Shown: in pieces, positions 1 through 64,000 of the stretch
How the letters are laid out: every line of letters starts with the position of its first letter
How positions within the stretch are numbered: the first letter of the stretch is position 1
From: Candidatus Undinarchaeota archaeon
GTDB taxonomy: Archaea; SpSt-1190; JASMDC01
Length of the DNA stretch: 64,000 nucleotides
Assembly (NCBI GenBank): GCA_964519305.1
Contig: CAZFHY010000009.1
Span: 1 to 64,000, forward strand
Direction of reading: 5' to 3'
Notes under the pieces: model-generated
Seen by the model: only the letters and a program-made list of their open reading frames with translations
Told to the model about the DNA's origin: nothing
The model's database searches: none
Program-made: the position numbers and the translations under genes

Positions 1-1773
1 ACGCTCGCGAACGACCAGATATCGGGCGATAAGGTCAGCGGAGGAACTATCGGGACCGTTACGATCTCACAGCTCGCGGGGGCCCTCAACGCCAACAACC
101 AGGACATCACGAACGTCGACATCGACAGCGGCACCATCGACGGTGCCACTATCGCCACGTCCGACATCACCGTCGGATCTGGGAAGACGCTGGACGTCTC
201 TGCAGGCACCTTCACGCTCGCGAACGACCAGATATCGGGCGATAAGGTCAGCGGAGGGACCATAGGCAGCGTGACCTCAATAACGTCAACAACGGTCCTT
301 GGTACGACGTTCGATACCAACGTGGCTGCGGCTGGTGTGACCCTGACCGGTACCACCCTCGCTGCGGACGGGAGCGATACCAACATCAACATCGCCATCA
401 CACCAAAGGGATCCGGAGAGGTCGATATCACCAAGGTCGACATAGATGCCGGTACCATCAACGGTGCCACGATAGCCGCATCCGACATCACCGTAGGCCC
501 CGGAAAGACGCTGGACGTCTCGGCGGGAACCCTCACGCTAACAAATGACCAGATATCAGGCGACAAGGTCAGCGGAGGCACCATCGGCGGCGTGACCGCT
601 ATCTACGCCACTACGTTCGACACCAACGTGGCTGCGGCTGGTGTGACCCTTACCGGTGCGACACTCGCAGCGGACGGGAGCGATACCAACATCAACATCG
701 CCATCACACCGAAAGGCTCCGGTGAGGTCGATATCACAAAAGTGGACATCGACGCCGGTACCATCGACGGTGCCACGATAGCCGCATCCGACATCACCGT
801 AGGCTCCGGAAAGACGCTGGACGTCTCGGCGGGCACCCTCACGCTCGCGAACGACCAGATATCAGGCGACAAGGTCAGCGGAGGCACCATCGGCGCCGTT
901 ACCATCGGACAGCTCTCGGGCGCCCTCAACGCCAACAGCCAGGCCATCACGAACGTAAACATAGACAGCGGAAACATCGACGGCGCCACGATAGCCACAT
1001 CCGACATCACCGTAGGCGCCGGGAAAACGCTGGACGTCTCGGCGGGCACCCTCACTCTTGCGAACGACCAGATATCAGGCGACAAGGTCCAAGGTGGCAC
1101 CATAGCCTCGACCACTATCACTACCCTCAGCTCCGATAGCGTCGATAGAGGTGCTGCGGGCACGCTTGCGCTCGGAGGGTCCACCGCGACCGCTGTCGAC
1201 ATCTCGAAGGCGAGTGTCATGACAACAGTAAAGGGCACCCTGAACGTCGACCAGGCTGTCACCTTCGACAACTCTCTCGTTGTGAACGGCACTGTCACTC
1301 TCGGGGACGCAGACGGTGATAGTACGATAGTGGAAGGGACACTGACCACTGGACACTCCTCGGCAAAGTTACAGGTCACGCCTTACGTCCAGATCAACAA
1401 CGGCTTGGCCGCGGTCGGTAGCGTCACTCTGGGGAATGATGACAATGATGTTGCTACAGTGGAAGGGAAACTGGATTCTGGACATAGCTCAGGATTATTA
1501 CAGATCAACGATGGGGTCACAATCAGCGAGACCCTCGGTGTGACCGGTGTCACGACGACAACCGGTGGCTTGAAGATGAAACGCCTTTCGGGCAGCATCA
1601 CAGATGGCGTACCCACGGATGCAGAGATAGATGCCATTACCGCCAGCACTCCTTCCGGTGTCGGAGCTGGATGGATCGCACAGATCACCGACAGCGACGG
1701 TGGTGCGACGGAGTTCATCGTCTGGTCCGACGGGACCAACTGGTGGTACGAGGAAGGGACGAAGGCGCTCTAG
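1..1773 (+). CDS. 5'-truncated repetitive fibre/adhesin protein with phage-tail-fibre-like repeats
   Basis: Frame is open from base 1 (TLANDQISGDKVSGGTIG...), so the gene starts before the window. Repeats DIDAGTIDGATIAASDITVGSGKTLDVSAGTLTLANDQISGDKVSGGTI and TTFDTNVAAAGVTLTGTTLAADGSDTNINIAITPKGSGEVDI. C-terminal SDGTNWWY motif. Confidence 0.75.
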   Translation, partial: TLANDQISGDKVSGGTIGTVTISQLAGALNANNQDITNVDIDSGTIDGATIATSDITVGSGKTLDVSAGTFTLANDQISGDKVSGGTIGSVTSITSTTVLGTTFDTNVAAAGVTLTGTTLAADGSDTNINIAITPKGSGEVDITKVDIDAGTINGATIAASDITVGPGKTLDVSAGTLTLTNDQISGDKVSGGTIGGVTAIYATTFDTNVAAAGVTLTGATLAADGSDTNINIAITPKGSGEVDITKVDIDAGTIDGATIAASDITVGSGKTLDVSAGTLTLANDQISGDKVSGGTIGAVTIGQLSGALNANSQAITNVNIDSGNIDGATIATSDITVGAGKTLDVSAGTLTLANDQISGDKVQGGTIASTTITTLSSDSVDRGAAGTLALGGSTATAVDISKASVMTTVKGTLNVDQAVTFDNSLVVNGTVTLGDADGDSTIVEGTLTTGHSSAKLQVTPYVQINNGLAAVGSVTLGNDDNDVATVEGKLDSGHSSGLLQINDGVTISETLGVTGVTTTTGGLKMKRLSGSITDGVPTDAEIDAITASTPSGVGAGWIAQITDSDGGATEFIVWSDGTNWWYEEGTKAL

Positions 1774-1793
1774 GAACACAGTGAGGTATTACT

Positions 1794-4700
1794 ATGCGCG
1801 TTGACGGAAGCAGAACGGGTGGAGGTGACCGCGTGAGCTCGCACTCTCGGCAGGTCCTCCCCGTCCTCTTCCTGGTCATCGCCATGGTCATGTACCTGTC
1901 GCTCGCGGCGACCGAGTCCACCACCTTCGTCATCTATGATGACGAGATGGTGATGAACGTCGGCTCGGGCGAGACCGCGTCCTACCACCTGGACCTCGGC
2001 GGAGGTACACCGGTCTTCACTACGGACACCTACGAGAGCTGGGACTGGGACCAGGACGTCTGGTACAGGGTCGACGTGTGGGATGAGATCAACAAGACGC
2101 TCAAGGGCGCCACGGTCAGCACCGGTGACGGTTTCGGGACGACGTGCGCCGAACCTACCGTCCCCAACGGCACCTACTACTGCGCCCTCCCGTTCAACCA
2201 CGATCCCTCGGACGTCAAGGTGGAGCTCGAGGGGTTCGTCACCAAGGTCTACGATGACGCCCTCGTGTACAAGAACGTCCCCCCACCCTACAACGCCACC
2301 CTGGTGCGGTATACCATGAAGGTAGTCGCCCACGACGAGCTCAATTACACGTTCCTGCTTGACGGCACATCGGCCAACGGTAAGGTGACGGCCTCCTCCA
2401 GCGCGACCATCAACTACGTGAACGGCGTCGCCTACGTCGCCACCATGGTCGCCAACACGTTCACGGTGGAGCGGACGGGCTACCTCACTACAACATCGGC
2501 CAGCGCCTCGCCCCTCTCCAAGACCGAGCAGGTCGTGGTCACCTTCGGCACGAACGGCACCACCTGTACGACCAACGCGTCCCTTCGCTGCGACCAGGCC
2601 GTCAAGTACACGTTCAAGGTGTCGTTCTACGGGTGCAGGCGTAGTCCCCAGGCCGGTTCCAACGTCACCGTCGTCAATGGGACTACGCTGTACGCCAATG
2701 GTGTGAACGATGACGGGACCGCCCATTACTACATCCCGGTCGATCCCTCTCTAGATGATGATCACCCGCTGGACGTCAAGTTCGACGGCTACCAGTTCGT
2801 TAGGCACCTCGGCAATGCCACGGTGAACAGCACCACCCAGCACACGATGGAGTACGACTTCGATGATATGTGGGGCGGGTGCGGCAGCGGTGCCCCCGAC
2901 TCAGGCTCGTCATCGTCGACCACCTCGGGTGGGACGACCAGTGGCGGCGCTGTTGGCGACGCCGGAGGAGGGGGTGGCGCAGGCGCCCTTACCGACACCT
3001 TCGAGGTCACATGCCCCGCTGTCACCGTCATGGCCGGCGGGCGTGTAGGTGCCACCTGCACGTTCCGGCAGCTCGAGGGGTCCACTCCTTACCTCGACGG
3101 CACCACGGAGGGTGAGGGCGATATCATCGTGGAGCCCTCCACGTTCTCTGTGGACCGGCTCTATTACTACGATCCCGACCTCGGTGATTACACCAACGTG
3201 CGCGAGGTGGCGCTAAACGTCTCGGCCGAGGGTCTTGACAGATGTACGGATTCCATCGCTTCCGTCATCGTCAACGCGTCCCTCGATACGCGGTCCGGAG
3301 AGCTCTTCAACGACACCGTCCTCCCGGTAACCGTGATGTCCCATGACGAGTGCCACGTGTGCGGGGATGGTGCGTGCACCGGACGCGAGACCGTGCACGC
3401 ATGCCCCGAGGACTGCATGGTCTGCGGGGACGACACCTGCTCTGCTGGTGAGGATCTGACCTCATGCCCGGAAGACTGTACGGTCTGTGGCGACGGTACA
3501 TGTTCGACGGGGGAGAACGTGACGGCCTGCCCTGGCGACTGCACCGCCTGCGGCGACGGACAATGCTCACCTGGCGAGGATGTCGATAAGTGTGCAGATG
3601 ACTGCACTCAGTGCGGCGACGGACTGTGTACCGGCGATGAGACGCTGGAGACCTGCTCTGGCGACTGTGCCAAGTGCGGTGACGGTACCTGCACCGGGCG
3701 CGAGAGCGTGGAAGGATGCCCCGACGACTGTGCCGAGTGCGGCGATGCCAAGTGCACGGGGAGCGAGGACGTGACGAGTTGCCCCGGCGACTGCACACAG
3801 TGCGGCGACGGTGTGTGCACCGGTGACGAGACCCTGGCTTCGTGCCCGGCCGATTGCGCTACCTGCGGTGACGGTAGCTGCGACGGTGGCGAGGACGTAT
3901 CAACGTGTGCTGAGGACTGCGCTACCTGCGGCGACGGGACGTGCTCGCCCGGCGAGAGCGAGGCCACGTGCTGCATGGACTGCGGCTGTCCGGATGGTAT
4001 GGCTTGCGATGCGGCGGTGGCCGGGTGCGTGCAGTTAGCGGCATGCGGGGATGGCACATGCGACAAGGGCGAGGATGCCATGTCGTGCCCCGGCGACTGC
4101 ACACAGTGCGGCGACGACCTGTGCACAGGCGACGAGACGACCGATACATGCTGCGGCGACTGTGGCTGCACAGACGGCGAGGCGTGCGATGCGGACCTCG
4201 GCGTGTGCCGGATAGTGGACGTATGTGGTGACGGAACGTGCGGTATCGATGAGACCGGGGAATCCTGTCCCGATGACTGTGCTGCATGCGGCGATGGTAT
4301 CTGTTCAGCAGGTGAGGACCAGGTCAACTGCTGCGCTGACTGTGCGTGCGCGACCGGGGAGTGCAACGTCCTGCTAGGACGATGCGAGGAGCCGTCAGTG
4401 TGCGGCGACGGGGTGTGCGACGCCGGCGAGGCGCTCACGTGCGCGGACGATTGTGTATCATGTGGGGATGGGACGTGCAGCGATGGCGAGGACTGCTGCA
4501 CCGATTGCGGGTGCGGTGACGAGAAGACGTGCGACGCCATCACCCTCCGCTGCGTCACCGTGGAAAAGGAGAAGACCATCTCCTTCAGGCACGAAGCGGT
4601 CCCTGACACTGGGACAGGAACTGGGACCGGTACAGGCGAAGGGACCGGGATGGAACAAGTGACCGAGGACGAGAAGGAGATAGCGGAGGTCAGGCAGTCG

Positions 4701-6404
4701 GTCGCTGACGTGGCCGCGCTCGTCACCAGGTCAAGGGCGGCCCAGTCCGGCAGTGGAACGGGGGGCGCTGTGTCCACCGTCCAGGTCAAGGCCATGGTCG
4801 AGCGGTCCGTGGAAGCCACACGGGAGGTGGACGTCGGGCGCGAGGTCATCGTGAGAGATACGTCCGATGGCGAAAGATCCACTGTCAGCGTCGTCGTCAG
4901 GAACGACGGGAATACACCGCGACGGAACGTACGCGTCGTCGAGACAATACCAAAGGACGTGGCCGGAAGCGCAGGCCAGCTCGCGTTCGATCCGCCGCCG
5001 GACTTCGTGCTCAAGGACGATCCCATCGTCGGATGGAACGTCGACCTGCTACCGGGGGAGGAGGTCACGTTCACCTATACCGTTGCCCAGGACATAAGCG
5101 ACGTCGTCACGTACCAGCGGCCGGTCGTCATCGTAGAAGAGGTGGAGGAAGAGCCGCCGGTGCCTGCGTGCGGTGACGGGACGTGCGAGGCGGGAGAGGA
5201 CTGCTCGTCATGCCCTGGCGACTGCACATGCCCGGTCGAACCGGTGTGCGGTGACGGATCATGCGAGGCGGGAGAATCCAAAGGAACATGTTGCGACGAT
5301 TGTGGATGCCCCGACGGTGAGGCGTGCAGCGACGGGGCTTGTGCGCCGGTCGAGACCGCGGCCGCCGGGACACCGACGTCGCTCATAATGGGCGCGGTCC
5401 TCGCCATCATCGTCGCTACTGCGATGGTCGCCGTCGTCACCATGCGAAAGCGCGGGACCGTCGAGGTCGTCGAGGAGCTGTCCATCGCACAGCCGGTGTT
5501 CATCGCAAAGCCCGTGGTACCACACGAGGCGATAGAGCGGGCCGTGGCCGTCTCTGCTGTTCTGGCCGCGCCACATCCTCGGGGCCTGAGGGAAGAGGTG
5601 CTCGAGCCTCTTGCACCTCACACGGCCATCGCTGCCTCGGTGGCGACAGCGGCGGTCAAGGTCGAAGCTCCCTTTTCCACACCTTTCGAAGGGCTCGATG
5701 TACCTGAGGCCGATGAGGACGAGGTGCCCATGGTCCCCGGCCATCGACCCCGTATTCGCAGGATCGATGAGCTCACACCCGAGGCCGCGGCCGAGGTCGC
5801 ACATGGGCTTCCTGCCCCGGACATTTTCCACAACATCGCATCCAAGGTACGCCAGCTCCGTGCGGACGCGCTCCATGTCGCCATGAGTGAGCGGCCAGAT
5901 ACCACGGGCATGGAAGAGGAGGTCGCCTGGTGCTCATCCTTCCTCAGGACGTACTCCCTCGTCGACCGTGAATGGCTCCTTAGTATCCTCCGGATGGCAG
6001 GTGTCACCGAAGATGTAGTCGAGGAGTCGGAGCGGCGTCTGACGGGAGTGCCTTCAAAGAAGAAGGAACGTGGTCTCGGGACCGCGGCCGCCGAGGTGAT
6101 GACCGAGGAGGAGGAGCCGTTCATGCCCGAGGAGGACGTGCTCAAGCAGCTCGTCGACCACATGGACCTCAGGGCAGAGGCCCTCCACGACGCCATGCAC
6201 TCTGACCTCTCCCTCGACACTCCGTACGAGGAACGTATCAAGTGGATCGTGTTGTTCCTGGAACGCTACAGTACAGTCGAGATGGACTGGCTCCGCTACC
6301 TGCTGACGATGGCGGGCGTGGACGCGGAGGAGGTCGAAGAGGCGCTGGACCGTCGGTCGGTGGACGATGAGGGCGAGGACGGCGGTGCCATCGTTGCCCG
6401 ATGA
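1794..6404 (+). CDS. Large membrane-anchored Cys-rich surface protein (short paralogue)
   Basis: Hydrophobic signal (VLPVLFLVIAMVMYLSLAA), Ig-like beta domains, Ser/Gly linker, many CGDGxC...CPxDC repeats, TM helix (LIMGAVLAIIVATAMVAVV-MRKR), two cytoplasmic helical repeats. Alternative GTG start at 1833 after GGAGGTGA. Confidence 0.85.
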   Translation: MRVDGSRTGGGDRVSSHSRQVLPVLFLVIAMVMYLSLAATESTTFVIYDDEMVMNVGSGETASYHLDLGGGTPVFTTDTYESWDWDQDVWYRVDVWDEINKTLKGATVSTGDGFGTTCAEPTVPNGTYYCALPFNHDPSDVKVELEGFVTKVYDDALVYKNVPPPYNATLVRYTMKVVAHDELNYTFLLDGTSANGKVTASSSATINYVNGVAYVATMVANTFTVERTGYLTTTSASASPLSKTEQVVVTFGTNGTTCTTNASLRCDQAVKYTFKVSFYGCRRSPQAGSNVTVVNGTTLYANGVNDDGTAHYYIPVDPSLDDDHPLDVKFDGYQFVRHLGNATVNSTTQHTMEYDFDDMWGGCGSGAPDSGSSSSTTSGGTTSGGAVGDAGGGGGAGALTDTFEVTCPAVTVMAGGRVGATCTFRQLEGSTPYLDGTTEGEGDIIVEPSTFSVDRLYYYDPDLGDYTNVREVALNVSAEGLDRCTDSIASVIVNASLDTRSGELFNDTVLPVTVMSHDECHVCGDGACTGRETVHACPEDCMVCGDDTCSAGEDLTSCPEDCTVCGDGTCSTGENVTACPGDCTACGDGQCSPGEDVDKCADDCTQCGDGLCTGDETLETCSGDCAKCGDGTCTGRESVEGCPDDCAECGDAKCTGSEDVTSCPGDCTQCGDGVCTGDETLASCPADCATCGDGSCDGGEDVSTCAEDCATCGDGTCSPGESEATCCMDCGCPDGMACDAAVAGCVQLAACGDGTCDKGEDAMSCPGDCTQCGDDLCTGDETTDTCCGDCGCTDGEACDADLGVCRIVDVCGDGTCGIDETGESCPDDCAACGDGICSAGEDQVNCCADCACATGECNVLLGRCEEPSVCGDGVCDAGEALTCADDCVSCGDGTCSDGEDCCTDCGCGDEKTCDAITLRCVTVEKEKTISFRHEAVPDTGTGTGTGTGEGTGMEQVTEDEKEIAEVRQSVADVAALVTRSRAAQSGSGTGGAVSTVQVKAMVERSVEATREVDVGREVIVRDTSDGERSTVSVVVRNDGNTPRRNVRVVETIPKDVAGSAGQLAFDPPPDFVLKDDPIVGWNVDLLPGEEVTFTYTVAQDISDVVTYQRPVVIVEEVEEEPPVPACGDGTCEAGEDCSSCPGDCTCPVEPVCGDGSCEAGESKGTCCDDCGCPDGEACSDGACAPVETAAAGTPTSLIMGAVLAIIVATAMVAVVTMRKRGTVEVVEELSIAQPVFIAKPVVPHEAIERAVAVSAVLAAPHPRGLREEVLEPLAPHTAIAASVATAAVKVEAPFSTPFEGLDVPEADEDEVPMVPGHRPRIRRIDELTPEAAAEVAHGLPAPDIFHNIASKVRQLRADALHVAMSERPDTTGMEEEVAWCSSFLRTYSLVDREWLLSILRMAGVTEDVVEESERRLTGVPSKKKERGLGTAAAEVMTEEEEPFMPEEDVLKQLVDHMDLRAEALHDAMHSDLSLDTPYEERIKWIVLFLERYSTVEMDWLRYLLTMAGVDAEEVEEALDRRSVDDEGEDGGAIVAR
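4284..5275 (+). repeat. Copy 1 of an apparently identical ~992-bp direct repeat
   Basis: Matches 15479..16470 at offset 11195. Identical shadow ORFs at 4453/15648 and 4867/16062 confirm the offset. Confidence 0.88.
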
Positions 6405-6538
6405 GGGACAATAACCGGGAAAAACCGGTATTCGTGCGTTTTCGTCACCTAAATAAACCATCAAAACCAGAAATACTACTAGCAGTTAGAGGAAGGTTTG
6501 TCCCGATGGACCTTCCTCTCAGCATGAGGCACGACACG

Positions 6539-9500
6539 ATGGCGGCCGACGGACGTACAGGAGGACGGACAACAGTCCTGGCACTCGTACTCCTCTTAGT
6601 CCTTGCAGCAGGCGCCAGCGGCGATGTGAAGGTGACGGTCACAACGGAGCTGAGCGCTGCCCTTCAAGGTGCCACAGTGGAGGTGAAGTGCCAGAACCTC
6701 GGAGCGGCGTACGCCGAGCTTACCGGTGACCCTGAGACCGACGGATCCGGTATCGTCCAGGCACAGCCTAAAGCGGCCTCGATCTGCGATTCAGGCACCC
6801 GGATCGACATACGAGTGACCAAGGACGGCTATGTTCTCAAGGAGGTCATCAGTGACGGGACCAACCGCTGGTTCGATGACCAGTTGAACACGTTCACCAT
6901 GTCCAGCATCCAGTATGCGTACACGGTCACTGCCATCGCTGTAGAGGGGCCAGGTTCGTCAATCCTCACAACACTGGACTCGCTATCCGCTGGCGATGAG
7001 TCAGGAAGGGATACCTGCACGCTCAGTGGTTCCACCTGGTACTGTCCCGTCACTCTCACCAACTCCAACGGCGCTCTAGTGGCCCGGCCTGTCAAGGACG
7101 GATATGTCGAGGAGAGCATCACCCTCACTGGCGCGTCGACCAGGAGCGCGCACACGGACGCGCAGCGCTCGGGAACGGTTTCGGGAGTGAAGTACGCCTA
7201 CAAGATCACCAGCGTTGCTGCCGAAGGACCAGGGACGAGCCTCACGGGCTCGCTCTCGTCCCTTTCCGTGGGCGACGCATCAGGGACGGACGGCTGTACC
7301 CTCAACAGCGGCACATGGTACTGTCCGACCACTCTCACTCACAGCGACCAGACCATCATCGCCTCGCCCGCCAAGGACGGATTCGTCCAGGAGTCGTACA
7401 CGGTGACTGGAGGGACCACGCGCGGGTCCAACTCGGCCTCACAGGTGACCGGGACGGTGACCGGTGTGAAGTACGCCTACAAGATCACCGGTATCACTGC
7501 CGAGGGGCCCGGGACCACGCTCACCACCACCCTATCCTCGCTAACGGTGGGCGACGATACAGCTCAAACGAGTTGCACACTGAGCGGCTCGGTCTGGTAC
7601 TGTCCCGTCATCCTCGCCAACTCCAACGATGACATGGTGGCCACACCGGCCAAGAACGGGTACGTACAGAAGGACTACGCACTGGGCACTCCGACGAACC
7701 GCGGCTCCAACGCCGCCTCACAGGTGTCCTCGACCGTCAGCAGCGTCCAGTTCGCATACAAGATCACCTCGGTCACCACCCAAGTGCTCGCATCGTCCCT
7801 CGCCACCACGCTCTCCACCCTGACAGTGGGTGATGATACAGCAAAGACCACCTGCACGATCAGCGGCTCGATCTGGTACTGCCCCGTCATCCTCGACAAC
7901 AGCGATGACACGATGGTGGCCGTCCCCACACTCGATGGCTACGTGCAGAAGGACTATGGCCTGGGCACACCGACGAACAGGGGGGCCAACACCGCGTCAC
8001 AGGTCTCATCGGCCCTCACCAATATCGAGTACGCCTACAAGATCACCGGGATCGCTACGGAGGGGCCAGGGAACGCTATCGTGACTTCCGTGTCGACGCT
8101 ATCGGTGGGCGACGATACCGGCCAGAATTCCTGCACAAGGAGCGGTTCCACCTGGTACTGCCCGACAACTATCGCTAACTCCAATGGTGACCTTGTGGCC
8201 GTCCCGACCCTCGATGGCTACGTGCAGAAGTCGTACGATCTCGGGACGCAGACCAACCGCGGCTCAAACACGGCCTCACAGGTCTCGTCCACGGTCTCGG
8301 GCATCCAGTTCGCATACAAGATCACCGGTGTCGCCTCCGAGGGGCCGGCCAACGACCTCACAGGCACACTCTCGTCGCTCACCATGGGCGATGCCACCGG
8401 CGAGGACACGTGTGAGCTCAACGGGGGTGCGTGGTACTGTCCGGTACGGCTGACGTACAGCGACCAGACGCTGGTCGCCACGCCCACAAAGGACGGGTAC
8501 GTACAGAAGGACTACAGCCTAGGTACCCAGACAAACCGCGGAGCGCACACCACAGGACAGGTCTCGTCCACCGTCAGCGGCCTACAGTTCGCCTACAGGA
8601 TCACGTCCGTCGCCACAGAGGGGCCGGGCAACGCGCTCACAACATCACTCTCCGCCCTCACCATGGGCGACGCCACGGCCGAGAACACGTGCCAGCTCCA
8701 CAGCAGCGTCTGGTACTGCCCCGTCGTGCTCGCTAACAGCAACCAGGCGCTGGTCGCCACGCCCACAAAGGACGGGTACGTCGAGAAGGACTACTCGCTT
8801 GCCGCACAGACGAACCGCGGTTCACACTCTACGTCCCAGGTATCGTCCGCCGTCAACGGGATACAGTTCGCCTACAAGATCACCGGTGTTGTCAGTGAGG
8901 GGCCGGCCAACGACCTCACCGGAACGCTCTCCTCGCTCACCATGGGGGACGCTACCGGCGAGGACACGTGCGAGCTTAACGGCGGTGCGTGGTACTGCCC
9001 GGTAAGGCTGACGTACAGCGACCAGACGCTGGTCGCAACACCGACAAAGGACGGATATGTCGAGAAGGACTACAATCTGGGCACCCAGACCAACCGTGGT
9101 GCACATACAACCGGACAGGTCTCATCCACCGTGTCAGGGATCCAGTTCGGATACAAGATCACCGGGGTCACCAGCGAGGGACCCGGCACCGACCTGACCG
9201 GCACCCTCTCTGCTCTCACCATGGGGGACGCCACCGGTGAGGACACATGTCAGCTCAACGGCGGGGCCTGGTACTGTCCGGTAAGGCTCACCTACAGCGA
9301 CCAGACGCTTGTGTCGACGCCTACCAAGGACGGATATGTCGAGAAGGATTACAATCTGGGCACCCAGACAAACCGCGGGGCGCACACCACCGGACAGGTC
9401 TCGTCCACCGTCTCGGGCGTCCAGTTCGCATACAAGATCACAGGTGTAACGTCGGAAGGGCCCGGCAACGACCTGACCGGCACCCTTTCCTCGCTCACCA

Positions 9501-12500
9501 TGGGCGATGCCACCGGCGAGGACACGTGCACGCTCAACGGCGGTGCGTGGTACTGTCCAGTACGGCTGACGTACAGCGACCAGACGCTGGTCGCCACGCC
9601 CACGAAGGACGGGTACGTACAGAAGGACTACAACCTAGGTACCCAGACCAACCGCGGGGCGCACACCACAGGACAGGTCTCGTCCACCGTCTCGGGGATC
9701 CAGTTCGGTTACAAGGTCACCGGTGTCACAACCGAGACCCTGGGCACGGCACTCACCGGCTCGCTATCATCGCTCACCGTGGGCGACGCGTCCGGCCAGG
9801 ACACGTGCCAGCTCAATGGAGGCGTATGGTACTGCCCCGTCCGCGTGTCCTACAGCGACCAGACGCTCGTGGGCACACCGACGCTCGACGGGTACGTGCG
9901 CAAGAGCACCTACGCCCTGACCGCGGGCACGAAGCGTACCGGGCAGGACAGCGCGCAGGTGAGCGACACCATCGCCGGCATCCAGTATGGTTACAAGGTC
10001 ACTGGCATCACCAGCGAGGGACCCGCCAATACCCTCACTACATCGGTCACCGCCCTCACCGTGGGCGACGACACCGGACAGACCACCTGCACCCGTAGCG
10101 GCTCTACCTGGTTCTGCCCCGTCGTCCTCGCCAACTCGAACGGCGCCTTGGTGGGCACACCGACGCTCAACGGATACGTCAAGAAGTCATATGGCCTCAC
10201 TGCTGCCACCGTTCGTGGCTCGGACGACGCTGTACAGGTGTCCGACACCATCGGGAGCGTGCAGTTCGGCTACAAGGTCACTGGTGTCGCCAGCGAGGGG
10301 CCAGCAACGGACCTCACCGGCTTGCTCTCCTCGCTCACCCTTGGCGACGCGACCGGCAAGACCGCATGTCAGCTCAGCGGGGGCGCATGGTACTGCCCCG
10401 TCGTTACCACGAACAGCGACCAGACACCACTGGCAGTACTGCCTACCAAGGACGGCTATGTCCAGAAGGACTATACTATAGGTACCCAGACCGCCAGGTC
10501 CGCTGACACTGCCGCCCAGGTCTCCACAACGGTGTCCGGTGTACAGTTCGGCTACAAGATCACCGGTGTCACCAGCGAAGGACCGGCCAACGACCTGACC
10601 GGAACGCTATCATCGCTCACTGTCGGCGATGCCACAGGCCAGACCGCCTGCATCCTCAACGGTGGCGCATGGTACTGTCCCGTCGTGACCGCGAACAGCG
10701 ACCAGACGCTGGTGGGCACACCGACGAAGGACGGGTACGTACGCAAGACCACGTACGCCCTTACAGCGGGCACGACCCGAGGTGCGCACACCGCCGCACA
10801 GGTCGCCGACACGATCTCCGGTATGCAGTTCGCCTACAAGGTCACCGGTATCACCAGCGAGGGGCCCGGCAACACGCTCACCACATCGGCCACCGCACTC
10901 ACCGTGGGCGATGCCACCGGACAGGACGCATGCCAGCTCAACGGCGGTGCCTGGTACTGCCCCGTGGTCCTTGCGAACAGCGACCAGACGCTGGTGGGCA
11001 CACCGACCCGGGACGGGTACTACCAGCAGTCATATTCCCTCACGGCAGGGACCACCCGCGGCTCGCACGATACTGCACAGGTGAGCGATACCATCGCCGG
11101 TGTCAAGTTCGCCTATAAGGTGACGTCCGTAGCCACCGAGGGGCCTGCCAACGCCCTCACCGGAACGCTCTCATCGCTCTCCGTAGGTGACGCGACCGGA
11201 CAGGACTCATGCCAGCTCAACGGGGGCGCGTGGTACTGCCCCGTGGCCCTTGCGAACAGCGACCAGACGCTCGTGGCCACGCCCACTCTCGACGGCTACG
11301 TCGGAACATCGTACGGTCTCACCGCGGGCACGAACAGAGGCGCCCACACTACCGCCCAGGTCGCCGATACTGTTACCGGTGTGAAGTTCGGTTACAAGAT
11401 CACCAGCATCGCCAGCGAAGGGCCGGCCAACGACCTGACCGGAACGGTCTCATCGCTCACAGTGGGCGATGCCTCGGGCCAGACCGCATGCCAGCTCAAC
11501 GGGGGTGCATGGTACTGTCCCGTGGTGCTCGCGCACAGTGACCAGACGCTCGTCGCCACTCCCACCAAGGACGGGTACGTGCGCAAGGCCACGTACGCGC
11601 TCACGGCCGGCACCACACGCGGTACGAACTCCGCGGCCCAGGTCGCCGATACGGTCACCGGGATACAGTTCGCTTACAAGGTCACCGGCGTCACCACCGA
11701 GGGACCCGCCAGCGACCTCACCGGCTCGCTCACATCGCTCACGGTCGGTGATGATACGGGACAGAACGCATGCCAGCTCAATGGCGGTGCCTGGTACTGC
11801 CCCGTGGTCCTCGCCAACGCCAACGGGGCTCTCGTGGCCACGCCCACAAAGGACGGGTACGTCCAGGGCACCTACGGCCTCACCGCGGCCACCACGCGCG
11901 GCTCCCACGATGCTTCGCAGGTCGCTGACACCGTCGCAGGGTTACAGTTCGCATACAAGGTCACCGGGATCACTACCGAGGGACCGGGCGCCGACCTCAC
12001 GTCCTCAGTCACAGGTCTGAGCGTGGGCGACGACACCGGGAAGGACGCCTGCACACTCCACTCGGGCGCATGGTACTGTCCGGTCGTGCTCGCCAACTCC
12101 AACAGCGCGCTCAAGGCCCGACCGGTCAAGGACGGGTACGTCGAGGAGGACCACACGCTCACCGGCGCGTCGACCAGGGGCGCTCACGCGACCGCGCGCT
12201 CCACCGGTACGGTCGCTGGTGTCCGGTTCTCCTACACGGTACAGGTCGAGGACGAGCGCACGACCGCGGGCTCCGTGACGGTCGCCACCGTCACCGCCGG
12301 GGCCAGCGATGTGGGCTGCACGTTCAACGTGGACAGGTACTATTGCCCGATCGTTCTGGCCGATGACACGGGAACCGATGCGGACGCCGACGCTGCGAAG
12401 TCCGGGTACGTCACCACGCACTGGGACGCGGCACTGGGCGCCGGTCGCTCACAGCACACCGACGCTCCGCTCGCGGTCACCGTCACCGATATGCCATTCG

Positions 12501-15500
12501 CACAGAAGGTAGTCGTCACCACCGAGGTCATCGACACCCCGCTCTCAGGCGCCACAGTCACCGCCGGGAGCGGTGCTACCACCTGTATCGAGGACGACGG
12601 GACAGCAGGCACCTACTGGTGCGCCGTGCCGTCCGATCAGGACAACGGCGACAACGACGTCGCCATCGAAAAGGACGGGTACGTTAAGCACGTCACCGGC
12701 GACACCGTAGACCGCGCCGACGACGGGGCCGGCCAGGGGACCGTTACAGTCGACGATGTCGGGTACGCCTACAAGCTCCAGGTGGAGGACCAGCGTACTA
12801 CACCCGGCACAATCACAGGCGCTGCCGTCACCGCCGGGTCCGCTGCCACGGTATGCACCGCCAGCGGTGACCATTACTATTGTGCCATCACTCTCGCACA
12901 GGACGACACGGCCACCGTAAACGCCGTGAAGACCGGCTACGTCACCACCACATGGGCCACCGGTCTCGCCACGGGACGGTCGTCGCACGATGATGCCCAG
13001 AAGGCACTGACGGTGACCGACCTGCCATTCGCACAAAAGGTAGTCGTCACCACGGACGCCATCGGCTCGGCTCTCAGTGGCGCAACGATCACCGCAGGGT
13101 CCGCTGCCACCGCGTGCACCGAGGACGACGGGACAGCAGGCACCTACTGGTGCGCCGTACCGCCCGACCAGGACAACGGCTCAAACGACGTCAGCATCAC
13201 CCGTGACGGGTTCGTCAAGCACACGGCCGGTGACACGGGTGACCGGTCCAACGATGCGACGGCCCAGGCCACCGTGACGGTCAGCGATATCAAGTACGGG
13301 TACAAGACCAACGTCAGCGACGAGAAGGGCAATCCCTTCACCAGCGGAACGGTGGTATCCACGGGCGACAGCTATGGGACCACCTGCGTCCAGGAAGGGA
13401 GCACCAACACGTACCACTGCGCTGTGCCCCTGGCCGACACGGGCCTGGACATCAAGGTCGTGAAGGACAATCTGTTCTCAGACACGTTCAACAACTTCAC
13501 TACTGACCGCACCGCCCACACCGATGCCCAGGTGTTCGCGAACACGACCACACGGCTGTTCTGGTTCAACGTGGATGTCCGCGACGAGTTCGATAATCTG
13601 CTCCCTGGTGCGAACCTCACTGCAGGAAGTGGGTACACCAACACATGCAAGGAGCCGGACACGCCGAACGGGACGTACTACTGTACCGTCCCTCTCGGTG
13701 ACGTGGACGGGAACGTGAAAGTGGCACGATCAGGGTACGTGACCCAGGTGTTCCAGTACTCGTACGCTAACCGCTCTTCGGAGAACATCGAGACGGTCAA
13801 CGCCACGGGTGTGAAGTACGCGGTACGGGTGCGCTTGCACGATGTGCTGAACGTCACGGTACCGCTGAACGGTACTACAGGCAGGAGCGAGGTCGCAGCG
13901 GTCTCAGGGACGCCCGTCATCCGCTACCGTAACGGGACAGCGTACATCGCGGCAACGGGCGCTGACACATATCGCGTCACTAGCGCTGGCTACCTTGCGG
14001 CCACCTCCGACACGGTGACACCGGCACCGGACACGGGACAGGTCGAGGTACGTTTCGGGCACAACGGGACGGGATGCACGACCAGCACCACCCTCTCGTG
14101 CCAGAACGCTCTGGTCCACACGCTAAAGTTCACGTTCAAGGGATGCAAGGGGCTCCAGTCCGGGGGAAATGTGAAGGTACTCAACGACACCCAGGTAGTA
14201 GCTATCGCCACCGAGCTATCCGATACGGGCGAGTACTACGCAGCGCTCGATCCTGCTCTCGATGACAGCGAAGCGCTGGAGACAGGGTACGACGGGTACG
14301 TGTTCTCCAATACCATCGATGCCGAGGTCAACGCTTCCGAGCAGCACACCGAGGCCTTCGACTTCGCAGAGATGTGGGGCGGGTGCGGTGGCTCGTCAAG
14401 CTCGAGCTCATCCTCGTCCAGCAGCTCCTCGTCAACTACCACCAGCAGCGGCGGCAGTGGGGCCGTTTCCAGCGGAGGCGGTGGCGGCGGCGGGATGGTC
14501 ACTGACACGTTCGAGGTGACATGCCCCGACACCACGGTCCGTGCTGGCGGGACGACCACTCTGACGTGCACGTTCCGGCAGCTCGAGGGATTCATCGCAT
14601 ACCTCGACGGCACCGCTAACGCCGATGGAGGCATCACCGTCGACCCATCATCATTCTCTGTCGACCGTCTCTACCACTACGACCAGGACCTAGGCGACTA
14701 TTCGGACATACAAGAGGTCGTGCTCACGGTCTCGGCCGCAGGTATTGACCGGTGCACGGACGCAGCGGCATCGGTCGCGGTGAACGGCACCTACGACACG
14801 CGGTCCGGGGAGCAGTACAACGATACGGTCGTCCCGGTCACCGTGTTGTCCCATGACGAGTGCCACGTATGCGGTGACGGTACCTGCACACAGCGCGAGA
14901 GCGTGGACGGATGCCCTGACGACTGCGCCGAGTGCGGTGACAGCAAATGCACCGGGGGCGAGGACGTGGCGTCGTGCCCCGGCGACTGTACCCAGTGCGG
15001 CGACGGTGTATGCACTGGTGACGAAACCCTGACGTCATGCCCGGTCGACTGCGCTACCTGCGGCGACGGCAGCTGCGACGGTGGCGAGGACATATCAACG
15101 TGTGCTGAGGATTGCGCGTCGTGCGGGGACGGCACGTGCTCGCCCGGCGAGAGCGAGGCCACGTGCTGCATGGACTGCGGTTGTCCGGACGGATTGGCTT
15201 GCGATGCGGCGGTGGCCGGGTGCGTGCAGTTAGCGGCATGCGGTGATGGTACATGCGACGACGGCGAGGACGCCACATCCTGCCCCGGCGACTGTACCAA
15301 TTGCGGTGACGGTCTATGCACCGGTGACGAGACGACCGATACATGCTGCGGCGACTGTGGCTGCACCGAAGGTGAGGCGTGCGATGCTGACCTCGGCGTG
15401 TGCCGGATCGTCGATGTTTGCGGTGACGGGACGTGCGGTATCGACGAGACCGGAGAATCCTGTCCCGCCGACTGCGCGGCATGCGGCGATGGTATCTGTT

Positions 15501-17536
15501 CAGCAGGTGAGGACCAGGTCAACTGCTGCGCTGACTGTGCGTGCGCGACCGGGGAGTGCAACGTCCTGCTAGGACGATGCGAGGAGCCGTCAGTGTGCGG
15601 CGACGGGGTGTGCGACGCCGGCGAGGCGCTCACGTGCGCGGACGATTGTGTATCATGTGGGGATGGGACGTGCAGCGATGGCGAGGACTGCTGCACCGAT
15701 TGCGGGTGCGGTGACGAGAAGACGTGCGACGCCATCACCCTCCGCTGCGTCACCGTGGAAAAGGAGAAGACCATCTCCTTCAGGCACGAAGCGGTCCCTG
15801 ACACTGGGACAGGAACTGGGACCGGTACAGGCGAAGGGACCGGGATGGAACAAGTGACCGAGGACGAGAAGGAGATAGCGGAGGTCAGGCAGTCGGTCGC
15901 TGACGTGGCCGCGCTCGTCACCAGGTCAAGGGCGGCCCAGTCCGGCAGTGGAACGGGGGGCGCTGTGTCCACCGTCCAGGTCAAGGCCATGGTCGAGCGG
16001 TCCGTGGAAGCCACACGGGAGGTGGACGTCGGGCGCGAGGTCATCGTGAGAGATACGTCCGATGGCGAAAGATCCACTGTCAGCGTCGTCGTCAGGAACG
16101 ACGGGAATACACCGCGACGGAACGTACGCGTCGTCGAGACAATACCAAAGGACGTGGCCGGAAGCGCAGGCCAGCTCGCGTTCGATCCGCCGCCGGACTT
16201 CGTGCTCAAGGACGATCCCATCGTCGGATGGAACGTCGACCTGCTACCGGGGGAGGAGGTCACGTTCACCTATACCGTTGCCCAGGACATAAGCGACGTC
16301 GTCACGTACCAGCGGCCGGTCGTCATCGTAGAAGAGGTGGAGGAAGAGCCGCCGGTGCCTGCGTGCGGTGACGGGACGTGCGAGGCGGGAGAGGACTGCT
16401 CGTCATGCCCTGGCGACTGCACATGCCCGGTCGAACCGGTGTGCGGTGACGGATCATGCGAGGCGGGAGAGTCCAAAGGAACATGTTGCGAAGATTGTGG
16501 ATGCCTCGACGGCGAGGCGTGCAGCGACGGGGCCTGCGCGGCGGTCGAGACCGCGGCCGCCGGTACGCCGACCTCACTTATACTAGGCGCGGTCCTCGCC
16601 ATCATCATCGCGACCGGTATGGTCGCCCTGTTCACCATGCGACGGCAGGGGGTCGAGGAGGCAGTTGAGGAACTGCCCATCGCCGAGCCGACGCTCATCG
16701 CCAAGCCTGTGAAGCCTGCCGAGATAGAAGAGGTCCCCGCGGTGCCCCAGGTCGTCCCCGGTCATGCCCTCGCCGCTGCCGCCGGGCTCGCGGCCCCGCA
16801 CCCGCACGGTCTTGCCGAACAGGTGCTAATGCCACGGCCTGCTGCCACGCCGGTGGCCACCGCGGCCTTTGTCGCCGGCACCCTCACTCCACCCGTCCCA
16901 CGCCCACCGCCCACCGAGGCCGAGAAACCAGCGATGCACTCCGAGGCGGGAGAGGTCGAACGCCGCCTAAGGGGGCGAGCGCTCCACGAGGCGATGCACC
17001 GTGAACCGACGAGGACGAATGACGAGGAGGTCGCATGGTGCACGTCATTCCTCAGGACCTATCGGAAGGTGGACCTGGAATGGCTCCGCGGGCTACTGCT
17101 TATCATCGATATCGATGATGCTGTGGTCGATGTCTGCGAGCAACGGGTCGTTCTCGAGGAGAAGGAGGGGATCGCACCTCCGGCCGAGACGCCCGGGCCC
17201 GCTGTAGCCACCGCCGAAGTGGTCGAGGAGGTATCAGAGACTACACCCGTAGAGCCCGAGGTCATCGATCCACGCAAGGAACGGGAACGGATCAAGGCGC
17301 TCAGGTCCCACGCGCTCCACGAGGCCATGCACACCGAGCGACCTGCGGACGCGGAGTACGATGATAACGTCGCGTGGTGCGTGCTCTTCCTGCGGGCGCA
17401 CGGCGACATCGAGACGCGCTGGCTGCGCAACCTCCTGCTCATGGCCGGGTACAGCGAGGACGAGGTGTACGAGGCCGAGCGCCTCTGGGGAGAAGAGGTA
17501 GAGGACGAGGTCGAGCCGGACGCGGTTGTCGTCTAG
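6539..17536 (+). CDS. Giant surface protein (~3660 aa) with a tandem ~93-aa repeat stalk (long paralogue)
   Basis: Signal peptide TTVLALVLLLVLAAGASG suggests a start near 6524-6539 rather than 6401. About 19 canonical plus ~6 divergent C-x(n)-WYCP...KDGYV repeats, then the same Cys-rich/TM/cytoplasmic architecture as the upstream gene. Confidence 0.88.
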   Translation: MAADGRTGGRTTVLALVLLLVLAAGASGDVKVTVTTELSAALQGATVEVKCQNLGAAYAELTGDPETDGSGIVQAQPKAASICDSGTRIDIRVTKDGYVLKEVISDGTNRWFDDQLNTFTMSSIQYAYTVTAIAVEGPGSSILTTLDSLSAGDESGRDTCTLSGSTWYCPVTLTNSNGALVARPVKDGYVEESITLTGASTRSAHTDAQRSGTVSGVKYAYKITSVAAEGPGTSLTGSLSSLSVGDASGTDGCTLNSGTWYCPTTLTHSDQTIIASPAKDGFVQESYTVTGGTTRGSNSASQVTGTVTGVKYAYKITGITAEGPGTTLTTTLSSLTVGDDTAQTSCTLSGSVWYCPVILANSNDDMVATPAKNGYVQKDYALGTPTNRGSNAASQVSSTVSSVQFAYKITSVTTQVLASSLATTLSTLTVGDDTAKTTCTISGSIWYCPVILDNSDDTMVAVPTLDGYVQKDYGLGTPTNRGANTASQVSSALTNIEYAYKITGIATEGPGNAIVTSVSTLSVGDDTGQNSCTRSGSTWYCPTTIANSNGDLVAVPTLDGYVQKSYDLGTQTNRGSNTASQVSSTVSGIQFAYKITGVASEGPANDLTGTLSSLTMGDATGEDTCELNGGAWYCPVRLTYSDQTLVATPTKDGYVQKDYSLGTQTNRGAHTTGQVSSTVSGLQFAYRITSVATEGPGNALTTSLSALTMGDATAENTCQLHSSVWYCPVVLANSNQALVATPTKDGYVEKDYSLAAQTNRGSHSTSQVSSAVNGIQFAYKITGVVSEGPANDLTGTLSSLTMGDATGEDTCELNGGAWYCPVRLTYSDQTLVATPTKDGYVEKDYNLGTQTNRGAHTTGQVSSTVSGIQFGYKITGVTSEGPGTDLTGTLSALTMGDATGEDTCQLNGGAWYCPVRLTYSDQTLVSTPTKDGYVEKDYNLGTQTNRGAHTTGQVSSTVSGVQFAYKITGVTSEGPGNDLTGTLSSLTMGDATGEDTCTLNGGAWYCPVRLTYSDQTLVATPTKDGYVQKDYNLGTQTNRGAHTTGQVSSTVSGIQFGYKVTGVTTETLGTALTGSLSSLTVGDASGQDTCQLNGGVWYCPVRVSYSDQTLVGTPTLDGYVRKSTYALTAGTKRTGQDSAQVSDTIAGIQYGYKVTGITSEGPANTLTTSVTALTVGDDTGQTTCTRSGSTWFCPVVLANSNGALVGTPTLNGYVKKSYGLTAATVRGSDDAVQVSDTIGSVQFGYKVTGVASEGPATDLTGLLSSLTLGDATGKTACQLSGGAWYCPVVTTNSDQTPLAVLPTKDGYVQKDYTIGTQTARSADTAAQVSTTVSGVQFGYKITGVTSEGPANDLTGTLSSLTVGDATGQTACILNGGAWYCPVVTANSDQTLVGTPTKDGYVRKTTYALTAGTTRGAHTAAQVADTISGMQFAYKVTGITSEGPGNTLTTSATALTVGDATGQDACQLNGGAWYCPVVLANSDQTLVGTPTRDGYYQQSYSLTAGTTRGSHDTAQVSDTIAGVKFAYKVTSVATEGPANALTGTLSSLSVGDATGQDSCQLNGGAWYCPVALANSDQTLVATPTLDGYVGTSYGLTAGTNRGAHTTAQVADTVTGVKFGYKITSIASEGPANDLTGTVSSLTVGDASGQTACQLNGGAWYCPVVLAHSDQTLVATPTKDGYVRKATYALTAGTTRGTNSAAQVADTVTGIQFAYKVTGVTTEGPASDLTGSLTSLTVGDDTGQNACQLNGGAWYCPVVLANANGALVATPTKDGYVQGTYGLTAATTRGSHDASQVADTVAGLQFAYKVTGITTEGPGADLTSSVTGLSVGDDTGKDACTLHSGAWYCPVVLANSNSALKARPVKDGYVEEDHTLTGASTRGAHATARSTGTVAGVRFSYTVQVEDERTTAGSVTVATVTAGASDVGCTFNVDRYYCPIVLADDTGTDADADAAKSGYVTTHWDAALGAGRSQHTDAPLAVTVTDMPFAQKVVVTTEVIDTPLSGATVTAGSGATTCIEDDGTAGTYWCAVPSDQDNGDNDVAIEKDGYVKHVTGDTVDRADDGAGQGTVTVDDVGYAYKLQVEDQRTTPGTITGAAVTAGSAATVCTASGDHYYCAITLAQDDTATVNAVKTGYVTTTWATGLATGRSSHDDAQKALTVTDLPFAQKVVVTTDAIGSALSGATITAGSAATACTEDDGTAGTYWCAVPPDQDNGSNDVSITRDGFVKHTAGDTGDRSNDATAQATVTVSDIKYGYKTNVSDEKGNPFTSGTVVSTGDSYGTTCVQEGSTNTYHCAVPLADTGLDIKVVKDNLFSDTFNNFTTDRTAHTDAQVFANTTTRLFWFNVDVRDEFDNLLPGANLTAGSGYTNTCKEPDTPNGTYYCTVPLGDVDGNVKVARSGYVTQVFQYSYANRSSENIETVNATGVKYAVRVRLHDVLNVTVPLNGTTGRSEVAAVSGTPVIRYRNGTAYIAATGADTYRVTSAGYLAATSDTVTPAPDTGQVEVRFGHNGTGCTTSTTLSCQNALVHTLKFTFKGCKGLQSGGNVKVLNDTQVVAIATELSDTGEYYAALDPALDDSEALETGYDGYVFSNTIDAEVNASEQHTEAFDFAEMWGGCGGSSSSSSSSSSSSSSTTTSSGGSGAVSSGGGGGGGMVTDTFEVTCPDTTVRAGGTTTLTCTFRQLEGFIAYLDGTANADGGITVDPSSFSVDRLYHYDQDLGDYSDIQEVVLTVSAAGIDRCTDAAASVAVNGTYDTRSGEQYNDTVVPVTVLSHDECHVCGDGTCTQRESVDGCPDDCAECGDSKCTGGEDVASCPGDCTQCGDGVCTGDETLTSCPVDCATCGDGSCDGGEDISTCAEDCASCGDGTCSPGESEATCCMDCGCPDGLACDAAVAGCVQLAACGDGTCDDGEDATSCPGDCTNCGDGLCTGDETTDTCCGDCGCTEGEACDADLGVCRIVDVCGDGTCGIDETGESCPADCAACGDGICSAGEDQVNCCADCACATGECNVLLGRCEEPSVCGDGVCDAGEALTCADDCVSCGDGTCSDGEDCCTDCGCGDEKTCDAITLRCVTVEKEKTISFRHEAVPDTGTGTGTGTGEGTGMEQVTEDEKEIAEVRQSVADVAALVTRSRAAQSGSGTGGAVSTVQVKAMVERSVEATREVDVGREVIVRDTSDGERSTVSVVVRNDGNTPRRNVRVVETIPKDVAGSAGQLAFDPPPDFVLKDDPIVGWNVDLLPGEEVTFTYTVAQDISDVVTYQRPVVIVEEVEEEPPVPACGDGTCEAGEDCSSCPGDCTCPVEPVCGDGSCEAGESKGTCCEDCGCLDGEACSDGACAAVETAAAGTPTSLILGAVLAIIIATGMVALFTMRRQGVEEAVEELPIAEPTLIAKPVKPAEIEEVPAVPQVVPGHALAAAAGLAAPHPHGLAEQVLMPRPAATPVATAAFVAGTLTPPVPRPPPTEAEKPAMHSEAGEVERRLRGRALHEAMHREPTRTNDEEVAWCTSFLRTYRKVDLEWLRGLLLIIDIDDAVVDVCEQRVVLEEKEGIAPPAETPGPAVATAEVVEEVSETTPVEPEVIDPRKERERIKALRSHALHEAMHTERPADAEYDDNVAWCVLFLRAHGDIETRWLRNLLLMAGYSEDEVYEAERLWGEEVEDEVEPDAVVV
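6915..12235 (+). repeat. Tandem coding repeat, ~279-bp period, ~19 copies
   Basis: TACAAGATCACC/TACAAGGTCAC recurs at 8873, 9152, 9431 and 9710 (279-bp steps). WYCP motifs run from ~7037 to ~12071. Confidence 0.9.
15479..16470 (+). repeat. Copy 2 of the ~992-bp direct repeat
   Basis: No mismatch to 4284..5275 seen by eye. The flanks are homologous but diverged at synonymous sites. Confidence 0.88.
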
Positions 17537-17572
17537 GGCGACGTGCCCAGTCGTCTATAATACAGAGCGATG

Positions 17573-17821
17573 TTAGACCTGGGGCCCCTTGCCCACGTCC
17601 TTGATGAGGTCCTGCATCTGCTTGAGCCCGCCCCGGATCTTGCCCATCTCACTGAGGAGGCGGTTAGCGATGTCGATACCGAACTCCATGTCCTCCATGT
17701 CCTCTTTGTTCTTGGGGTCCTTGTTGCTCAGGGCGAGGTGGATGTCATGGACGTCGAACCGGACGGAGTCCAGGTCGCCGAGTATAAGGCCGCAAAGCTT
17801 CTCGATCTTCTCAGAGGACAT
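17573..17821 (-). CDS. Small helical/coiled-coil hypothetical protein
   Basis: 82-aa ORF with amphipathic pattern. AT-rich TATA-containing divergent intergenic region upstream (~17853-17870). Confidence 0.65.
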   Translation of the reverse strand: MSSEKIEKLCGLILGDLDSVRFDVHDIHLALSNKDPKNKEDMEDMEFGIDIANRLLSEMGKIRGGLKQMQDLIKDVGKGPQV

Positions 17822-17898
17822 TGGTGAGCACCTGTAATAGGGATTTCTGCTTCATATAAACATATAAATAGTAACATCCCCCCCTGTTGCGGAGGAAG

Positions 17899-20664
17899 AT
17901 GCGGCTTCTCTCACGCATTGTAGCGGTTTTTTTCGTCTCACTTCTACTCTCTCCAGTTGTCGGGCTCGAGGCCGAGAGCGCCATCGAGACGGTCGATGTC
18001 TCCAACCTCCAGCTGGCCAGCATATCCATCGCCTACAAGCTCCCTCCATATTATGTCGCGACGCTCTCGGAGTCGGCCATCGCCGGCCGGTGCTCGGTGC
18101 TATCCTCCGTGAGCTCGTGCAGCCCGTCCATCATGGTGGACTCGGGCACGGTCTCGTTCTCCATGATCGAGAGCATCGACCTCAAGGTCGAGGGTTTCGA
18201 GGTCGGGGACGACCGCGTGAGGGTGGACCTCTTCGTGAGCTACGAGCCCAAGCAGTTCTCGCTCATGAGCGGTATCTGGGTCAAGCGACGTGAGCTCAAG
18301 CTCAAGTACCCCACACACATGACCATCGTCACCGACGTTCTCGCGCGCCCGTTCGGCGCATCGTTCTCGCTCTCCGGTACACCGGAGCACACGACCATGG
18401 AGATGGAGAACAGCACGTTCGAGGTCGGCCAGGCCCTTCCCATCCCCCGCATGGAGGGGAAGCTGTGCGTCGCCGCCCTCGCCCAGGACGAGCGGGCACT
18501 CCTGATGGACAGCTCCGTGGGGTGCGAGACGTTCTCTCTTGGAACGGACGCCTTCGTTGCCGAGGGTGACTACGACCTGTACGTCATGGCAGTGCGCAAA
18601 TCCGGTGTGGCGGTGGCCCGCATCCCCGTCAAGCTCACCCGGCCCCAGCTGCTCATCCAGGCTAAGCCGTCGGCGACGTCCGTGAACCTCGGGGACGAGG
18701 TGACGGTCGAGATATTCGCCGAGCCCGCGTTGGAAGGATGCGTCGTCTCGATCCTGGACATGAACGGTATCCGCGTGGACACCATGACCCTGCGCAAGTG
18801 CACGACCGTCCCTATCGGTACCCAGACCGCATGGACCCCGGGCAAGTATCTGGTGCGCATCGAGGGGTTCGTTGGTTCGGTCAAGGGTCAGGCTTCCTTC
18901 TCGATCGACCTGCGTGGTAGGGGGTACGCTCCCGCCGAGACCAAGACGGACAAGGAGAGCTACGTGGCCGGCGACACCATCGGCGTGTACACCGAAGCAC
19001 AGGGCGACTATTGTGAGCTCGAGCTCTTCGACGAGGAGAACACCAAGGTCGGCGAGTGCGAGGCTCCCGGGTGCGGGTACGCCGAGATCGAGAGCGACGA
19101 GTCGCTCACCAACGGCAGCTATATCGTCCGCACCAAGGTGTACAGCGGTGGCGACCTGACCGCCGTCTCGTCCCGCGGGATCGAGATCCACGAGTGGCGA
19201 CCCCCGGTCCGCTCACCACGCGCCGAGCTCTGCCGCGGCGGCTACATGTACATCGACGTGTTCAAGCTCCCCTGCATCACCGAGGGCGACGTGTGCATCC
19301 CGTCGTCCACGTCGGTGCCATCCTGCCTTTGCTTCGACGATCCGGGCGACCTGGTGGGCGCCTGCGAGTTCGGTTTCCGTTGCTCGAAGGAGGGCTGTAC
19401 CGAGCGGGTCGTAGAGAGCGCCTACATCGTTGTCCGCGAGGGCGGTATATGCCTGGCAAAGCGCGGGCTCGAGACCGTGTCCTGCGTGGAACTTGGCGAG
19501 ATCTGTACCGGGACGTGCGTCTGCCTCGACAAGGAGAGCAAACCGATCTCGTCATGCTCGCTGGGCCAGACATGCACGTTCTCCGGTTGCCAGGACCTCC
19601 GTCTCGAGATGGGTATCGAGAACGAGGACTATACCAAGAACGTCCGCGTCAACGAGCTCGAAGCCGGGTTCGACCTGGTGGCCTCGGGTCGCATCTCTTA
19701 TCGAACAGGACAGGTTGAGAACCAGCTCGCCACTGCCGACCGGGCCGATATCACCATCGAGGCTTCGCTCGGGGACCTGGACGCCGAGTCCATCGACATG
19801 ATCTATGTCTCCCCTGAAGAGGGTTGGCAGATAACTTCACGCTTCACCGGCAGGCTCGATCCCGGGGAGCACGAACTGTTCCTTATCGTGGGCTACCGTG
19901 GTGACGTCCACGTCATCCGCAAGCCGTTCGAGGTTTGGTATCCCGAGGATATGAAGGACCTGGGGGTCAAGCTCACCGAGGTGACACCTGCGTCCATGAG
20001 CATCGCCACCCTCCAGAAGGGTGGTACCGTGGAGCTCACGGCCAAGGTAGTGGACGTCAACGAGGAAGAACTGCCCCATCTCCCGCCCGAGGCGTTCTCG
20101 GTGACAACGGGCCAGCTCATCGCCTACTCGGTGACCACGACCTTCGACCGCACCTCGGACCTGTGGACCCTCATCGCTAACTTCCGCAACGCTACGGTCC
20201 AGCGCTCCGACTCGATCACTGTGAGCGTCTCGTCCCTTGGACGCGAGGGCAGGGCCAGTGAGCGGTTCGAAGTGGTCGATCAGGTACCGCTCGCCATACG
20301 CATCGCCCGCACGACGCCGGGGACCAAGGACAAACCCCTCTTCTATCTCTTCGCGACCATGGGTTTCGACATGGACATATTCACGTCCATCGAAGGCGCC
20401 ATGTCCGTGCGCAAGGAGAACCTCTCGGTCAAGATAGGCAAGCACGACGTCTCCGAAGACATTGCCTACCTTGTCTCCACCGCGGAAGGTATCCGCATCC
20501 ATCTCTCCGAGGTCAAGCTCTGCCCCGACCCCCCGATGCCCAACACTGACCTGATGGTCGGAGTGGGGGTCGAGGTGGGCGGTAAGACCGCAGAGGACAC
20601 GACCACCATCCGCCTACACGGCAATCCGGGCAACTGGCGGAACATGAAAGGAGGTTCCTGCTGA
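17899..20664 (+). CDS. Secreted Ig-like (MG2-like)/Cys-rich surface protein, paralogue A
   Basis: ATG after GGAGG. Signal peptide. TDKESYVAGDTI macroglobulin-like motif. Two Cys clusters. Ends GNPGNW...C. Confidence 0.8.
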   Translation: MRLLSRIVAVFFVSLLLSPVVGLEAESAIETVDVSNLQLASISIAYKLPPYYVATLSESAIAGRCSVLSSVSSCSPSIMVDSGTVSFSMIESIDLKVEGFEVGDDRVRVDLFVSYEPKQFSLMSGIWVKRRELKLKYPTHMTIVTDVLARPFGASFSLSGTPEHTTMEMENSTFEVGQALPIPRMEGKLCVAALAQDERALLMDSSVGCETFSLGTDAFVAEGDYDLYVMAVRKSGVAVARIPVKLTRPQLLIQAKPSATSVNLGDEVTVEIFAEPALEGCVVSILDMNGIRVDTMTLRKCTTVPIGTQTAWTPGKYLVRIEGFVGSVKGQASFSIDLRGRGYAPAETKTDKESYVAGDTIGVYTEAQGDYCELELFDEENTKVGECEAPGCGYAEIESDESLTNGSYIVRTKVYSGGDLTAVSSRGIEIHEWRPPVRSPRAELCRGGYMYIDVFKLPCITEGDVCIPSSTSVPSCLCFDDPGDLVGACEFGFRCSKEGCTERVVESAYIVVREGGICLAKRGLETVSCVELGEICTGTCVCLDKESKPISSCSLGQTCTFSGCQDLRLEMGIENEDYTKNVRVNELEAGFDLVASGRISYRTGQVENQLATADRADITIEASLGDLDAESIDMIYVSPEEGWQITSRFTGRLDPGEHELFLIVGYRGDVHVIRKPFEVWYPEDMKDLGVKLTEVTPASMSIATLQKGGTVELTAKVVDVNEEELPHLPPEAFSVTTGQLIAYSVTTTFDRTSDLWTLIANFRNATVQRSDSITVSVSSLGREGRASERFEVVDQVPLAIRIARTTPGTKDKPLFYLFATMGFDMDIFTSIEGAMSVRKENLSVKIGKHDVSEDIAYLVSTAEGIRIHLSEVKLCPDPPMPNTDLMVGVGVEVGGKTAEDTTTIRLHGNPGNWRNMKGGSC

Positions 20665-22487
20665 TGACACGACGTGGTCAGATGAACCTCATGGCTCTGG
20701 CGGCCATCGCCATCGTCGTCATCGCCGTCCTCTACCTGATCCTCTCGGGAGAGCAGAAGACTCGCGAGCTCAATATCCAGGAGATCGAGTCCGTCGAGGT
20801 CAAGGACGAGCTGGTGAAGCTCGAGAGCTCGGTAGAAGCGCTCTTCATCGACTCGATCTACGAATCTGTGGACGAGATGGGACGTCATGGGGGGTATACA
20901 GCGGAGAACGCACCGTTGCTCAACCATCTGGGCATCCCCCACTGGTACTACCGCGGACGCACCGTGAGCATCCCGACTGCCAAGGTTATGGAGGATATGC
21001 TCGTTGACGAGATCGAGCGTCGCCTTGGTAAGAAGCTCGACGTCCTCCGCTCTCAGGTCAGGACCGACCTGTTCGCTATCGGGTACCCCGAAGCGAAGGT
21101 CAAGCTGCATGACCATGCCGTGGAGACCGAGGTGTCCGTCCCCATCGGTCTGGTGGCCGACGAGCGCGAGGCGCGCACATCGGTCACGTACTCCAATCAG
21201 CTCCCATTGCGGATCAAGTACCTGCGCGACCTGGCCGAGCAGTACATCCAGAACTACACTGAGGAACGGATGATGGAGAAGGCCTTGCTCAACGGCGTCA
21301 TCCAGGACCAGCGGCTCCCCACGCCGCCTGGGATGATCTCGCGCAACGTGGACTGCGACAGCCAGACCGTGTACGCCTACCGCAAGCAGATAATCTCGCC
21401 CATGCGCGAGAACGCCCAGCTCTCCGTGGCCCGGGAGCTCAAGCGGGTCAAGGAGCTGTTCCGTAGCGAGCAGTACGTCGAATGGGCGGCCGACCTGAAC
21501 GTCAGGGACGTCAACTTCACGTTCATCGCCAACAAGGACGCCGATTACCTGGACAAGACATGGGAGAGCACGGAAGTGATCTATTACGTGCCCTTCGAGA
21601 TGCCACTGATGGACCGGCGTGCAGAACCACGGCTGTGCCCATCCCGGTACACTGTATCGTACTCCGCCCAGTTCCCGGTACGATGGACGCTCCGCGATAT
21701 CCACGAGAGCTCTTTCATCATCGGCGGCGAAGGTTCAGAGGGCAGCCGGCCGTTGGAGTTCAGGTTCTATATACAGCCGCTGCTGGTCGGCGAGCAGACC
21801 AACGCCACCGACGAGAGCGTGATGGATCCCGCTACCGTCGACGACCTGTGTCGAGGCGCCTGCGATGTGGACATCACCGTGAAGAACTCCAATGCGGGGA
21901 CCATCTATATCGGCGCATGCTCCTACCCCTACACGGACAGCCATCTCAAGCAGGCAGGGGTCCCATGCAAGGTCCAGGACCTTATCGTTGTGTCCGATGA
22001 TCCGGTAGGGCTCTCCAAGCATGTCGACAAGGTGAAGATCGACCGCCAGTTCGGCACCACCATCTCGCTCAAGGACTACGCGGTGTTGACCGGGAAGGTG
22101 TTCATGAAGAAGCGGATATACTGCACCAATTCCGGTAAGATCGTGGAGATGGGCGAGGAAACGCTAGGTCACATCGACGGCAATCCCCCCCGATACGTCA
22201 CCATCCTGTTCAAGCCGGTGCACGACGATCTCGGACCCATCGTGAAGGTAGGAGTGGACCGCGATGGTAAGTACACCACACCCCAGCTCAATCCTGGACG
22301 GTACATCGTCCTCGCCGTTCCTTCCGAGGACGATCTCGGTCGCCCACAGTACAAGGTCTCGGCCAAGGTCCTCATTATCGATGTCGAGACATCCACTACA
22401 CTTGACATCGAGATGAACCCGCTCCTCATCGAGAAGGTCGGCGGTAAGATAGAGCACGTCAGCGCCCGCTCTGAGTGCACGGGATGA
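20664..22487 (+). CDS. Large pilin-like exported protein with class III signal peptide
   Basis: N-terminus MTRRGQ-MNLMALAAIAIVVIAVLYLIL fits the archaeal prepilin consensus. TGATG stop/start overlap with the upstream gene. Confidence 0.72.
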   Translation: MTRRGQMNLMALAAIAIVVIAVLYLILSGEQKTRELNIQEIESVEVKDELVKLESSVEALFIDSIYESVDEMGRHGGYTAENAPLLNHLGIPHWYYRGRTVSIPTAKVMEDMLVDEIERRLGKKLDVLRSQVRTDLFAIGYPEAKVKLHDHAVETEVSVPIGLVADEREARTSVTYSNQLPLRIKYLRDLAEQYIQNYTEERMMEKALLNGVIQDQRLPTPPGMISRNVDCDSQTVYAYRKQIISPMRENAQLSVARELKRVKELFRSEQYVEWAADLNVRDVNFTFIANKDADYLDKTWESTEVIYYVPFEMPLMDRRAEPRLCPSRYTVSYSAQFPVRWTLRDIHESSFIIGGEGSEGSRPLEFRFYIQPLLVGEQTNATDESVMDPATVDDLCRGACDVDITVKNSNAGTIYIGACSYPYTDSHLKQAGVPCKVQDLIVVSDDPVGLSKHVDKVKIDRQFGTTISLKDYAVLTGKVFMKKRIYCTNSGKIVEMGEETLGHIDGNPPRYVTILFKPVHDDLGPIVKVGVDRDGKYTTPQLNPGRYIVLAVPSEDDLGRPQYKVSAKVLIIDVETSTTLDIEMNPLLIEKVGGKIEHVSARSECTG

Positions 22488-23467
22488 TGCCCATGGGTCG
22501 GTACGCGGCGTGGCGTACGCTGGGCATCCTCGCAATCATCCTTTCTCTGGTAGTCATCGCCGGGGCCGGCCTGCCCCCCTCGCTCGATTATCGCTCCTAT
22601 GAGCTTTCGCTCTATGTGCGAGCTGACGGGACCTGCCAGGAGCAGATCGATGCCACCTTCATTAACAACGGCACCGAACCGCTGGAGAAGGTGTCGTTCA
22701 CCGTGGGCAAGGATATCGCGAACCTCACCGTGACCGCCTCCCGGCCAGTTAGCGTCACCGAGCGCGATGCGAGCTGGGCGCGGATCATCATCATCGCGTT
22801 CGACGATCCCGTATCGCCGGGAGAACAGGCCTCGTACACGATCAGGTTCGACACCTCCCAGTTCACACGGATCGTTGGCGACGAGCTGGAGGTGCGCACC
22901 ACCTACAAGGCCGCATGGCCCATCGCGGACTTCAGAGCACGGGTCGATCTCCCTCCCGGGTACGTCCTTCCCATAGCAGAGAACGTCACTCAGGTGGCAT
23001 CGGTGGTCGTACCGGCCGCACGGCTCGAGACCGATGGCAAGCATCTCATCCTCCACTGGGACCAGGGTCCCCTCGACAAGGAAGAGACCATGGACCTCTT
23101 CGTGCGTGCCAAACGACCCCCTGCACCGGTCAGCGGGAACACCGCTGATGGTGTATCCATCCTCGTTGCCGGTATCATCGCGGGCGCCTTCGGTTATGCT
23201 CTGCTCGTCCACCTTCAAGCAAGACCATCGGTCCTCTCCGGGTTCTCCCTTGACGAGCGTATCGTCGTCTGTGAGCTGGCCAAGCACGAGGCCCCCATGA
23301 ACCAGAACGATCTGTGCAGGGCTCTCGGGTTCTCCAAGTCCAAGCTCTCGCGGCTCCTGAGCGACCTCGAGGATAAGGACGCGCTCACCAAGGAGCGAGT
23401 GGGGGCGGTCAATCGGGTGACCCTCGACCGGACGCTCAAGGGGGCGTGCCGGAGGGAATCGGGATGA
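22484..23467 (+). CDS. Membrane-anchored protein: extracellular beta domain, TM helix, C-terminal winged HTH (COG2512-like)
   Basis: Signal/TM at the N-terminus, TM near aa 230-250, then QNDLCRALGFSKSKLSRLLSDLEDKDALTKERVG (MarR-type wHTH). Confidence 0.78.
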   Translation: MMPMGRYAAWRTLGILAIILSLVVIAGAGLPPSLDYRSYELSLYVRADGTCQEQIDATFINNGTEPLEKVSFTVGKDIANLTVTASRPVSVTERDASWARIIIIAFDDPVSPGEQASYTIRFDTSQFTRIVGDELEVRTTYKAAWPIADFRARVDLPPGYVLPIAENVTQVASVVVPAARLETDGKHLILHWDQGPLDKEETMDLFVRAKRPPAPVSGNTADGVSILVAGIIAGAFGYALLVHLQARPSVLSGFSLDERIVVCELAKHEAPMNQNDLCRALGFSKSKLSRLLSDLEDKDALTKERVGAVNRVTLDRTLKGACRRESG

Positions 23468-26187
23468 GCTACCGGACGACAGTCCTCCTCCTGTGCATTC
23501 TGTTGTCTCTGGGTACCGCGGTCAACGATATCGTCGAGGAGGTGGACGCGACCTCCCTGGGCCTGCTGACGACCACGGTGCGGTACTCGCTATCCCCCGA
23601 CCAGGTCCGAGGGCTCACCGAGGCCGATCTCCGGACACGCTGCGCGACCCTATCTGGTGCTCTTGAGTGCACGGCCTCTTTGGAGAGCACCGCTGTCGTG
23701 TTCTCCGTCCTGTCGTACCCACAGCTGGAAGTGCGCTCTCTGGACATCGGTGAGAACGAGGTGACGGCCGACCTCCTGTTGGATTACACTCCTCTACAGT
23801 TCGTCCTTTGCGATGGCCTGCGCGCGGGGCCGCGTTCGCTCTCGATCCGATATCCGAGCCATAGAACAACGTTCAGCAGCGTGCGGGGTATCGCCTATCG
23901 TACATCATTCGCCACCCGCCTCGAGCGTCGACCTCTCGGGGTCGGCCTGCATAAGACCGAGTACACCCTCGGCGAGCCCATCCCTCTCCCCCGACTTGGA
24001 GGAAGGCTCTGTGCGGCCCACGTGGACATGGTAGAGGGCGAGGGGGCCCTGACCACATACAGGTGTTCGAACCACACGCTGACCCTCCCTCCAGAGCTCC
24101 AGCCCGGCACACACACACTGACGATCACGCGCCTGGAATCCAATACCGCCTACGTCGCCAAGTTCTCCACTCGGTTCCGCGCGGCCGAGCTCGACCTTGC
24201 CCTGAGGCTCAAGGATGACCGTGCTGCCCTGGGTGAGCCGATCAACCTGACCGTGACGTCCTCCGAGGAGCTCACAGGGTGCTCTGTCCACATCCTCGAC
24301 CGGCATGGTGTGTCGGTCGATGCCGTGACCTACGCGGCATGCGACACCGTGATGCTCGGCACGCAACCCTCCTGGGAGCCTGGTGAGTACGTGGTCCGGC
24401 TCCGCGGGTTCGCCGGACGCGTCTCCGGTGTGGCCTCGATACGTGTCGTGCTCGAGGACACCGGGCTCAAGGATGCCGAGCTCGCTCTGGAGAAGCAGAC
24501 ATACGAGCCTGGTGAGGACATCAAGCCCGCGATCGATGTCCCGGGCGCGACGGGCAAGGAGCGCACCGTCACGGACCTTGTGGACACCTCGGGCGAGAGC
24601 ATCGACAGCCAGGAAGTGGACGGTCTCGATGGAACGGTCATCCCCATCACACCGGACACTCCGCCAGGTGATTACGTTATCAGGACCAAGGTGTACGATG
24701 ATGAGGGTGTGGTCGCCGTGGCCTCCCGGGCGATCCACGTGACAGAATGGCAACCCGCATCACGCAGGTCAGCGCTCTGCCCGCGGGGCAGCCTCTCCGT
24801 GGATGACGCCTCCATCGCATGCATCGCTGAGGGCAACGTGTGCGTACCGACATCGAGCGATGTCCCCGTATGCCTCTGCTTCAACGAGGAGGGGGATCCC
24901 GCACACGTATGCTCGTTCGGCCAGCGGTGCGCTGCGGACGGGTGTGCGGGCGGACCCGAATCACCCTACACCATCGTGTTCGAGCAGTCCAGGTGTCGTG
25001 CCAGACGAGGCATAACTACGCTCCCCTGCATCGGCCAGGGCGAGGTATGCTTCGGCAACTGTGTTTGCCTTGATGAGAACAACGTCCCGCTCTCGCCATG
25101 CAACACCGGAGACGTATGCACTCCCTCGGGCTGCGAGGACGCCGGTATCGTGCTCCGGCTCGACGCCATGACACCAGGCTATACTGGAGTTGACGAACTC
25201 GAGGACGGTATCAAGGTCACCTGGACCGGTTTCCTGAAGCGTGGTGACCGGTTCCTGGGAAGTATGGCCACACGCGACATCAATATCACGGCCAAGCTCG
25301 GCTCCCTCAAGGCCGAAGAGACCGGTTTCGAACACGTGTCTCTTGACAAGGGCTGGCTGTTCTGGGCAAGGTTCGCCGGCTCGATCCCTCCCGGTCACTC
25401 CACCCTTTTCCTCATCATAAGATACGAGAACGACACGGTCCACGTGGTCCGTCGGCCTTTCGCACTGCACTTCCCGGCCGACGAGCGCGGTCTGAACGTG
25501 TCAATTGACGTGCTCACGCCCCAGATGGTCAGCCTGGAGAGCTTGCGCATCGGTACCGCGGTCCGGGTGACCGCTGAAGTGCGGGATGACATGGGAGAGC
25601 CCGTCATGGACCTCGCCACCGAGGAGTTCACCCTCACTCTGGGAGCAGTCAAGGCGCGCTCCCTCTCTGCCCAGTTCGAGCCCGCGAGCAAACGTTGGCG
25701 CGTTGTGGGCACTCTTGAAGGCAAGGTCGCCGCGGATAAGCTCAGCCTCGAGATCGACTCGCTCGGCCGCAAGGCTTCAGCGTCGAGCCCACTCTCGGTC
25801 GTCGAGCATCTGCCGCTGACGTTGGAGATGAGCCGCATCAGGCCGGGCACTGGTGATAATCCGCTTTATTCCATCCTCCTGGGCATCGGGTTCAACATGG
25901 ACATCCATCTCGACCTAGAGGGGGCCGATCTGGTGAGGGAGGAGGACTTCAAGGTGAGCATCGGCGAGCGGGACGTGACGTCGTCGCTGGCGTACATCAT
26001 GTCGACACCCTCCGGTGTTCGGCTCCACCTGTCCCGTGTGAAGCTCTGTCCTGACGCACCAAGACCTGGTGATCCTGTACCGGTCGAAGTGTCAGTGACG
26101 TCAGATGGCGTAACGGTCAGGGACCGTATCTACATCACCGTCCAGGGGAATCCCGGCGCGTGGTCTGATACCGCCAGCGTGTGCTAG
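23464..26187 (+). CDS. Secreted Ig-like/Cys-rich surface protein, paralogue B
   Basis: Colinear with 17899..20664 (GTQPSWEPGEY vs GTQTAWTPGKY; CLCFNEEGD vs CLCFDDPGD; VKLCPD; GNPGAW...C). Confidence 0.8.
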   Translation: MSYRTTVLLLCILLSLGTAVNDIVEEVDATSLGLLTTTVRYSLSPDQVRGLTEADLRTRCATLSGALECTASLESTAVVFSVLSYPQLEVRSLDIGENEVTADLLLDYTPLQFVLCDGLRAGPRSLSIRYPSHRTTFSSVRGIAYRTSFATRLERRPLGVGLHKTEYTLGEPIPLPRLGGRLCAAHVDMVEGEGALTTYRCSNHTLTLPPELQPGTHTLTITRLESNTAYVAKFSTRFRAAELDLALRLKDDRAALGEPINLTVTSSEELTGCSVHILDRHGVSVDAVTYAACDTVMLGTQPSWEPGEYVVRLRGFAGRVSGVASIRVVLEDTGLKDAELALEKQTYEPGEDIKPAIDVPGATGKERTVTDLVDTSGESIDSQEVDGLDGTVIPITPDTPPGDYVIRTKVYDDEGVVAVASRAIHVTEWQPASRRSALCPRGSLSVDDASIACIAEGNVCVPTSSDVPVCLCFNEEGDPAHVCSFGQRCAADGCAGGPESPYTIVFEQSRCRARRGITTLPCIGQGEVCFGNCVCLDENNVPLSPCNTGDVCTPSGCEDAGIVLRLDAMTPGYTGVDELEDGIKVTWTGFLKRGDRFLGSMATRDINITAKLGSLKAEETGFEHVSLDKGWLFWARFAGSIPPGHSTLFLIIRYENDTVHVVRRPFALHFPADERGLNVSIDVLTPQMVSLESLRIGTAVRVTAEVRDDMGEPVMDLATEEFTLTLGAVKARSLSAQFEPASKRWRVVGTLEGKVAADKLSLEIDSLGRKASASSPLSVVEHLPLTLEMSRIRPGTGDNPLYSILLGIGFNMDIHLDLEGADLVREEDFKVSIGERDVTSSLAYIMSTPSGVRLHLSRVKLCPDAPRPGDPVPVEVSVTSDGVTVRDRIYITVQGNPGAWSDTASVC

Positions 26188-26213
26188 TTGGACTACCGGG
26201 CGTCAATGCCCTT

Positions 26214-26250
26214 GATAAGGAAGTGCGGGGCGGCCGCGAGGACCGCCCCG
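26214..26250 (-). terminator. GC hairpin plus pyrimidine tract downstream of 26267..27031
   Basis: Minus strand CGGGGCGGTCC-TCGC-GGCCGCCCCG-CACTTCCTTATC. Confidence 0.55.
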
Positions 26251-26266
26251 GTAATCTGTCGTTCGC

Positions 26267-27031
26267 TCACTCGTCACGGGGGCCGAATATGGCTTCCATG
26301 ACGTTGATCTGCTGCTCCTTGTGCGAGCGCATATCTTCGAGCTTGGCCTCCTGACGGCCCTTGTACCACTTGCCGAACAGGGGGACCTTGCCGAAGAAGT
26401 CATTATCGATCTTCTCCTGGCGCGAGCTCACGTCCGATTCGAGCTTCCCTCGCATCTCACCGTACAGCTCGCCGCTGTCTAGGCCGAAGACCTCCGCGGT
26501 GTTCCCATGGCGGTCGACATAGCCGTCGAAGGAGTCGATCAGTTCGTAGGCAACGGCGGCAGCGCCGGCGCTGTCCACGGCGACCTTCACGCCGCTCAGG
26601 TCCTCGATACCGTCGATGTTCTCAGTGAGCTTATCCCGAGGGCTGCCGTACTCGGCATCGATGGAGTACTTCTCAGTCAACCGGGTCCAGTAGGGGCCGG
26701 TGTTCTCGCTCTCCAGCGTCTCGGTCTTCACGAGATCATAGGCTACGTGGCGGTAGCCGATGATCATTTGCGAGTCGAACTTGGCATGGATACCCTCTTC
26801 CTTGCAGGTCCTCTTGATCCCCATGGCCTTCCCATCGAACTCCTCCTTCATGGGGCCCTTCACAGGGAATGTGAAACCCCTCGCGGTGTCGTAGGTCCCG
26901 ACACCCTCGTAGTGGTTCTCCAGGCCAGCCTCGCTGGCCACGGCCTCGCCGACAGCGCCCAACACGTTATACGTGCCACCGCTTACATCGAACTCGTAGG
27001 GCATTAGAATATCTTCAGCTTCACCGATCAT
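26267..27031 (-). CDS. Hypothetical protein
   Basis: 254-aa ORF with coding-like codon usage. TATATTAA box and AGGTGA SD upstream. Confidence 0.75.
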   Translation of the reverse strand: MIGEAEDILMPYEFDVSGGTYNVLGAVGEAVASEAGLENHYEGVGTYDTARGFTFPVKGPMKEEFDGKAMGIKRTCKEEGIHAKFDSQMIIGYRHVAYDLVKTETLESENTGPYWTRLTEKYSIDAEYGSPRDKLTENIDGIEDLSGVKVAVDSAGAAAVAYELIDSFDGYVDRHGNTAEVFGLDSGELYGEMRGKLESDVSSRQEKIDNDFFGKVPLFGKWYKGRQEAKLEDMRSHKEQQINVMEAIFGPRDE

Positions 27032-27201
27032 ACATCGTCACCTAGTTCCCGAGGGCCTATTAAGGGTTAATATAGGTACCCTTTGGGTCCGAACGTGCGA
27101 CAGTATGGCATCACGCCGTACCCGTTATCCACTGCTACCTCACTGGAGAGTGACACCCCCATAGAAAGGTTTATAATCCGGGGACCTCGCTGCGGACACT
27201 C

Positions 27202-29523
27202 ATGGTCCTAGGTGCCGATGGGGTGGATCGCCATAAATTACGCGAATACACCCAGAACGAGAAAGCTCAAGCCTTCCTTGCAGAGGCCGAGGAGCTGGGG
27301 AGGGACATCGTGTCCCAGGCCCGGACCTCAGAGCGTCTTCTCGTCGTGCACCACTCGTCGGACGTGGACGGTCGGACATCCGGTGTCATCGCTGAGGAGA
27401 TCGGCAACATGCTGGGCCTCGAGGTGGAGACGCTGGGCGTTCCGCAGCTCAGCAACACCGAGATCTCCAAGCTGAGCGAGACCATCGACGAGTACCATCC
27501 CGACATGATCCTCTTCACTGACATCGGTTCAGGATACAAGCGGCTCTTGGACGAGGCCGAGGTCGACAACTGCGGCGCGGACGTGTACATCTTCGATCAC
27601 CACCCGCCCATGGGACCCGACAGCACCTTCAAGGAGCTGAACCCTGCCAACTTCGGTATGGACGGCGGCGAGTCCTGCAGCGGGGCGACAATCGCATACT
27701 CCGTTGCTGAGTCGGTGTACGACGCGCTCCCCGCCCGCAAGCAGAGCGCGTACAAGAAGGACCTTGAGGAACGCAACATCAAGGTCGGCGACCCGAACGA
27801 GCCGGTGATGAGCGTGCTGGGACCGGCGGCCATGATCGGAGCGCGCGTGGACGGCACCAGTCCCAACGGCGAGGTGAACGCCGCTGTGTTCCAGAAGGCC
27901 ACCGAGGAGCAACTCGTGACGCCCATATCCTGGCCATTCTATGGATTCCACCGTCGCAATATCGTCACATCCCTGGCTGGCAGCGACCGGCCCGTCCTCG
28001 AAGGTATCTCCGGGGACGATAAGGGCGCACGCGCGTTCGCCAAGGAGCTGGGGCTACACACCACCTACACACCCGCGCGTATGAGCAAGGGTGAGCGGGA
28101 CCTTGTGCTCGGCTCCATCTCCGAACTCATCGAGCAGTCCGGCGCTTCCAAGGCGTTCCAGAAGTACCAGCAGTCACAGCTCTTCGATCGCTCGTACGTG
28201 CTCGGCGAGTTCGAGGGTACAGAGATCGGCACGCTGGGCGAGTTCGGTTCCATGCTCACTGCCTGCACCAAGTTCGGCGCCACGCCCGAGGAGAAGGAGG
28301 CCAACCGCGAGCTGGCCAAGAAGGTGCTCCTGGGCGAGCGCGGCGAGACCTTGGAGAAGGCCGACGAGGTCTGGCACAGCTACCGCAGGATCCTTCGGGA
28401 CGGTCTGGTGAAGACCTTCGGCAAGATCAAATTCGACGCATTCCACAAGGACGAGGTCGAGCTCAAGGACGGCGAGAACCACTTCGTATCCTCGACCTTC
28501 TATTACAAGGGCGCCGACCCGTCCACCATGGGCGTCATGGCCTCCATGGCCCTGGGGACCGCGAACTTCAAGGAGGACGCTTTCCGCAAGCTCCCCATTA
28601 TCGCCTATACCTATGTCAAGGGCGCCACCGACGAGGAGTCGTTCTTCAAGTTCTCCGGACGCTCGTTCGACTACCTCACGGGCGCGGGGCTCGACATCGG
28701 CGAGGCCATGAACAAGGCGGCCGAATCCGTGGGCGGTATCGGTGGAGGCCACGCTGTCGCTGCGGGTGCCAGCATACCTCGTGCGGGATGGAAGGACTTC
28801 CTGACCGAGCTGAACCAGACCATCGGCGAGCAGCTGGAGGATTACATCCTCAACGGCTACAAGCTCCTGCCCAAGCACGAGGAGGCTCTCCTCAAGGACA
28901 CGGAGTTCGATCGGAGGATGCCCAGCTTCTTCCAGACGTCCGGTGCCTGGAGCCAGACCCTGACCAAGGGCAACGTCGCTTACGCTCTCGAGACATCCAA
29001 CGGTACGCAGCTTGGGGCCAAGAAGGGCATGTACCAGCTCCTTGCCACCAGGGACGAGGGCCATGTGGAGCACCACTTCACCGCCTACAACACGTTCCGA
29101 GATCCGGTCATGGTGAGCGCCAAGGGCCAGTTCGATGCCAAGGCCGACTATACCGGCTGGGCCGAGAACATCGGAGAGGACGGCAGATCAGGCGTGGAGG
29201 CCACTATCGAGCAGAGCGTCTACAACTCTCTCGAAACGAAGGGGTACAAGATCGAGCGTGACGGCACCTCGACGAAGCTCGTGTCCCCCGGCCAGAACAA
29301 GTACGTCCTGGACACCCAGCTCTCCGAAGGCTACTGTCGCGTCAACCTCGACCAGCTGCAGACCGATGAGAAGCAGCTCACTCAGGACGTCGCCGTCATG
29401 ATGCGGGAGGTTCGCGACTCGTACCGGTCGGCCGTGAAGGACGCCTACAACGGTCCGCTCTTCGCTTCCTACCAGCTGGAAGCGCTGGACACGCCCGGTG
29501 ACGCGCCCCAGGTAGAGGCATAG
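27202..29523 (+). CDS. RecJ/Cdc45 (GAN/HAN-like) DHH-family nuclease with ~220-aa C-terminal extension
   Basis: Motifs HHSSDVDG, TDIGSG, IFDHH, ESCSGA and the DHHA1 motif GGGHAVAAGA. TTTATAA promoter upstream. Confidence 0.8.
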   Translation: MVLGADGVDRHKLREYTQNEKAQAFLAEAEELGRDIVSQARTSERLLVVHHSSDVDGRTSGVIAEEIGNMLGLEVETLGVPQLSNTEISKLSETIDEYHPDMILFTDIGSGYKRLLDEAEVDNCGADVYIFDHHPPMGPDSTFKELNPANFGMDGGESCSGATIAYSVAESVYDALPARKQSAYKKDLEERNIKVGDPNEPVMSVLGPAAMIGARVDGTSPNGEVNAAVFQKATEEQLVTPISWPFYGFHRRNIVTSLAGSDRPVLEGISGDDKGARAFAKELGLHTTYTPARMSKGERDLVLGSISELIEQSGASKAFQKYQQSQLFDRSYVLGEFEGTEIGTLGEFGSMLTACTKFGATPEEKEANRELAKKVLLGERGETLEKADEVWHSYRRILRDGLVKTFGKIKFDAFHKDEVELKDGENHFVSSTFYYKGADPSTMGVMASMALGTANFKEDAFRKLPIIAYTYVKGATDEESFFKFSGRSFDYLTGAGLDIGEAMNKAAESVGGIGGGHAVAAGASIPRAGWKDFLTELNQTIGEQLEDYILNGYKLLPKHEEALLKDTEFDRRMPSFFQTSGAWSQTLTKGNVAYALETSNGTQLGAKKGMYQLLATRDEGHVEHHFTAYNTFRDPVMVSAKGQFDAKADYTGWAENIGEDGRSGVEATIEQSVYNSLETKGYKIERDGTSTKLVSPGQNKYVLDTQLSEGYCRVNLDQLQTDEKQLTQDVAVMMREVRDSYRSAVKDAYNGPLFASYQLEALDTPGDAPQVEA

Positions 29524-29536
29524 ACGAGCTTTCGTC

Positions 29537-30733
29537 CTATCCCAGCGGGCAGCCGCCGGTCCGTCCGTGGGGCCGACACAAACGTAGCATGCACATAGCC
29601 ATCACTGCCGCTCCGCGGGCCAGGCCGTCGTCCACGATAGTTATGTCCGGGACACGCTCACGCAGGAGCTCTGGTTTGGCACCGGTCGTGGCCCCGCGGC
29701 CCGTGATCCCGATACCATCGGGCACGGTCATACCCGACTCTTTCACAGCGGTGAGCAATCCGTCGAACAACCGCACAGATAGTCCGTCGAGCACGCACGA
29801 GAGATGGCCAGGAGCAACATCTCGGCAAGCGGCCGTTATCGCGTCAAGGTCGGCATCGCATCCGATGACCGTCACCCCTGCACGCGAGGCGGCAGCAGGA
29901 TCGACGGGGACGGTCCCAACGCGGTCTCCTGTGCGCACGGGGCCGATATCCACCAGTTCCATGATGCCTTCCGAGTGTCTGTCCGTCCGTCCCGGACGCA
30001 CCGGGACGTCCATCGCTGAAGTGAACCCGCACCCCAGAGCCACGGCGTCGAGGATGCCGCCCGCAAGGCCTGCAAAGGTGGCCACGGTCCTGCGTTCATC
30101 ATCGATAAGACGACCGGCCAGGGTCGTACCGAAGTCCAGGGCAAGGTAGGGATTGCGGAACGGGCCTCCGTTCGCCCGGGCATGGTCTTTAAGCCCCGCG
30201 GTCACAAGCTCTCCCTCCATCTCGTTGGCGGCCACGGGCTCTCCCGGTGGGAGCGTGCCAGCGACCGTTCCTGTGAAGGTCGAGCTGTCGATGATGGAGT
30301 GAGAGCGGAGCCGGGGTGCGAGGTTCTCGGCAGAGAGCGGCGCGATCATCTGACGCGGTTCGACACCTGCGGCAAGGCATGCATCGGCCATGGCCTTGAT
30401 CAGGGTTCCCACCTCATCGGGCGAGGAGAATCCTGCGGTAACGCCCGTCGACCTCACGACGAAGTCCAGGTCACGTGCTGAGAGCCGGGCCTGGAGCAGC
30501 GATGTGTTGATCGAGCGGCGAATAATGTCCTTCACTCCGTCCTCGGTGATAGCGTACCCCCATACGGTACGGGCGAAGCCTTCCTTGGCCGCGATTGACC
30601 GGGTCCGGTCCACGTGCCGGGCCGCCACGCGGGAGGTACCGTTATCAAGGTCCGTCTCCACGAGGATACATTTGGTCGTCGTGTTCCCCAGCTCCACCGA
30701 GAGCACACGCAGGGGCTTGGAGGAGAGGGCCAT
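29537..30733 (-). CDS. Methanogenesis marker protein 14 (DUF2114-like), actin/ASKHA-fold
   Basis: SVELGNTTTKCIL, DFVVRSTGVTAGFSSPDEVG, ANEMEGELVTAGLK, FRNP..ALDFGTTLAGR, GLAGG, VDDGLARGAAVMA.C. Lies directly downstream of mtrH, as in methanogens. Confidence 0.82.
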   Translation of the reverse strand: MALSSKPLRVLSVELGNTTTKCILVETDLDNGTSRVAARHVDRTRSIAAKEGFARTVWGYAITEDGVKDIIRRSINTSLLQARLSARDLDFVVRSTGVTAGFSSPDEVGTLIKAMADACLAAGVEPRQMIAPLSAENLAPRLRSHSIIDSSTFTGTVAGTLPPGEPVAANEMEGELVTAGLKDHARANGGPFRNPYLALDFGTTLAGRLIDDERRTVATFAGLAGGILDAVALGCGFTSAMDVPVRPGRTDRHSEGIMELVDIGPVRTGDRVGTVPVDPAAASRAGVTVIGCDADLDAITAACRDVAPGHLSCVLDGLSVRLFDGLLTAVKESGMTVPDGIGITGRGATTGAKPELLRERVPDITIVDDGLARGAAVMAMCMLRLCRPHGRTGGCPLG

Positions 30734-30737
30734 GAAG

Positions 30738-31664
30738 CTATCCGACCAGTTCCGTGAAGGTCCGGTTCTTGGAGATGTCCGTACCGAGCTCCTGGGCCGC
30801 GTCGGCCACTATGGCATCCGCCACGGCAACGGCCGGGAACACGTGCGGCGCGTGCTCGATCGGACCGTAGAGCAGGTAATCGGCGCACATGGCGACCTGG
30901 AGCACGTTGGTAGCGACATCTACGCAGTCCTTTACCTTCCGGTCCTTATCGCTGAGCCAGGGGAGCGAGGCAGGAGCGTTGTGGATGCCCGAGCCCACAG
31001 GGTGTCCCCACTTTGCCTTGGCGGCCAGAGCAGTGCGCACCGCCACACCGGCGCCATTGCCGATAGGCGTCACTGCCGGGTCCACGAGCACTTTTGTGAT
31101 GCCCGCGGCCGACGCCAGGTCCAGTAGTCCGGTATCCGTGACATCACCCCCGTCCTCAAGCAGCTTGAGCCGCCCGTTCAGACCGGAATCCTTGGGATTG
31201 AAGGCGAGCACGATGGCGCAGCTCACACCGGACGAACGCAGCGCCTCGATCTCTTCATCCGTGACGGTCAGGTTGAGCGAATTATAGACTATGCGGTCGA
31301 TAGCGCCCGCCTCGACCGCCCAGCGCACGCCAGCTAGCCGTACGTCGAGCGACGGGCTGTCCACCAGCAGCGGACCCGTGGTGGCGTCGGCAGCGAAGTT
31401 GAGGTAGTTCTCCATTGCCTCGGAGTGGGCTGCGAAAACATGGAGGAGGGCCGGATTGCCCGTTTCCTCCGCAGCGGCCTCGTGTGCAGCTACCAGCTTC
31501 TTGGCACGCTTCTTATCGAAGTCGCCCTGCTTCATGTCATGGACGATATCGTGACCCTCGTAGAAGATGGTCGCGGCAAGTGCCGTGGGGTGTTCCCCCG
31601 GCTGACCGCCGATGGTCGCACCGGCCACCTCGATCGTCCGCTGTTCAGTCTGGAACCTTAACAT
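30738..31664 (-). CDS. mtrH: Tetrahydromethanopterin S-methyltransferase subunit H (MtrH/MtxH family)
   Basis: Start MLRFQTEQ at 31664. IGGQPGEHPTALAATIFYEGH, LLVDS, YNSLN, GSGIHN, DYLLYGPIE. Confidence 0.9.
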   Translation of the reverse strand: MLRFQTEQRTIEVAGATIGGQPGEHPTALAATIFYEGHDIVHDMKQGDFDKKRAKKLVAAHEAAAEETGNPALLHVFAAHSEAMENYLNFAADATTGPLLVDSPSLDVRLAGVRWAVEAGAIDRIVYNSLNLTVTDEEIEALRSSGVSCAIVLAFNPKDSGLNGRLKLLEDGGDVTDTGLLDLASAAGITKVLVDPAVTPIGNGAGVAVRTALAAKAKWGHPVGSGIHNAPASLPWLSDKDRKVKDCVDVATNVLQVAMCADYLLYGPIEHAPHVFPAVAVADAIVADAAQELGTDISKNRTFTELVG

Positions 31665-32305
31665 GATACTAACCCCCGTACTGCGTCGATGCGCACCTGT
31701 CCTCCGACATGGACCGGATGGGTGAGGTAGACGCACCCGGTGAAGGGGTCCACCTCGATGGCCGGGTCCGCTGACAGCCACACGTCGCCGTGAGGCGTTC
31801 CGGTGGGCGGTAGAGTCGTGATCCGTCTCCGGACCTCGACCTCCATAGGCCCTCCCGGGTAGTCCTCGCTCACCTGGTCGTCGAGTTCGCGGACCGTCCG
31901 CGCGATCAGGTCTGGATCATCGATGCCCACCATATCGACCAGCTCAACCTGACGGCGGAAGCGCTCCACGGCCTCAGGTCCTATGTTCTCGATCCGTGGG
32001 ACAGCACCGGTGGCGTCCTTGATCACGCCTTCATCATCGATGCCTTCCCTATGAAGGCAGACCATGGCGTTGCCCGAACGATGGCCCACGACCTCGCTCC
32101 CGGCCACCACCATGAAACGGATGGCGGTATTGGCGATTACATTGACGATGATGCGCTCCAGCCCGAGGTTCTCGGTCTTGCATGAGCCCACGAGGAGAGC
32201 CTCGATGTCCGAGAAGCGCTCTTTGTTGGAACCTACCGTGACGACCACTACCCTGCTGTCCTTCCTGACCTGGATAAAGTCGCCTTTCACGCGCGGCCAC
32301 GCCAC
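31658..32305 (-). CDS. mtrA: Corrinoid protein MtrA/MtxA family, no C-terminal membrane anchor
   Basis: WP..GD, GSCKTENLGLERIIVNVIANTAIRF, GSEVVGH (cobalt-ligand His), GAVPRIENI, AVERFRRQVELVD. Confidence 0.88.
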   Translation of the reverse strand: MAWPRVKGDFIQVRKDSRVVVVTVGSNKERFSDIEALLVGSCKTENLGLERIIVNVIANTAIRFMVVAGSEVVGHRSGNAMVCLHREGIDDEGVIKDATGAVPRIENIGPEAVERFRRQVELVDMVGIDDPDLIARTVRELDDQVSEDYPGGPMEVEVRRRITTLPPTGTPHGDVWLSADPAIEVDPFTGCVYLTHPVHVGGQVRIDAVRGLVSC

Positions 32306-32342
32306 AAACGTGAAAAACCTTTCGTATTTTAAAAGCCTTTAC

Positions 32343-33131
32343 ATGGCACGAAGACGACGACGGCTCGGTGCATGGGATAGGGTCAAACGTGTCATCAGAT
32401 CCTCATATGTTGTGCTCGAAGTGCTCGATGCCCGTTCCCCTGACACGACACGATGCCACAAGCTCGAGGGATTCGCCCGCCGACTGCACAAGAGCATCGT
32501 TCTCGTCGTGAACAAGACCGACCTCGTGGATGAAGCTGATGCCAAGGCGACCCAGCGCCGTCTGGCGACCGATCTTCCTTGCGTTCTTGTGTCCGCGAAG
32601 TCCGGAAAGGGCAGGAACCGTCTAAAGGCCCATCTGCGGCCCAAGGCAGGGTCCGATATCCGCGTAGCGGTGTTCGGCTATCCCAATGTCGGTAAGTCGA
32701 GCATCATCAACATGCTCACGCGCCGGGGCAAGGCACGGACGTCACCAGAACCCGGATTCACCAAGGGCGAACAGTGGATCAGGATGGACGAGAACATCCT
32801 CCTCCTGGACACTCCAGGAGTGATCCCGAGGGACGAGGCGGCCGTCGATCTCGCCCTACTAGGTGCTTGGGACATCGACAAGCTCCGCGATCCGGTCCCT
32901 GTTGCCTGGAAGCTCATCGAACACCTCACCGCCAAGCATCCTGCGGTCATAGTGCACTACGGCGGTGATCCATCCCTTTCCACTCACGAAGTGCTCGAAG
33001 CGATCGCGCGTTCCCGTGGACGGCTGCTCCAAGGCGGGGAGCCGGACGTGGACGAGATGGCCAAGATCCTCGTCCGCGACTGGTACCGTGGCCGCATCGC
33101 CAAGATCATCACCGACGAGGACGGGGATTGA
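32343..33131 (+). CDS. Circularly permuted GTPase, YlqF/RbgA family (ribosome biogenesis)
   Basis: EVLDARSP, NKTD (G4), VSAK (G5), GYPNVGKSS (G1), PGFTKGEQW (G2), DTPG (G3). Start ATG at 32343. Confidence 0.9.
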   Translation: MARRRRRLGAWDRVKRVIRSSYVVLEVLDARSPDTTRCHKLEGFARRLHKSIVLVVNKTDLVDEADAKATQRRLATDLPCVLVSAKSGKGRNRLKAHLRPKAGSDIRVAVFGYPNVGKSSIINMLTRRGKARTSPEPGFTKGEQWIRMDENILLLDTPGVIPRDEAAVDLALLGAWDIDKLRDPVPVAWKLIEHLTAKHPAVIVHYGGDPSLSTHEVLEAIARSRGRLLQGGEPDVDEMAKILVRDWYRGRIAKIITDEDGD

Positions 33132-33170
33132 ACCCGGGTCTTGCCTCTGGTTTTATATAGGTTCGGTGCC

Positions 33171-33773
33171 ATGTCTAGGATGATGCGTCGTACGCTCGGT
33201 AGTTGTCTGGTCGCTCTCGCCCTATTATCCGTGCTCGTCACGGCCGGTCCCTGCGACGATGCTGGCGACAAGAACACATGCTGGGTCAACCAGGCGAAGC
33301 TCATGGCCAAGACCGATCCACGGGGGGCCGTGGCCGTGTGCACCGACGAGCTCACCGACATCGACTGGACCGACTGGTGCCTTGCCACCGTGGGACCCGA
33401 GATAGCTACGGTGGACCCGGCCCGCGGGTCCTCTGTTTGCGACATGGTCGAGGACGGCTCGTGGAAGAGCAAATGCCGCTCCAAGGTGGGCGAAGTGCCC
33501 GAGCCCGTTGGCCCGCCACCCGATACGACAGGGGCGACCTCATATCCCATGCTCGTAGGAGGTCTGTTCGCCCTTGCCCTGCTGGCCGTTGTCAAGTTCA
33601 AGCTCATGGCCCACGAGCCTGAGCATCTAGCCGTTGATGAGGGTGACGAGATGAGCCGTGTGAAGCGGTACGTTGCCGAACAACGCACCCATGGTCACGA
33701 CGATAATGATATCAGGGCGATGCTCAAGCGTCACGACTACCCTTCCGATGTGATCGAGAAGGTCCTGAAGTAA
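33171..33773 (+). CDS. Single-pass membrane protein with Cys-containing ectodomain and helical cytoplasmic tail
   Basis: Signal peptide, CW/C..C pairs, TM LVGGLFALALLAVV, tail YVAEQRTHGHDDNDIRAMLKRHDYPSDVIEKV. Confidence 0.72.
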   Translation: MSRMMRRTLGSCLVALALLSVLVTAGPCDDAGDKNTCWVNQAKLMAKTDPRGAVAVCTDELTDIDWTDWCLATVGPEIATVDPARGSSVCDMVEDGSWKSKCRSKVGEVPEPVGPPPDTTGATSYPMLVGGLFALALLAVVKFKLMAHEPEHLAVDEGDEMSRVKRYVAEQRTHGHDDNDIRAMLKRHDYPSDVIEKVLK

Positions 33774-33905
33774 GGCCGACGGCCACCATTGAAGGTTTTT
33801 TAAAGCTGTGTCAGGATTCGTTCTTGTACGGATGCCCGTGCGCTAGTAATACTGCAGGCCATCCATCGACGGTATACCGAACTGAACGTAAAAGGAGCGA
33901 TTAGA

Positions 33906-34472
33906 ATGGACGTAGAACAAGCCATCCGGAAGCGACGGTCGTACCGTGCACTGGAGGAGACCGAGATCACGCAACGCCTTATCGATCATCTTGCTGGCGC
34001 AGCGCAGCTCGCGCCCTCTTGCTTCAACAAGCAGCCGTGGAGGTACGTGTTCGTTCATGAAACGGATACGCTGTTCAGACTGCAGGAATGCCTCTCGCCC
34101 GGGAACCATTGGGCTAACGCGGCGAACCTCATCATCGCCGTGGTGAGCAAGAAAGAACTTGACTGCTCGGTGGAGGGACGGGACTACTACCTATTCGACA
34201 CGGGCATGGCCACCGGCATCCTCATGCTGCGCGCGACCGAGCTCGGTCTTGTCGCACATCCGATCGCCGGTTATGACGAGATCAAGGCCAAGAAGGTCCT
34301 GGACATCCCCGACGAACTCCAGCTCATCACCCTGCTCATCGTAGGCAAGCAATCTAAACGGAACATAGATGCGCTCCCCGACCATCAGCAGGAGTCCGAG
34401 CGGACACGACCCGATCGTCTCCCCCTCGACAAGATCGCTTTCAAGGACCGGTATCCGGACACTGAGGAATAG
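33906..34472 (+). CDS. Nitroreductase family protein
   Basis: AIRKRRSYR, APSCFNKQPWRY, DTGMA, LRATELGL. Confidence 0.9.
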   Translation: MDVEQAIRKRRSYRALEETEITQRLIDHLAGAAQLAPSCFNKQPWRYVFVHETDTLFRLQECLSPGNHWANAANLIIAVVSKKELDCSVEGRDYYLFDTGMATGILMLRATELGLVAHPIAGYDEIKAKKVLDIPDELQLITLLIVGKQSKRNIDALPDHQQESERTRPDRLPLDKIAFKDRYPDTEE

Positions 34473-34552
34473 GACGCCCGTGTAGCCTGTCAGGGCACGG
34501 CCTGTGAACGACCCGTAACCGATGCTGGTCCGTTGCAGGAGCTACTTGATGC

Positions 34553-37500
34553 TCAGTCCCGCCGACGGCCCAAGTAAGCTCCTGCTAGCGCGAGAAGTGT
34601 CAGCGACTCAACTACACCCACACCAGGCGCGGTAACCAGATCGGAACCACCCGTGGAGCCTGACAGGACCACGAGGTTGACGGTGAGAGGTTCTGCGCGT
34701 ATCTCTTGCGGAACGGTGGCCATCGCCTCGATAACGAGGCTCGTGGTCCCGACCTTGCCCGCGATTATCGGGATCTGGATGACGCGCTGTTCGCCCTTGG
34801 CCAGCTTGTACGTGCACGTCTTGACCCCTACGTTCTCACCACAGTCAAGGACGACGTTGGTGGTGGCCGAGCCTGAGACGGTGAGCGTCACCGCTATCTC
34901 GCCCTCGTAGGGGTTCTGGATGTACACAGGGTAGAGGTGCATCGCACCCACGGTGAGCGCGAGCGACTTGGGCTGGCCCTCCGGATCGAAGAACGGCAGG
35001 TCGTCGACGCACATGGCCCTTAGCGGTGACCAGAACCATCCTGACCGGCAGCAACGGCCGACGGCAGTGATGCAGTTGCCTGTGACGCACTCCCAGTTGT
35101 ACCGACAGGTGCCGATCCGGTATCCGCCCACCTTCAGGTTCACCTTGAAGGGTATGTTCTGGACCACATCGCGACACTCTGCACCGCTCTCCAGGTCGGG
35201 ATCGCCCTTACACACGGTCGATGTGATCTTCACGGTGAAGTCAGTGGGACCCGATACAGGCAGGACCACGTACTTAGAGGCACGGGGTTGGAGTGTCAGG
35301 TTGTAGTACACACCGTCCGAGATAGTCAGCGGCTTGCCTGCCGCGTTGATGACCTGTATAGACACGGGCATCTTGAAGTCCGTGGGGTTCTTGATGAACA
35401 CCGGCACATCGATGATCTCGCCGGGACCAGTGGTTATCACGTTGGCCTTCACGTCCTTGGACCGGTCGCACTCGGCCTTGGACTGCTTGCACGCTTCAGA
35501 GCTCTCGTCCTCGAAGCAGGCATCGGAGAAGCACGCGTCCGAGATGGTCGCTTCGAACCCGCCGACGGTGATCGGGATCTTGTTGACCACCTTGTTGGCG
35601 AACGTACCATCGCCCACCTGGTTCTTGCTCTCCACGATGAGCTCGCCCTTCACGGGTCCGCTCACCGGGATGCGCACGATCTTGGTGGTCCGCGCCTCCA
35701 CGTGGCAGCCGCCGATGGAGGACATGTCGAGGTCGTTGGAGATCTTCGTGCCATCGTCCTTCTCGTACGCGAACGAGATGGCGCACTCCATCTCCGAGTC
35801 GGCGGTGTTGGACACCACGGCCTCGATGTAGTCCTTGCCGATAGCGGCCTGCTGGATCATCTGGGTGTTCTGGAAGAACACGCCCTGGCTCTCGCCTTCT
35901 TGCACGCCCACAGTCTCGCCTGTGGCGAGCTTGGCGGTGACGAACACCGTCACCTCGCCAACGTTCTCCAGCGCGGCCTCGAGGTCGGCAGGTGCCGTCG
36001 GGCACTCACCGGCAACGCAGTGCGCGATGCGCACCTTGATGTAGTAGGTCGCGATGCCCTCGCTGGTCACGTTGAACACGTACTGGTTGTCCGTCTCGGC
36101 ACCAAGGTCCTTGGGCGGATCGGGTAGGGTCTTGATCGGTGCGTGGTCTGCGTCAAAGATCTCGACCTTAAGGCCGAGCGGATAGGACAGGCGGTTGTCG
36201 ATACCGTAGTACCGGTTAAGCGTGGTCTGGGCGTCCTCGAGCGTGTACGTCAGTTCGTCAACGTTCAGCGCGCAAGCATCGTTCTCGCACGTAACGATGA
36301 ACGCGAGGTTCGCCACGAGCTGTGCCTTGGCCTCGTCATCTGTCAGGTCATCTTCCGTGACCTCACCTATCTCGATGTCCGTTTCAACGGACGTGGTGAT
36401 CCACGAGTCGTAGTAGATTAGCTGTGCGCCAGCGAACACGGCGTACTTGATCTGTAGGTCGGTGATCGAGGTCACTGTGAACTCGACGATCCTCGACTCT
36501 CCGGGAGCTATGCCGGAGAGCATTATGGATGCCAGCGTCTTGACACCGGTGGAAACGTTGACCTCTACTGAGACCGTGCTGCCGAGCTGGTTGGTGACCT
36601 TCAGGTACTTCTTTTTGACCTGGTCGATGTTGGTACGCATGCTCAGCACGGGCGGTGGTGAGATACCATCGAGCACGAACTCAGCGTCCGGGACGATACC
36701 TTCCACATCGGTGACGTCGGTGAGGCTTGTCTGTGCCTCGGGAACGGGCGGTAGTGGTGTGTAGCAGTCCGCGGGGCACTTGTTGGGACCGGTCTTCTCG
36801 TCCTCCTGACATACACCATCGGGGCAGGAGGCATCGAGGCAGTCGGCACAGTCGGGGCCCTCGCCCTTCGCGGGCTCGCACTCCCCGTCATTATCGCACG
36901 ACTCGCACACTCCACAGTCGGACGGGCAGTTCTCGCAGCTCTCGCCCTGGATCATGTCGCAGACAAGGGTGCCCGTGATCGGGTCGGGGACACCGCACAT
37001 GTCCGGCAACTGACAATCGTCAGGTGCGTTCTGCCAGCTCTCCCAATAGTCACAGAAGCCGTCAGCGCACACCGTCTGATCACCGGCCTGCTCGCCGGTC
37101 AGACCGCAGCAGTCGGCGGGGCACGTGTCCGTGGTCTCGCCGCGCTCGGATTGGCAGTTGTGGTCGCCGCAGACGTAGATCGGCGCAAGGCAGTCGCGCG
37201 GTAGCGGATCTAGACCCAGCTCGATTATATCGCACACATCGTTGTCCTGACACTCCTGAGGACAGTCCCCGTCGGTCAATGGATCGCACGCACCGTTGTC
37301 GCACGTGACCGGGCATGGGCCGCAGTCGTTGTCGTGGTCGGTGCAGTCCTCGCCCACCTCGCATCCGTTGGCGTCGGGGATGTGGCGTACGACCTCGCAC
37401 TCCTCGCAGATACCGCAGTTGGCCGCGCCCCCGCTGACGGTGCAGCACTCGTTGTAGAGGCACTCCGAGATGGGACCGCAATGGCCGGGGAAGCACGGTG

Positions 37501-40500
37501 ATGGACCGCTGGCCAGCGGTTCCATGCACAGCCCGCCATCGTCGGGCGAACAGTAGCCTTCTATGGAGGAATCGTCCTTGAAGAGCCGGCAGTCCGAGCC
37601 CGCGCCCAGCCAGCTGATGGTGATCTCCTTTGTCTCGAATGATCCCTGGGCGTCACGGTCCACCTGCTTGCAGTAGCGTTTTTCGGTGTCACCGGGCAGG
37701 GTCCGCGTGTGCGTGTCATCGTCGTAGCTCGAGCAATCGCACAGGTCCACGTACTTGAACTTCAGGGTGAAGCCGCGGTTGAACGAAGATTGCATGAACT
37801 GCCAGGTGTTGCACTCGACCTGGTACACGAGGATGCGGTTCTGTCCGGGCCGCAGGGTGTTGGAGACCAGCGGTTCGGCCGAGAGCGTGCAGAAGTTGGA
37901 CTTCCAGCTGGGATCGGGCTCGTCGTTCCCGAGATATAGCTGGTTCTCCCGCGGGTCGTAGTTTAGGATGTAGTCGTAGAGGTCGAAGCCGTTCTTGAGG
38001 TAGGCGATACCGTCCCCCACGTTGGTGAGCACTACCCTGATCTTCTGCACAGGCGAGCAGTGGGGCCATTCGTCATACCCGTCCGGTATGGCCGTGGTCA
38101 CCGTGGCGCTGGACACGACGACGTCGGCGGAGCGCCATATACCTGTTTGTCGGGTACCCTTGTGCTCGTCGAGCGCGTTGAAGAGCCGCAGTTCGTACTT
38201 GGGCCGGGTCATCTGGTCGGGGCCGAACGACTCCGTGGGCGTGAAGCTGCAGTCACCCTCGCACGAGGTGGCACCCTCGCCACAGGTACCTGTGGTGATC
38301 TGGCATTCCGGTGATGCGCCATCGTACTCGAACACCTTGTCATCATGATCATCGCCATGACGCAGGGATATCTTGCGCAGCTCGGTGGTGCACTGGCTCG
38401 TGAACCTGAAATAGAGCGGATCGCCCTTGGCGGGGCAGATGTTCAGGTCGAGGTCCACGGGCGGATCGTAGATGGCGATCTGGGGTTTCTGGATCTTGAT
38501 GTAGAACTCCCCGCACTCGCACCGCTCCTCGTCGAACGCACAGGTAGTTGGATCGCACGTGATGCTCCCGTCCTCGTCAACGTCCCGGGCTATGAGTATC
38601 TTGTGCTGGCCGAAGGGCGTCGATTCGGGAATCCGGATGGAACAGGTAGCGTCCTTCCTGTACTCCTTTCCCGTGCCAGCGTTACAGGTGCCAAGCTTGC
38701 GATCGTCGGCGATGCGGTCCAGGTACACGACAGCCTCGGGGCTCGAGCAGGTCACGGTGTAGGAGAAGGTGATGGTCGCTCCCGGGCACAGCTCGGTGAT
38801 GGGGGGTGCTTCGGTTAGCGTGATCTGGGGGTCCGCCACTTCGAACCCGAGGTCGGCCTGGCCCATCCGCCAGCCGTCGGCGCCCTTTGCAGAGTTGCAC
38901 GAACCGAACTTGCAGATGCTGCTCAGACCGCTGTCGGAGTACTGGTTGCACCCCCAGGCCCTGTCGCCCTCGCCACCGCAGTCGGGGCACACGAAGTTGC
39001 CCTGCGTGTCACAGACACGGGTGGCGGTGTCCACGTAGATGGTGTAGACACCGGGTGCTCTGGGCCCGAGGTATGTCTTCCCGGTATTGGCCCGGTAGTC
39101 GATGTCGTTCCCGGGCGCGTGACCGTAGCGTCGCCAGACATCGCATGTCTGTCCGTCCGATGCACGCAGGTAGGCGATGGCACCGGGGCTCGAGAGGACC
39201 GAGTTGCACGAACTGTCCTTGCACAGCATGCACTTACTCGTGGAGAGGTAGTTCTCGGACTTACCGCCCATGTCGATGATAGGCGACTTGTGCGGATCGC
39301 ACACGGGATTGGACCCGGCGTAATTGATATCACCACACCTCGAGATGCGACCATAGGAGTTGAACGAACCGGTGTTGCGTGCACCGTTCGAGCACACGAG
39401 GTTGTACTGGCTCACGGTGACGTAGAACTGTAGCGCGTCACCCGGACAGATCTGGTTGCCTGTCCGGTCCGGGTCGATATCCACGTTTATAGCACCGGAG
39501 TAGGAGATACCTGTGCTCTGAGTGGCCCCGACGCTGTGGGTGCAATGTGAACCGGCACAGGTGGCGCCGAGGTTCACCTTGCAGTTACCGTTCTTGCACG
39601 TGAACGTCTCATCGGCGTTCTGTCCGGCGAGCCTGAGCTTCACGGCCTGTGAGCCCGTGGTGGTCTTGGGATTGATGGCAAGACGACACCAGGGGTCCGG
39701 GTCCTGTTGTATCGTGGAACCCCCGTTCTCGAGCGACGTGGGTCCCGGACACGTACCTTGGAGCTTGTCCCCCAAGATCACGTCGAAGTAGGTGCCGGGC
39801 GGGTAGCACCGGCTCGCGATATGGAGGTAGAGCGATGCCGACAGACAGGTGCTGTCAGGGAACACGTACAAATCGATTCCCTTCTGGGCGATATCGAGGG
39901 TGACGCTGTCCGAGTCCTCGTAGTACATCCCGGACTGGGGCGCTTTTGCGACGATGTTGACCGATGTCTTGCTGAAGTCCGAGGGGAGCTTGAGCTCGAC
40001 GTACCCGAAGGCGTCCGGGGTCTGGGTCGCACCTATCTGCAGGTCACCGTCGAACATCTTGACGGCCACATGATTGCTACGGACGACGCCCTGACCCCAT
40101 TCATCGATGACGCGGACCTTGAACCTCACACCTGTGCATCCGCTCGGTGGAAGCTCGGTGACGGTCAACTTGCTGACAAGCTTCAGATCGGTGATGGCCG
40201 TGGAGTAACCGTTCTTGAAGGCCACGATCTCAAGGTCGCCCACGAAGTAGGCCATGTCGATGATCGCTTCTGCGGCGGAGTCCCAGGTGAACCTGCCTGT
40301 AGCGTCCGTGGTCCCTTGGGTCATGATCGTCTTGGTCTCGGCGTCACGCACCTCGATGTTCGCTTCCGGGACCGGGTCGTTGGAACTGGTCACAACGAAA
40401 CTGACTGTGCTCTCCGGGTGGATGCTGTTCACCTCCTGGTCGGAAACGTCAAGGATCTTGACGTCGATGATAGGGATGTCGATGGGGATGAACTGCTCCA

Positions 40501-41434
40501 TCTCCTGGAACGCGCCGAGCTCGTCCTTGGCGAAGGCGACAAGGCGGTAGTTGCCGTAGTCGACGTTGTGCAGTTCGCACTCCATGGCGTCACCGTCAAC
40601 AGAGCACTGATCGATTTTCCCTCCTTCCGGGTTGTAGAGCGCCAACGTCTTTTCCACGATCTCGTCATCCTCGGGATCGTTCCAAGTGATCGCTATGTCG
40701 AACTTCGTTATGGTGTCACCGCCCGAAGGGATGGTGTGGACCTCGATGCTCGCATCAGCGGCACGGGGGTGGAAGTTGGTGATGGCCAGGCGAGCACCTG
40801 TGCTGTCCCACTCATCCTCGCCCGAGTCGATGAAGATACCGCAGCCCAGGATAGGTGTTCCCAACGGATCGAACCGGAAGTAGAGGAAGTCGTTGTCGAT
40901 CCGGTCGATGGTCGCCTCGATCCGGTGATCGGCCATGGTCATCTCGCATGTATTGGTTATGGCCTCTGACCCGCGGAACTCGAACCATTCGTCACCGTTC
41001 TCCGGATCACAGTCCAATGTAGGGTAGTATGTATCGCTCGAGCAGAGGGCTACTCGGTACTCGGGAGGTGCCTCACAGTTGGTGGAAGCATAGTACCACA
41101 GCTCTGCTTTGTGATTACTGTAAGCCGTCGTGTTGAACAGCACTCGGACGTACTTGGGGTTCTGGGAAGGATCGTGATGCTGTGGTTCGTTTGTGATGCA
41201 TGCCTCGTTGCGTGTGAACCGCTTCCAGAGACAGGGATCATCCTCCTCACCTGAAGCGACAGCGCAGGCCGCGTCGATGATTGCATTGGTCACATTGTCG
41301 TCCTCACCGCTCTCGATGAGGACTATGAGCGTATCCTTTGAGCGGGCCTCACCTCCTTCCCCTACTGCCGGCAGCAGCACGAGAGCCAGGAACACGCATG
41401 TAATGAACAGGGCATCTTTTCGATCTATCGACAT
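34553..41434 (-). CDS. Giant (2293 aa) Cys-rich multidomain surface protein with PGF-CTERM-like C-terminus
   Basis: Signal peptide, Ig-like domains, C.DG.C...E...CP.DC repeats, C-terminal APGVGVVESLTLLALAGAYLGRRRD. TATAAAAA and GGAGGT upstream. Confidence 0.85.
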   Translation of the reverse strand: MSIDRKDALFITCVFLALVLLPAVGEGGEARSKDTLIVLIESGEDDNVTNAIIDAACAVASGEEDDPCLWKRFTRNEACITNEPQHHDPSQNPKYVRVLFNTTAYSNHKAELWYYASTNCEAPPEYRVALCSSDTYYPTLDCDPENGDEWFEFRGSEAITNTCEMTMADHRIEATIDRIDNDFLYFRFDPLGTPILGCGIFIDSGEDEWDSTGARLAITNFHPRAADASIEVHTIPSGGDTITKFDIAITWNDPEDDEIVEKTLALYNPEGGKIDQCSVDGDAMECELHNVDYGNYRLVAFAKDELGAFQEMEQFIPIDIPIIDVKILDVSDQEVNSIHPESTVSFVVTSSNDPVPEANIEVRDAETKTIMTQGTTDATGRFTWDSAAEAIIDMAYFVGDLEIVAFKNGYSTAITDLKLVSKLTVTELPPSGCTGVRFKVRVIDEWGQGVVRSNHVAVKMFDGDLQIGATQTPDAFGYVELKLPSDFSKTSVNIVAKAPQSGMYYEDSDSVTLDIAQKGIDLYVFPDSTCLSASLYLHIASRCYPPGTYFDVILGDKLQGTCPGPTSLENGGSTIQQDPDPWCRLAINPKTTTGSQAVKLRLAGQNADETFTCKNGNCKVNLGATCAGSHCTHSVGATQSTGISYSGAINVDIDPDRTGNQICPGDALQFYVTVSQYNLVCSNGARNTGSFNSYGRISRCGDINYAGSNPVCDPHKSPIIDMGGKSENYLSTSKCMLCKDSSCNSVLSSPGAIAYLRASDGQTCDVWRRYGHAPGNDIDYRANTGKTYLGPRAPGVYTIYVDTATRVCDTQGNFVCPDCGGEGDRAWGCNQYSDSGLSSICKFGSCNSAKGADGWRMGQADLGFEVADPQITLTEAPPITELCPGATITFSYTVTCSSPEAVVYLDRIADDRKLGTCNAGTGKEYRKDATCSIRIPESTPFGQHKILIARDVDEDGSITCDPTTCAFDEERCECGEFYIKIQKPQIAIYDPPVDLDLNICPAKGDPLYFRFTSQCTTELRKISLRHGDDHDDKVFEYDGASPECQITTGTCGEGATSCEGDCSFTPTESFGPDQMTRPKYELRLFNALDEHKGTRQTGIWRSADVVVSSATVTTAIPDGYDEWPHCSPVQKIRVVLTNVGDGIAYLKNGFDLYDYILNYDPRENQLYLGNDEPDPSWKSNFCTLSAEPLVSNTLRPGQNRILVYQVECNTWQFMQSSFNRGFTLKFKYVDLCDCSSYDDDTHTRTLPGDTEKRYCKQVDRDAQGSFETKEITISWLGAGSDCRLFKDDSSIEGYCSPDDGGLCMEPLASGPSPCFPGHCGPISECLYNECCTVSGGAANCGICEECEVVRHIPDANGCEVGEDCTDHDNDCGPCPVTCDNGACDPLTDGDCPQECQDNDVCDIIELGLDPLPRDCLAPIYVCGDHNCQSERGETTDTCPADCCGLTGEQAGDQTVCADGFCDYWESWQNAPDDCQLPDMCGVPDPITGTLVCDMIQGESCENCPSDCGVCESCDNDGECEPAKGEGPDCADCLDASCPDGVCQEDEKTGPNKCPADCYTPLPPVPEAQTSLTDVTDVEGIVPDAEFVLDGISPPPVLSMRTNIDQVKKKYLKVTNQLGSTVSVEVNVSTGVKTLASIMLSGIAPGESRIVEFTVTSITDLQIKYAVFAGAQLIYYDSWITTSVETDIEIGEVTEDDLTDDEAKAQLVANLAFIVTCENDACALNVDELTYTLEDAQTTLNRYYGIDNRLSYPLGLKVEIFDADHAPIKTLPDPPKDLGAETDNQYVFNVTSEGIATYYIKVRIAHCVAGECPTAPADLEAALENVGEVTVFVTAKLATGETVGVQEGESQGVFFQNTQMIQQAAIGKDYIEAVVSNTADSEMECAISFAYEKDDGTKISNDLDMSSIGGCHVEARTTKIVRIPVSGPVKGELIVESKNQVGDGTFANKVVNKIPITVGGFEATISDACFSDACFEDESSEACKQSKAECDRSKDVKANVITTGPGEIIDVPVFIKNPTDFKMPVSIQVINAAGKPLTISDGVYYNLTLQPRASKYVVLPVSGPTDFTVKITSTVCKGDPDLESGAECRDVVQNIPFKVNLKVGGYRIGTCRYNWECVTGNCITAVGRCCRSGWFWSPLRAMCVDDLPFFDPEGQPKSLALTVGAMHLYPVYIQNPYEGEIAVTLTVSGSATTNVVLDCGENVGVKTCTYKLAKGEQRVIQIPIIAGKVGTTSLVIEAMATVPQEIRAEPLTVNLVVLSGSTGGSDLVTAPGVGVVESLTLLALAGAYLGRRRD

Positions 41435-41529
41435 AGTTCTACCTCCCCTGCATAATCAGTACGCCGTGTCCTTTTTATAGCTTGGGAAAGGTGTACGGGA
41501 TTGCCAAACCGATCATGGCATGCTCGGAT

Positions 41530-42039
41530 CTAATCCCCATGATCGACAGTTTCTAGCACTTCGAGAAGTCCGCCAATATCACCGCCCATGAGAAGGCATC
41601 CAGCCCCCATGTCGGATACATCATTGATGTTGAACGAACTGTCATCTACGAACAGGCATTCCTCGGGTCGCAGCTCGATGCCGTCCTTAGCGAGATCGCG
41701 CAGCATTTCCTTCACGGAACCACCCTTGGGCCGCCAGCATATGCTCAGACGTACGAAGGAATCACGCAGGTCCCAGCCATCCAGCGCTGCAAGGACCGGG
41801 GGTTCATCGTTGTGGGTGACAAGAGCAAGGAGCACATCACGCTCCTGCAGACCTTTCAGAAGCTCGCGAGCACCCGGGCGGAGGGCGATGGTGGCACCGC
41901 GGGTATCCTCCAGGGTATCAGCATCAAGTCGTCGGAGGGGAGGTCGGAGCAACGAAGCGTAGTCCGCACCCCGGCAGGTCCAAAGTGTCTCGTCACCGTC
42001 AAGGAGCACGAGCCGGTATGCCACGAATCCCACAACCAC
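41530..42039 (-). CDS. HAD-family magnesium-dependent phosphatase (MDP-1-like)
   Basis: LLDGDETLW motif I, VTHN motif II, LFVDD motif IV. Start may be GTG at 42024. Confidence 0.85.
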   Translation of the reverse strand: MVVGFVAYRLVLLDGDETLWTCRGADYASLLRPPLRRLDADTLEDTRGATIALRPGARELLKGLQERDVLLALVTHNDEPPVLAALDGWDLRDSFVRLSICWRPKGGSVKEMLRDLAKDGIELRPEECLFVDDSSFNINDVSDMGAGCLLMGGDIGGLLEVLETVDHGD

Positions 42040-42081
42040 TTGAAAGGTTTTTTAATCCTAGCCTGTCTAATATATTTGCTG

Positions 42082-42654
42082 GTGGTATTCATAGGGGAGA
42101 AGGAGCGGGATACCGAGGGAATCGAATTCTACCGCCGCATGTCCCAGAAGCGGCCCGACTACGCTCACACTTGGTACCGTCAGGGCAACATGCACGCGCT
42201 CAACGAGGAGTACCAGAAGGCCATAGACTGCTACATGAAGGTCTTGGAGACACGCCCCGACCACGTCAATGCCCTCAACAACATCGGTAATGCCTACATG
42301 GCCAAGAAGATGTACAAGCAGGCCATCGACCACTACCGCAAGGCGCTCGAGCTCAATCCAATGGACGAGCTTGCCTGGGGGAACCGGGGCATCGCCCATG
42401 GTTTCCTCGGTGAGTACAAAGAGGCAATCCACTGCTTCGAACAGGCCCTGAAGTTCAATGATGAGAACGTCAAGGTCCTGAGCAACATGGGCATCACGTA
42501 TTTCAACAAGGGTGAGCACATCGAGGCGCGGAAGTGTTTCAGCAAGGTGCTCGAAATCAGTCCCGATGACGAACTGGCTCTCTCGTGCCTGTCACGCATG
42601 AAGGATGATGAAGAGGAGTCCAAGCGAGGCCTCCTCAGCAGGTTCTTCTCATAG
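42082..42654 (+). CDS. TPR repeat protein
   Basis: Four TPR units (WYRQG..., ALNNIGNAY, AWGNRGIA, LSNMGITY). Start uncertain; the upstream part of the 41812 ORF overlaps the HAD gene. Confidence 0.85.
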   Translation: MVFIGEKERDTEGIEFYRRMSQKRPDYAHTWYRQGNMHALNEEYQKAIDCYMKVLETRPDHVNALNNIGNAYMAKKMYKQAIDHYRKALELNPMDELAWGNRGIAHGFLGEYKEAIHCFEQALKFNDENVKVLSNMGITYFNKGEHIEARKCFSKVLEISPDDELALSCLSRMKDDEEESKRGLLSRFFS

Positions 42655-42818
42655 AACGTCAATATCCCTTCCTAATTCGTAATAGACTCTTGTTTACCCG
42701 TTAATATCGACCAATAGAAACAGCACTAGAGGTAGCATCTGTTTTTAATATGGATTTATTCACTACTCTTGAATAGTAACATATATAAACCTCTGCTGAC
42801 TAGATAGTATCGGATCCA

Positions 42819-44405
42819 ATGACATATTCTCTCGAGGTAGCCCACGATGCTTCCTATGGCGCCCTTACTGAGGGTTCCTCTGTGACCATCGTCGGCGGCG
42901 GCCCTGGCGGGGTGGCCGCTGCTCTATACCTCCAGAAAGAGCGGCCTGACCTGGACATCAATGTCCTCGAATACCGGGACGAACGGAAGTCGCTCATGCC
43001 GGCCTGTGGCTCCTGCAAGGGTGGCGGTGGTGTCATGCCCGGTCAGGTGCTCAGCACCCTGGAAGAGGACCTTGGGATATCCGTACCCGACCGCCTCATC
43101 ATGAACCGCTACGCTGGCTACGATTTCCATCGCCTCGGTGCGGACAAGTCCTACTCGATGTCCATGCCGACGGCCGAGGTCATGCCTGGGGCCGACAAGG
43201 AGTACGGCACCGTATCAGTGTACCGTGGTAACGGACCTGCCCGCTTTAGCGGGGAGGAGCCCATCGGCTTCGATGCCTACCTCAGGAAGGAGGCGAACGA
43301 CAGGGGCATCAAGTTCACGTACGGGAGCGTGAACGACATCATCGTCCCCGAGTCACTGGACGGCAAGGTCATGGTGAACTACAAGCCCACGGGCAAGGGC
43401 GATGACCTCACGTTCGCCACCGACCTCCTCATCAACGCCGCCGGTGTCAAGGGCTCACAGCTCACCCGCATGGGCTACATGGACGATTCAGGCGCCCTGC
43501 AGTACCGTGACCGCGGTATCTCGCCCCGCTCCAGGACCTTCGGGCAGTTCGAGATCAAGCTCCCAAAGGCGGACGTGGAGTCCTACTTCGGTGATACCAT
43601 CTCGGTGTATACCGGGATCCCCAACTCCGAGTTCGTCGCCGTTACCCCCAAGTTCCCCGGACCGCAGAAGGTGAAGGGGAAGGACGGGTCCACGAAGGAA
43701 GTGGACTACGGTTACCTCTCGATCACCCTCGCGCTCGATCCCAGAAAGGAGAAAGAGCTCGATAATCTAGGCTCCGAGAAGGAAGTGCGAAGTGCCTACA
43801 CCCAGCAGCTCATGGGGCTGGAGAAGGCTCTGCTGGAGCACCCCGGATTCTCGTACAAGGTCGAAAACCGCATCGAGGACCGACCGTTCCACTGCCTCTG
43901 CCAGCCCTCTGCGCCCGTCTCCGCTTCGGAGAAACCCTTCGAGGACAGGTACGTGGAGATCGGCGACGCCGGTGGCGCCATCCGCTACGGTAAGAACGGC
44001 ATTGGCCACTCCATCCTCTCCGCCAGGTCGGCCGTGGAGAGCATCCTTGAGCGGGGTGTGTCAGAAAAGGCATTCCGCGACGGCTACTACACCGACTTCA
44101 TCAAGCCGCTCGAACGCGACAACGCCGTGGGCAAGGCGATGTTCGGCGCCAACAGGGTCGTGGCGGGCAACGACGTCCTCTCAGGCCTGTTCTACAGCAC
44201 GGCCAACAGTCCCGTGGGCAAGCCGATCAAGAAGATGGCCTACCGCATGGCCCGGGGTCACTACGGCGAGGACAGCTACAAGAGCATCGTTGGTAATGCC
44301 GTCGTCGACGCTGTCAAGCTGCCCTACGAGCTCGCCGGGCGCGCCATCAACTCCGCCGTGGACAAGTACCATGACTGGCGGGAACGACGCAACAGTGACG
44401 AGTAG
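42819..44405 (+). CDS. FAD-dependent oxidoreductase (geranylgeranyl reductase/dehydrogenase superfamily)
   Basis: VTIVGGGPGG Rossmann motif, CKGGGG, LINAAG, IGDAGG..K.GIG. AT-rich promoter with ATATATAA. Confidence 0.75.
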   Translation: MTYSLEVAHDASYGALTEGSSVTIVGGGPGGVAAALYLQKERPDLDINVLEYRDERKSLMPACGSCKGGGGVMPGQVLSTLEEDLGISVPDRLIMNRYAGYDFHRLGADKSYSMSMPTAEVMPGADKEYGTVSVYRGNGPARFSGEEPIGFDAYLRKEANDRGIKFTYGSVNDIIVPESLDGKVMVNYKPTGKGDDLTFATDLLINAAGVKGSQLTRMGYMDDSGALQYRDRGISPRSRTFGQFEIKLPKADVESYFGDTISVYTGIPNSEFVAVTPKFPGPQKVKGKDGSTKEVDYGYLSITLALDPRKEKELDNLGSEKEVRSAYTQQLMGLEKALLEHPGFSYKVENRIEDRPFHCLCQPSAPVSASEKPFEDRYVEIGDAGGAIRYGKNGIGHSILSARSAVESILERGVSEKAFRDGYYTDFIKPLERDNAVGKAMFGANRVVAGNDVLSGLFYSTANSPVGKPIKKMAYRMARGHYGEDSYKSIVGNAVVDAVKLPYELAGRAINSAVDKYHDWRERRNSDE

Positions 44406-44461
44406 CCCGAAGCGTGAACACGCCCCGGGCAGTCCCCGTCAATTGTCCTTTCTATCCGTTC

Positions 44462-46063
44462 TCACGCATTCTCGTGCTCGCTGAAGGCCATGGCCTTCCA
44501 GTCCTTGCCCTTGAGCACGCGGCCCAGGATCTCCATTGCCTCCGACTTCGGTCGGGGGTAGGTGAACCCGATCTCCTTGATCTTGTTATCATAGTCCGCG
44601 GCGATCTCGTCCAGCGAGTAACCAGCGGCAGCGGCCTCGGCGGCCAAGCGCGCGGCCCAGGCGCCGTCCAGAGTACCGTAGCCGTGGATGCCTCCGCCCA
44701 TGGTGGTGACTGTGTCGGTGCCGAACATCTTGGCCAGCTCGATCAGGTGCTTGGGGTAGAGACCTCCCGAGTTGACGGGCATCACGGGGCGCATGCCGTA
44801 CCACTTCTGCGGGAAGAACCAGTTGTACTCGCCCTCCTCGACCTCGGGCACGTAGTCCTCCTGGCTGATGCAGTGGGCGTAGTTGAGGATCTCGGACTTG
44901 TCACCCTCCATCTTGCCCACAACGGTGCCGATGTGCAGCTCGTCGATACCCGCCAGGCGGCAGCACTTGGCGATCACCATCATGTCCACCCCGTGCATGG
45001 GGGTGCGAGCGAAGCTGGCGTGCATGGCGCGGTGGCCGTGGATGAGGAGCGGCGGACCGTGCTCGCGCAGGGTCTGGACCGCAGTGAACCCGCCGGTGAT
45101 TATGTCGATCATGCACCCGATGGCCCCCATCTCCTTGACGAAGTAGGCCTTCTCCAGCATGTCCATGGCGCTACCGGAGGTGACGTTTGCCACGTAAAGC
45201 TTGCGCTGGTCGATGCCCTTGGCCTTGTGCTCGGCCTCGACCTCCTCGATACGCTTGAAGGACAGGTAGGCCCTAAGGTAATAGGGATCGAACTCCTGGT
45301 CGGTGAGGTTCTCGTCATCCTTGACCACGGAGCAGTACTTGAAGGTCTTGTACAGCACCTCGGCCTGCTCGTCGGCGAAGAGCCCGGTCTTGGGCTTGGG
45401 GATGGTCCCCACCAGGGTGTGGCCATGGGTCTTGGTGACCTCACGGATCCCGGGGATACCGAAACGGGGTCCGGGGAACGTGGCGATGTACTCGGGGGGC
45501 ATGTGGAAGTCCATCACCTTGATGTACTCCACGGCCTTCATGGCCAGGATGTTACCGGTGATGCAGCTGAAGAGCTGGGGAATGCTCCCCGGCTCGAAAA
45601 GGGCCAGCGGGTAGGCCACCTTGACGTGACCGGCCTTGCCGTCGACCTCGGGGATGCACTCGTACACGGTGCCCGCGAGGCTCAGGGTGTAGGAGGTCTC
45701 GGTCTGGACGTCGGTCCAGGTGCCCGTCGACGACTCTAGCGTGACGTGGTTGGCGGCCTCTTCCAGGGTCTCCCCCTTGGGGGGCGTGACCTTGAACGAT
45801 GCCAAGAGGTATTTCTCCGGCTGCTTGCTGGGCTCGAACCCGATGTCTAGGAACCGGACGAGAGTGTCCTTCTCCTGGAGCCGGGCGGCCTTCTTGACCT
45901 GTGACTCGGTGAGTGTGGGGCGCTTCCAGGTGAAGGGTTTTGCGCGCTCGTCCTGCATCTTGCGAAGGGTCGCGAACATCGTGTCCCTTGCACGAGCCCG
46001 GGCCTCGTCGATATCCTTGCCGATGGCGCTGTTGAGCACTCCGTTCGCGTCGGTGATTTCCAT
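44462..46063 (-). CDS. rbcL: RuBisCO large subunit, form III-type, with terminal extensions
   Basis: ESSTGTWT, GNI, GTIPKPKTGL, KDDENL, HGHRAMHA, HIGTVVGKMEG, SGGL, GGGIHG: all hallmark catalytic residues visible. Confidence 0.93.
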   Translation of the reverse strand: MEITDANGVLNSAIGKDIDEARARARDTMFATLRKMQDERAKPFTWKRPTLTESQVKKAARLQEKDTLVRFLDIGFEPSKQPEKYLLASFKVTPPKGETLEEAANHVTLESSTGTWTDVQTETSYTLSLAGTVYECIPEVDGKAGHVKVAYPLALFEPGSIPQLFSCITGNILAMKAVEYIKVMDFHMPPEYIATFPGPRFGIPGIREVTKTHGHTLVGTIPKPKTGLFADEQAEVLYKTFKYCSVVKDDENLTDQEFDPYYLRAYLSFKRIEEVEAEHKAKGIDQRKLYVANVTSGSAMDMLEKAYFVKEMGAIGCMIDIITGGFTAVQTLREHGPPLLIHGHRAMHASFARTPMHGVDMMVIAKCCRLAGIDELHIGTVVGKMEGDKSEILNYAHCISQEDYVPEVEEGEYNWFFPQKWYGMRPVMPVNSGGLYPKHLIELAKMFGTDTVTTMGGGIHGYGTLDGAWAARLAAEAAAAGYSLDEIAADYDNKIKEIGFTYPRPKSEAMEILGRVLKGKDWKAMAFSEHENA

Positions 46064-46240
46064 GATGATTCTCCTCGTTGGAAGGGGTGGACACGTCCAG
46101 TGTCTTTTAAAGGGTCCCTAGGGGGTGGCCCGTGGTCACCTAGAGCACGGCCGAGAAATATGCGAAAATAGAAGGATTCCGGGGCCTGGAGGCGAAAGAT
46201 TTAAGAACCGCCTGACATACTCTGTCACACTAGGGGCAAC

Positions 46241-48061
46241 ATGGGGAAAGAATCACCCTCCGAGAAGAAGCATCAGCAACCCGATCGGCCGCCGATATAC
46301 ATCGCTTTCGAGTGGCACATGCACCAGCCCATCTACCGCCCCTACGAGACCGTAACCGAGACAATGAACGGCGGCAAGAAGGTCAACTCGATCAAGGGCA
46401 CGATGCCTGACGGGAAGGGCACGCCCGACCTTAAGGAGATCTTCTACTCTCGGTGGGGCCCCTACACCACATGGGTGGCCGATGCCATCGAGTCAGGCAA
46501 GGACGCAGGGCTCGCCGACCTTGGAGCCAGCATGAGCTTCTCCGGCTCGCTCATCGAGAACCTCAATGCGCTGGAGGAGGCCGATCCCAACGGCCCGTTC
46601 AAGGACTGGGCGGACCGCTTCATCGAGGCCCGACACTGGGAGACATCGGAGGGCAATCCACGGCTAGACATCGTCGGGTTCGGGTACCACCACCCCCTCA
46701 TGGGGCTCATCGAGTACGACGACATCCGTCGGTCTGTGCAGGACCACAAGCAGATCGTCGCCGAGACCTTCGGTGACGACGTGGCGTACTCCAAGGGCAT
46801 CTTCCCGCCCGAGAACGCCTTCTCCGAACGCATGATCCCCGCTCTCGTTGATGAGGGCTTCGAATGGGCGCTCATCGACAACGTCCACCTGGAGCGGGCG
46901 TGCGAGAACTACCCCTACACCACCGGCTCCAACCTCAAGCCACCGAACCCGGCCGACCAGCAGAACCCCGATCCAGACGATTGGGTCCAGCTCAACGGCC
47001 TCTGGTCACCCGGGAAGGTGTCCGGCGGGTTCGCCCACCGGCCCCACTGGGTCGAGTACACCGACGCCAACGGTAAGACCTCGAAGATGATCGGTGTGTT
47101 CGCGGACCGGTACCTTGGCACCGAGGACGCCCGGGGCGGTTTCGGAGCGTTGAACTATGAACACGTTATGAGCCAGCTAGAGAAGTTCAACACAGATCCC
47201 GATCATCCTATTCTCATCGTGCTCCCCCACGACGGGGACAACTACGGCGGCGGTTCCGACTCATACTACCACCACAACTTCCAGCGGTTCGTCCAGTGGC
47301 TGCAGGCCAATCCGGACCGCTTCCAGTGCACGACCGTCCAGGACTATCTGGACAAGTTCCCCGTGGCCGACAACGATGTGGTCCATGTGGAACCGGGCTC
47401 CTGGAGCGGTGCGGACAACGGCGATCCCGAGTTCAAGAAATGGAACGGGGACCCGGTCAACGGCTACTCGCCCGACCGCAACTCCTGGGCCGTCATCGTC
47501 GCTGCAAAGAACCGCGTTAAGACGGCGGAGGCCATCGATCCAAAGGCTCCCGAGACGAAGGAGGCCTGGCGGTTCCTGGACGTGGGGCAGACCTCATGCT
47601 ACTGGTACTGGGACGGCAACACCGAGTGGGACTCGAACCCCACGCTGGCCGCTAATCAGGCGGTCGAGCAGGCGGACAAGGTCATCGGACAGGGCCCCGA
47701 CACCGTCGGACCCTCCCTCTACCTCCCCCAGCGCGATCCCTACAACCCGGGCGGTCTCGGGTGGGGCAACCAGCCCGAACCTGAGGACGTGCGCATCTGG
47801 ACGCTCGGGTACGATGTGTCTGGGATTGAGCGGGTCGACCTGAAGTACCGCGAGATTGGCGCACAGGACTGGCAGAGCGCGTCGATGGCAGCGAGCCCGA
47901 TGCCGGCCCCCAAGACGGATCCGCAACCGGTCTACCGCGGCGAGGAGTACGGCGCGGAGCTCACAGGGCTCCACGACGTGACCATCGAGTACTATGTCGA
48001 GGCCGAGGACGCGCTCGGGAACGTCTCCCAGACGGACGTCCAGCAGGTCTACATCGAGTGA
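46241..48061 (+). CDS. Glycoside hydrolase family 57 (alpha-amylase/amylopullulanase-like)
   Basis: WHMHQPIY, GYHHPL, FPPENAF (nucleophile Glu), HDGDN (acid/base Asp), TSCYWYW. Confidence 0.88.
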   Translation: MGKESPSEKKHQQPDRPPIYIAFEWHMHQPIYRPYETVTETMNGGKKVNSIKGTMPDGKGTPDLKEIFYSRWGPYTTWVADAIESGKDAGLADLGASMSFSGSLIENLNALEEADPNGPFKDWADRFIEARHWETSEGNPRLDIVGFGYHHPLMGLIEYDDIRRSVQDHKQIVAETFGDDVAYSKGIFPPENAFSERMIPALVDEGFEWALIDNVHLERACENYPYTTGSNLKPPNPADQQNPDPDDWVQLNGLWSPGKVSGGFAHRPHWVEYTDANGKTSKMIGVFADRYLGTEDARGGFGALNYEHVMSQLEKFNTDPDHPILIVLPHDGDNYGGGSDSYYHHNFQRFVQWLQANPDRFQCTTVQDYLDKFPVADNDVVHVEPGSWSGADNGDPEFKKWNGDPVNGYSPDRNSWAVIVAAKNRVKTAEAIDPKAPETKEAWRFLDVGQTSCYWYWDGNTEWDSNPTLAANQAVEQADKVIGQGPDTVGPSLYLPQRDPYNPGGLGWGNQPEPEDVRIWTLGYDVSGIERVDLKYREIGAQDWQSASMAASPMPAPKTDPQPVYRGEEYGAELTGLHDVTIEYYVEAEDALGNVSQTDVQQVYIE

Positions 48062-48071
48062 GGGATAAGAG

Positions 48072-48170
48072 ATGAAGCTGCGCGACATGTTCTTCACAGC
48101 GGCCCTTTGCCTCAACTTCTACGTGCTCTGGGGACCTGTTGGCGTGCTGGACTTGTACGACCTCCTTTGA
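48072..48170 (+). CDS. Putative 32-aa single-TM small protein
   Basis: MKLRDMFFTAALCLNFYVLWGPVGVLDLYDLL, 10 nt after the GH57 stop, purine-rich SD-like sequence. Below the ORF-track cutoff. Confidence 0.45.
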   Translation: MKLRDMFFTAALCLNFYVLWGPVGVLDLYDLL

Positions 48171-48306
48171 GGGCAGACCTCTCCCGCAGGGGGATTCCCG
48201 ACATTACCAATCCCGCGTATGGTCAGCACCGCATTGACGCCCAAATGTGACCGTGAAAGGACGGACCGCGGACAGTGTATGATCTGCCCCGTTCTTGCTC
48301 AGACCG

Positions 48307-48360
48307 CCCAAAAGATAACTATTTAAGTGCCCCTAAATACTTAGGGGCTCCTAAAGGTGC
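48307..48360 (+). promoter_or_regulatory. Promoter with palindromic operator upstream of glycine-zipper gene
   Basis: CCCAAAAG-ATAAC-TATTTAAG, then perfect inverted repeat GCCCCTAA-ATAC-TTAGGGGC (48329-48348), then CTAAAGGTG SD. Confidence 0.6.
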
Positions 48361-48366
48361 ATTATT

Positions 48367-48720
48367 ATGTACGACATCAGCGAACTTGAATCGATCGGGT
48401 ACGACTCAACCTGCGTGACCGATGAGGTCACGTACACTGACGACCTCTCCGGTGAGATGCTCGTCGGTAGTGCCATCGGTGGGGCGATATTGGGCTACGC
48501 GGTCGGTAACGGTGTTGGTCGCCTGGGTGCATGGTGGGCCGAGAAGACCGAAGCAGGGATCCAGAAAGCGGGACTTATCTCAGGTCTCAAGGGCGCCGGT
48601 ATCGGGGCCCTAGCGGCCGGTGGGACCTACGTTGTTGCCGATGCCCTGCACGGGAGTAGCAATGGTGGCGGGGAAGAAGAATCCGCCAATGACTGGACGC
48701 ACTACATGCGCGACGAATGA
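48367..48720 (+). CDS. Glycine-zipper small protein with acidic leader (family member 1)
   Basis: MYDISELESIGY...TDDLSG, then GSAIGGAILGYAVGNGVG and GAGIGALAAGG. Confidence 0.75.
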   Translation: MYDISELESIGYDSTCVTDEVTYTDDLSGEMLVGSAIGGAILGYAVGNGVGRLGAWWAEKTEAGIQKAGLISGLKGAGIGALAAGGTYVVADALHGSSNGGGEEESANDWTHYMRDE

Positions 48721-48777
48721 TGATATGGGAGGCTGCGAGCGAACAGCATAAAAGTTTCGCCCCCACCCTCATCATCC

Positions 48778-49350
48778 ATGGAGGAAATCCTTCAGGACCA
48801 TCAGTCACGCATCAACAAGAGCCGCCGCACGGTGGTAGTGTGCCACGGCGACTCTCTTACCTGGGGCTTCATGGTCAACCGGGAGGATTGCTATCCTGCA
48901 CGCCTTGAGCGCCACCTGGGCGGTGACTGGCAGGTCATCAACACGGGCCAGAACGGTGACACCGCAGAAGGCGGGCTCACCCGGCTCACTCGCGAAGCGC
49001 TCCCCAATAACCCGCGTCTCGTCATAATAGGGTTCGGCACCAACGACTTCTACGACGGCGTCCCATCCAAGCGAGTGTTCGCAGCGATGGACGAGATGGT
49101 CGGACGCGTACTAGCTGATGGCTCAGAGGTCATCCTATGGGGATTCCCGCACTCCCAGGCGTACGGTCAGGGGTACGAGTTCATCGCGCGCAAGCATAAG
49201 GTCCCGCTCCTCGACTATCTGCACGATGATATCTATGGCCAGCAGGGGAACGTGTTCCCCGACGGAGTACACCTCACGGCCAGCGGGTATGCTGCAGTAG
49301 AGGCACGGGTCCTGCCGGTGGTCAGACGGGTGCTGGGGCTCGACGCCTGA
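48778..49350 (+). CDS. SGNH/GDSL hydrolase (arylesterase-like)
   Basis: GDSLTWG, NTGQNG, GTND, DGVH blocks. Confidence 0.9.
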   Translation: MEEILQDHQSRINKSRRTVVVCHGDSLTWGFMVNREDCYPARLERHLGGDWQVINTGQNGDTAEGGLTRLTREALPNNPRLVIIGFGTNDFYDGVPSKRVFAAMDEMVGRVLADGSEVILWGFPHSQAYGQGYEFIARKHKVPLLDYLHDDIYGQQGNVFPDGVHLTASGYAAVEARVLPVVRRVLGLDA

Positions 49351-49351
49351 G

Positions 49352-50629
49352 CTACTCGATGTTGGCGTGACGCTTCTTCATTTTCTCAGAAGTCTCGCTG
49401 AGCGCCTGCTGGAGGTTGAACACGACGCCCTCAAGGAATATGAGCGAGAGGATCTCGAACAATGAGCCCATGGGCGTCAGCTCCTCGATCTGCGAGGTTA
49501 GCTGGCGGGCGATGTACGACACCTCCTTGGACTCGCGCACCCTGCCGTGTATGAGGAACACAATCTCGGCCAGCTTGCTTAGCGTGCCCTCGGGATTGGA
49601 GGTGATGGCGACGACCGTGGCACCGTTGCCGTGGGCTGCCTGGATGGGGGCGATAGTGAGGCTGGTCTCTCCCGAGCCGGAGATACCGACGATGACGTCG
49701 TCAGCTTCCACGGCGGGCATTGTCACTTCGCCGATCACATGGACACGAAGCCCCATGTGCATGAGCCGCATCCCGAAGGCGGCCCCCACCAGCCGTGAGC
49801 GTCCGGTCCCGCATACGTACACCTTGCGGTCTTTCTCGCGTGCGTCCTTGATCAGCTCGACGAACCGGTCGATCGCCTTTCCATCTAGCTCCTCGGCCAG
49901 CTTGCTCGCCTGGCTGGCATAGAAGCGCATGGTCATCCCCACGGGGACGCTGAAGGCGACGTGGCGCATCCTCGAGATTATGGTGCGTGCGGTTGTCTGG
50001 GGGTCTTTGGACTCGCGTAGCGCCCGGCCGATGACGAGTCGCTGGGCCCCGTTCATCAGCACCCGTTCAACGTGCTCCTCGTCCAGAGCACCCGCGGCGA
50101 TGACGGGGATGGTCAGCTCCCGTGATACCTGCTCGATCTCCTGGAAGGGATCGACGGTGCGCTTGGTATGGAAGCTCGTATGGACCACGACCGCGTCCAC
50201 GCCGAGCTGCTCGGCCTCTTTCGCCTTCTCAACGACGCTGCGCTCCTTGTCCACGTGCGAGAGGTCCATGTAGACCTTCACGCCCTCGTTCTTTGCGTAC
50301 TGGAGAATCGTCTTGACGATGTGTGGGGCATGGTGAGCTGTGATGATTATCGCATGAGCGCCGAACTCCCTGATTGCGCGGATCGTCTTGAACTCCTCGA
50401 TGTGCTTCAGGTCGGCCACGACCTCGAAGGGTTCCCCACGTTCTGCAAAGGTCCCATGAAGACGGCCGAGCACGTACCGCGTCCCGAGGGTCTGAAGGGT
50501 GTGGTGGTCCACCTCGAAGATACGGGCACCACCAGCCCACAGCTCGTCAGCGAGCGCGATCAGCGCGTCGATGTCGTAGCTGTCGTCCACCTTCAGATAG
50601 ACCTGGAGTTCCGGCTTCGTAGTCTCCAT
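49352..50629 (-). CDS. Fused HPS-like barrel and 6-phospho-3-hexuloisomerase (HPS-PHI)
   Basis: N-terminal OMPDC/HPS barrel (ADLK, IAAG, IGRA). C-terminal SIS PHI (GTGRSRLV, FGMRLMHMG, ISGSGET, PMGSLFE, RHANIE). Confidence 0.85.
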   Translation of the reverse strand: METTKPELQVYLKVDDSYDIDALIALADELWAGGARIFEVDHHTLQTLGTRYVLGRLHGTFAERGEPFEVVADLKHIEEFKTIRAIREFGAHAIIITAHHAPHIVKTILQYAKNEGVKVYMDLSHVDKERSVVEKAKEAEQLGVDAVVVHTSFHTKRTVDPFQEIEQVSRELTIPVIAAGALDEEHVERVLMNGAQRLVIGRALRESKDPQTTARTIISRMRHVAFSVPVGMTMRFYASQASKLAEELDGKAIDRFVELIKDAREKDRKVYVCGTGRSRLVGAAFGMRLMHMGLRVHVIGEVTMPAVEADDVIVGISGSGETSLTIAPIQAAHGNGATVVAITSNPEGTLSKLAEIVFLIHGRVRESKEVSYIARQLTSQIEELTPMGSLFEILSLIFLEGVVFNLQQALSETSEKMKKRHANIE

Positions 50630-50692
50630 GCTCCTCGCTTTTTGGAAGCTAGGGGAAGGGTTAAAAGACTAAGCCTCCCCCTCTGCCCTGCC

Positions 50693-51790
50693 ATGGAGAT
50701 GGAATCACCGGACCAGTCCCGACGCACGAGGTTGCTGGAGAACCGGGTCCACGAGCTAGAGGCGGCCATACAACGGTTCCTGGCCCCGCCAAACCTCGTG
50801 GCGACCATCTCCGAACGTCATCCCAACGGCATGGTCGTGGCACGCCTCTCGAACGGTCAGGAGGTGTTCACAACCGTGCGCCAGGGCCTTGAGGAGAAGG
50901 TGCTCCCCGGGGACCGCGTCCGTGTCGATCAGAAGAACTTCACGATCATCGACGTGCTCGGTGGCACCAGGGACTTCGATGTAGAGCGCTTCGTCGTCAT
51001 GGAGAAACCCGTGATATCCTGGGAGGACGTAGGTGGGCTTTCCGAAGAGATGCGGGAGCTAAAAGAGGTCGTGGAACTGCCGCTCACCAGTCCCGAACTG
51101 TTCCGCGAGGTGGGCATCACACCACCAAAGGGCGTGCTCCTTCACGGACCGCCCGGGACCGGTAAGACGCTGATGGCCAAGGCCGTTGCGAACGCTACCA
51201 ACGCCACGTTCATCGAAGTAGTGGGCTCGGAGCTCGCTCAGAAGTTCATCGGTGAGGGTGCAAAGCTCGTCAGGGACATATTCTCCCTGGCCCGCGACCG
51301 CTCTCCCACGCTCCTGTTCATCGACGAGGTGGACGCCATCGCTGCAAAGCGTATCGAGGTGGGCACATCCGGCGAGCGCGAGGTGCAGCGCACCTTCATG
51401 CAGCTGCTGGCAGAGATCGACGGTTTCCGCCCCTTGGGGGCCGTCAAGGTCGTCGCCGCGACCAACCGACCGGACATCCTCGATCCGGCCCTTGTGCGCC
51501 ACGGACGTCTCGACCGGCTCATCAAGGTACCGCTCCCCGACGAGAAGGGCAGGAAGGACATCGTCCAAATACACACACGTCCCATGAACACCGACGAGCT
51601 CGATGTCAAGAAGCTGGTCAAGTTCACCGACGAGATGTCGGGTGCCGACATCCACAACGTATGCACCGAGGCCGGCTACATGGCCATACGTGATAAACGT
51701 ACGAAAGTGACACAGAAGGACTTCGACGACGCCATCAAGAAGGTGCGTAAAGAGGACAAGGAAGCTGTCGTCTATTCGATGTTCAAGTAG
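50693..51790 (+). CDS. pan: Proteasome-activating nucleotidase
   Basis: Coiled coil plus PP-OB domain, GPPGTGKT, FIDEVDAI, GEREVQRT, ATNRPDILDPA. C-terminal MFK (HbYX-like). ATG at 50693 follows TTAAAA. Confidence 0.92.
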   Translation: MEMESPDQSRRTRLLENRVHELEAAIQRFLAPPNLVATISERHPNGMVVARLSNGQEVFTTVRQGLEEKVLPGDRVRVDQKNFTIIDVLGGTRDFDVERFVVMEKPVISWEDVGGLSEEMRELKEVVELPLTSPELFREVGITPPKGVLLHGPPGTGKTLMAKAVANATNATFIEVVGSELAQKFIGEGAKLVRDIFSLARDRSPTLLFIDEVDAIAAKRIEVGTSGEREVQRTFMQLLAEIDGFRPLGAVKVVAATNRPDILDPALVRHGRLDRLIKVPLPDEKGRKDIVQIHTRPMNTDELDVKKLVKFTDEMSGADIHNVCTEAGYMAIRDKRTKVTQKDFDDAIKKVRKEDKEAVVYSMFK

Positions 51791-51807
51791 AGCGGACGTG
51801 TCCGGGT

Positions 51808-52362
51808 TCAATCCCCTGACAGTGCATCGACTATCCCTGACGGTGAGCTCAATACACTGATGCCCATCATCGTATCCAGCTGCCGGGCGTTCGCTACGTC
51901 CACGGGGCGCATGGTGAGCGTTCCTGTCCGTCCCCCTGGCAGTGCCGTTATGACCTTACCTTCCTCGATGTCCGTGGGGAGCATGGTGATCGTTGCACCG
52001 CACTTGATGGCCTGTGCAACAAGATTGGGGACAAGGGTGTCCGCGATACCGCAGACGACCTTCGCCACGGTGTTCGCTGAGGCGGGAGCGACCAGAAAGG
52101 CCGCGTACACGCCCTTGTACAGATCACTGAGGAGCTTTGCCTGATTGGGCCCGTTCTCGATGACAGGTGCGGAGAACGCACCCTCGTCCAGACGATCCGT
52201 GAGCCCGTACATCCGAACCACCCGGGCGCCCTCGGCCGATAATACGGGCTGGACAATGGTCCCTTCGACGCTCACGTCCTCCATGGCCTCGAACGTAGCT
52301 TCGAGATGATGACCGGCGCCGGTGATCGCCCAGAGGATCCGTCGTGGATTGACAGGTGACAT
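51808..52362 (-). CDS. Archaeal flavoprotein (AfpA/DmrX-related, HFCD family)
   Basis: ILWAITGAG, PASANTVAKVVCGIADTLVPN, LPTD, MRPVDVAN. Confidence 0.82.
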   Translation of the reverse strand: MSPVNPRRILWAITGAGHHLEATFEAMEDVSVEGTIVQPVLSAEGARVVRMYGLTDRLDEGAFSAPVIENGPNQAKLLSDLYKGVYAAFLVAPASANTVAKVVCGIADTLVPNLVAQAIKCGATITMLPTDIEEGKVITALPGGRTGTLTMRPVDVANARQLDTMMGISVLSSPSGIVDALSGD

Positions 52363-52653
52363 TCAGATCATCCAGTCCTCGAGCACTTCGAGCACGAGGG
52401 CCTTCAGTTCACGAGGATCGTGCTCCCCTGGCTTCAATTCGTCCAAGGTTTCGGCCAGCGTGTGATCACCGATCACTTCCCGTACCCAGCTGGCCACGTC
52501 ATTGCAGTCGGGCCTGATGTGGAAAAGCAGCCCCTCTGGAGCCATTCCCAAGATGATCCAGTGCAGGTCCATGATGTCGCGGGCGACACCCTCTACACGA
52601 TCCTCGGACGACTTGACGATGAACTCGGATCCGTCGGGTGCGGAGGGCATCAT
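52363..52653 (-). CDS. DUF5752-like small protein
   Basis: M...LLFH....NDVASWVREVIGD..LAE.L motif. Confidence 0.6.
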   Translation of the reverse strand: MMPSAPDGSEFIVKSSEDRVEGVARDIMDLHWIILGMAPEGLLFHIRPDCNDVASWVREVIGDHTLAETLDELKPGEHDPRELKALVLEVLEDWMI

Positions 52654-52760
52654 CGGGGTTCCCTGCCACGTTTTCCGAGGTAAAGCTATTTATGTGGACT
52701 GGTCGGGCCGGGCCCTGTGTCTCCATAACCGTTATAATGCTCTGTGACGATAGGTAGTAT

Positions 52761-52907
52761 GTGGGCATCACCATCGACCCTGACGATCCACGATTCAAGA
52801 AGAAGCGTACACTTCGCCCCGAGGACGTAGAGGACATCGCCCTGGAGCGTCGCGAGGTCGACCTTCCTTCAACACAGCGTCCCCGTCGCAGGAAGGATGA
52901 GCGCTAG
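52761..52907 (+). CDS. Putative 48-aa basic small protein
   Basis: GTG start; MGITIDPDDPRFKKKRTLRPEDVEDIALERREVDLPSTQRPRRRKDER. TTATAA at ~52732 and AGGTAG before the start. Fills the intergenic gap. Confidence 0.55.
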   Translation: MGITIDPDDPRFKKKRTLRPEDVEDIALERREVDLPSTQRPRRRKDER

Positions 52908-52976
52908 CATCATCGCGCAGAGGGCGGGCGGGCGTCGCCGATTGATTTAAAACGCTCACCACTCATCCCGCTCCCG

Positions 52977-53462
52977 ATGGTCGCCGTACCACCCGCAGCA
53001 GGCCCCCTCATCGCCGCTGTAGGCTGCCTTGCCCTCGCTCCACGCGCTGCCAGGGGAGAGCGTGTCGAGGCAGGTGATGTGGCCTTCGGCGTGGTCGCGG
53101 GCCTGCTCCTGGCCGGCCTTACCGGGAATCTGACCACCGCTCTTGCGATGGCTATGTTCGGGGCATTGGCCTGGCCCGTGCTCCTTCTCCTGCTCGAGAT
53201 GGAGGACGCACGCATCATGCCTGCCCTTGGAGCGCTCCTGTTCGCCCCGATACCGGTTGACGGCCGTTCACTCCCGGCGTTCACTCTTGTAGCACCCTAT
53301 GCCCTGCTCGCCGCAATGACGCTGGACATGCTGGCCCAGCACGAGGTCTACGTCCCCGGCATCACCGTGGAGGTCGATGGCGGTCCCGACTTCCCGAACT
53401 TCGTCAACCTGCCTGCCGTGATCGCCATCGCGTGCCTGGCCTGCGCCCTTCTCGTCCGCTGA
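52977..53462 (+). CDS. Multi-pass membrane protein
   Basis: About 5 hydrophobic segments. TTTAAA about 25-30 nt upstream. AGDV is faintly reminiscent of A24 peptidases (not assigned). Confidence 0.6.
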   Translation: MVAVPPAAGPLIAAVGCLALAPRAARGERVEAGDVAFGVVAGLLLAGLTGNLTTALAMAMFGALAWPVLLLLLEMEDARIMPALGALLFAPIPVDGRSLPAFTLVAPYALLAAMTLDMLAQHEVYVPGITVEVDGGPDFPNFVNLPAVIAIACLACALLVR

Positions 53463-53548
53463 TCCCTGCCCCGACCGGCTGCCTTCCCCAAGGATAGGTA
53501 GAAAAAGGCCCGCGATGCGCATCGCCTCTACTGGACGGGTGACCGAGC

Positions 53549-54355
53549 ATGCTCTATGAGAGGATTGTTGATACAGAAAGGCTCGAAGCGGACCTCTACG
53601 GCCTGTGCGCTGTGGAGTCCCTCACGACCGGCCGTGGCGAGTACATGGCCGACGGCTTCGAGGACATCGGGTTCTCCGTGGAGCGACAGCAGATGATCAA
53701 CTATCCCCACGAAAATAAGATGATGCAGGACCTGTGGAACGACGAGAACGTCATCGCTGAGTACAAGGGCGATCCGGGCTCGGACAGGTACCTGTTGGTG
53801 ATGGGCCACCACGACAAGGTCCCCGAGGGCAAAGGGGCCAACGACAATGGATCGGGATCGGTCATGCTCCTGGAGCTGGCACGTCAGCTGAGCGAGCGTG
53901 GCGAGAAGGTGAACGTGCGGTTCGCGTCCTACGGTCTGGAGGAGATTGGTCTCGACGGGGCCTCTGTGTACGTCAAATCTCTATCGGACACCGAGCGCGA
54001 CAACATCATCGCGGCAGTCAATCTGGACTGTATCGGTGCCGGCTCGGAGCTCACCCTCACCATGAAGGACCGTCGGAGCGCGACCACCGACTGGGTGAAC
54101 GACGCCATCAAGCAGAAGGCGGACAGCATGGGCATCTCCTACTACGAGCGTGCGTCAATGCGCGGTTCGAGCGACCATGCGGTGACCGCCAACGCCGGCA
54201 TCCCCACTGCATCGCTCTGCCGACAGGAGGACGGAAAGATCCCCAACCTCCACTCGAAGGACGACGTGGTCGAGAACATCGACCTCGGACTGCTGACCGA
54301 GACCGGTGACCTAGTCTACCACGCGATGGTCGACATCTATCGGGATAAGAGGTAG
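53549..54355 (+). CDS. M28 family metallopeptidase
   Basis: GHHD, GANDNGSG, EEIGLDGA, NLDCIG, SDH, LHSKDD. Confidence 0.9.
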   Translation: MLYERIVDTERLEADLYGLCAVESLTTGRGEYMADGFEDIGFSVERQQMINYPHENKMMQDLWNDENVIAEYKGDPGSDRYLLVMGHHDKVPEGKGANDNGSGSVMLLELARQLSERGEKVNVRFASYGLEEIGLDGASVYVKSLSDTERDNIIAAVNLDCIGAGSELTLTMKDRRSATTDWVNDAIKQKADSMGISYYERASMRGSSDHAVTANAGIPTASLCRQEDGKIPNLHSKDDVVENIDLGLLTETGDLVYHAMVDIYRDKR

Positions 54356-54360
54356 ATCGA

Positions 54361-54681
54361 CTACTCGCCCTTTGCCTTCTTTACGAGCTCAGCGAGGTTA
54401 TCCTGCAGGCGCGCAGCCTCTGCCTCGGCCTTCGCCCTGACCTCTGCGGGAAGTTCTATCTGGGCCTCGAGGACGTCAGCGTACATCCGCGCGACCTTCG
54501 CCTTCTGCTCCCTTACGTCGACCTCGAGGACCACCTCGTGGTCACCGATGGACTTCTTGAGCAGGGTCGTTCCCTTGACCTTGGACGATACGGCCCAGCC
54601 GAGGTCCTTGAGCTTACCAAGGAGCGTGACCTCCTTAACCTCGCCTGAGACGAGTCCCCCCAACGAAAACGCGTACTTCAT
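54361..54681 (-). CDS. Hypothetical protein
   Basis: 106-aa ORF with coding-like composition. Confidence 0.65.
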   Translation of the reverse strand: MKYAFSLGGLVSGEVKEVTLLGKLKDLGWAVSSKVKGTTLLKKSIGDHEVVLEVDVREQKAKVARMYADVLEAQIELPAEVRAKAEAEAARLQDNLAELVKKAKGE

Positions 54682-54739
54682 GTGATCACTTGGAGAGTAA
54701 GGAGCGGCTCAGACTTTTGTTCCTTTCGATTAGGGGACC

Positions 54740-54765
54740 CGCCCCGCGGGAATGCCCGCGGGGCG
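54740..54765 (-). terminator. Perfect 11-bp GC hairpin just 3' of pnp
   Basis: CGCCCCGCGGG-AATG-CCCGCGGGGCG, 13 nt after the stop. Confidence 0.6.
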
Positions 54766-54778
54766 ATAGCTGTCTTCC

Positions 54779-57052
54779 CTAGTCTCTGCGGTCGCGGGAC
54801 CTGCGGTCGCGGTCCCTGCCGCCTCGGCGGTCACGGCCGCCACCACGGCGGTCGCGGTCACGGCCTCCACTGCGCCGGGGGCGTTCGGGCTCCACCCACC
54901 CGGGCGGCGGGGGGTGCAGGGCCTTCATGGAGACGTCGACCTTTCCGAAGGCTACCTTGGTCACGACGACCTTCACCGTGTCGCCGAGCTTGACCCGGTC
55001 CTCGATCTTGTCCACATGGCCGTACTCCAGCTCCGAGATGTGGAGCATCCCGTCCTTGCCGGGGATTAGGTTGACGAAGGCGCCGAAGGGCTTGATCGTG
55101 ACGACCTTGGCCTCCTCGAATATCTCGCCCACCTGCACCTCGCGAACGATGTCCCTGACGGCCTTCTCGGCCTTTGCGGCCATCTCGGCGTCGTTGGTGG
55201 TGATCATCACTGTACCGTCGTCCTCGATATCCATCTGGACGCCGGTCTCATCGGTGATGCTCCGGATCATCTTCCCGCCAGGGCCGATGACCGCGCCGAT
55301 CTTTTCCGGATCGATCTTTAAGGCAATGATACGCGGCGCGTACGCGGACAGCTCCTGCCTCGGCTCGGCGATCGCGCCCTGGATGACGTTAAGGATGAAG
55401 TTGTTCGCCATCCTTCCCTGGGTGATCGCTTCTCGGATGATGGGCATGGAGATACCACGGGTCTTTGTGTCCATCTGGACGGCTGTGACACCGTCACGGG
55501 TGGCGGTGATCTTGAAGTCCATACCGCCGTTCCCATCCTCCATGTCCTGGATGTCCGTGATGACCTTCCAGCGCTCACCGTCGGAAGCAAGCCCGATAGC
55601 TATCCCGGCCACGGGCTTCTTGATCGGGACACCCGCGTCCAGGAGGGCCAGCGTCGATGCGCATGTGGAGCCCATGGACGAGGAGCCGTTGGAGCTCATG
55701 ACCTCGGAGACCATCCTGATCGTGTAGGGGAACTCCTCCAGCGTGGGGAGCACCGGGCGAAGGGCTTTCTCCGCCAGCATGCCATGGCCCTGCTCTCGTC
55801 GACCGGCGCCGCGGAGCTTCTTTACCTCGCCCACGCTGAACGGTGGGAAGTTGTAGTGATGGAAGTACCGCTTCTTGATGTCGTCCTCCATCGACTCCAC
55901 GATGAGAGTGTCACCGGGGGCACCCAGGGTGACCACCGATAGAATGTGGGTCTCTCCTCGCTGGAAGAATCCCGTGCCATGGAGGCGAGGGAGCACGGCC
56001 ACGTCGGCCGCGAGGTGCCGGATATCGGTAATATTGCGGCCGTCGACGCGCTGTTCGCGGTCCAGGAGAGCCCGGGTGACCTGATCGTCGATGAACTCCT
56101 GGAAGCACTTCTTGAGGATGCCCTTGAGGTAGTCCTTGGCGGCCTCCTCGTCACGCTCCTGGTTGACGTACTCCCTGGCCATCTCGTTGACAACCAGTTC
56201 TTTCATCTCTCTCATGATCTCCTTGCGCTCGCCCTTTGAGCCGCGGGGCTGGTTGAAGACGTAGGTCTGGAGATGCGGGATCATGCGCTCCTTGAGCCGG
56301 TCAGCAACGACCTTCTCCTCGGGAGAGAGCTCGCCCGTGAACTTCAGGTCCTCCTTCTTCGCCTTGGGCTTACCGATCTGCTGGCGGACTTCCTCGATGA
56401 AGGCGCACAGCGGCCCGAGGGCACGCATGGCCTCTTCGAAGGCGCCGGCCATGACGTCGTCCGGGGCCTCGTTGCAGTCGCACTCCACCATGGTGATGCG
56501 GGAGCCGTCACCGGTGACCAGAAGGTCTACAATGGACTCCTCGAGCTCCTCCACGGTGGGGTTCACGATGTACCGACCGTCGATGTAACCGATGCGGACA
56601 CCGGCCACAGGTCCGTCGAATGGGATGCTGGAGAGGTGGAGGGCCATGCAGCCGCCGATGATGGCAGGGACGTCGGGCTTGTTCGCCTCGTCGAAGGTGA
56701 GGGGCATGCAGATGACTTGGACCTCGTTGCGCATGTTCTGGTCGAAGAGCGGGCGGATACCGCGGTCGATGGAGCGTCCGGTCAGCACAGCGTCGAGGGA
56801 AGGTCTGCCTTCCCGCTTGGTGAACCGGGAGCCTTTGATGCGCCCGCACGCGTAGTATCGCTCTTCGTATTCGACCATGAGAGGGAAGAAGTCCATCCCT
56901 TCGCGAGCGGAGGGGGACATGTTCGCTGAGCAGAGCACTACGGTCTCGCCTAGTTTTATGGTGAGTGCGGCATCGGATTGAGGTCCGTACCTACCTGTCT
57001 CGATCGTGAGCGTCTTTCCTGCTACATCGCAGGTGAATTGTCGAATGTTCAT
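54779..57052 (-). CDS. pnp: Bacterial-type polyribonucleotide nucleotidyltransferase (PNPase)
   Basis: DFFPL.V.YEERYYA.G.I, REGRPS, RVDGR, FQRGET, HYNFPPFSVGE, GRREQGHG, SNGSSSM, MDFK, KH domain (IGAVIGPGGK), S1 domain (FGAFV..DGMLHISEL). Confidence 0.95.
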   Translation of the reverse strand: MNIRQFTCDVAGKTLTIETGRYGPQSDAALTIKLGETVVLCSANMSPSAREGMDFFPLMVEYEERYYACGRIKGSRFTKREGRPSLDAVLTGRSIDRGIRPLFDQNMRNEVQVICMPLTFDEANKPDVPAIIGGCMALHLSSIPFDGPVAGVRIGYIDGRYIVNPTVEELEESIVDLLVTGDGSRITMVECDCNEAPDDVMAGAFEEAMRALGPLCAFIEEVRQQIGKPKAKKEDLKFTGELSPEEKVVADRLKERMIPHLQTYVFNQPRGSKGERKEIMREMKELVVNEMAREYVNQERDEEAAKDYLKGILKKCFQEFIDDQVTRALLDREQRVDGRNITDIRHLAADVAVLPRLHGTGFFQRGETHILSVVTLGAPGDTLIVESMEDDIKKRYFHHYNFPPFSVGEVKKLRGAGRREQGHGMLAEKALRPVLPTLEEFPYTIRMVSEVMSSNGSSSMGSTCASTLALLDAGVPIKKPVAGIAIGLASDGERWKVITDIQDMEDGNGGMDFKITATRDGVTAVQMDTKTRGISMPIIREAITQGRMANNFILNVIQGAIAEPRQELSAYAPRIIALKIDPEKIGAVIGPGGKMIRSITDETGVQMDIEDDGTVMITTNDAEMAAKAEKAVRDIVREVQVGEIFEEAKVVTIKPFGAFVNLIPGKDGMLHISELEYGHVDKIEDRVKLGDTVKVVVTKVAFGKVDVSMKALHPPPPGWVEPERPRRSGGRDRDRRGGGRDRRGGRDRDRRSRDRRD

Positions 57053-57076
57053 GTGGCATTCACTAAAGGGGTATCC

Positions 57077-57084
57077 TTTTAAAT
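57077..57084 (-). promoter_or_regulatory. Archaeal TATA box of pnp
   Basis: ATTTAAAA on the minus strand, 24 nt upstream of the ATG (near-leaderless spacing). Confidence 0.6.
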
Positions 57085-57183
57085 GAGCCGGTCAGGCCTC
57101 CGCAGTGGGCCGCGGTATCACGGTTCTTGCCATGGGAAAGGTATATATAGCGGTCGTGGGGCCGCGCCGACAAGGTGACGCTG

Positions 57184-57720
57184 ATGGACATATCCATTGA
57201 CTATCTGGAGCGCGAGCAGATGAAGGTCGGACCGAGCGTCGGTATGGGTTTCGGGCCCACATATGGCATCCCACCATCAGGCCCCTTCCACACCAGCGAT
57301 GTCGTGTTCGACAACAACTACGTCGCAAGGCAGACCGAGGAGTTCGAGCCCGCCATCGAAGCGTTGGCCGAGCAGTACGCTGCCAAGGACGGTTGTGAGG
57401 TCATGGCCTACCACGACCACAGCCATACGACGTGGTACAATACCATCGATAAAGAGATGGAACACGTCCACTTCAAGGGCGAGATGGACGACTTCAAGGG
57501 CTTCATCGAGGACGCGAAGGCGGCCGGGTACGGCACGCCCGAGAACGTCCGGGTGAACGCCTCAGTGGTCGACTGGCTCACCCACCCGGTCCAGACCTGG
57601 CGCACGAAGCAGGCTGTATCCTCCTACATGGAGGAGGTCGGCTCCGAGCTCAAGGTCACAGAGACCGAAGAGGACGTAGGCAACCGACACATCTACAAGC
57701 GCGAGATTACGTTCGAATGA
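57184..57720 (+). CDS. Hypothetical protein
   Basis: TATATATA box, GGTGA SD, then ATG at 57184. Confidence 0.72.
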   Translation: MDISIDYLEREQMKVGPSVGMGFGPTYGIPPSGPFHTSDVVFDNNYVARQTEEFEPAIEALAEQYAAKDGCEVMAYHDHSHTTWYNTIDKEMEHVHFKGEMDDFKGFIEDAKAAGYGTPENVRVNASVVDWLTHPVQTWRTKQAVSSYMEEVGSELKVTETEEDVGNRHIYKREITFE

Positions 57721-57734
57721 ACTGACCTCAATCC

Positions 57735-57777
57735 ACGGGGGCGGTCGTTACCGCGGCCGTCCCCGTTTCCTTTTATC
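57735..57777 (+). terminator. GC hairpin plus T tract
   Basis: ACGGGGGCGGTCG-TTAC-CGCGGCCGTCCCCGT-TTCCTTTTATC. Confidence 0.55.
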
Positions 57778-57855
57778 ATGCACTGCGGGAAAAGGCTGTG
57801 TATGAATCTCACACTACCGGTGAGGTTGCTCGTTCCAGATAGGGTGGTCCGCTCG

Positions 57856-58263
57856 TTACCGGACAATACGTGAGTTCTCGGGAGCCATGACGAGCCAGTC
57901 CTCGTCGATGCCCGCCATATCGGACCCGCTGGTGGAGCAGTGCGTCTTGAGGCGGTTGATCGAGCGCTTGAGCTCGGACATGTCCTTCTCGCGCAGTTGC
58001 TTGATCTTGACGAGCATGATGGTGTTGCCCTTCCGGAAGTGCGTGAGGATGGTCTCTGTATCTGCGAAGTCCTCGAGCTGGGACGTACGGATCTGGAGAG
58101 CCGAGTCGCCCGAGTCCACGTTCTTGAACTTGATCTCGGGGATATCCGAGGTCTTTGAAGCATGAGCATTATGGATATGATGGTACTCGTCGAGGTGTGT
58201 GGGTCGTTTGTGCTTGAAGCGCTCCAACAGCTTCTCGCCCATTCTGTAGAACCGTTCGACCAT
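57856..58263 (-). CDS. sepF: Archaeal cell division protein SepF
   Basis: L.DFAD...IL...RKGNTIMLVKI..L.......LKR.I..LK......G.D.AGI.EDWLVMAP. Confidence 0.82.
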   Translation of the reverse strand: MVERFYRMGEKLLERFKHKRPTHLDEYHHIHNAHASKTSDIPEIKFKNVDSGDSALQIRTSQLEDFADTETILTHFRKGNTIMLVKIKQLREKDMSELKRSINRLKTHCSTSGSDMAGIDEDWLVMAPENSRIVR

Positions 58264-58314
58264 AATCTATCCCAAGATGCTGGAGCGGTCTTCCTTTAAA
58301 TTCCTTCCGCCGAG

Positions 58315-58572
58315 CTATCTTTGGAGCGTCTCCAGAGTACTGGCGATGTTCCAGATATCGGTCCTTGTGTGCTCTGGCAGGTTCGGATCATTGGAGATAT
58401 CGTCCAACCGGTTGATTGCCTCGTTCACGCGAACGGCCATTGCTCTGTCCTTGCCTACAAGGATGCTCTTTACGTCCTCGGCAGTCTTGCGTATGTTCCG
58501 CGGCACCGATCGATCATCGAGTATCTCTTCGAGTATCTCGCAAACCTGAGAAAGGATGTTTTCAGCGTCCAT
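58315..58572 (-). CDS. UPF0147 family protein
   Basis: ILDDRSVPRNIRKTA and LDDISNDPNLPEHTRTDIWNIAS.LE. Confidence 0.9.
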   Translation of the reverse strand: MDAENILSQVCEILEEILDDRSVPRNIRKTAEDVKSILVGKDRAMAVRVNEAINRLDDISNDPNLPEHTRTDIWNIASTLETLQR

Positions 58573-59560
58573 GTCCCTCATCTCCTAGCCTTTCCCTCAG
58601 GACCCTCAGGAGGCCCTTGATACCCTCGTCCATTTCCACCACGCCATTGACGCTGGCAGCGGCATCGTGACCACCACCACTCCCTTGGATGATGGCCTCA
58701 ATGTTCGCGAGAAGGTCCTTGTAGACGTGAATCCCAGTGCTTTTTATAAAGGTTTTTCTCGCCCGCGCTGTTATCCGGAACCCCTTCTTCTTCTTGGCAC
58801 CGACGAAGGCTATGTCGGCACCGAACCTGATGAGAGCATTGGCCACATCGGCCTCGAAGGAGTTCACCCTCGAGACGGCCACTATCCACGGACCGGTCAA
58901 AGTGAGCTCGGCCCGTTGGGCTCCCTTGAGGATCGCGATCCTCGAGGAGCGATCAGGTTCCAGGTGGATGGCATCGAGCACCTCCTGGTAATCCACGTCG
59001 GTCGTGGCCAGGAGCTTGGCCATGTCTCGGAAGGTGCTGGCCTGTGCCCGTCTGAATGACATTGTGTCCGCGACCATGCCTGCGATCATCGCTGCGGCCG
59101 CACGCTTCGTGGGTTCTACGTCCGCTGCCTCGAAGAGGCGGAACACGAGCTCGCATGCAGACGGAGAGGTGGCGTCCGTCAGGGAAGCATGATAATCGCA
59201 TGGTCCCGAATAGGGATGATGGTCCACAACGACAGGCCGCTTCCATGGGACCAGGGGCGCGAACTGGTCGGGGTTCTGGACGTCCACGAGAACGGGAAGC
59301 CCTCCCGGGTTCGGAGGCCTGACCTCGAACTCGGCGTCCAGGTAGTCGATGAGCTTACGCGCGGCAACGCTCGCATGCGAACCCGATCCGATCCTCGACG
59401 GGATATCGAGCTTTTTCAACAGTTCCTGGAGCGCTATGCAGGCTCCTGCGGCATCGAGGTCGGCGTTCTGATGAGTGATGAGGAAAGCGCCCTCCCTCGC
59501 AGCGGTGAGGGCCTCAAGGACGTTTTGAACGTCCTCCCCGGTACCTTTTTTCTCAGGCAA
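58562..59560 (-). CDS. DHH/DHHA1 phosphoesterase (NrnA-like)
   Basis: THQNADLDA, VVVDHH, GMVADT, GGGHDAAA. Follows prefoldin beta, as is common in archaea. Confidence 0.87.
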   Translation of the reverse strand: MPEKKGTGEDVQNVLEALTAAREGAFLITHQNADLDAAGACIALQELLKKLDIPSRIGSGSHASVAARKLIDYLDAEFEVRPPNPGGLPVLVDVQNPDQFAPLVPWKRPVVVDHHPYSGPCDYHASLTDATSPSACELVFRLFEAADVEPTKRAAAAMIAGMVADTMSFRRAQASTFRDMAKLLATTDVDYQEVLDAIHLEPDRSSRIAILKGAQRAELTLTGPWIVAVSRVNSFEADVANALIRFGADIAFVGAKKKKGFRITARARKTFIKSTGIHVYKDLLANIEAIIQGSGGGHDAAASVNGVVEMDEGIKGLLRVLRERLGDEGHGR

Positions 59561-59906
59561 TGGGGCCGGCCGGTCCCTGGAGGAGCTTGGTCACCTTGTC
59601 AGAGAGGTCGGTCACCTTCTCGTTGACCTTCTCCTCCTGACGGGTGAGAGTCTTGATTCGAAGCTCCAGGGTCTCACGCCGGTCGTCCAGTTCCTTTGTC
59701 ACGTCCTTGGCCTTCATCTTGGCAAGGATGGGGCCCACTGCCTTGTACACGTCCTCGTCCTTGACCCCTTCCAGGGATTCAAGGGCGGACATGACATCGG
59801 TCAGCTGGGTCTCGATCTGCTGTTTCTGGATGAGAATTGTCTGTGCCTGCTGCTGATACTGTTGCAGCTGGAGCACCATGTGCTGTGCTTGTGGGGATAT
59901 GTCCAT
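59553..59906 (-). CDS. pfdB: Prefoldin beta subunit
   Basis: Gln-rich coiled coil, VYKAVGPIL, ETLELRIKTL.RQE. Confidence 0.93.
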   Translation of the reverse strand: MDISPQAQHMVLQLQQYQQQAQTILIQKQQIETQLTDVMSALESLEGVKDEDVYKAVGPILAKMKAKDVTKELDDRRETLELRIKTLTRQEEKVNEKVTDLSDKVTKLLQGPAGPIA

Positions 59907-59907
59907 G

Positions 59908-60123
59908 TCAACTCACCTCGTCAACGCTGAGGATTATCTTAAGCCACCTGCAGGTGGCGTTCATTGCGGCACGAAGTGCAGTCAGATCGTCGGCCTCGAT
60001 CAATATGTCGTCACCATCGAACCGAGTTCGTGCTCGCCGCTGCTCGTTAGTTCCTAGAGGCTGCGTCAGCACCGTGCGGACGAGCTCCGGTCGTTCCGTG
60101 GTCAGGCGGGCTGTGAAGGGGAT
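59908..60123 (-). CDS. pcc1: KEOPS complex subunit Pcc1 (missed by ORF track)
   Basis: ILIEADDLTALRAAMNATCRWLKII between rpoP and pfdB. No ATG/GTG at the expected N-terminus; ATC at 60123 proposed. Confidence 0.78.
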   Translation of the reverse strand: MPFTARLTTERPELVRTVLTQPLGTNEQRRARTRFDGDDILIEADDLTALRAAMNATCRWLKIILSVDEVS

Positions 60124-60135
60124 AACAGGAGCCCC

Positions 60136-60273
60136 CTACTGGCACAGCACCGACTTGATGACCCGAGGTCGAGCCTTGGCCAGGATCTTATAGCCGCAGA
60201 ACGGGCATCTGATCCGGCGCATCTCCGAGGTCGAAGGGTCGATCGTACGCTTGCACTTGAGACAGACGAACAC
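60136..60273 (-). CDS. rpoP: DNA-directed RNA polymerase subunit P (Rpo12)
   Basis: C..C...IRCPFCGYKILAKAR. GTG start after GGAGGTGA. Confidence 0.9.
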   Translation of the reverse strand: MFVCLKCKRTIDPSTSEMRRIRCPFCGYKILAKARPRVIKSVLCQ

Positions 60274-60278
60274 CCGGT

Positions 60279-60503
60279 TCACCTCCGCCTCGTGGATGGA
60301 GCGTAAGCGCCTCCAGCGATCTTGACGCCACACTTGGTACAGGACCAGAGTCCTGCGTTGGCGCGCTTCAGCTTCGGAGCCTTGCACTGGGGGCAGACAT
60401 GGAACGCGCGGGAACTGTTCTCTACCTTCGCCACCATCCTGCGGACCCTCTTACCGTAGCGGCAGCCGAAACGGCCGGCGCTTCCTACTTTCTTTGTTGC
60501 CAT
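60279..60503 (-). CDS. rpl37ae: 50S ribosomal protein L37Ae (eL43)
   Basis: TKKVGSAGRFG.RYG, CPQC...CTKCG..IAGGAY.P. Confidence 0.95.
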   Translation of the reverse strand: MATKKVGSAGRFGCRYGKRVRRMVAKVENSSRAFHVCPQCKAPKLKRANAGLWSCTKCGVKIAGGAYAPSTRRR

Positions 60504-60530
60504 GATGATCGCCTGTTGTCGTGATGTGAA

Positions 60531-60608
60531 TGGTGGGGCCGCCGAGATTTGAACTCAGGTCACTACCACCCCAAGGTAGGAGGATAGACCAAGCTACCCT
60601 ACGGCCCC
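60531..60608 (-). tRNA. tRNA-Pro(GGG), CCA encoded, no intron
   Basis: GGGGCCGTAGGGTAGCTTGGTCTATCCTCCTACC-TTGGGGT-GGTAGTGACCTGAGTTCAAATCTCGGCGGCCCCACCA folds as a cloverleaf. Confidence 0.95.
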
Positions 60609-60642
60609 TTGATCACGTCTTGTGTGTACCCTCCACCTCCTA

Positions 60643-60840
60643 TTAGGCCCTCTTGTACCGCGCGATCTCGCTCACGAGATCGATCTGCGAGAGGAGCATG
60701 CGCCTACAGCAGTATCGCATGACGTTCAGGTCGTTGAGCACCGTTTCGGGGTGCTCACCCGCGGCTATGCGGCTCTGGTACGTATCGAAGTGCTCAGAGA
60801 CGGGTGCACCACAGGTAAAGCATCGTACGGGGATAATCAT
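60643..60840 (-). CDS. rpoN: DNA-directed RNA polymerase subunit N (Rpo10)
   Basis: MIIPVRCFTCG...RYCCRRMLLS. Confidence 0.96.
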   Translation of the reverse strand: MIIPVRCFTCGAPVSEHFDTYQSRIAAGEHPETVLNDLNVMRYCCRRMLLSQIDLVSEIARYKRA

Positions 60841-60847
60841 TGTTCGC

Positions 60848-61249
60848 TCACCGGTATGACTTCTGTCGCCTCGACCGGGGCTTGGACCGGTTGGGCTTGG
60901 ACTTCTCGGTGCGCCGGGGATCGGCCACCAGGAGATGGCGGTCGTAGGTGAGGAAGAGGCGCTTGAGCTTCTCGTCCTCGGTGAACTCCACCAATCCCTT
61001 CGCGATGGCGAGCCGCACGGCCTCTGACTGTGCGATCCGGCCGCCGCCGCTGACGTTAACACGGATGTTGACGCTCTTTACGGCCTTTCCCGCCAGGAGC
61101 AGGGGCTCACGGATGCGTTCCCGGGCAAAGGCGGGCGTGAACAGTTCCAGGGGGACGCTGTTGATCTTGATGACGCCCTTTCCCTTGGAGAGGGTGGCCC
61201 TCGCCGTGGATCTCTTCCGCTTGCCGCTCGTATGGATGATCTTGCTCAT
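60848..61249 (-). CDS. rps9: 30S ribosomal protein S9
   Basis: SGKRK, V.GGG..Q.EAVRLAIAKGL, YDRHLLVADPRR, QKSYR. Confidence 0.96.
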   Translation of the reverse strand: MSKIIHTSGKRKRSTARATLSKGKGVIKINSVPLELFTPAFARERIREPLLLAGKAVKSVNIRVNVSGGGRIAQSEAVRLAIAKGLVEFTEDEKLKRLFLTYDRHLLVADPRRTEKSKPNRSKPRSRRQKSYR

Positions 61250-61677
61250 GACTCCCACCTGTCACGTGATATACCGAGCTCCCGGGAGATGTCCCCCAGG
61301 CGCATGTACTTTCCGGTGTTTGAGGAGGCGATATTGATATCAGAGATGGTCTGGCTCTCAATGTCCTTGAGGGCCTGGGGCTTGCCGATGAACACCTTGA
61401 GGCGGTGGAAAGCATCGCGTCCGCGCTTGCGCTTGTAGGGCAGCATGCCGCGGACCGCCCTACGAAGGATGCGGTCAGGCATACGGGGGAAGTGGGGTCC
61501 GTGATAGGGATGACCCCTTGACCGGCGCTGGCGGTAGCGACTGAGTATGTGATCGCGGCTGCCTGTGATGATGGCCGACTCAGCGTTTATGATGCTGATC
61601 TTCTCGCCCTCCAGGAGCTTTTTTGCGACTTGGGCGGCCAACCGCCCCATGATGAGGTCCTTGGCATCGATGATCAT
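61246..61677 (-). CDS. rpl13: 50S ribosomal protein L13
   Basis: IIDAKDLIMGRLAA, RRAVRGMLPYK. Confidence 0.96.
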   Translation of the reverse strand: MIIDAKDLIMGRLAAQVAKKLLEGEKISIINAESAIITGSRDHILSRYRQRRSRGHPYHGPHFPRMPDRILRRAVRGMLPYKRKRGRDAFHRLKVFIGKPQALKDIESQTISDINIASSNTGKYMRLGDISRELGISRDRWES

Positions 61678-61680
61678 AGT

Positions 61681-62034
61681 CTACACCATCACCCGCACGT
61701 CGGTGCCCTTGGGGTGCTTCTTGACCATCTCCTCGATGGAGAGGGTCTTGCCCCCGGCCTTTGTGATCTTGTCCCGGGCCTTCTCGGAGAAGGTGAGAGC
61801 AGCGATGGTGAGCTTGTGGTTGAGCTCGCCGGTACTGAGCACCTTTCCCGGAACAACGATGGTCTCGCCCTTGTTGGTATGGCGGTTGAGCCGGGAGAGG
61901 TTGATGACCGGTCTTCCCCGGGTCGGCTTAGTAAGCCGCTCGGAGAGGTCCTGCCAGATAGGGGCGTCTCCCTTGGTCCCAGCCCGCTTAAGGGCGATTA
62001 TGAGCCTTCTGAGGTTATCGTCCGTCTTTTTCAT
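61681..62034 (-). CDS. rpl18e: 50S ribosomal protein L18e
   Basis: INLSRLNR, VVPGKVLSTG, FSEKARDKI..AGG. Confidence 0.95.
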   Translation of the reverse strand: MKKTDDNLRRLIIALKRAGTKGDAPIWQDLSERLTKPTRGRPVINLSRLNRHTNKGETIVVPGKVLSTGELNHKLTIAALTFSEKARDKITKAGGKTLSIEEMVKKHPKGTDVRVMV

Positions 62035-62234
62035 GGTCTCGACCCGTGAACTTGTGAAATCGCCGGTCCGAGGCGAGCATTGCCTCCCGGCTTGCCTTGC
62101 GGATTCAAAGACTAATGGTTTTATAGGTTGCGGTTAAGCGAGCCCAGTCTCCCGGGGGACGGAAGGCCAGTCCGGTCGTCGGAAGACTTCGTTCGCCATA
62201 ACCTTTTTATCGCTCCCTAGCTGAACAATGATCA

Positions 62235-62315
62235 CCCGGATGATGAGCTCGCGTTCCCGATGCCCCGGACCCGGCGGGTCCGGTCGCTGTGACGAGGATT
62301 TTGAGTTCTGACGGG
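62235..62315 (+). ncRNA. Box C/D guide sRNA, predicted target tRNA C34
   Basis: Terminal stem CCCG/CGGG. C box ATGATGA (62240-46), D' CCGA (62257-60), internal hairpin, C' GTGACGA (62289-95), D CTGA (62308-11). TTTTTAT box ~25 nt upstream. Confidence 0.8.
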
Positions 62316-62361
62316 CGCTCCTCCGCTGCCTTTTTAAATGATATACCGGCGAGTCATTTGT

Positions 62362-62985
62362 ATGATCATCGCCACCGACCTCGAGGGGATCCTCATGCCC
62401 GAGATCTGGGAGCATATCGCCATAGAGACCGGTATCGAAGCATTGAAGGTCACAACGCGGGACGAGCCCGACTTCGTGAAGCTCATGGAGCATCGCGTCA
62501 GCGTTCTTCGGGAGCATGATATCAAGCTACCTGACCTCGTCGCCATGGCGCATCAGGTGGAGCCGTTCCTCGCCACCAGAGCGTTCCTCAAATGGGCCCG
62601 GACCAAGGGCCAGATCATGATCATCTCCGATACGTTCCAGGAGTTCGCCGACCATTTCATCGACGTGGTCGGAGCATACAACCTCTTTGCCAACAGGTTC
62701 CAGTTCGCTCCCGATGGCACCATCCTCGGATGCAACCTCCGGATCCGTGGCAAGAAGGAGCGCGTTACTCAGTCACTGAAGGATATCGGTTTCTTCGTAG
62801 TGGGCATCGGGGACTCGTTCAACGACATCTCGCTGCTCAAGAGCTGCTCGTTCCCCATCCTGTACCGGACCCCCAGCGAGGTGACCAAGCAGTTCCCTAA
62901 CGCGCCGCGGGTCACGAATCTCGATGACCTCAAGAGCACCATCGAGGCCCTTCCGGACGAACCGAACGGGAACGGTTCCGCCTGA
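62362..62985 (+). CDS. thrH: Phosphoserine phosphatase/homoserine phosphotransferase
   Basis: DLEGIL.PEIW, TTRDEPDF..LM..R, ISDTF.EF, GDSFND. Confidence 0.9.
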   Translation: MIIATDLEGILMPEIWEHIAIETGIEALKVTTRDEPDFVKLMEHRVSVLREHDIKLPDLVAMAHQVEPFLATRAFLKWARTKGQIMIISDTFQEFADHFIDVVGAYNLFANRFQFAPDGTILGCNLRIRGKKERVTQSLKDIGFFVVGIGDSFNDISLLKSCSFPILYRTPSEVTKQFPNAPRVTNLDDLKSTIEALPDEPNGNGSA

Positions 62986-62989
62986 ATCT

Positions 62990-63373
62990 TCATAGGGAAA
63001 AAGGATACTCATCGGAATCACACTCGGAGTCCTCGCTCTCGACCGGTTCGTCAGGCGTGGTCGTGTACGCACCGATGAACCCTCCGACGAGATACCCAGT
63101 CAAGGAGAACGTAGGGCCAAGGACCGCAAGACCTGCGGCTGTCCCCGTGATGTCCATGCCCAGATGGACGATGGGACCCGCATCGTCGAGGTACTCGTGG
63201 TTGAGGTAATCAGTCCAAGCGTACCCGGTGAACGCGGCCAGACCAAGGCCGATATAGCCACCGATGCGAGCGCCGCCGAACCAGCCCACGCCGCCCAGGT
63301 CGTCGCTCACTTCATAACCATCAGCAGACCGAGTAGTATCATGACCATCGGTCTCCAGATCCATGTCGAACAT
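62990..63373 (-). CDS. Glycine-zipper small protein with acidic leader (family member 2)
   Basis: MFDMDLETDGH...SDDLGG, then GGARIGGYIGLGLAAF and GYLVGGFIGAY. Acidic tail. Confidence 0.72.
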   Translation of the reverse strand: MFDMDLETDGHDTTRSADGYEVSDDLGGVGWFGGARIGGYIGLGLAAFTGYAWTDYLNHEYLDDAGPIVHLGMDITGTAAGLAVLGPTFSLTGYLVGGFIGAYTTTPDEPVESEDSECDSDEYPFSL

Positions 63374-63500
63374 CATCATCACCGATTTTAGAGAGCCCTA
63401 ACTATTCGGGACGCCTAATATACCTTGACTTTGGGGGTGATAAGTAATGTCACACTGCGTGAAGTGACGATCGATACCTCTAACGCATGTTGTTATCGCA

Positions 63501-63836
63501 CTATTCCTCGGTAGCGATGAGGTATCCGGCGGTAGCACCGGCGGCAGTGCAGCCTACATAGAGCGCGATGTCAGCAGCGTCCATCGGGGGAGGCGCATAG
63601 CGCTCCTGGATCGCAGGGATCTCTCGCAGGAGCTGGGGGATTATGCCATCGCCGGGAGGGCCCGTGGGGCCCCGGGGTTCGAACGTATTGTGTACGAGCT
63701 CGGCCAGTCCGAGACCTAACAGCCCACCGGCGAGAGTACCGGTCACGGAACCTGCGTCCAGGTCATCGGTAATACCATACGTGGGAGATGCGTCGCTCTC
63801 ACTGTATCCTTCTGTCATGAGGTCCATGTCGTACAT
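63501..63836 (-). CDS. Glycine-zipper small protein with acidic leader (family member 3)
   Basis: MYDMDLMTEGY...TDDLDA, then GTLAGGLLGLGL and GCTAAGATAGYL. GAGGTG SD precedes ATG 63836. Confidence 0.72.
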   Translation of the reverse strand: MYDMDLMTEGYSESDASPTYGITDDLDAGSVTGTLAGGLLGLGLAELVHNTFEPRGPTGPPGDGIIPQLLREIPAIQERYAPPPMDAADIALYVGCTAAGATAGYLIATEE

Positions 63837-64000
63837 CGCGTCCACCTCTAGCTTCCTACAGGCGTTCGGGCATGCAGTCCCTTCTTATACCTGCTCTTGG
63901 GAGCCGTCCGTCACACCGCTTCGCACGGTCCGGGCCCGCCACGGGGCAACCCTTTTAACCCTTGCCTCCCCAGTCCCGGACAGGGATCACCATGATGCCG

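Follow-up and report, generated by a model that had tools for sequence, protein, structure and literature searches.

The 64,000-nucleotide stretch of DNA analysed here, in the following called the window, contains a three-gene operon for a soluble MtrA, an MtrH and the methanogenesis marker 14 protein (DUF2114) in an archaeon that is not a methanogen. Our tentative interpretation is that this operon represents the soluble methyl-transfer half of the Mtr complex, in which MtrH would load MtrA, the methyl group would be passed to soluble acceptors, and marker 14 would keep the cobamide active. The operon type as such is already known from Thorarchaeota; what is new is the lineage carrying it. 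The following features were found:

31658..32305, minus strand: mtrA, soluble corrinoid-binding protein of 215 aa, GTG start; the core (residues 1-155) is of the MtrA Rossmann type
30738..31664, minus strand: mtrH, pterin-binding methyltransferase of 308 aa, ATG start
29537..30733, minus strand: marker 14/DUF2114, 398-aa ATPase-like protein with an ASKHA fold, a shortened family member
32325..32335, minus strand: TATA-like box CTTTTAAAATA, whose midpoint precedes the mtrA GTG by about 25 nt, from sequence reading and pattern search

The tight coupling of the three genes noticed in the first, sequence-only reading of this DNA was confirmed by the coordinates, because mtrH, starting with the ATG at 31664, shares 7 nt with the end of mtrA, and the mtrH stop is followed after 4 nt by the ATG of marker 14. 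The GTG at 31781, with which mtrH begins in the list of open reading frames (30738-31781), belongs to an upstream extension, and the real start is the ATG at 31664. When up to two mismatches are permitted, the CTTTTAAAATA pattern occurs four times in the 64-kb window compared to 0.67 expected matches, and all four are placed in intergenic regions upstream of genes. The copy in front of mtrA probably acts as a single promoter for the three genes, and its position relative to the mtrA start implies a leaderless or near-leaderless transcript. A scan for sigma-70 promoters and intrinsic terminators, which is uninformative for an archaeon, returned no sites. According to Pfam/NCBIfam profiles, the operon is flanked by genes for a RecJ-like nuclease and a YlqF-like GTPase, in agreement with the initial statement that neither mtrEDCBFG nor mtxX is located nearby. 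An MtxX-like gene, overlooked at that stage, exists on another contig of the genome (169.3 bits at a cut-off of 190). All three genes of the operon are under purifying selection, as indicated by dN/dS values against the sister species of 0.146 for mtrA, 0.051 for mtrH and 0.093 for marker 14.

The product of the first gene belongs to the MtrA family (PF04208, 5.9e-48, 163.2 bits at a cut-off of 25) and scores below the NCBIfam equivalog cut-offs (TIGR01111, 152.2 versus 249.15; NF010654, 168.4 versus 279). The start at 32305 retains the conserved Trp3-Pro4. His75 aligns with the lower axial ligand His (His84) of solved MtrAs (5laa, 1.1e-37), and Glu45, which is invariant in the alignment, is the Glu partner of this ligand; the roles of both residues follow the consulted parts of Wagner et al. 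(2016). A C-terminal hydrophobic helix is absent, since the Kyte-Doolittle hydropathy averaged over 19 residues peaks at 1.66, within the core, whereas in a comparison of 40 MtrAs all 24 of the methanogen/ANME type reached 2.06-3.03 at residues 202-228. Hence, both the kept His ligand and the missing membrane anchor of the sequence-only reading were verified, but its beta-rich tail was not: in the model, residues 160-215 of the 55-aa tail have a pLDDT of 35-51 and form just two short strands. The second product is a clear MtrH (Pfam MtrH, 4.8e-102) and exceeds the TIGR01114 equivalog cut-off (347.5 versus 271.4). In trees, this MtrH and marker 14 are placed on their own long branches outside the Thorarchaeota clades, which argues against a recent transfer from Thorarchaeota, even though this placement is uncertain owing to the branch lengths and an unusual composition.

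The third protein has DUF2114 as its sole Pfam match (1.9e-101) and scores above the cut-off of TIGR03285, 'methanogenesis marker 14' (336.5 versus 274). It shares 60 invariant alignment columns with 36 homologues, and the motifs ELGNTTTK, DFGTTLAGR and GITGRG as well as two Cys are invariant in all 37 marker 14 sequences. With 398 aa it is shorter than the aligned proteins of other lineages (437-494 aa), and its branch is very long. A sequence search of the PDB gave no hits at E values up to 1. The AlphaFold2 model (pLDDT 84.6) matched the ASKHA superfamily in fold searches (Z 17.6-14.6), including activators of the benzoyl-CoA reductase/dehydratase type (9gai, Z 16.3; 4eht, Z 15.6) and the diol dehydratase reactivase (2d0o, Z 14.6). 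No subfamily was picked out, as CoaX, AnmK-like proteins, FtsA and activator ATPases all fall within about 2 Z units, and sugar kinases reach equally high scores. Marker 14 therefore appears to resemble RACo/RamA, which activate corrinoid proteins by ATP-dependent reduction, in its ASKHA-type fold at the superfamily level, and its gene lies beside that of a candidate corrinoid partner. In contrast to RACo/RamA, it shows no PF14574 match and no recognisable ferredoxin or Fe-S domain, the two invariant Cys being all that was found in this respect, and the model matches RACo itself (3zyy) weakly (Foldseek rank 13, TM 0.40). Complex predictions of marker 14 with MtrA gave run scores of 0.41, 0.00 and 0.00, which speak neither for nor against an interaction. 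A literature search on 'DUF2114' found nothing, while the name 'methanogenesis marker 14' does occur; a term search of the 2026 Mtr cryo-EM preprint gave no match on reactivation, ATP or markers.

The gene neighbourhood of marker 14 was compared in 80 fetched loci. In 44 of 68 judgeable loci the fetched flanks include mtrH, and in 24 it is not nearby, with none over a distance of at least 3 kb upstream. Soluble MtrA is lacking in 69 loci; of the 57 judgeable ones among these, 27 have mtrH upstream in the same orientation. The view that in methanogens marker 14 usually comes after mtrH is thus only partly true. The family is not restricted to methanogens: it is present here without McrA and also in entries labelled Thorarchaeota, Promethearchaeota and Archaeoglobales. 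The suggested decoupling of marker 14 from methanogenesis is correct, yet it is not new, because a contiguous same-strand soluble mtrA-mtrH-marker 14 arrangement was detected in 10 of the 80 loci, all of Thorarchaeota/Asgard type (7 labelled Thorarchaeota, 1 Promethearchaeota and 2 'archaeon'). Furthermore, the small genomes of the class relatives G003 (92% complete) and G011 (84%) contain MtrA-type genes and no marker 14, hence this protein is not needed by every soluble MtrA.

The host genome comprises 3.63 Mb and is 99.83% complete, and a sister genome of the same genus is 98% complete. McrA (PF02249) gave no match in the host genome, the one searched for it, and MtrE (PF04206) none in either genome of the genus, while both controls were positive in two methanogens; MtrE was the one membrane subunit searched for. 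These results support the initial view of a non-methanogen and speak against an ordinary methanogen with a second mtr copy, the case that the first reading had named as contrary to its own proposal. Its further label, DPANN-like, is partly justified. According to GTDB, the host shares its class with 15 genomes measuring 0.6-1.2 Mb, and the sister genome is named Candidatus Undinarchaeales archaeon in the public database; this class-level kinship and this name, the two lines that bear on the matter, point to membership in Undinarchaeia. However, a genome-reduced DPANN archaeon is ruled out by the genome of 3.63 Mb with its full Wood-Ljungdahl gene set. One gene cluster of the host harbours cdhA, cdhB, cdhC, cdhD, cdhE, ftr, fwd genes and mch; both genomes of the genus encode Mch and CdhC, and each has two copies of Mtd. 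Mer was found in neither of the two genomes, and MetF adjoins MetV, with metVF on a different contig than the window operon. Judged from its gene content, the host thus has a predicted complete H4MPT Wood-Ljungdahl pathway in which MetVF would replace Mer, so that methyl-H4MPT would be an intermediate in the cell. Among the 17 genomes of the class, CdhC as marker of this pathway occurs in two, both of the host's genus, and MtrA-type genes in four.

In the mechanism that we infer, down to the direction of methyl flow, the pterin used, the acceptor and the whole role of marker 14, MtrH would bind methyl-H4MPT delivered by this Wood-Ljungdahl pathway and methylate the cobamide on soluble MtrA in its Co(I) state, with His75 as lower ligand whenever the cobalt is Co(II) or methyl-Co(III). 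Since MtrE, the MtrA anchor and Mcr are all missing, neither ion pumping nor methylation of coenzyme M by the known route can take place, and methyl-MtrA might instead serve soluble acceptors. Marker 14 may be an ASKHA-type nucleotide-binding protein acting on MtrA, which would put or keep the cobamide in its active form, either through reductive reactivation driven by ATP or through loading of the cofactor, in analogy to RACo/RamA elsewhere. The RACo/RamA-type activator domain PF14574 was found in neither genome of the genus, despite the presence of three corrinoid methyl carriers in each; M. jannaschii, used as control, likewise contains marker 14 and no PF14574 match. The operon might have been kept after the loss of Mcr and the membrane subunits, or it might never have been joined to them. 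The notion of a minimal corrinoid/pterin methyl-transfer module, already put forward from the sequence, gains support from the family matches and the gene coupling.

The likeliest acceptor would be homocysteine, via two MesA-like core methionine synthases. Two such enzymes are encoded in each of the two genomes; in the host they reside on contigs C26 and C28 and exceed the NF002119 equivalog cut-off of 258 (266.5 and 312.1), and both keep the His-Cys-Glu-Cys zinc motif (HVCG, EF, DPDCG). The gene on C26 terminates a second operon, mtrA2-mtrH2-mesA, which is joined by ATGA and GTGA start/stop overlaps; its three genes also occur on one contig of the sister genome. This operon had been overlooked before. 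MtrH2, whose gene lies beside gcvH and mesA, stays below the TIGR01114 cut-off (221.4 versus 271.4), and the two MtrH lineages of the host are far apart in the tree; the gene of the nearest MtrH2 relative, in the small-genome G011, lies between glyA and thyA. Marker 14 accompanies the first MtrAH pair and the methionine synthase the second one, and the window operon itself names no acceptor. In the consulted parts of Price et al. (2021), MesA is predicted to take its methyl group from MtrA and is reported from methanogens only, in contrast to the non-methanogenic host described here; adjacency of mesA and mtrA in a few genomes is mentioned by Price and Arkin (2024), as far as the available text goes. 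Hence, mtrA2-mtrH2-mesA provides gene-order support, in a non-methanogen, for the predicted methyl transfer from MtrA to MesA.

Several known systems resemble the operon in part. Methanosarcina possesses a soluble mtxXAH set, compared to which the window operon has marker 14 as its third gene and the MtxX-like gene on another contig. The Na+-pumping methyl-H4MPT:coenzyme M methyltransferase of methanogens (MtrA-H) shares the MtrA core with its His and an MtrH above the equivalog cut-off, but here MtrE is absent from the genome, MtrA is anchorless and Mcr is missing. Closest in build are the clusters of Thorarchaeia and other Asgard archaea, with contiguous mtrA-mtrH-marker 14, an MtrA without membrane helix, and a tail that can be aligned with that of the window protein (THP..G..VR). 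They differ by an upstream metVF and a second mtrH', both lacking in the window operon, whose marker 14 is about 65 aa shorter and whose proteins come from a different lineage on their own long branches. For Thorarchaeia, the accessible part of Adam et al. (2022, PMC9635834) describes a Wood-Ljungdahl background without Mcr, and interprets canonical MtrAH and the Mtr-tied marker m26, which would correspond to marker 14/DUF2114, as remnants of methanogenesis. Cytoplasmic MtrA homologues of methanogens are likewise soluble with the His kept, and one of them (M. fervidus, 5laa) is the best solved match; they measure 170-180 aa and have relatives in non-methanogenic archaea according to the consulted sections of Wagner et al. 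(2016), whereas the window MtrA has 215 aa with an extra tail. MetH, finally, would unite as modules what are separate proteins here, namely MesA-like (homocysteine/zinc), MtrH (pterin), MtrA (cobamide) and marker 14 (possible reactivation), although the MtrA fold binds cobalamin differently from MetH, as stated in the same sections of Wagner et al. (2016).

Alternatively, methyl groups could run in the reverse direction, i.e. an unrecognised methyltransferase would load MtrA from an environmental methyl compound and MtrH would transfer the methyl group to H4MPT, from where it would be oxidised or enter acetyl-CoA synthesis. In principle, MtrH can work in both directions, and the complete Wood-Ljungdahl pathway could accept such methyl groups, but MttB, MtaB and the MtaC/MetH-type cap domain PF02607 were each found in neither of the two genomes of the genus, which speaks against classical methylotrophy. 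Moreover, URO-D profiles gave weak matches only, on the mesA-like gene itself, and the operon flanks contain no candidate methyltransferase gene; we therefore regard reverse flow as rather unlikely. A shuttle between pterins, in which the two MtrH types would act on H4MPT-type and folate-type carriers and the MtrA cobamides would link the energy and biosynthetic C1 pools, appears improbable to a slightly greater degree. It would fit the distance of the two MtrH lineages in the tree, the biosynthetic neighbours of mtrH2 and its G011 relative, and the Thorarchaeota metV-metF-mtrH'-mtrA-mtrH-marker 14 loci, where two MtrH types surround one MtrA. However, each MtrH has its own MtrA here, in separate operons on different contigs, and MtrH specificity is unreadable from sequence.

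Methylation of coenzyme M or another thiol without MtrE has been proposed for MtrA-like and MtrH proteins of Freyarchaeia, an Asgard group, in the consulted part of PMC11291895. This precedent notwithstanding, such a function is very unlikely in the present host, considering that MtrE and a URO-D-type MT2 enzyme were not found in the two genomes and that there is no Mcr to use methyl-CoM. ComA was also missing from both genomes, but its M. acetivorans control was silent as well, which leaves room for other CoM routes. That the operon is a decaying leftover without present function can hardly be believed: the shortened marker 14 on its very long branch would be compatible with decay, but dN/dS values of 0.05-0.15 for all three genes contradict a pseudogene remnant, and the frames are intact, catalytic residues are kept and synteny is conserved.

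Returning to the proposed soluble methyl-transfer half of Mtr, all of its parts are soluble, and neither a membrane complex nor a competing Mcr route exists in the host, hence it would make a convenient in vitro system for two questions, the role of MtrAH outside methanogens and that of marker 14. A more far-reaching and, in our opinion, rather doubtful reading is that a free-living 3.6-Mb branch of Undinarchaeia (DPANN) retained by descent both the H4MPT Wood-Ljungdahl pathway and, as leftovers of methanogenesis, the MtrAH head, marker 14 and the MtxX-like gene, that the ATP-dependent activase of the MtrA cobamide, long missing, is marker 14, and that MtrH, MtrA, MesA and marker 14 together form a MetH-like four-protein methionine synthase working on methyl-H4MPT. 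If this were true, DPANN would have descended from Mtr-bearing ancestors, and the pathway loss in the stem of Undinarchaeota/DPANN cluster 2 would have occurred later than a 2026 reconciliation study infers. Provided that the class-level placement with the small-genome Undinarchaeia holds, the lineage bears on the origins of DPANN archaea.

The genes mtrA, mtrH and marker 14 lie on the reverse strand between two neighbours of opposite orientation, in the following arrangement.

31658-32305, reverse strand: mtrA ORF (Pfam MtrA, 5.9e-48)
30738-31781, reverse strand: mtrH ORF as listed (Pfam MtrH, 4.8e-102)
29537-30733, reverse strand: marker 14 ORF (DUF2114, 1.9e-101)
ending at 29523, convergent: RecJ-like nuclease gene, next downstream of marker 14
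ATG at 32343, divergent: YlqF-like GTPase gene, upstream neighbour of mtrA
32325-32335, reverse strand: TATA-like motif CTTTTAAAATA, midpoint roughly 25 nt upstream of the mtrA start

The tight coupling claimed in the sequence-only reading was confirmed: the true mtrH start, read from the sequence, is the ATG at 31664, which gives a 7-nt overlap with the mtrA stop, and 4 nt separate the mtrH stop from the marker 14 start. Only 37 bp lie between the mtrA GTG (32305) and the divergent GTPase ATG (32343). The TATA-like motif is rare, with 4 matches (at most two mismatches) versus 0.67 expected in this window of 60% G+C, and by our placement all four are located upstream of genes. The gene coupling and this rare box before mtrA make it likely that the three genes are read from one nearly leaderless transcript. 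The order is identical in the sister genome of the same genus, with protein identities of 84% (MtrA), 95% (MtrH) and 90% (marker 14) and dN/dS values of 0.146, 0.051 and 0.093, respectively; hence, the three genes are in use. MtrH and marker 14 score above their NCBI equivalog cut-offs (TIGR01114, 347.5 vs 271.4; TIGR03285 'methanogenesis marker 14', 336.5 vs 274), and MtrA is under the equivalog cut-offs (TIGR01111, 152.2 vs 249.15), its best model being NF010654 ('methyltransferase', 197 positions), matched over 2-195.

Judged from its residues, this MtrA looks soluble and competent. The His ligand noticed earlier is indeed present: in the alignment, His75 (within GSEVVGH) takes the place of the His that ligates cobalt in MtrA proteins of solved structure, with the cytoplasmic homologue from M. 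fervidus as best match (5laa, 1.1e-37). Glu45 is invariant in the alignment, and its counterpart is described in the structural account of Wagner et al. (2016) as a partner in a hydrogen-bond chain. The reported lack of a membrane anchor also held when 40 MtrAs were compared: a C-terminal hydrophobic peak (2.06-3.03 at residues 202-228) occurs in 24 of them, all from methanogen/ANME records, and is absent in the other 16, which comprise the window protein, its sister, 10 Thorarchaeota/Asgard-type proteins, the paralogues of the second module described below and two from small-genome relatives. The 55-residue tail shows a loose alignment to Thorarchaeota MtrA tails; its description as beta-rich is unproven, because it was modelled at a pLDDT of only 35-51.

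Marker 14 has no relative of solved structure that is detectable by sequence, and a literature search for 'DUF2114' returned no paper. The AlphaFold2 model (37 sequences, pLDDT 84.6, pTM 0.86) clearly has the ASKHA (actin/Hsp70/sugar kinase) fold, but it does not single out a subfamily. VIA-align against 48,161 chains placed CoaX (Z 17.6), the benzoyl-CoA reductase ATPase subunit (16.3), the 2-hydroxyacyl-CoA dehydratase activator (15.6) and diol dehydratase reactivase (14.6) near the model, with FtsA, Kae1 and sugar kinases within the same Z range; in Foldseek the corrinoid activator RACo ranked 13 (TM 0.40). The alignment contains nucleotide-site-like motifs (ELGNTTTK, DFGTTLAGR, GITGRG) and two invariant cysteines (381 and 395). 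The window protein is a short form (398 aa vs 437-494 aa in other aligned lineages), lacking both the N-terminal extension and the basic C-terminal tail seen there.

The gene arrangement is of a kind already known, so that what the window operon adds is a member from a new lineage. Of the 600 stretches matched in our marker 14 survey, 590 were confirmed as relatives, and 80 loci were fetched. In 11 of these loci mtrH stops no more than 151 nt short of marker 14, with a soluble MtrA encoded directly upstream; the eleven comprise the sister genome, seven records titled Thorarchaeota, one Promethearchaeota and two 'archaeon'. Two annotated loci of this group (L053, L095; about 300-9800), titled Thorarchaeota and archaeon, carry the full nine-gene cluster hflX-metV-metF-mtrH'-mtrA-mtrH-marker 14-cofE-larC, where, in distinction to the window, two MtrH types surround one soluble MtrA right after the methylene-pterin reductase genes. 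In the relevant passages of Adam et al. (2022), MtrAH is present in many lineages with a role called unclear, and a marker m26 'tied to Mtr', presumably marker 14, is a remnant in Thorarchaeia and Mtr-bearing Bathyarchaeia. His-bearing MtrA homologues in non-methanogenic archaea were already mentioned by Wagner et al. (2016), the Asgard results of PMC11291895 include MtrA-like, MtrH and fused forms, and a preprint reported mtrAH in Thermoplasmata without the Wood-Ljungdahl pathway. In our trees the window and sister proteins stand on their own branches (1.94 for marker 14, 1.12 for MtrH) outside the Thorarchaeota and methanogen clades, a placement for which the programs warn of long branches and odd composition. 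One survey locus titled Bacteroidaceae bacterium (L104) has a Methanobrevibacter-like mtrA-mtrH-marker 14 set nested in Methanobacteria in both trees, and is probably a mis-binned contig.

According to GTDB, the window's genome and its sister (3.8 Mb) are the sole members of their family, and the other 15 genomes of the class measure 0.6-1.2 Mb. The term 'DPANN-like' is acceptable as a label, given this class kinship and the title Candidatus Undinarchaeales archaeon shared by the records of the sister and of the closest marker 14 homologue, but it does not describe a 3.63-Mb genome with a Wood-Ljungdahl pathway. Among the 17 class genomes, CdhC, core MetE and marker 14 occur only in this pair, and MtrA-type genes in four. 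In one small relative (0.9 Mb; G011, L041, C65) glyA adjoins mtrA (197 aa)-mtrH (264 aa)-thyA, and in another (1.2 Mb; G003, L043, C1) a 549-aa MtrA-domain fusion adjoins dCMP deaminase, so that the small-genome genes sit beside thymidylate and C1 genes; marker 14 is absent from both genomes. [quoted passage not shown] Hence, a large Wood-Ljungdahl genome in this class may be undescribed so far.

The assembly (3,634,172 bases, 42 contigs, completeness 99.83%, contamination 4.29%) contains one cluster (C5:100967-124076; L016, L017) with cdhA, cdhB, cdhC, cooC, cdhD, cdhE, mtd, ftr, fwd genes, hdrA/mvhD and mch. There are two Mtd genes in total, and metV-metF lie on a separate contig (C17:66955-68531; L125). 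Mer was found in neither this nor the sister genome, so that the pathway is of the archaeal H4MPT Wood-Ljungdahl type with MetVF replacing Mer. McrA was missing from the window's genome and MtrE from both genomes, which rules out an ordinary methanogen with a second mtr copy and agrees with the earlier view of a probably non-methanogenic organism. ComA was likewise found in neither genome. An MtxX-like (methanogenesis marker 4) gene (C14:19453-20061, L132; 169.3 vs cut-off 190), also present in the sister, would add to the methanogenesis-type leftovers; it is followed downstream, in the same orientation, by TPP enzyme, radical SAM, homocitrate-synthase-like and isopropylmalate-dehydrogenase-like genes.

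The window of this Wood-Ljungdahl archaeon also carries, all on the reverse strand, a RuBisCO large-subunit gene (44462-46063), an ORF with OMP-decarboxylase/HUMPS-type and SIS domains (49352-50629), composed like a hexulose-phosphate synthase/isomerase fusion, and a 757-aa ORF (54779-57052) with the domain set of bacterial polynucleotide phosphorylase (two RNase PH domains plus KH and S1), which is unusual in an archaeon; archaeal-type uS9, uL13 and SepF genes are on the same contig. Three giant ORFs are present (1794-6404, 1536 aa; 6401-17536, 3711 aa; 34553-41434, 2293 aa). No Pfam domain matched the 1536-aa product (E up to 1e-5), the 2293-aa protein is rich in Cys and has a hydrophobic N-terminal stretch and an anchor-like C-terminal end, and four further ORFs of 500-925 aa (271-1773 and 17887-26187) had no Pfam match.

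A second module on contig C26 (L005: 2207-5170) bears on the function. Here mtrA2 (soluble product, 194 aa), mtrH2 and a core methionine synthase gene follow one another, their start and stop codons overlapping as ATGA and GTGA, and gcvH is divergent from them; the three genes also share one contig (C52) of the sister. MtrH2 of both genomes clusters with MtrH of G011 (SH-aLRT 98, long branches). This synthase and a second MesA-like one, whose gene stands alone on C28, exceed the NF002119 cut-off (266.5 and 312.1 vs 258), and both keep the His-Cys-Glu-Cys zinc motif.

We favour a flow in which the methyl group would be taken from methyl-H4MPT by MtrH, handed to MtrA and finally reach homocysteine through the MesA-like enzymes, with marker 14 as a putative ATP-using keeper of the cobamide. 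Reverse flow, that is methylotrophy, a shuttle linking two pterin pools, and thiol methylation are rival explanations. The homocysteine route is preferred because the cell is predicted to make methyl-H4MPT, because no known substrate methyltransferase system was found among those searched (MttB, MtaB and the MtaC/MetH cap domain in neither of the two genomes; URO-D-type methyltransferases as weak matches only, on the mesA-like gene), and because MesA-type acceptors are present, one wired to an MtrAH pair. The role of marker 14 is suggested by the lack of RACo/RamA in both genomes despite three corrinoid methyl carriers. The 26 and 30 B12-binding domain matches in the window's genome and its sister, respectively, suggest heavy cobamide use; a single one of them was examined (C14:14726-16339) and turned out to be a B12-radical SAM protein. 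Against the favoured reading it counts that marker 14 and mesA adjoin different MtrAH pairs, that MtrA occurs without marker 14 in the two small relatives, that the fold of marker 14 is not specific for activators, and that it lies away from mtrH in 24 of the 68 judgeable loci.

The MesA type was defined by Price et al. (2021), who, in the section concerned, reported it from methanogens only and predicted MtrA as methyl donor, and mesA/mtrA adjacency was recorded for a few genomes in the corresponding part of Price and Arkin (2024). Seen here in a non-methanogen, the mtrA2-mtrH2-mesA order lends support to the idea that MtrA donates the methyl group to MesA.

Follow-up and report, generated by a model that had tools for sequence, protein, structure and literature searches.

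Conserved extensions that precede bacterial signal peptides, such as the ESPR of autotransporters and the YSIRK-G/S motif, affect the timing or the site of secretion and are not needed for translocation as such. The long KxYKxGKxW signal peptides of accessory-Sec (SecA2) substrates have Gly-containing h-regions that steer the route of export. In bacteria, every conserved add-on to a signal peptide has led to a secretion route or site of its own. Models of the ESPR, YSIRK, KxYKxGKxW and prepilin/class III motifs are included in Pfam/NCBIfam. Another kind of shared N-terminus is the double-glycine leader, which together with C39-peptidase ABC exporters is found in bacteriocins, microcins and the many-core prochlorosins. 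Apart from Sec, Tat, class III and C-terminal sortase-type signals, protein sorting in archaea is poorly mapped. PMC12462473 reports a high prevalence of lipobox proteins in DPANN and Euryarchaeota.

A common acidic leader in three small proteins

Within the window, the whole 64,000-nucleotide stretch of archaeal DNA that was analysed, the initial annotation had singled out three ORFs with a conserved leader; all three are present as stated, and their leader strings were quoted correctly (Table 1). Pairwise BLASTP relates P0001 to P0002 (E=3e-4), P0001 to P0003 (E=0.19) and P0002 to P0003 (E=2e-5), the last alignment being confined to the leader. An HMM built from the three window leaders alone recovered 21 ORFs at E<0.01 among the 51,117 six-frame ORFs of the genome, and none at the same threshold when run on reversed ORFs; hence the similarity of the leaders is not due to chance. 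The two GxxxG-rich hydrophobic helices noted earlier are likewise apparent, with hydropathy segments at residues 29-47 and 76-94 of P0001, 30-48 and 90-108 of P0003, and 70-88 of P0002, to which a weaker Gly-rich segment at about 37-54 can be added, and with 7, 6 and 4 GxxxG motifs in P0001, P0002 and P0003, respectively. The loop between the hydrophobic segments of P0001 carries R52, K60, K67 and K75.

Table 1. Positions of the three tagged ORFs and their segments in the window
Feature	Position	Strand	Remarks
P0001	48367..48720	+	117 aa, stop within coordinates; leader HMM match
P0001 acidic leader, aa 1-27	48367..48447	+	terminates in D-D-L
P0001 short linker and first uncharged Gly/Ala-rich stretch, aa 28-51	48448..48519	+	h-region position
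P0001 second hydrophobic segment, aa 76-94	48592..48648	+	hydropathy
P0002	62990..63373	-	127 aa, stop within coordinates
P0002 alternative in-frame starts	63376, 63379 (ATG), 63382 (GTG)	-	
P0002 acidic leader, aa 1-26	63296..63373	-	
P0002 linker (aa 27-36) and first uncharged stretch (aa 37-54)	63212..63295	-	last linker residue R36
P0002 later hydrophobic segment, aa 70-88	63110..63166	-	hydropathy
P0003	63501..63836	-	111 aa, stop within coordinates; tandem with P0002
P0003 acidic leader, aa 1-26	63759..63836	-	
P0003 first uncharged Gly-rich stretch, aa 28-45	63702..63755	-	
P0003 C-terminal hydrophobic segment, aa 90-108	63513..63569	-	hydropathy

Close relatives of these proteins are few. 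P0001 has a homologue in another organism (P0039, 48% identity) and as a query found no match in the congeneric genome, in which P0002 gave matches at the level of the leader only. A HMMER search of protein representatives aligned P0002 with P0007 at 51% identity over 89 aa, and in a set of 5.8 billion proteins (candidates of 69-223 aa) P0002 retrieved only itself. P0003 has an ortholog in the congener, with 88% identity in the leader, 80% in the h-region and 82% in the rest, and L053 is 83% identical to it. The ESM Atlas returned no match to P0002 at or above 0.9, a glycine-zipper cluster lead at 0.79 lying under the 0.9 lead threshold, and no Pfam family, glycine-zipper and bacteriocin families included, matched P0001-P0003 at E<=1. 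A candidate operator shared by P0001 and P0002 near their promoters, CCCTAA..TTAGGG, was rejected on finding 2 matches in the genome against 14 in a shuffled genome.

Sequence, conservation and spread of the leader

On iteration the leader search converged at 33 ORFs in the 3.63 Mb genome, and 27-28 tagged genes are present in the congener. The "dispersed family" of the initial annotation is therefore real and was understated, since the window ORFs are only three of the 33 members. The motif begins within a few residues of the start codon in all 33 ORFs (29 ATG, 3 GTG and 1 TTG), and lies at the extreme N-terminus of every member. Its common form is M-Y-[DE]-x-[DE]-L-[ED]-[TS]-x-G-Y...G-Y-x-x-[TA]-[DE]-D-L. 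Across 60 members the leader is 25-31 aa long, typically about 27, with a mean of 6.95 D/E and 0.52 K/R. Its end was earlier given as DDL-x-[GA], of which the D-L is indeed near invariant (D in 60 of 60, L in 54); the two following columns are looser, with S24/D12/N11 and then G19/A15/S8, so that the second is not restricted to G or A. The 60-member alignment has no Gly-Gly site, nor G-A or G-S in its stead, at the last two positions of the leader.

AlphaFold2 run with the 60-sequence alignment gives the leader no secondary structure (pLDDT 53-61), and in the full-length model its pLDDT falls below 50; a helix starts from about residue 31, spanning 31-57 in P0002. The leader is thus predicted to be intrinsically disordered. 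It is nonetheless under purifying selection, dN/dS over 21 ortholog pairs being 0.18 in the leader, 0.11 in the h-region and 0.14 in the rest, and the D-L together with an aromatic residue is retained in homologues at 45-56% identity.

That the leader is undescribed, as had been proposed, is supported: in none of the 33 members (E<=0.01), nor in the three window proteins at the looser E<=1, are residues 1-30 matched by a Pfam/NCBIfam model, and a PDB profile search with the leader alignment found no matches at E<=1. Neither the motif nor acidic signal-peptide extensions in archaea are described in the openly accessible literature searched. The motif was also not found in the 399 other archaeal genomes searched, and only 34 true matches occur among 1.84 billion protein representatives. 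A single-protein scan for related loci reached the congener only, a metagenome scan with the alignment of a transglutaminase cargo brought up nothing beyond relatives at 92% identity and a single unrelated locus, and a cluster look-up of eight distant members yielded no names. By these searches the tag appears confined to one lineage, namely a marine archaeon and its close relatives. Gene turnover in the family is high, as 10 of the 33 members have no ortholog in the congener. The lineage itself is uncultivated and marine, has a large genome in a small-genome phylum, and carries SecA and PNPase.

The stretch after the leader and its likeness to a signal peptide

In each of the 60 members an uncharged stretch, on average 20.8 aa long (range 11-31) and composed of 22% Gly and 22% Ala, begins within 12 residues of the D-L. 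The short linker just ahead of it contains K/R in 40 members and lacks it in 20, and the net charge ahead of the hydrophobic stretch is -5 to -9. The lipobox pattern tested at the h-region end, [LVI][ASTVI][GAS]C, closes the stretch in three of the 60 (LAGC, LSGC and LSGC, then TGSS), and these three are the only members with a recognisable processing site. The h-regions of ordinary lipoproteins from the same genome likewise end in a lipobox; judged by eye only, these ordinary signals look Leu-rich. The lipobox in three members, taken with the alignment to ordinary lipoproteins, argues that a Sec-type signal is present rather than absent, with the hydrophobic helix after the leader behaving as its h-region. 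The earlier view that there is no Sec/Tat signal could not be upheld, because the first hydrophobic helix occupies the h-region position of a signal peptide. R-R ahead of the h-region is seen only in C10_128663 and its ortholog (two of 60), so that the family as a whole lacks the twin-arginine motif of Tat signal peptides. The C14 pair has A-T-A before E-P, a candidate signal peptidase cleavage site, though a suggestive one only.

Cargo and leaderless relatives

The sequences downstream fall into eight linked groups and 12 singletons, i.e. about 20 unrelated cargo groups, from which it follows that the tag is modular. Tagged members range from 63 to 563 aa, 12 of the 33 exceeding 200 aa, and Pfam domains are recognizable on 11. 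Among the cargo types are Transglut_core, TSP3_bac (Ca-binding TSP3 repeats) and a caspase-fold peptidase, as is common for proteins of the cell surface; one cargo has a match to LOR/scramblase-like domains, a class normally located in the cytoplasm. The overall charge is strongly negative in every member (-6 to -87), and many of the small ones show two hydrophobic segments but lack a clear site of cleavage. PADLOC recognized none of the 33, and PHROGs gave two weak matches, both in a single member.

In other archaea, proteins homologous to the C8_136306 cargo (41-49% identity) open with a short basic n-region that is followed by an h-region and then a lipobox; in their alignment the Cys falls in the same column in six of nine rows and the leader forms an insertion of about 23 residues. 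Similarly, the C3-pair cargo has a leaderless paralogue (C25 15969-16886) that bears a basic n-region, an h-region and ASGC at its start, and ordinary hydrophobic N-terminal signals are seen on giant proteins with TSP3 repeats, which are relatives of the TSP3 cargo. Hence, for at least three cargo classes, the tag stands ahead of, or in place of, the usual basic n-region that exported proteins have.

Possible functions of the tag

A leader that is real, conserved, modular, export-related and undescribed is supported by these results. We regard it as slightly better than an even chance that the tag is a lineage-specific, acidic and disordered extension placed before the Sec-type signal peptides or anchors that some 30 membrane or extracytoplasmic proteins carry in each genome, and its role is probably that of a sorting tag. 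The tag would then stay in the cytoplasm (N-in) and the Gly/Ala-rich stretch would engage SecYE, after which a few precursors would be cleaved at the lipobox and some by signal peptidase, the remainder staying as type II anchors; the tag itself might be a linear recognition motif for sorting, timing or routing this subset of precursors. Several observations run against such a signal extension: the charge of -5 to -9 before the stretch contradicts the positive-inside rule for an N-in orientation, one third of the members (20 of 60) have no K/R there, the K/R-rich loop after the first helix favours N-out for P0001, and to these are added the LOR/scramblase-like cargo, the mere three of 60 with a processing site and the lack of a recurrent partner gene.

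The disordered acidic nature of the leader, its purifying selection similar to that of the mature parts and the many small members with two hydrophobic segments but no clear cleavage site would also suit a cytoplasmic tail motif of resident membrane proteins, acting after insertion as a docking, clustering or turnover signal for, e.g. cytoskeletal, vesicle or protease partners, with no role in export. We consider this unlikely: members with a lipobox would lose the tag together with the signal peptide, implying that it acts only before or during export, and in the leaderless homologues this position is taken by ordinary cleavable signals. The opposite orientation, in which the acidic tail is translocated and exposed at the surface, perhaps serving as an anchor that binds Ca2+ or the envelope, with the cargo staying inside, is very unlikely. 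Acidic N-tails without K/R are of the translocatable kind, as established for small phage coat proteins, and the P0001 loop and the LOR/scramblase-like cargo fit this topology; but a lipobox that closes the stretch at its C-terminal end is compatible with N-in only, K/R is on the N-side in 40 of 60 members, and the TSP3, caspase-fold and C3-pair cargos have leaderless relatives with export signals. Also very unlikely is the proposal that the small members are archaeocin precursors and that a dedicated exporter removes their leader by cutting after DDL-x-G. In its favour are a single conserved leader combined with many divergent Gly-rich cores, the high gene turnover, an ABC ATPase gene 1.9 kb from P0003 and the K-rich amphipathic stretch, then Gly-rich segment, that P0001 would leave without its leader and h-region. 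However, the double-glycine bacteriocin/microcin pattern invoked initially fails for want of a Gly-Gly site and because 12 of 33 members are longer than 200 aa, with enzyme or repeat domains; this leader also precedes enzymes of 300-560 aa and lipoproteins, and neither the uniformly acidic charge nor the PADLOC and Pfam results fit. The C39-peptidase ABC exporter that this proposal called for was not found either: Peptidase_C39 (PF03412) was detected in neither genome, the control being detected in 7 of 14, nor among the 179 neighbouring ORFs scanned; the ABC gene near P0003 lacks a C39 domain, ABC genes lie within 5 kb of only two of 20 loci, and no exporter or partner gene recurs beside these 20 tagged loci. 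The bacteriocin reading is thus largely unsupported; the small members P0001-P0003 may be membrane-active.

A more specific and rather improbable possibility is that the tag is an address label for post-translational export by acquired bacterial-type SecA motors, such that the weakly hydrophobic Gly/Ala-rich tagged signals would be handed to SecA and not to the co-translational archaeal pathway. The genome encodes two SecA paralogues, 63% identical, with one SecY per genome and no second SecY. For this reading speaks the co-occurrence of SecA and tag in the same two of 401 archaeal genomes sampled, and the adjacency in the window's genome of one SecA to tagged genes, where on the same strand it follows a CpeT-like gene and two tagged genes (downstream spacings of 72, 4 and 43 nt); against it, a single lineage is involved and the congener does not retain the adjacency. 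SecA in Undinarchaeota is not described in the openly accessible literature searched. If the reading is true, an archaeon would for the first time have a SecA-dependent secretion pathway with a signal of its own; should the SecA link fail, the narrow distribution limits the general importance of the tag. The tag makes a defined portion of the surface proteome, peptidases and Ca-binding repeat proteins among it, easy to pick out by sequence, and offers a testable case of an acidic N-terminus on exported proteins that defies the positive-inside rule.

Comparison with known systems

The double-glycine families share with the tag the scattering over the genome of many divergent sequences downstream of one conserved leader, yet here there is neither a GG site nor a C39 peptidase in either genome, and beyond a hydrophobic stretch come folded domains as long as 563 aa. 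With the archaeal lipobox signals presented in PMC12462473, the three lipobox members have in common a stretch ending in [L][AS]G-C with an aligned Cys; they differ in the acidic tag of about 27 residues that precedes or replaces the short basic n-region, and most members have no lipobox. Like KxYKxGKxW signals, the tag combines a long N-terminal extension with a Gly-rich, weakly hydrophobic core, in a genome with two SecA paralogues, but there is no sequence similarity between them, no second SecY and no serine-rich glycoprotein as cargo; the link to SecA is a putative one. ESPR and YSIRK-G/S resemble the tag in placing some 20-30 conserved residues before a normal n/h/c signal peptide on unrelated cargo; these elements are basic or neutral and bacterial, whereas the tag is strongly acidic, archaeal, restricted to one lineage and unmatched in Pfam/NCBIfam.

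Reality and extent of the leader family

The three ORFs singled out by the initial annotation (P0001, P0002 and P0003) exist as claimed, with N-terminal strings exactly as quoted. BLASTP between pairs of the proteins is modest (3e-4, 2e-5 and 0.19), and the common acidic leader, or tag, is borne out by profile searches: when the 51,117 six-frame ORFs of the source genome (G000, 42 contigs totalling 3.63 Mb, with the window at C9:1-64000) are searched with an HMM of the three window leaders alone, 21 score E<0.01, and none does once the ORFs are reversed. The iterated search converges on 33 ORFs, in all of which the motif starts within a few residues of the start codon (29 ATG, 3 GTG, 1 TTG); by eye, most are preceded by a TATA-like, AT-rich box and by a purine stretch of the GGTG type. 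In these 33 proteins the leader is not covered by any Pfam or NCBIfam model. The tag family is real and undescribed.

Within the phylum, the leader profile has 34 matches in G000 and 28 in its congener G001, and none in the other 15 species representatives. The latter are genomes of 0.6-1.2 Mb. G000 and G001 measure 3.63 Mb and 3.8 Mb, respectively, with a GC content near 60%; completeness is 99.8% and contamination 4.3%. The same two are the only matching genomes among 401 archaeal genomes sampled from 139 families. A search of 1.84 billion representatives returned 36 matches at E<=1e-3, two of which were rejected as unrelated repeat proteins; relative to the G000/G001 members, 14 of the remaining 34 are at least 98% identical, 14 lie at 78-93% and six at 36-49%. 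This most distant group includes P0007, which shares 51% identity with P0002 across 89 aa, and P0039, which shares 48% with P0001 across 82 aa. Transglutaminase-cargo homologs that are 56% and 46% identical also retain the tag in degenerate form, D-L included. These distant tagged homologs indicate that the tag is older than the two species. DNA carrying the family comes from marine or seawater metagenomes, and the tag is restricted to a single marine lineage that is poorly sampled. The family turns over between G000 and G001: there are 23 reciprocal-best pairs, and no counterpart exists for 10 of the 33 members in G000, P0001 and P0002 among them, or for 4 of the 27 in G001.

Anatomy of the tag and its cargo

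Across 60 members (33 from G000, 27 from G001), the leader spans 25-31 aa, averages 6.95 D/E and 0.52 K/R (K/R being wholly missing in 38), and conforms to the consensus M-Y-[DE]-[ILMV]-[DE]-L-[ED]-[TS]-x-G-Y-[GA]-x-[AS]-x-A-A-[DE]-G-Y-x-x-[TA]-[DE]-D-L (D 60/60, first L 59/60, second Y 51/60, last L 54/60). A short linker, containing K/R in 40/60, leads into an uncharged stretch averaging 20.8 aa, of which Gly and Ala each make up 22%. From the 60-sequence alignment, AlphaFold2 predicts no secondary structure in the leader (pLDDT 53-61); a helix begins at residue 31. A full-length model of good confidence (mean pLDDT 79) again puts residues 1-40 below 50. The tag is under purifying selection: over 21 ortholog pairs (dS about 0.45-0.53), NG86 dN/dS is 0.18 in the leader, compared with 0.11 in the h-region and 0.14 in the remainder. 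All members are acidic (net charge -6 to -87), although the organism is not a salt-in halophile: 600 crude gene calls have a median pI of 5.6.

The 33 G000 proteins (63 to 563 aa) fall beyond residue 30 into eight BLAST-linked groups and 12 singletons. Pfam domains occur in 11 of them, among these Transglut_core (4-5 members), TSP3_bac Ca-binding repeats, a LOR/scramblase-like domain and weak DUF4347 and tape-measure-like matches. The cargo of C8_136306 has a caspase-like predicted fold, with caspases as top Foldseek matches (E 7.5e-6, TM 0.29-0.37), and its H-G and C are invariant in all nine aligned sequences. Three tandem proteins consist of roughly 40-residue helical repeats with weak tape-measure/minor-tail-like Pfam and two weak PHROG matches; in G001 four genes of this kind are consecutive.

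Among 179 ORFs neighboring 20 tagged loci, mostly housekeeping genes, no partner recurs. By eye, a C11 peptidase beside one tagged gene seems to begin with a degenerate tag, after which come K-K and a stretch rich in Gly/Ala, though it is not an HMM match. The window also encodes a polynucleotide phosphorylase, an enzyme normally bacterial or organellar. A SepF-like gene together with an FtsZ gene indicates FtsZ-based division.

Coordinates of tagged genes, SecA genes and other features
Feature	Location	Strand	Remarks
P0001	window 48367-48720	+	117 aa
P0002	window 62990-63373	-	127 aa
P0003	window 63501-63836	-	111 aa
Polynucleotide phosphorylase	window 54782-57052	-	757 aa; RNase_PH x2, KH, S1; amid archaeal housekeeping genes
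SepF-like	window 57859-58263	-	
FtsZ	G000 C8:14231-15301		
C8_136306	G000 C8:136306-137229 (L008:7807-8727)		caspase-fold DUF4347-like predicted lipoprotein family, common to other small-genome archaea
Tagged tandem	G000 C20:55858-61074 (L019)		518, 445, 563 aa
C11 peptidase	G000 C10:116451-117932 (L011:6455-7933)		clostripain-like; adjoins tagged C10_117923
SecA	G000 C10:80857-83322 (L010:4361-6823)	-	full-length, bacterial-type
SecA	G000 C36:3068-5542 (L054)	+	full-length, bacterial-type
SecA	G001 C41 (L055:7282-9750)		sole SecA of G001
CpeT/CpcT-family (DUF1001)	G000 C10:83395-84018 (L010:6899-7519)		between SecA and two tagged genes

Position relative to export signals

In three of the 60 members a lipobox ends the hydrophobic stretch (LAGC in one, LSGC in another, and in the third LSGC with TGSS after it), as in ordinary G000 lipoproteins. 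LspA and Lgt are absent from G000 and G001; archaea usually lack both. Homologs of C8_136306 in other archaea (41-49% identical; one labelled Candidatus Woesearchaeota by one source) have at their N-termini a short basic n-region, then an h-region and a lipobox. In their alignment the Cys occupies one column in 6/9 rows, and the acidic leader shows up as about 23 residues inserted behind the initiator region. Likewise, the C3-pair cargo has a leaderless G000 paralog in which a basic n-region leads into an h-region and ASGC, and the TSP3 cargo has giant TSP3-repeat relatives in G000 that bear ordinary hydrophobic signals. These leaderless relatives imply that the three cargo classes are exported proteins and that the stretch after the tag stands in the place of the h-region.

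We therefore lean towards reading the tag as a pre-n-region, acidic and disordered, that heads Sec-type signals or anchors; it would lie on the cytoplasmic side and may sort or route its bearers, a topology and function that we infer. Against this stand the net negative N-terminus, contrary to the positive-inside rule, the K/R-rich loop of P0001, the one LOR-like cargo and the recognisable processing sites in only 3/60 members. A cytoplasmic docking tail acting after insertion is unlikely, and an exposed tag in an N-out topology decidedly more so.

Each genome has one SecY, and SecA is also present; the two G000 copies, with SecA_DEAD, PP_bind, P-loop and SW domains, are 63% identical. The contigs of G000 bear archaeal genes for ribosomal proteins, RNAP, PAN, prefoldin, eRF1 and primase. 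SecA_SW occurs in only 2/401 sampled archaeal genomes, the same two as the tag, which is weak evidence because they represent a single lineage. In G000, two tagged genes lie immediately upstream of one SecA gene, an arrangement not found in G001. A link between tag and SecA, as an address label for post-translational export, appears improbable, ranking between the docking tail and the N-out topology. Phycobilin lyases of cyanobacteria belong to the same family as the intervening CpeT/CpcT gene.

Least probable of all are archaeocin precursors, as the initial annotation had proposed: Peptidase_C39, sought as the mark of the matching exporter, is absent from G000 and G001 (the control worked). 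The family is best classed with conserved signal-peptide extensions, as a new variant that is acidic and archaeal, rather than with bacteriocin systems.

What the first reader, a model, noticed from the sequence alone, without database searches (positions are those of the whole stretch)
54779..57084. Complete bacterial-type PNPase installed in an archaeal chromosome, possibly replacing the exosome
Seen: an intact 757-aa PNPase (two RNase PH domains, KH, S1, EDxxxxMDFK catalytic region) with an archaeal TATA box 24 nt upstream, a 3' hairpin, host-like composition and archaeal neighbours (sepF, UPF0147, ribosomal genes). Established: archaea normally use the Rrp41/Rrp42 exosome for phosphorolytic 3'-5' decay, and PNPase is regarded as bacterial/organellar. 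Inference: a domesticated horizontal acquisition that took over exosome function. The GRIKGSRF and QDMEDGxGGMDFK variants remind me of Patescibacteria-type PNPases (unverified).
Basis: partly seen in the sequence, partly recalled or inferred. Interest (0 to 1): 0.85.

Follow-up and report, generated by a model that had tools for sequence, protein, structure and literature searches.

The report
Bacterial PNPase beside a dead archaeal exosome
An archaeon carries an intact bacterial-type RNA-degrading enzyme (PNPase), while the catalytic subunit of its own exosome has lost every residue needed for catalysis yet is still conserved, so the borrowed enzyme has probably taken over the chemistry.

Summary
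Window 54779-57052 (-) encodes an intact 757-aa PNPase (817 bits against a 525-bit cut-off) with all catalytic motifs, a TATA-like box and a 3' hairpin. It is not an artefact: it is syntenic at about 90% nucleotide identity in a sister genome, per-run contigs span both junctions, and its codon usage and composition match the host. dN/dS is 0.09.

"Replaced the exosome" is only partly right. The genome keeps the classical operon RNase P-proteasome alpha-SBDS-Rrp4-Rrp41-Rrp42 on another contig. But its Rrp41 has lost all four phosphate- and Mg-binding residues (H/L/A/T where 40 of 40 canonical Rrp41s have R/R/D-or-E/D). It sits on a very long branch and is still under purifying selection (dN/dS 0.15). 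No RNase R or RNase PH was found.

The clade also covers 32 of 37 species genomes of another archaeal class. There, 8 PNPase carriers keep a canonical exosome ring, 3 have a degenerate Rrp41, and 21 show no ring genes.

Best reading: PNPase supplies the phosphorolytic 3'-5' decay, and the exosome ring survives as a non-catalytic remnant.

The parts
54779..57052 (-). pnp coding sequence: 757-aa polynucleotide phosphorylase (polyribonucleotide nucleotidyltransferase)
   Evidence: ORF. TIGR03591 scores 817 bits against a 525-bit cut-off. Pfam domains. dN/dS 0.090 against G001.
57077..57083 (-). TATA-like box TTTAAAA, ending 24 nt upstream of the ATG, which implies a leaderless or very short-leader mRNA
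   Evidence: Sequence and its conservation in G001 in the alignment. Promoter function is inferred, not shown.
54739..54766 (-). 3' hairpin: 12-bp G+C-rich stem with a 4-nt loop, 12 nt after the UAG stop
   Evidence: RNA fold. A terminator or stabiliser role is inferred.
56423..56614 (-). RNase_PH_C domain of the first (N-terminal) RNase PH-like core, aa 147-210
   Evidence: Pfam PF03725, E = 8e-17. Coordinates computed from residue numbers.
55625..56023 (-). Second (catalytic) RNase PH domain, aa 344-476, including the phosphate-binding SNGSSS motif (S457-S459)
   Evidence: Pfam PF01138 best stretch 344-476. Motif aligned to 5yjj_A.
55511..55543 (-). Metal-binding motif MEDGNGGMDFK (D506, D512, K514). 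It is the 'EDGxGGMDFK' variant, diagnostic of the archaeal plus Uhrbacteria-type clade
   Evidence: Alignment. The equivalence to E. coli D486/D492 comes from PMC3539426. Motif counts.
55154..55321 (-). KH domain, aa 578-633
   Evidence: Pfam PF00013, E = 2.6e-11.
54953..55138 (-). S1 domain, aa 639-700
   Evidence: Pfam PF00575, E = 9.4e-13.
54782..54922 (-). C-terminal Arg/Gly/Asp-rich low-complexity tail, aa 711-757
   Evidence: Tails of 30 aa or more after S1 occur in 33 of 33 archaeal rows and 43 of 47 Uhrbacteria-type rows. The median tail in the 147 other bacterial rows is 16 aa. Function is unknown; RNA binding is a guess.

Best explanation
The gene encodes a working, bacterial-type, phosphorolytic 3'-5' exoribonuclease and RNA-tailing polymerase (PNPase). 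Its ancestor came from a Patescibacteria (Uhrbacteria-like) donor into archaea. It is now a fixed, host-adapted, strongly constrained gene, transcribed from an archaeal-type promoter. In this organism the native exosome operon (Rrp4-Rrp41-Rrp42) is still present and still under purifying selection. Its only catalytic subunit, Rrp41, has lost the phosphate-binding residues (R99, G137-S138-R139 in S. solfataricus numbering) and both Mg-binding aspartates (D182, D188), so the ring can no longer carry out phosphorolysis. PNPase is therefore most likely the cell's only phosphorolytic 3'-5' exonuclease. The exosome ring is retained for a non-catalytic job such as RNA binding or scaffolding. Shown: gene integrity, motifs, selection, phylogeny, and loss of the Rrp41 residues. 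Inferred: the enzymatic activity of PNPase, the inactivity of the ring, and the functional takeover.
For: The PNPase is intact and an equivalog, with catalytic motifs present. It is native to the chromosome. There is about 90% nucleotide synteny with the independently assembled G001 across 54198-62315. Single per-run contigs of 18-19 kb from two studies span 52000-60000 with 0 differences, and no joints were reported. Codon usage and tetranucleotide composition are host-like. The markers on C9 and C12 are single-copy, and the two contigs' tetranucleotide profiles correlate at 0.99. dN/dS is 0.090 for PNPase, against 0.067-0.080 for psmA, SBDS, uS2 and PAN. The exosome operon lies on C12. Its Rrp41 scores 116 bits against a 318.7-bit cut-off, while the best matches in the 15 PNPase-less phylum-mates score 198-322 bits (13 of them 288 or more; G012 and G014 match in pieces). 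At the four active-site columns G000 has H, L, A, T and G001 has H, L, G, T, whereas 40 of 40 canonical Rrp41s have R, R, D/E, D. The residue roles, and the finding that D182A abolishes activity, come from passages of PMC3539426. The site has not moved to Rrp42. The genome holds no other RNase PH-domain gene, no RNB-family gene and no RNase PH. The ring genes are still constrained: dN/dS is 0.15 for Rrp41, 0.18 for Rrp42 and 0.18 for Rrp4. Comparative pattern: all 5 genomes with a degenerate Rrp41 (G000, G001, G049, G050, G051) carry PNPase. 21 PNPase-bearing genomes of the other class have neither Rrp41 nor Rrp42 detectable. Ring status needs at least 5 changes on the archaeal PNPase tree.
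Against: No biochemical or expression data exist, and no RNA run holding the stretch was listed. PNPase does not force decay of the exosome: 8 PNPase-bearing genomes of the other class, plus G042, keep a canonical Rrp41 active site. This includes one 3.6-Mb single-contig genome (G047) that has both. A degenerate Rrp41 could have evolved a different chemistry. The Rrp41 tree cannot place the G000/G001 gene because its stem is 2.67 substitutions per column or more, so its native origin rests on operon context. Genomes are related, so the PNPase/dead-ring association is not a statistical test. 'Not detected' in MAGs of unknown completeness is not proof of absence. The Csl4 N-terminal domain was not found, but only with a 38-position profile, and DnaG was not examined.
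Confidence: 0.68

Rival explanations
1. Full replacement: PNPase displaced the exosome, and the exosome is absent from this genome.
For: True of related cases: 21 PNPase-bearing genomes of the other archaeal class have no detectable Rrp41 or Rrp42.
Against: G000 and G001 both carry Rrp4, Rrp41 and Rrp42 in the classical operon, with intact ORFs and dN/dS of 0.15-0.18.
Confidence: 0.03
2. Plain coexistence: PNPase is an accessory extra, and the exosome ring remains the main, active 3'-5' exonuclease, using substitute residues.
For: 9 PNPase-bearing genomes keep a canonical Rrp41 active site, so coexistence of two active enzymes does occur in archaea. The G000 ring genes are under purifying selection.
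Against: All four residues are replaced by H, L, A, T. These are the two phosphate-binding arginines and the two Mg-binding aspartates, and mutating D182 alone abolishes activity. The G-S/T-R loop reads S-V-L. No acidic pair is left at the metal site.
Confidence: 0.08
3. Artefact: the pnp gene, or contig C9, comes from a co-occurring organism through a chimeric join or mis-binning, so PNPase and the dead exosome do not share a cell.
For: The genome is a 42-contig MAG with 4.29% estimated contamination, and pnp and the exosome operon lie on different contigs.
Against: The same gene order is found in G001. Per-run contigs span both junctions, although those runs may be the source of the assembly. 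Composition is host-like. uS9, uL13, L18e and prefoldin beta on C9, and uS2, SBDS and psmA on C12, occur once each in the bin (psmA also has a 32%-identical paralogue hit on C18). G001 also holds both loci. A single 3.6-Mb contig of another archaeon (G047) carries a PNPase of the same clade.
Confidence: 0.02
4. PNPase was recruited mainly for another role, such as RNA 3' tailing, stress or cold adaptation, or nucleotide-pool and DNA-repair functions. The Rrp41 decay would then be unrelated, with bulk 3'-5' decay done by something else or not at all.
For: PNPase is multifunctional in bacteria (general knowledge, recalled). Passages of PMC7144898 state that no 3'-5' exonuclease activity has yet been described in Methanococci, so an archaeon may manage without one. 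G000 has aCPSF1, a second aCPSF-like protein and an RNase J-family beta-CASP protein.
Against: Exosome loss or inactivation recurs within PNPase-bearing lineages (at least 5 changes). All 40 aligned canonical Rrp41s keep the site, and 31 of them come from genomes without a PNPase match. This ties the two systems together.
Confidence: 0.15

Closest known systems
Bacterial PNPase (NCBIfam TIGR03591; solved structures such as 5yjj, 3cdi, 4am3)
   Same: Full domain order: RNase PH-like core 1, helical linker, RNase PH core 2, KH, S1. Above the equivalog cut-off. The phosphate-binding SSS motif and the D...D.K metal motif are conserved.
   Different: Encoded in an archaeal chromosome behind a TATA-like box, with no rpsO upstream. 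It carries the EDGxGGMDFK and IKGSRF variants and an R/G/D-rich C-terminal tail, which it shares only with Uhrbacteria-type Patescibacteria and the other archaeal PNPases.
Archaeal exosome core Rrp41/Rrp42/Rrp4 (S. solfataricus; PDB 2br2, 2je6, 4ba1)
   Same: G000 keeps the same three genes in the same conserved operon with RNase P subunits, proteasome alpha and SBDS. Rrp41 aligns over its full length to solved Rrp41s.
   Different: G000's Rrp41 lacks R99, S138/R139, D182 and D188 and scores 116 bits against a 318.7-bit cut-off. It is predicted to be inactive.
Eukaryotic Exo9 core (yeast and animal)
   Same: A nine-subunit-type RNase PH ring that has lost phosphorolytic activity and relies on other nucleases, according to the abstract of PMC5735172 (listings). 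The G000 ring looks like an archaeal parallel.
   Different: Eukaryotes attach hydrolytic Rrp44 and Rrp6 to the ring. G000 has no RNB-family enzyme, and the candidate catalytic substitute is a separate, self-contained PNPase of bacterial origin. No physical link between the ring and PNPase is shown.
Exosome-less archaea that use aRNase R (Halobacteria, Methanomicrobiales)
   Same: A bacterial-type 3'-5' exonuclease stands in for the exosome (PMC7144898 passages).
   Different: In those groups the substitute is hydrolytic RNase R and the ring is gone. Here the substitute is phosphorolytic PNPase, and in G000 the ring persists in degenerate form.

Membership tests
PNPase (polyribonucleotide nucleotidyltransferase, TIGR03591) | Whole-protein score above the curated equivalog cut-off | tested here: met
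   817.1 bits against 525.05; profile positions 2-688 of 689.
PNPase (polyribonucleotide nucleotidyltransferase, TIGR03591) | Domain order: two RNase PH-like cores, then KH, then S1 | tested here: met
   Pfam RNase_PH (2 stretches), RNase_PH_C, KH_1 at 578-633 and S1 at 639-700.
PNPase (polyribonucleotide nucleotidyltransferase, TIGR03591) | Catalytic residues: phosphate-binding Ser triplet, plus two metal-binding Asp and a Lys (E. coli D486, D492; K494 recalled) | tested here: met
   SNGSSS and MEDGNGGMDFK align with the same motifs of 5yjj_A. The roles of D486 and D492 come from PMC3539426 passages.
PNPase (polyribonucleotide nucleotidyltransferase, TIGR03591) | Homotrimeric ring; Pi-dependent 3'-5' degradation and NDP polymerisation | not testable with these tools
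Archaeal exosome catalytic subunit Rrp41 (TIGR02065), for the partner gene on contig C12 | Score above the curated equivalog cut-off | tested here: not met
   115.9 bits against 318.7. Best matches in the 15 PNPase-less phylum-mates score 198-322 bits.
Archaeal exosome catalytic subunit Rrp41 (TIGR02065), for the partner gene on contig C12 | Position in the conserved Rrp4-Rrp41-Rrp42 operon | tested here: met
   Gene order RNase P3, RNase P2, psmA, SBDS, Rrp4, Rrp41, Rrp42, uS2.
Archaeal exosome catalytic subunit Rrp41 (TIGR02065), for the partner gene on contig C12 | Phosphate-binding R99 and G137-S138-R139; Mg-binding D182 and D188 (S. solfataricus numbering) | tested here: not met
   H, S-V-L, A and T in G000. 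40 of 40 canonical orthologues have R, R, D/E, D. Roles from PMC3539426.
Patescibacteria (Uhrbacteria-type) PNPase subclade | Phylogenetic nesting plus the shared EDGxGGMDFK motif | tested here: met
   The archaeal clade has 100* support inside a 99* set with Uhrbacteria-type rows (FastTree of 235 rows; IQ-TREE quick of 60 rows). Motif counts are 30 of 33, 46 of 47 and 0 of 155. The three of the ten best representatives that carry an organism name are all Patescibacteria.

The most novel reading that the evidence does not exclude
Archaea have evolved, independently and more than once, a eukaryote-like exosome ring that is catalytically inert but retained. This happened after a bacterial (Patescibacteria-type) PNPase made the ring's own phosphorolytic site redundant. 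The window's lineage is caught in the 'dead but conserved ring' state. A whole class in another archaeal phylum shows every stage from intact ring through degenerate ring to none. Together this would be a natural time series of non-orthologous displacement of a core RNA-decay machine, and a prokaryotic model for how the eukaryotic Exo9 core lost catalysis.
Probability: 0.5. Interest if true: 0.85.

Novelty: new variant of a known kind. Interest (0 to 1): 0.72.

Why it matters
A 2020 study of archaeal RNA decay (PMC7144898, passages read) assigns 3'-5' RNA decay to the exosome in most Archaea, to aRNase R in Halobacteria and Methanomicrobiales, and to PNPase in Bacteria. This finding changes that picture in three ways.

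1. PNPase is a fixed, vertically maintained gene in at least two archaeal lineages: the window's family, and 32 of 37 species genomes of a class in another phylum.
2. Where PNPase is present, the exosome is found intact, catalytically degenerate, or not at all.
3. The degenerate ring in this genome is still under selection.

That gives a directly testable system for two open questions. What does an exosome ring do besides catalysis? How can a cell swap one core RNA-decay machine for another? The system also documents gene flow from Patescibacteria into archaea for a housekeeping RNA enzyme. My six literature searches found no description of archaeal PNPase or of a naturally inactive archaeal Rrp41. 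The genes are, however, already auto-annotated as PNPase in public MAG records, so their presence is known to databases but not, as far as I could see, interpreted.

Tried and rejected
- **Chimeric join or mis-binning:** rejected.
- **Active site moved to Rrp42:** rejected. G000's Rrp42 has D, V, E, K at those columns, like canonical Rrp42s.
- **A hydrolytic partner like eukaryotic Rrp44:** no RNB domain in the genome.
- **Bacterial RNase PH in G000:** none. It does occur in the other class.
- **Co-transferred neighbours or a shared pnp context between the two archaeal groups:** none. tblastn with the flanking ORFs gave no hits. Neighbours in the other class are unrelated: ABC ATPase, Big_5, hydrogenase, PRPP synthase, glyoxalase.
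- **PAN as a marker of organismal affinity:** uninformative, because in the small-genome class-mates the best matches are 750-850-aa ORFs matched only over the AAA+ part.
- **Placing G000's Rrp41 in a tree to prove native origin:** failed because of its very long branch.
- **Whether the G000/G001 PNPase is sister to, or nested in, the other class's PNPases:** unresolved. Support is 88 SH-aLRT for sister, 27-34 for nested in FastTree, and a polytomy.
- **The 'careful' IQ-TREE run:** did not finish in time. The quick tree was used and the run was not resumed.
- **Expression:** no RNA holder was listed.
- **Csl4:** the N-terminal domain profile PF14382 gave no match. It is a short profile, so this is weak. 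DnaG was not searched.
- **Literature:** six searches found nothing on archaeal PNPase or a dead archaeal Rrp41. The library lacks most subscription journals, and supplements were not consulted.
Full report
**1. The observation**

Window 54779-57052 (minus strand) is an uninterrupted 757-codon ORF.
- Pfam finds RNase_PH (two stretches), RNase_PH_C, KH_1 and S1.
- The NCBIfam equivalog model for PNPase (TIGR03591) scores 817 bits against a 525-bit cut-off over essentially the whole profile.
- Against solved structures the best match is PNPase 5yjj_A (623 bits). The alignment shows the KREGRP loop, HHYNFP...GRRE.GHG, the phosphate-binding SNGSSS and the metal motif MEDGNGGMDFK all in place.
- A TTTAAAA box ends 24 nt before the ATG and is conserved in the sister genome.
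- A 12-bp G+C-rich hairpin follows the stop codon.
- The neighbours SepF, UPF0147, a DHH protein and prefoldin beta are archaeal.

**2. Is it really part of this chromosome?**

The window is contig C9 (139 kb) of a 3.63-Mb, 42-contig genome estimated at 99.8% complete and 4.3% contaminated.
- A second genome of the same genus (G001, independently assembled) has the same gene. It aligns at about 90% nucleotide identity in one continuous block across 54198-62315, which covers pnp and the archaeal genes on one side. Further blocks lie on the other side.
- Eight public runs from eight samples in two studies hold the region. In two runs, one per study, a single per-run contig of 18-19 kb spans 52000-60000 with no differences. 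A third run's contig spans pnp and both of its junctions. No alternative joints were reported. These runs may be the source of the assembly, so they are not fully independent.
- pnp's codon usage fits the genome better than 90% of 1747 long ORFs, and its tetranucleotide profile is typical.
- The ribosomal and other markers on C9 and on C12 are single-copy in the bin, and the two contigs' tetranucleotide profiles correlate at 0.99.

I reject a chimera or mis-binning.

**3. Is the exosome gone?**

No. Contig C12 carries the classical archaeal operon: RNase P component 3, RNase P component 2, proteasome alpha, SBDS, Rrp4, Rrp41, Rrp42, uS2.

The catalytic subunit is abnormal, however.
- It scores 116 bits against a 318.7-bit cut-off. 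In the 15 phylum-mates that lack PNPase the best matches score 198-322 bits, 13 of them 288 or more; G012 and G014 match in pieces. In 22 of 24 other archaea sampled, scores are 262-419 bits.
- Aligned to solved Rrp41 structures and to 40 canonical orthologues, G000 has H, L, A, T and G001 has H, L, G, T at four key columns. All 40 canonical proteins have R, R, D (E in two), D there.
- Passages of PMC3539426 state that in S. solfataricus Rrp41 phosphate is held by R99, S138 and R139 and by the main chain of G137-R139. D182 and D188 coordinate the catalytic Mg2+ and are equivalent to E. coli PNPase D486 and D492. The D182A mutation abolishes activity.
- The G000 protein therefore lacks the whole phosphorolytic site.
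- Rrp42 has not acquired it.
- The genome holds no further RNase PH-domain gene, no RNB-family exonuclease and no RNase PH.

The other decay enzymes found are archaeal beta-CASP proteins: aCPSF1 at 893 bits, a shorter aCPSF-like protein, and an RNase J-family protein.

**4. Are the ring genes dead genes?**

No. Between G000 and G001, dN/dS is 0.15 for Rrp41, 0.18 for Rrp42 and 0.18 for Rrp4. That is about twice the 0.07-0.08 of the neighbouring housekeeping genes but far below 1. PNPase is at 0.09. In an Rrp41 tree the G000/G001 pair sits on a stem of at least 2.67 substitutions per column, against a median terminal branch of 0.34. So there was a burst of change followed by renewed constraint, which suggests a retained non-catalytic role. 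That last step is inference.

**5. Where did the PNPase come from?**

Among 5.8 billion proteins, the 120 best relatives are 54-95% identical, with one at 95%, one at 69% and the rest at 54-62%. Where named, nearly all are labelled Thermoplasmata or Thermoplasmatota MAGs (one is labelled Proteinoplasmatales), some on contigs of 3.6-5.2 Mb.

In an index-free search of 1.84 billion representatives, the nearest other clusters are 44-51% identical. The three of the top ten that carry an organism name are all Patescibacteria.

A pattern scan of species genomes returned the sister genome, whose title reads Undinarchaeales archaeon. It also returned two Thermoplasmata genomes, and then mostly Uhrbacteria, Parcubacteria, Peregrinibacteria and Gracilibacteria. 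That scan is biased towards sequences sharing the query's 8-mers.

Trees agree with this picture.
- FastTree on 235 rows puts all 33 archaeal rows (G041 was entered twice) on one side of a 100* branch. That clade lies inside a 99* set whose named members are mostly Uhrbacteria.
- IQ-TREE under LG+C20+F+G4 (quick search; the careful run did not finish) on 60 rows gives an archaeal clade at 100* with stem 0.39. It lies inside a 99* set with the Uhrbacteria-type clade.
- The motif EDG.GGMDFK occurs in 30 of 33 archaeal rows, 46 of 47 Uhrbacteria-type rows and 0 of 155 other bacterial rows.
- The one-residue-longer IKG[SP]RF loop and a long R/G/D-rich tail follow a similar pattern.

Sixteen rows titled 'uncultured Gammaproteobacteria' interleave with Uhrbacteria, so those labels look doubtful.

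**6. How widespread is it in archaea?**

- The window's phylum in the held collection has 17 species genomes. Fifteen are tiny (0.6-1.2 Mb) and none has PNPase; only G000 and G001 do.
- None of 24 other archaeal genomes sampled has it.
- In the class that contains G041 (Thermoplasmata by record title), 32 of 37 species genomes have PNPase at E <= 1e-100.
- In a 401-genome sample of that phylum, 33 have it. 32 of these belong to that class and one lies outside it.
- Proteasome alpha from G000 is 54-62% identical to its small-genome class-mates and 50% identical to the other class. This agrees with the tool's kinship codes in placing the two PNPase-bearing groups in different phyla.

Whether the gene moved between archaeal lineages or entered twice from related donors is unresolved.

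**7. PNPase against exosome across genomes**

Status of the 37 genomes of the other class:

| PNPase | Exosome ring | Genomes |
|---|---|---|
| Present | Canonical Rrp41 and Rrp42 | 8 (includes G047, a single 3.6-Mb contig carrying both) |
| Present | Degenerate Rrp41 (C-V-K-V, R-R-L-L, S-M-L-L), with Rrp42 still present | 3 |
| Present | Neither Rrp41 nor Rrp42 detected | 21 |
| Absent | Canonical ring | 2 |
| Absent | Neither detected | 3 |

On the archaeal PNPase tree, ring status needs at least 5 changes. Reading the printed tree with loss taken as irreversible, I count seven. That count is my inference, and it assumes that the PNPase tree tracks the organisms.

Several of these genomes also carry bacterial-type RNase PH. 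It is confirmed at 310-313 bits in two of them.

All five genomes with a degenerate Rrp41 carry PNPase. Of the 40 aligned canonical Rrp41s, 31 come from genomes without a PNPase match. Related genomes are not independent, and MAG completeness for that class is not given, so this is a pattern and not a statistical test.

**8. Reading**

PNPase arrived first and is universally retained. After that the exosome became dispensable, and it has been inactivated or lost repeatedly. The window's organism is in the intermediate state: an inert ring under selection plus an active-looking PNPase.

The closest analogue is the eukaryotic Exo9 core, which lost phosphorolysis and depends on other nucleases (abstract of PMC5735172). 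Here, though, the substitute is a separate bacterial enzyme, and no physical coupling is shown. Halobacteria, which use RNase R without a ring (PMC7144898 passages), are the other known kind of substitution.

**9. Novelty and limits**

Six full-text searches found no paper on archaeal PNPase or on naturally inactive archaeal Rrp41. The library omits most subscription journals, and supplements were closed. The genes are already auto-annotated as PNPase in public MAG records.

Nothing here is biochemical.

Noticed in passing
whole genome G000 (window = C9:1-64000) and G001: A 3.6-3.8-Mb genome with about 60% G+C is placed by the tool's kinship codes in the same class as 15 genomes of only 0.6-1.2 Mb. 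The sister genome's record title reads Undinarchaeales archaeon. Proteasome alpha agrees with that placement. A large-genome relative of an otherwise tiny-genome lineage would be notable in its own right.
   Followed up: partly
L151 (G077), L152 (G076); probably also L153 (G075) and L157 (G072, with one in-frame TGA): Bacterial-type RNase PH (TIGR01966, 310-313 bits against a 141.5-bit cut-off) occurs in genomes of the PNPase-bearing archaeal class. This is a second bacterial phosphorolytic RNase in archaea. Similar hits of about 250 aa appear in G044, G079, G053, G052, G051 and G050 but were not classified.
   Followed up: partly
window 53463-54197: The M28-family peptidase gene (53549-54355, +) just downstream of pnp's neighbour has no counterpart at this position in G001, where the flanking blocks are 63 nt apart. 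G001 has extra DNA of about 1.9 kb between the blocks that match 48822-51857 and 51849-53462.
   Followed up: no
window 57856-60503 (-): Upstream of pnp, and on the same strand, lie ORFs that read as L37Ae and RpoP (from the translations; not run against a family library). Next come prefoldin beta, a DHH phosphoesterase, UPF0147 and SepF. From memory, L37Ae-RpoP-prefoldin beta follow Rrp42 in the classical archaeal exosome superoperon. If so, pnp sits about 3 kb downstream of the detached second half of that superoperon. The 332-aa DHH protein matched no NCBIfam model, and a nanoRNase-like role is only a guess.
   Followed up: no
L015, L016, L019, L036 and 12 further loci: Sixteen records titled 'uncultured Gammaproteobacteria' carry PNPases that interleave with Uhrbacteria sequences in both trees. 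The labels look unreliable, or else these are further transfers.
   Followed up: no
P0051: A protein labelled [Eubacterium] cellulosolvens is 57% identical to the query and sits among the archaeal-type PNPases in the hit list. It may be a contaminant contig or a mislabel.
   Followed up: no
G042 (L045, a 4.1-kb contig) and G093 (C112): Two further archaeal genomes outside the PNPase-rich class carry a PNPase. G042 also has a canonical Rrp41 at 346 bits. The short G042 contig could be mis-binned. Neither PNPase was placed in a tree.
   Followed up: no
window 54361-54681 (-) and 57175-57720 (+): The two ORFs that flank pnp (106 aa, coiled-coil-like, and 181 aa) have no Pfam family above cut-off. 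They are conserved in G001 with dN/dS of 0.08-0.10, and have no counterpart next to pnp in the other archaeal class or in the bacterial loci.
   Followed up: partly
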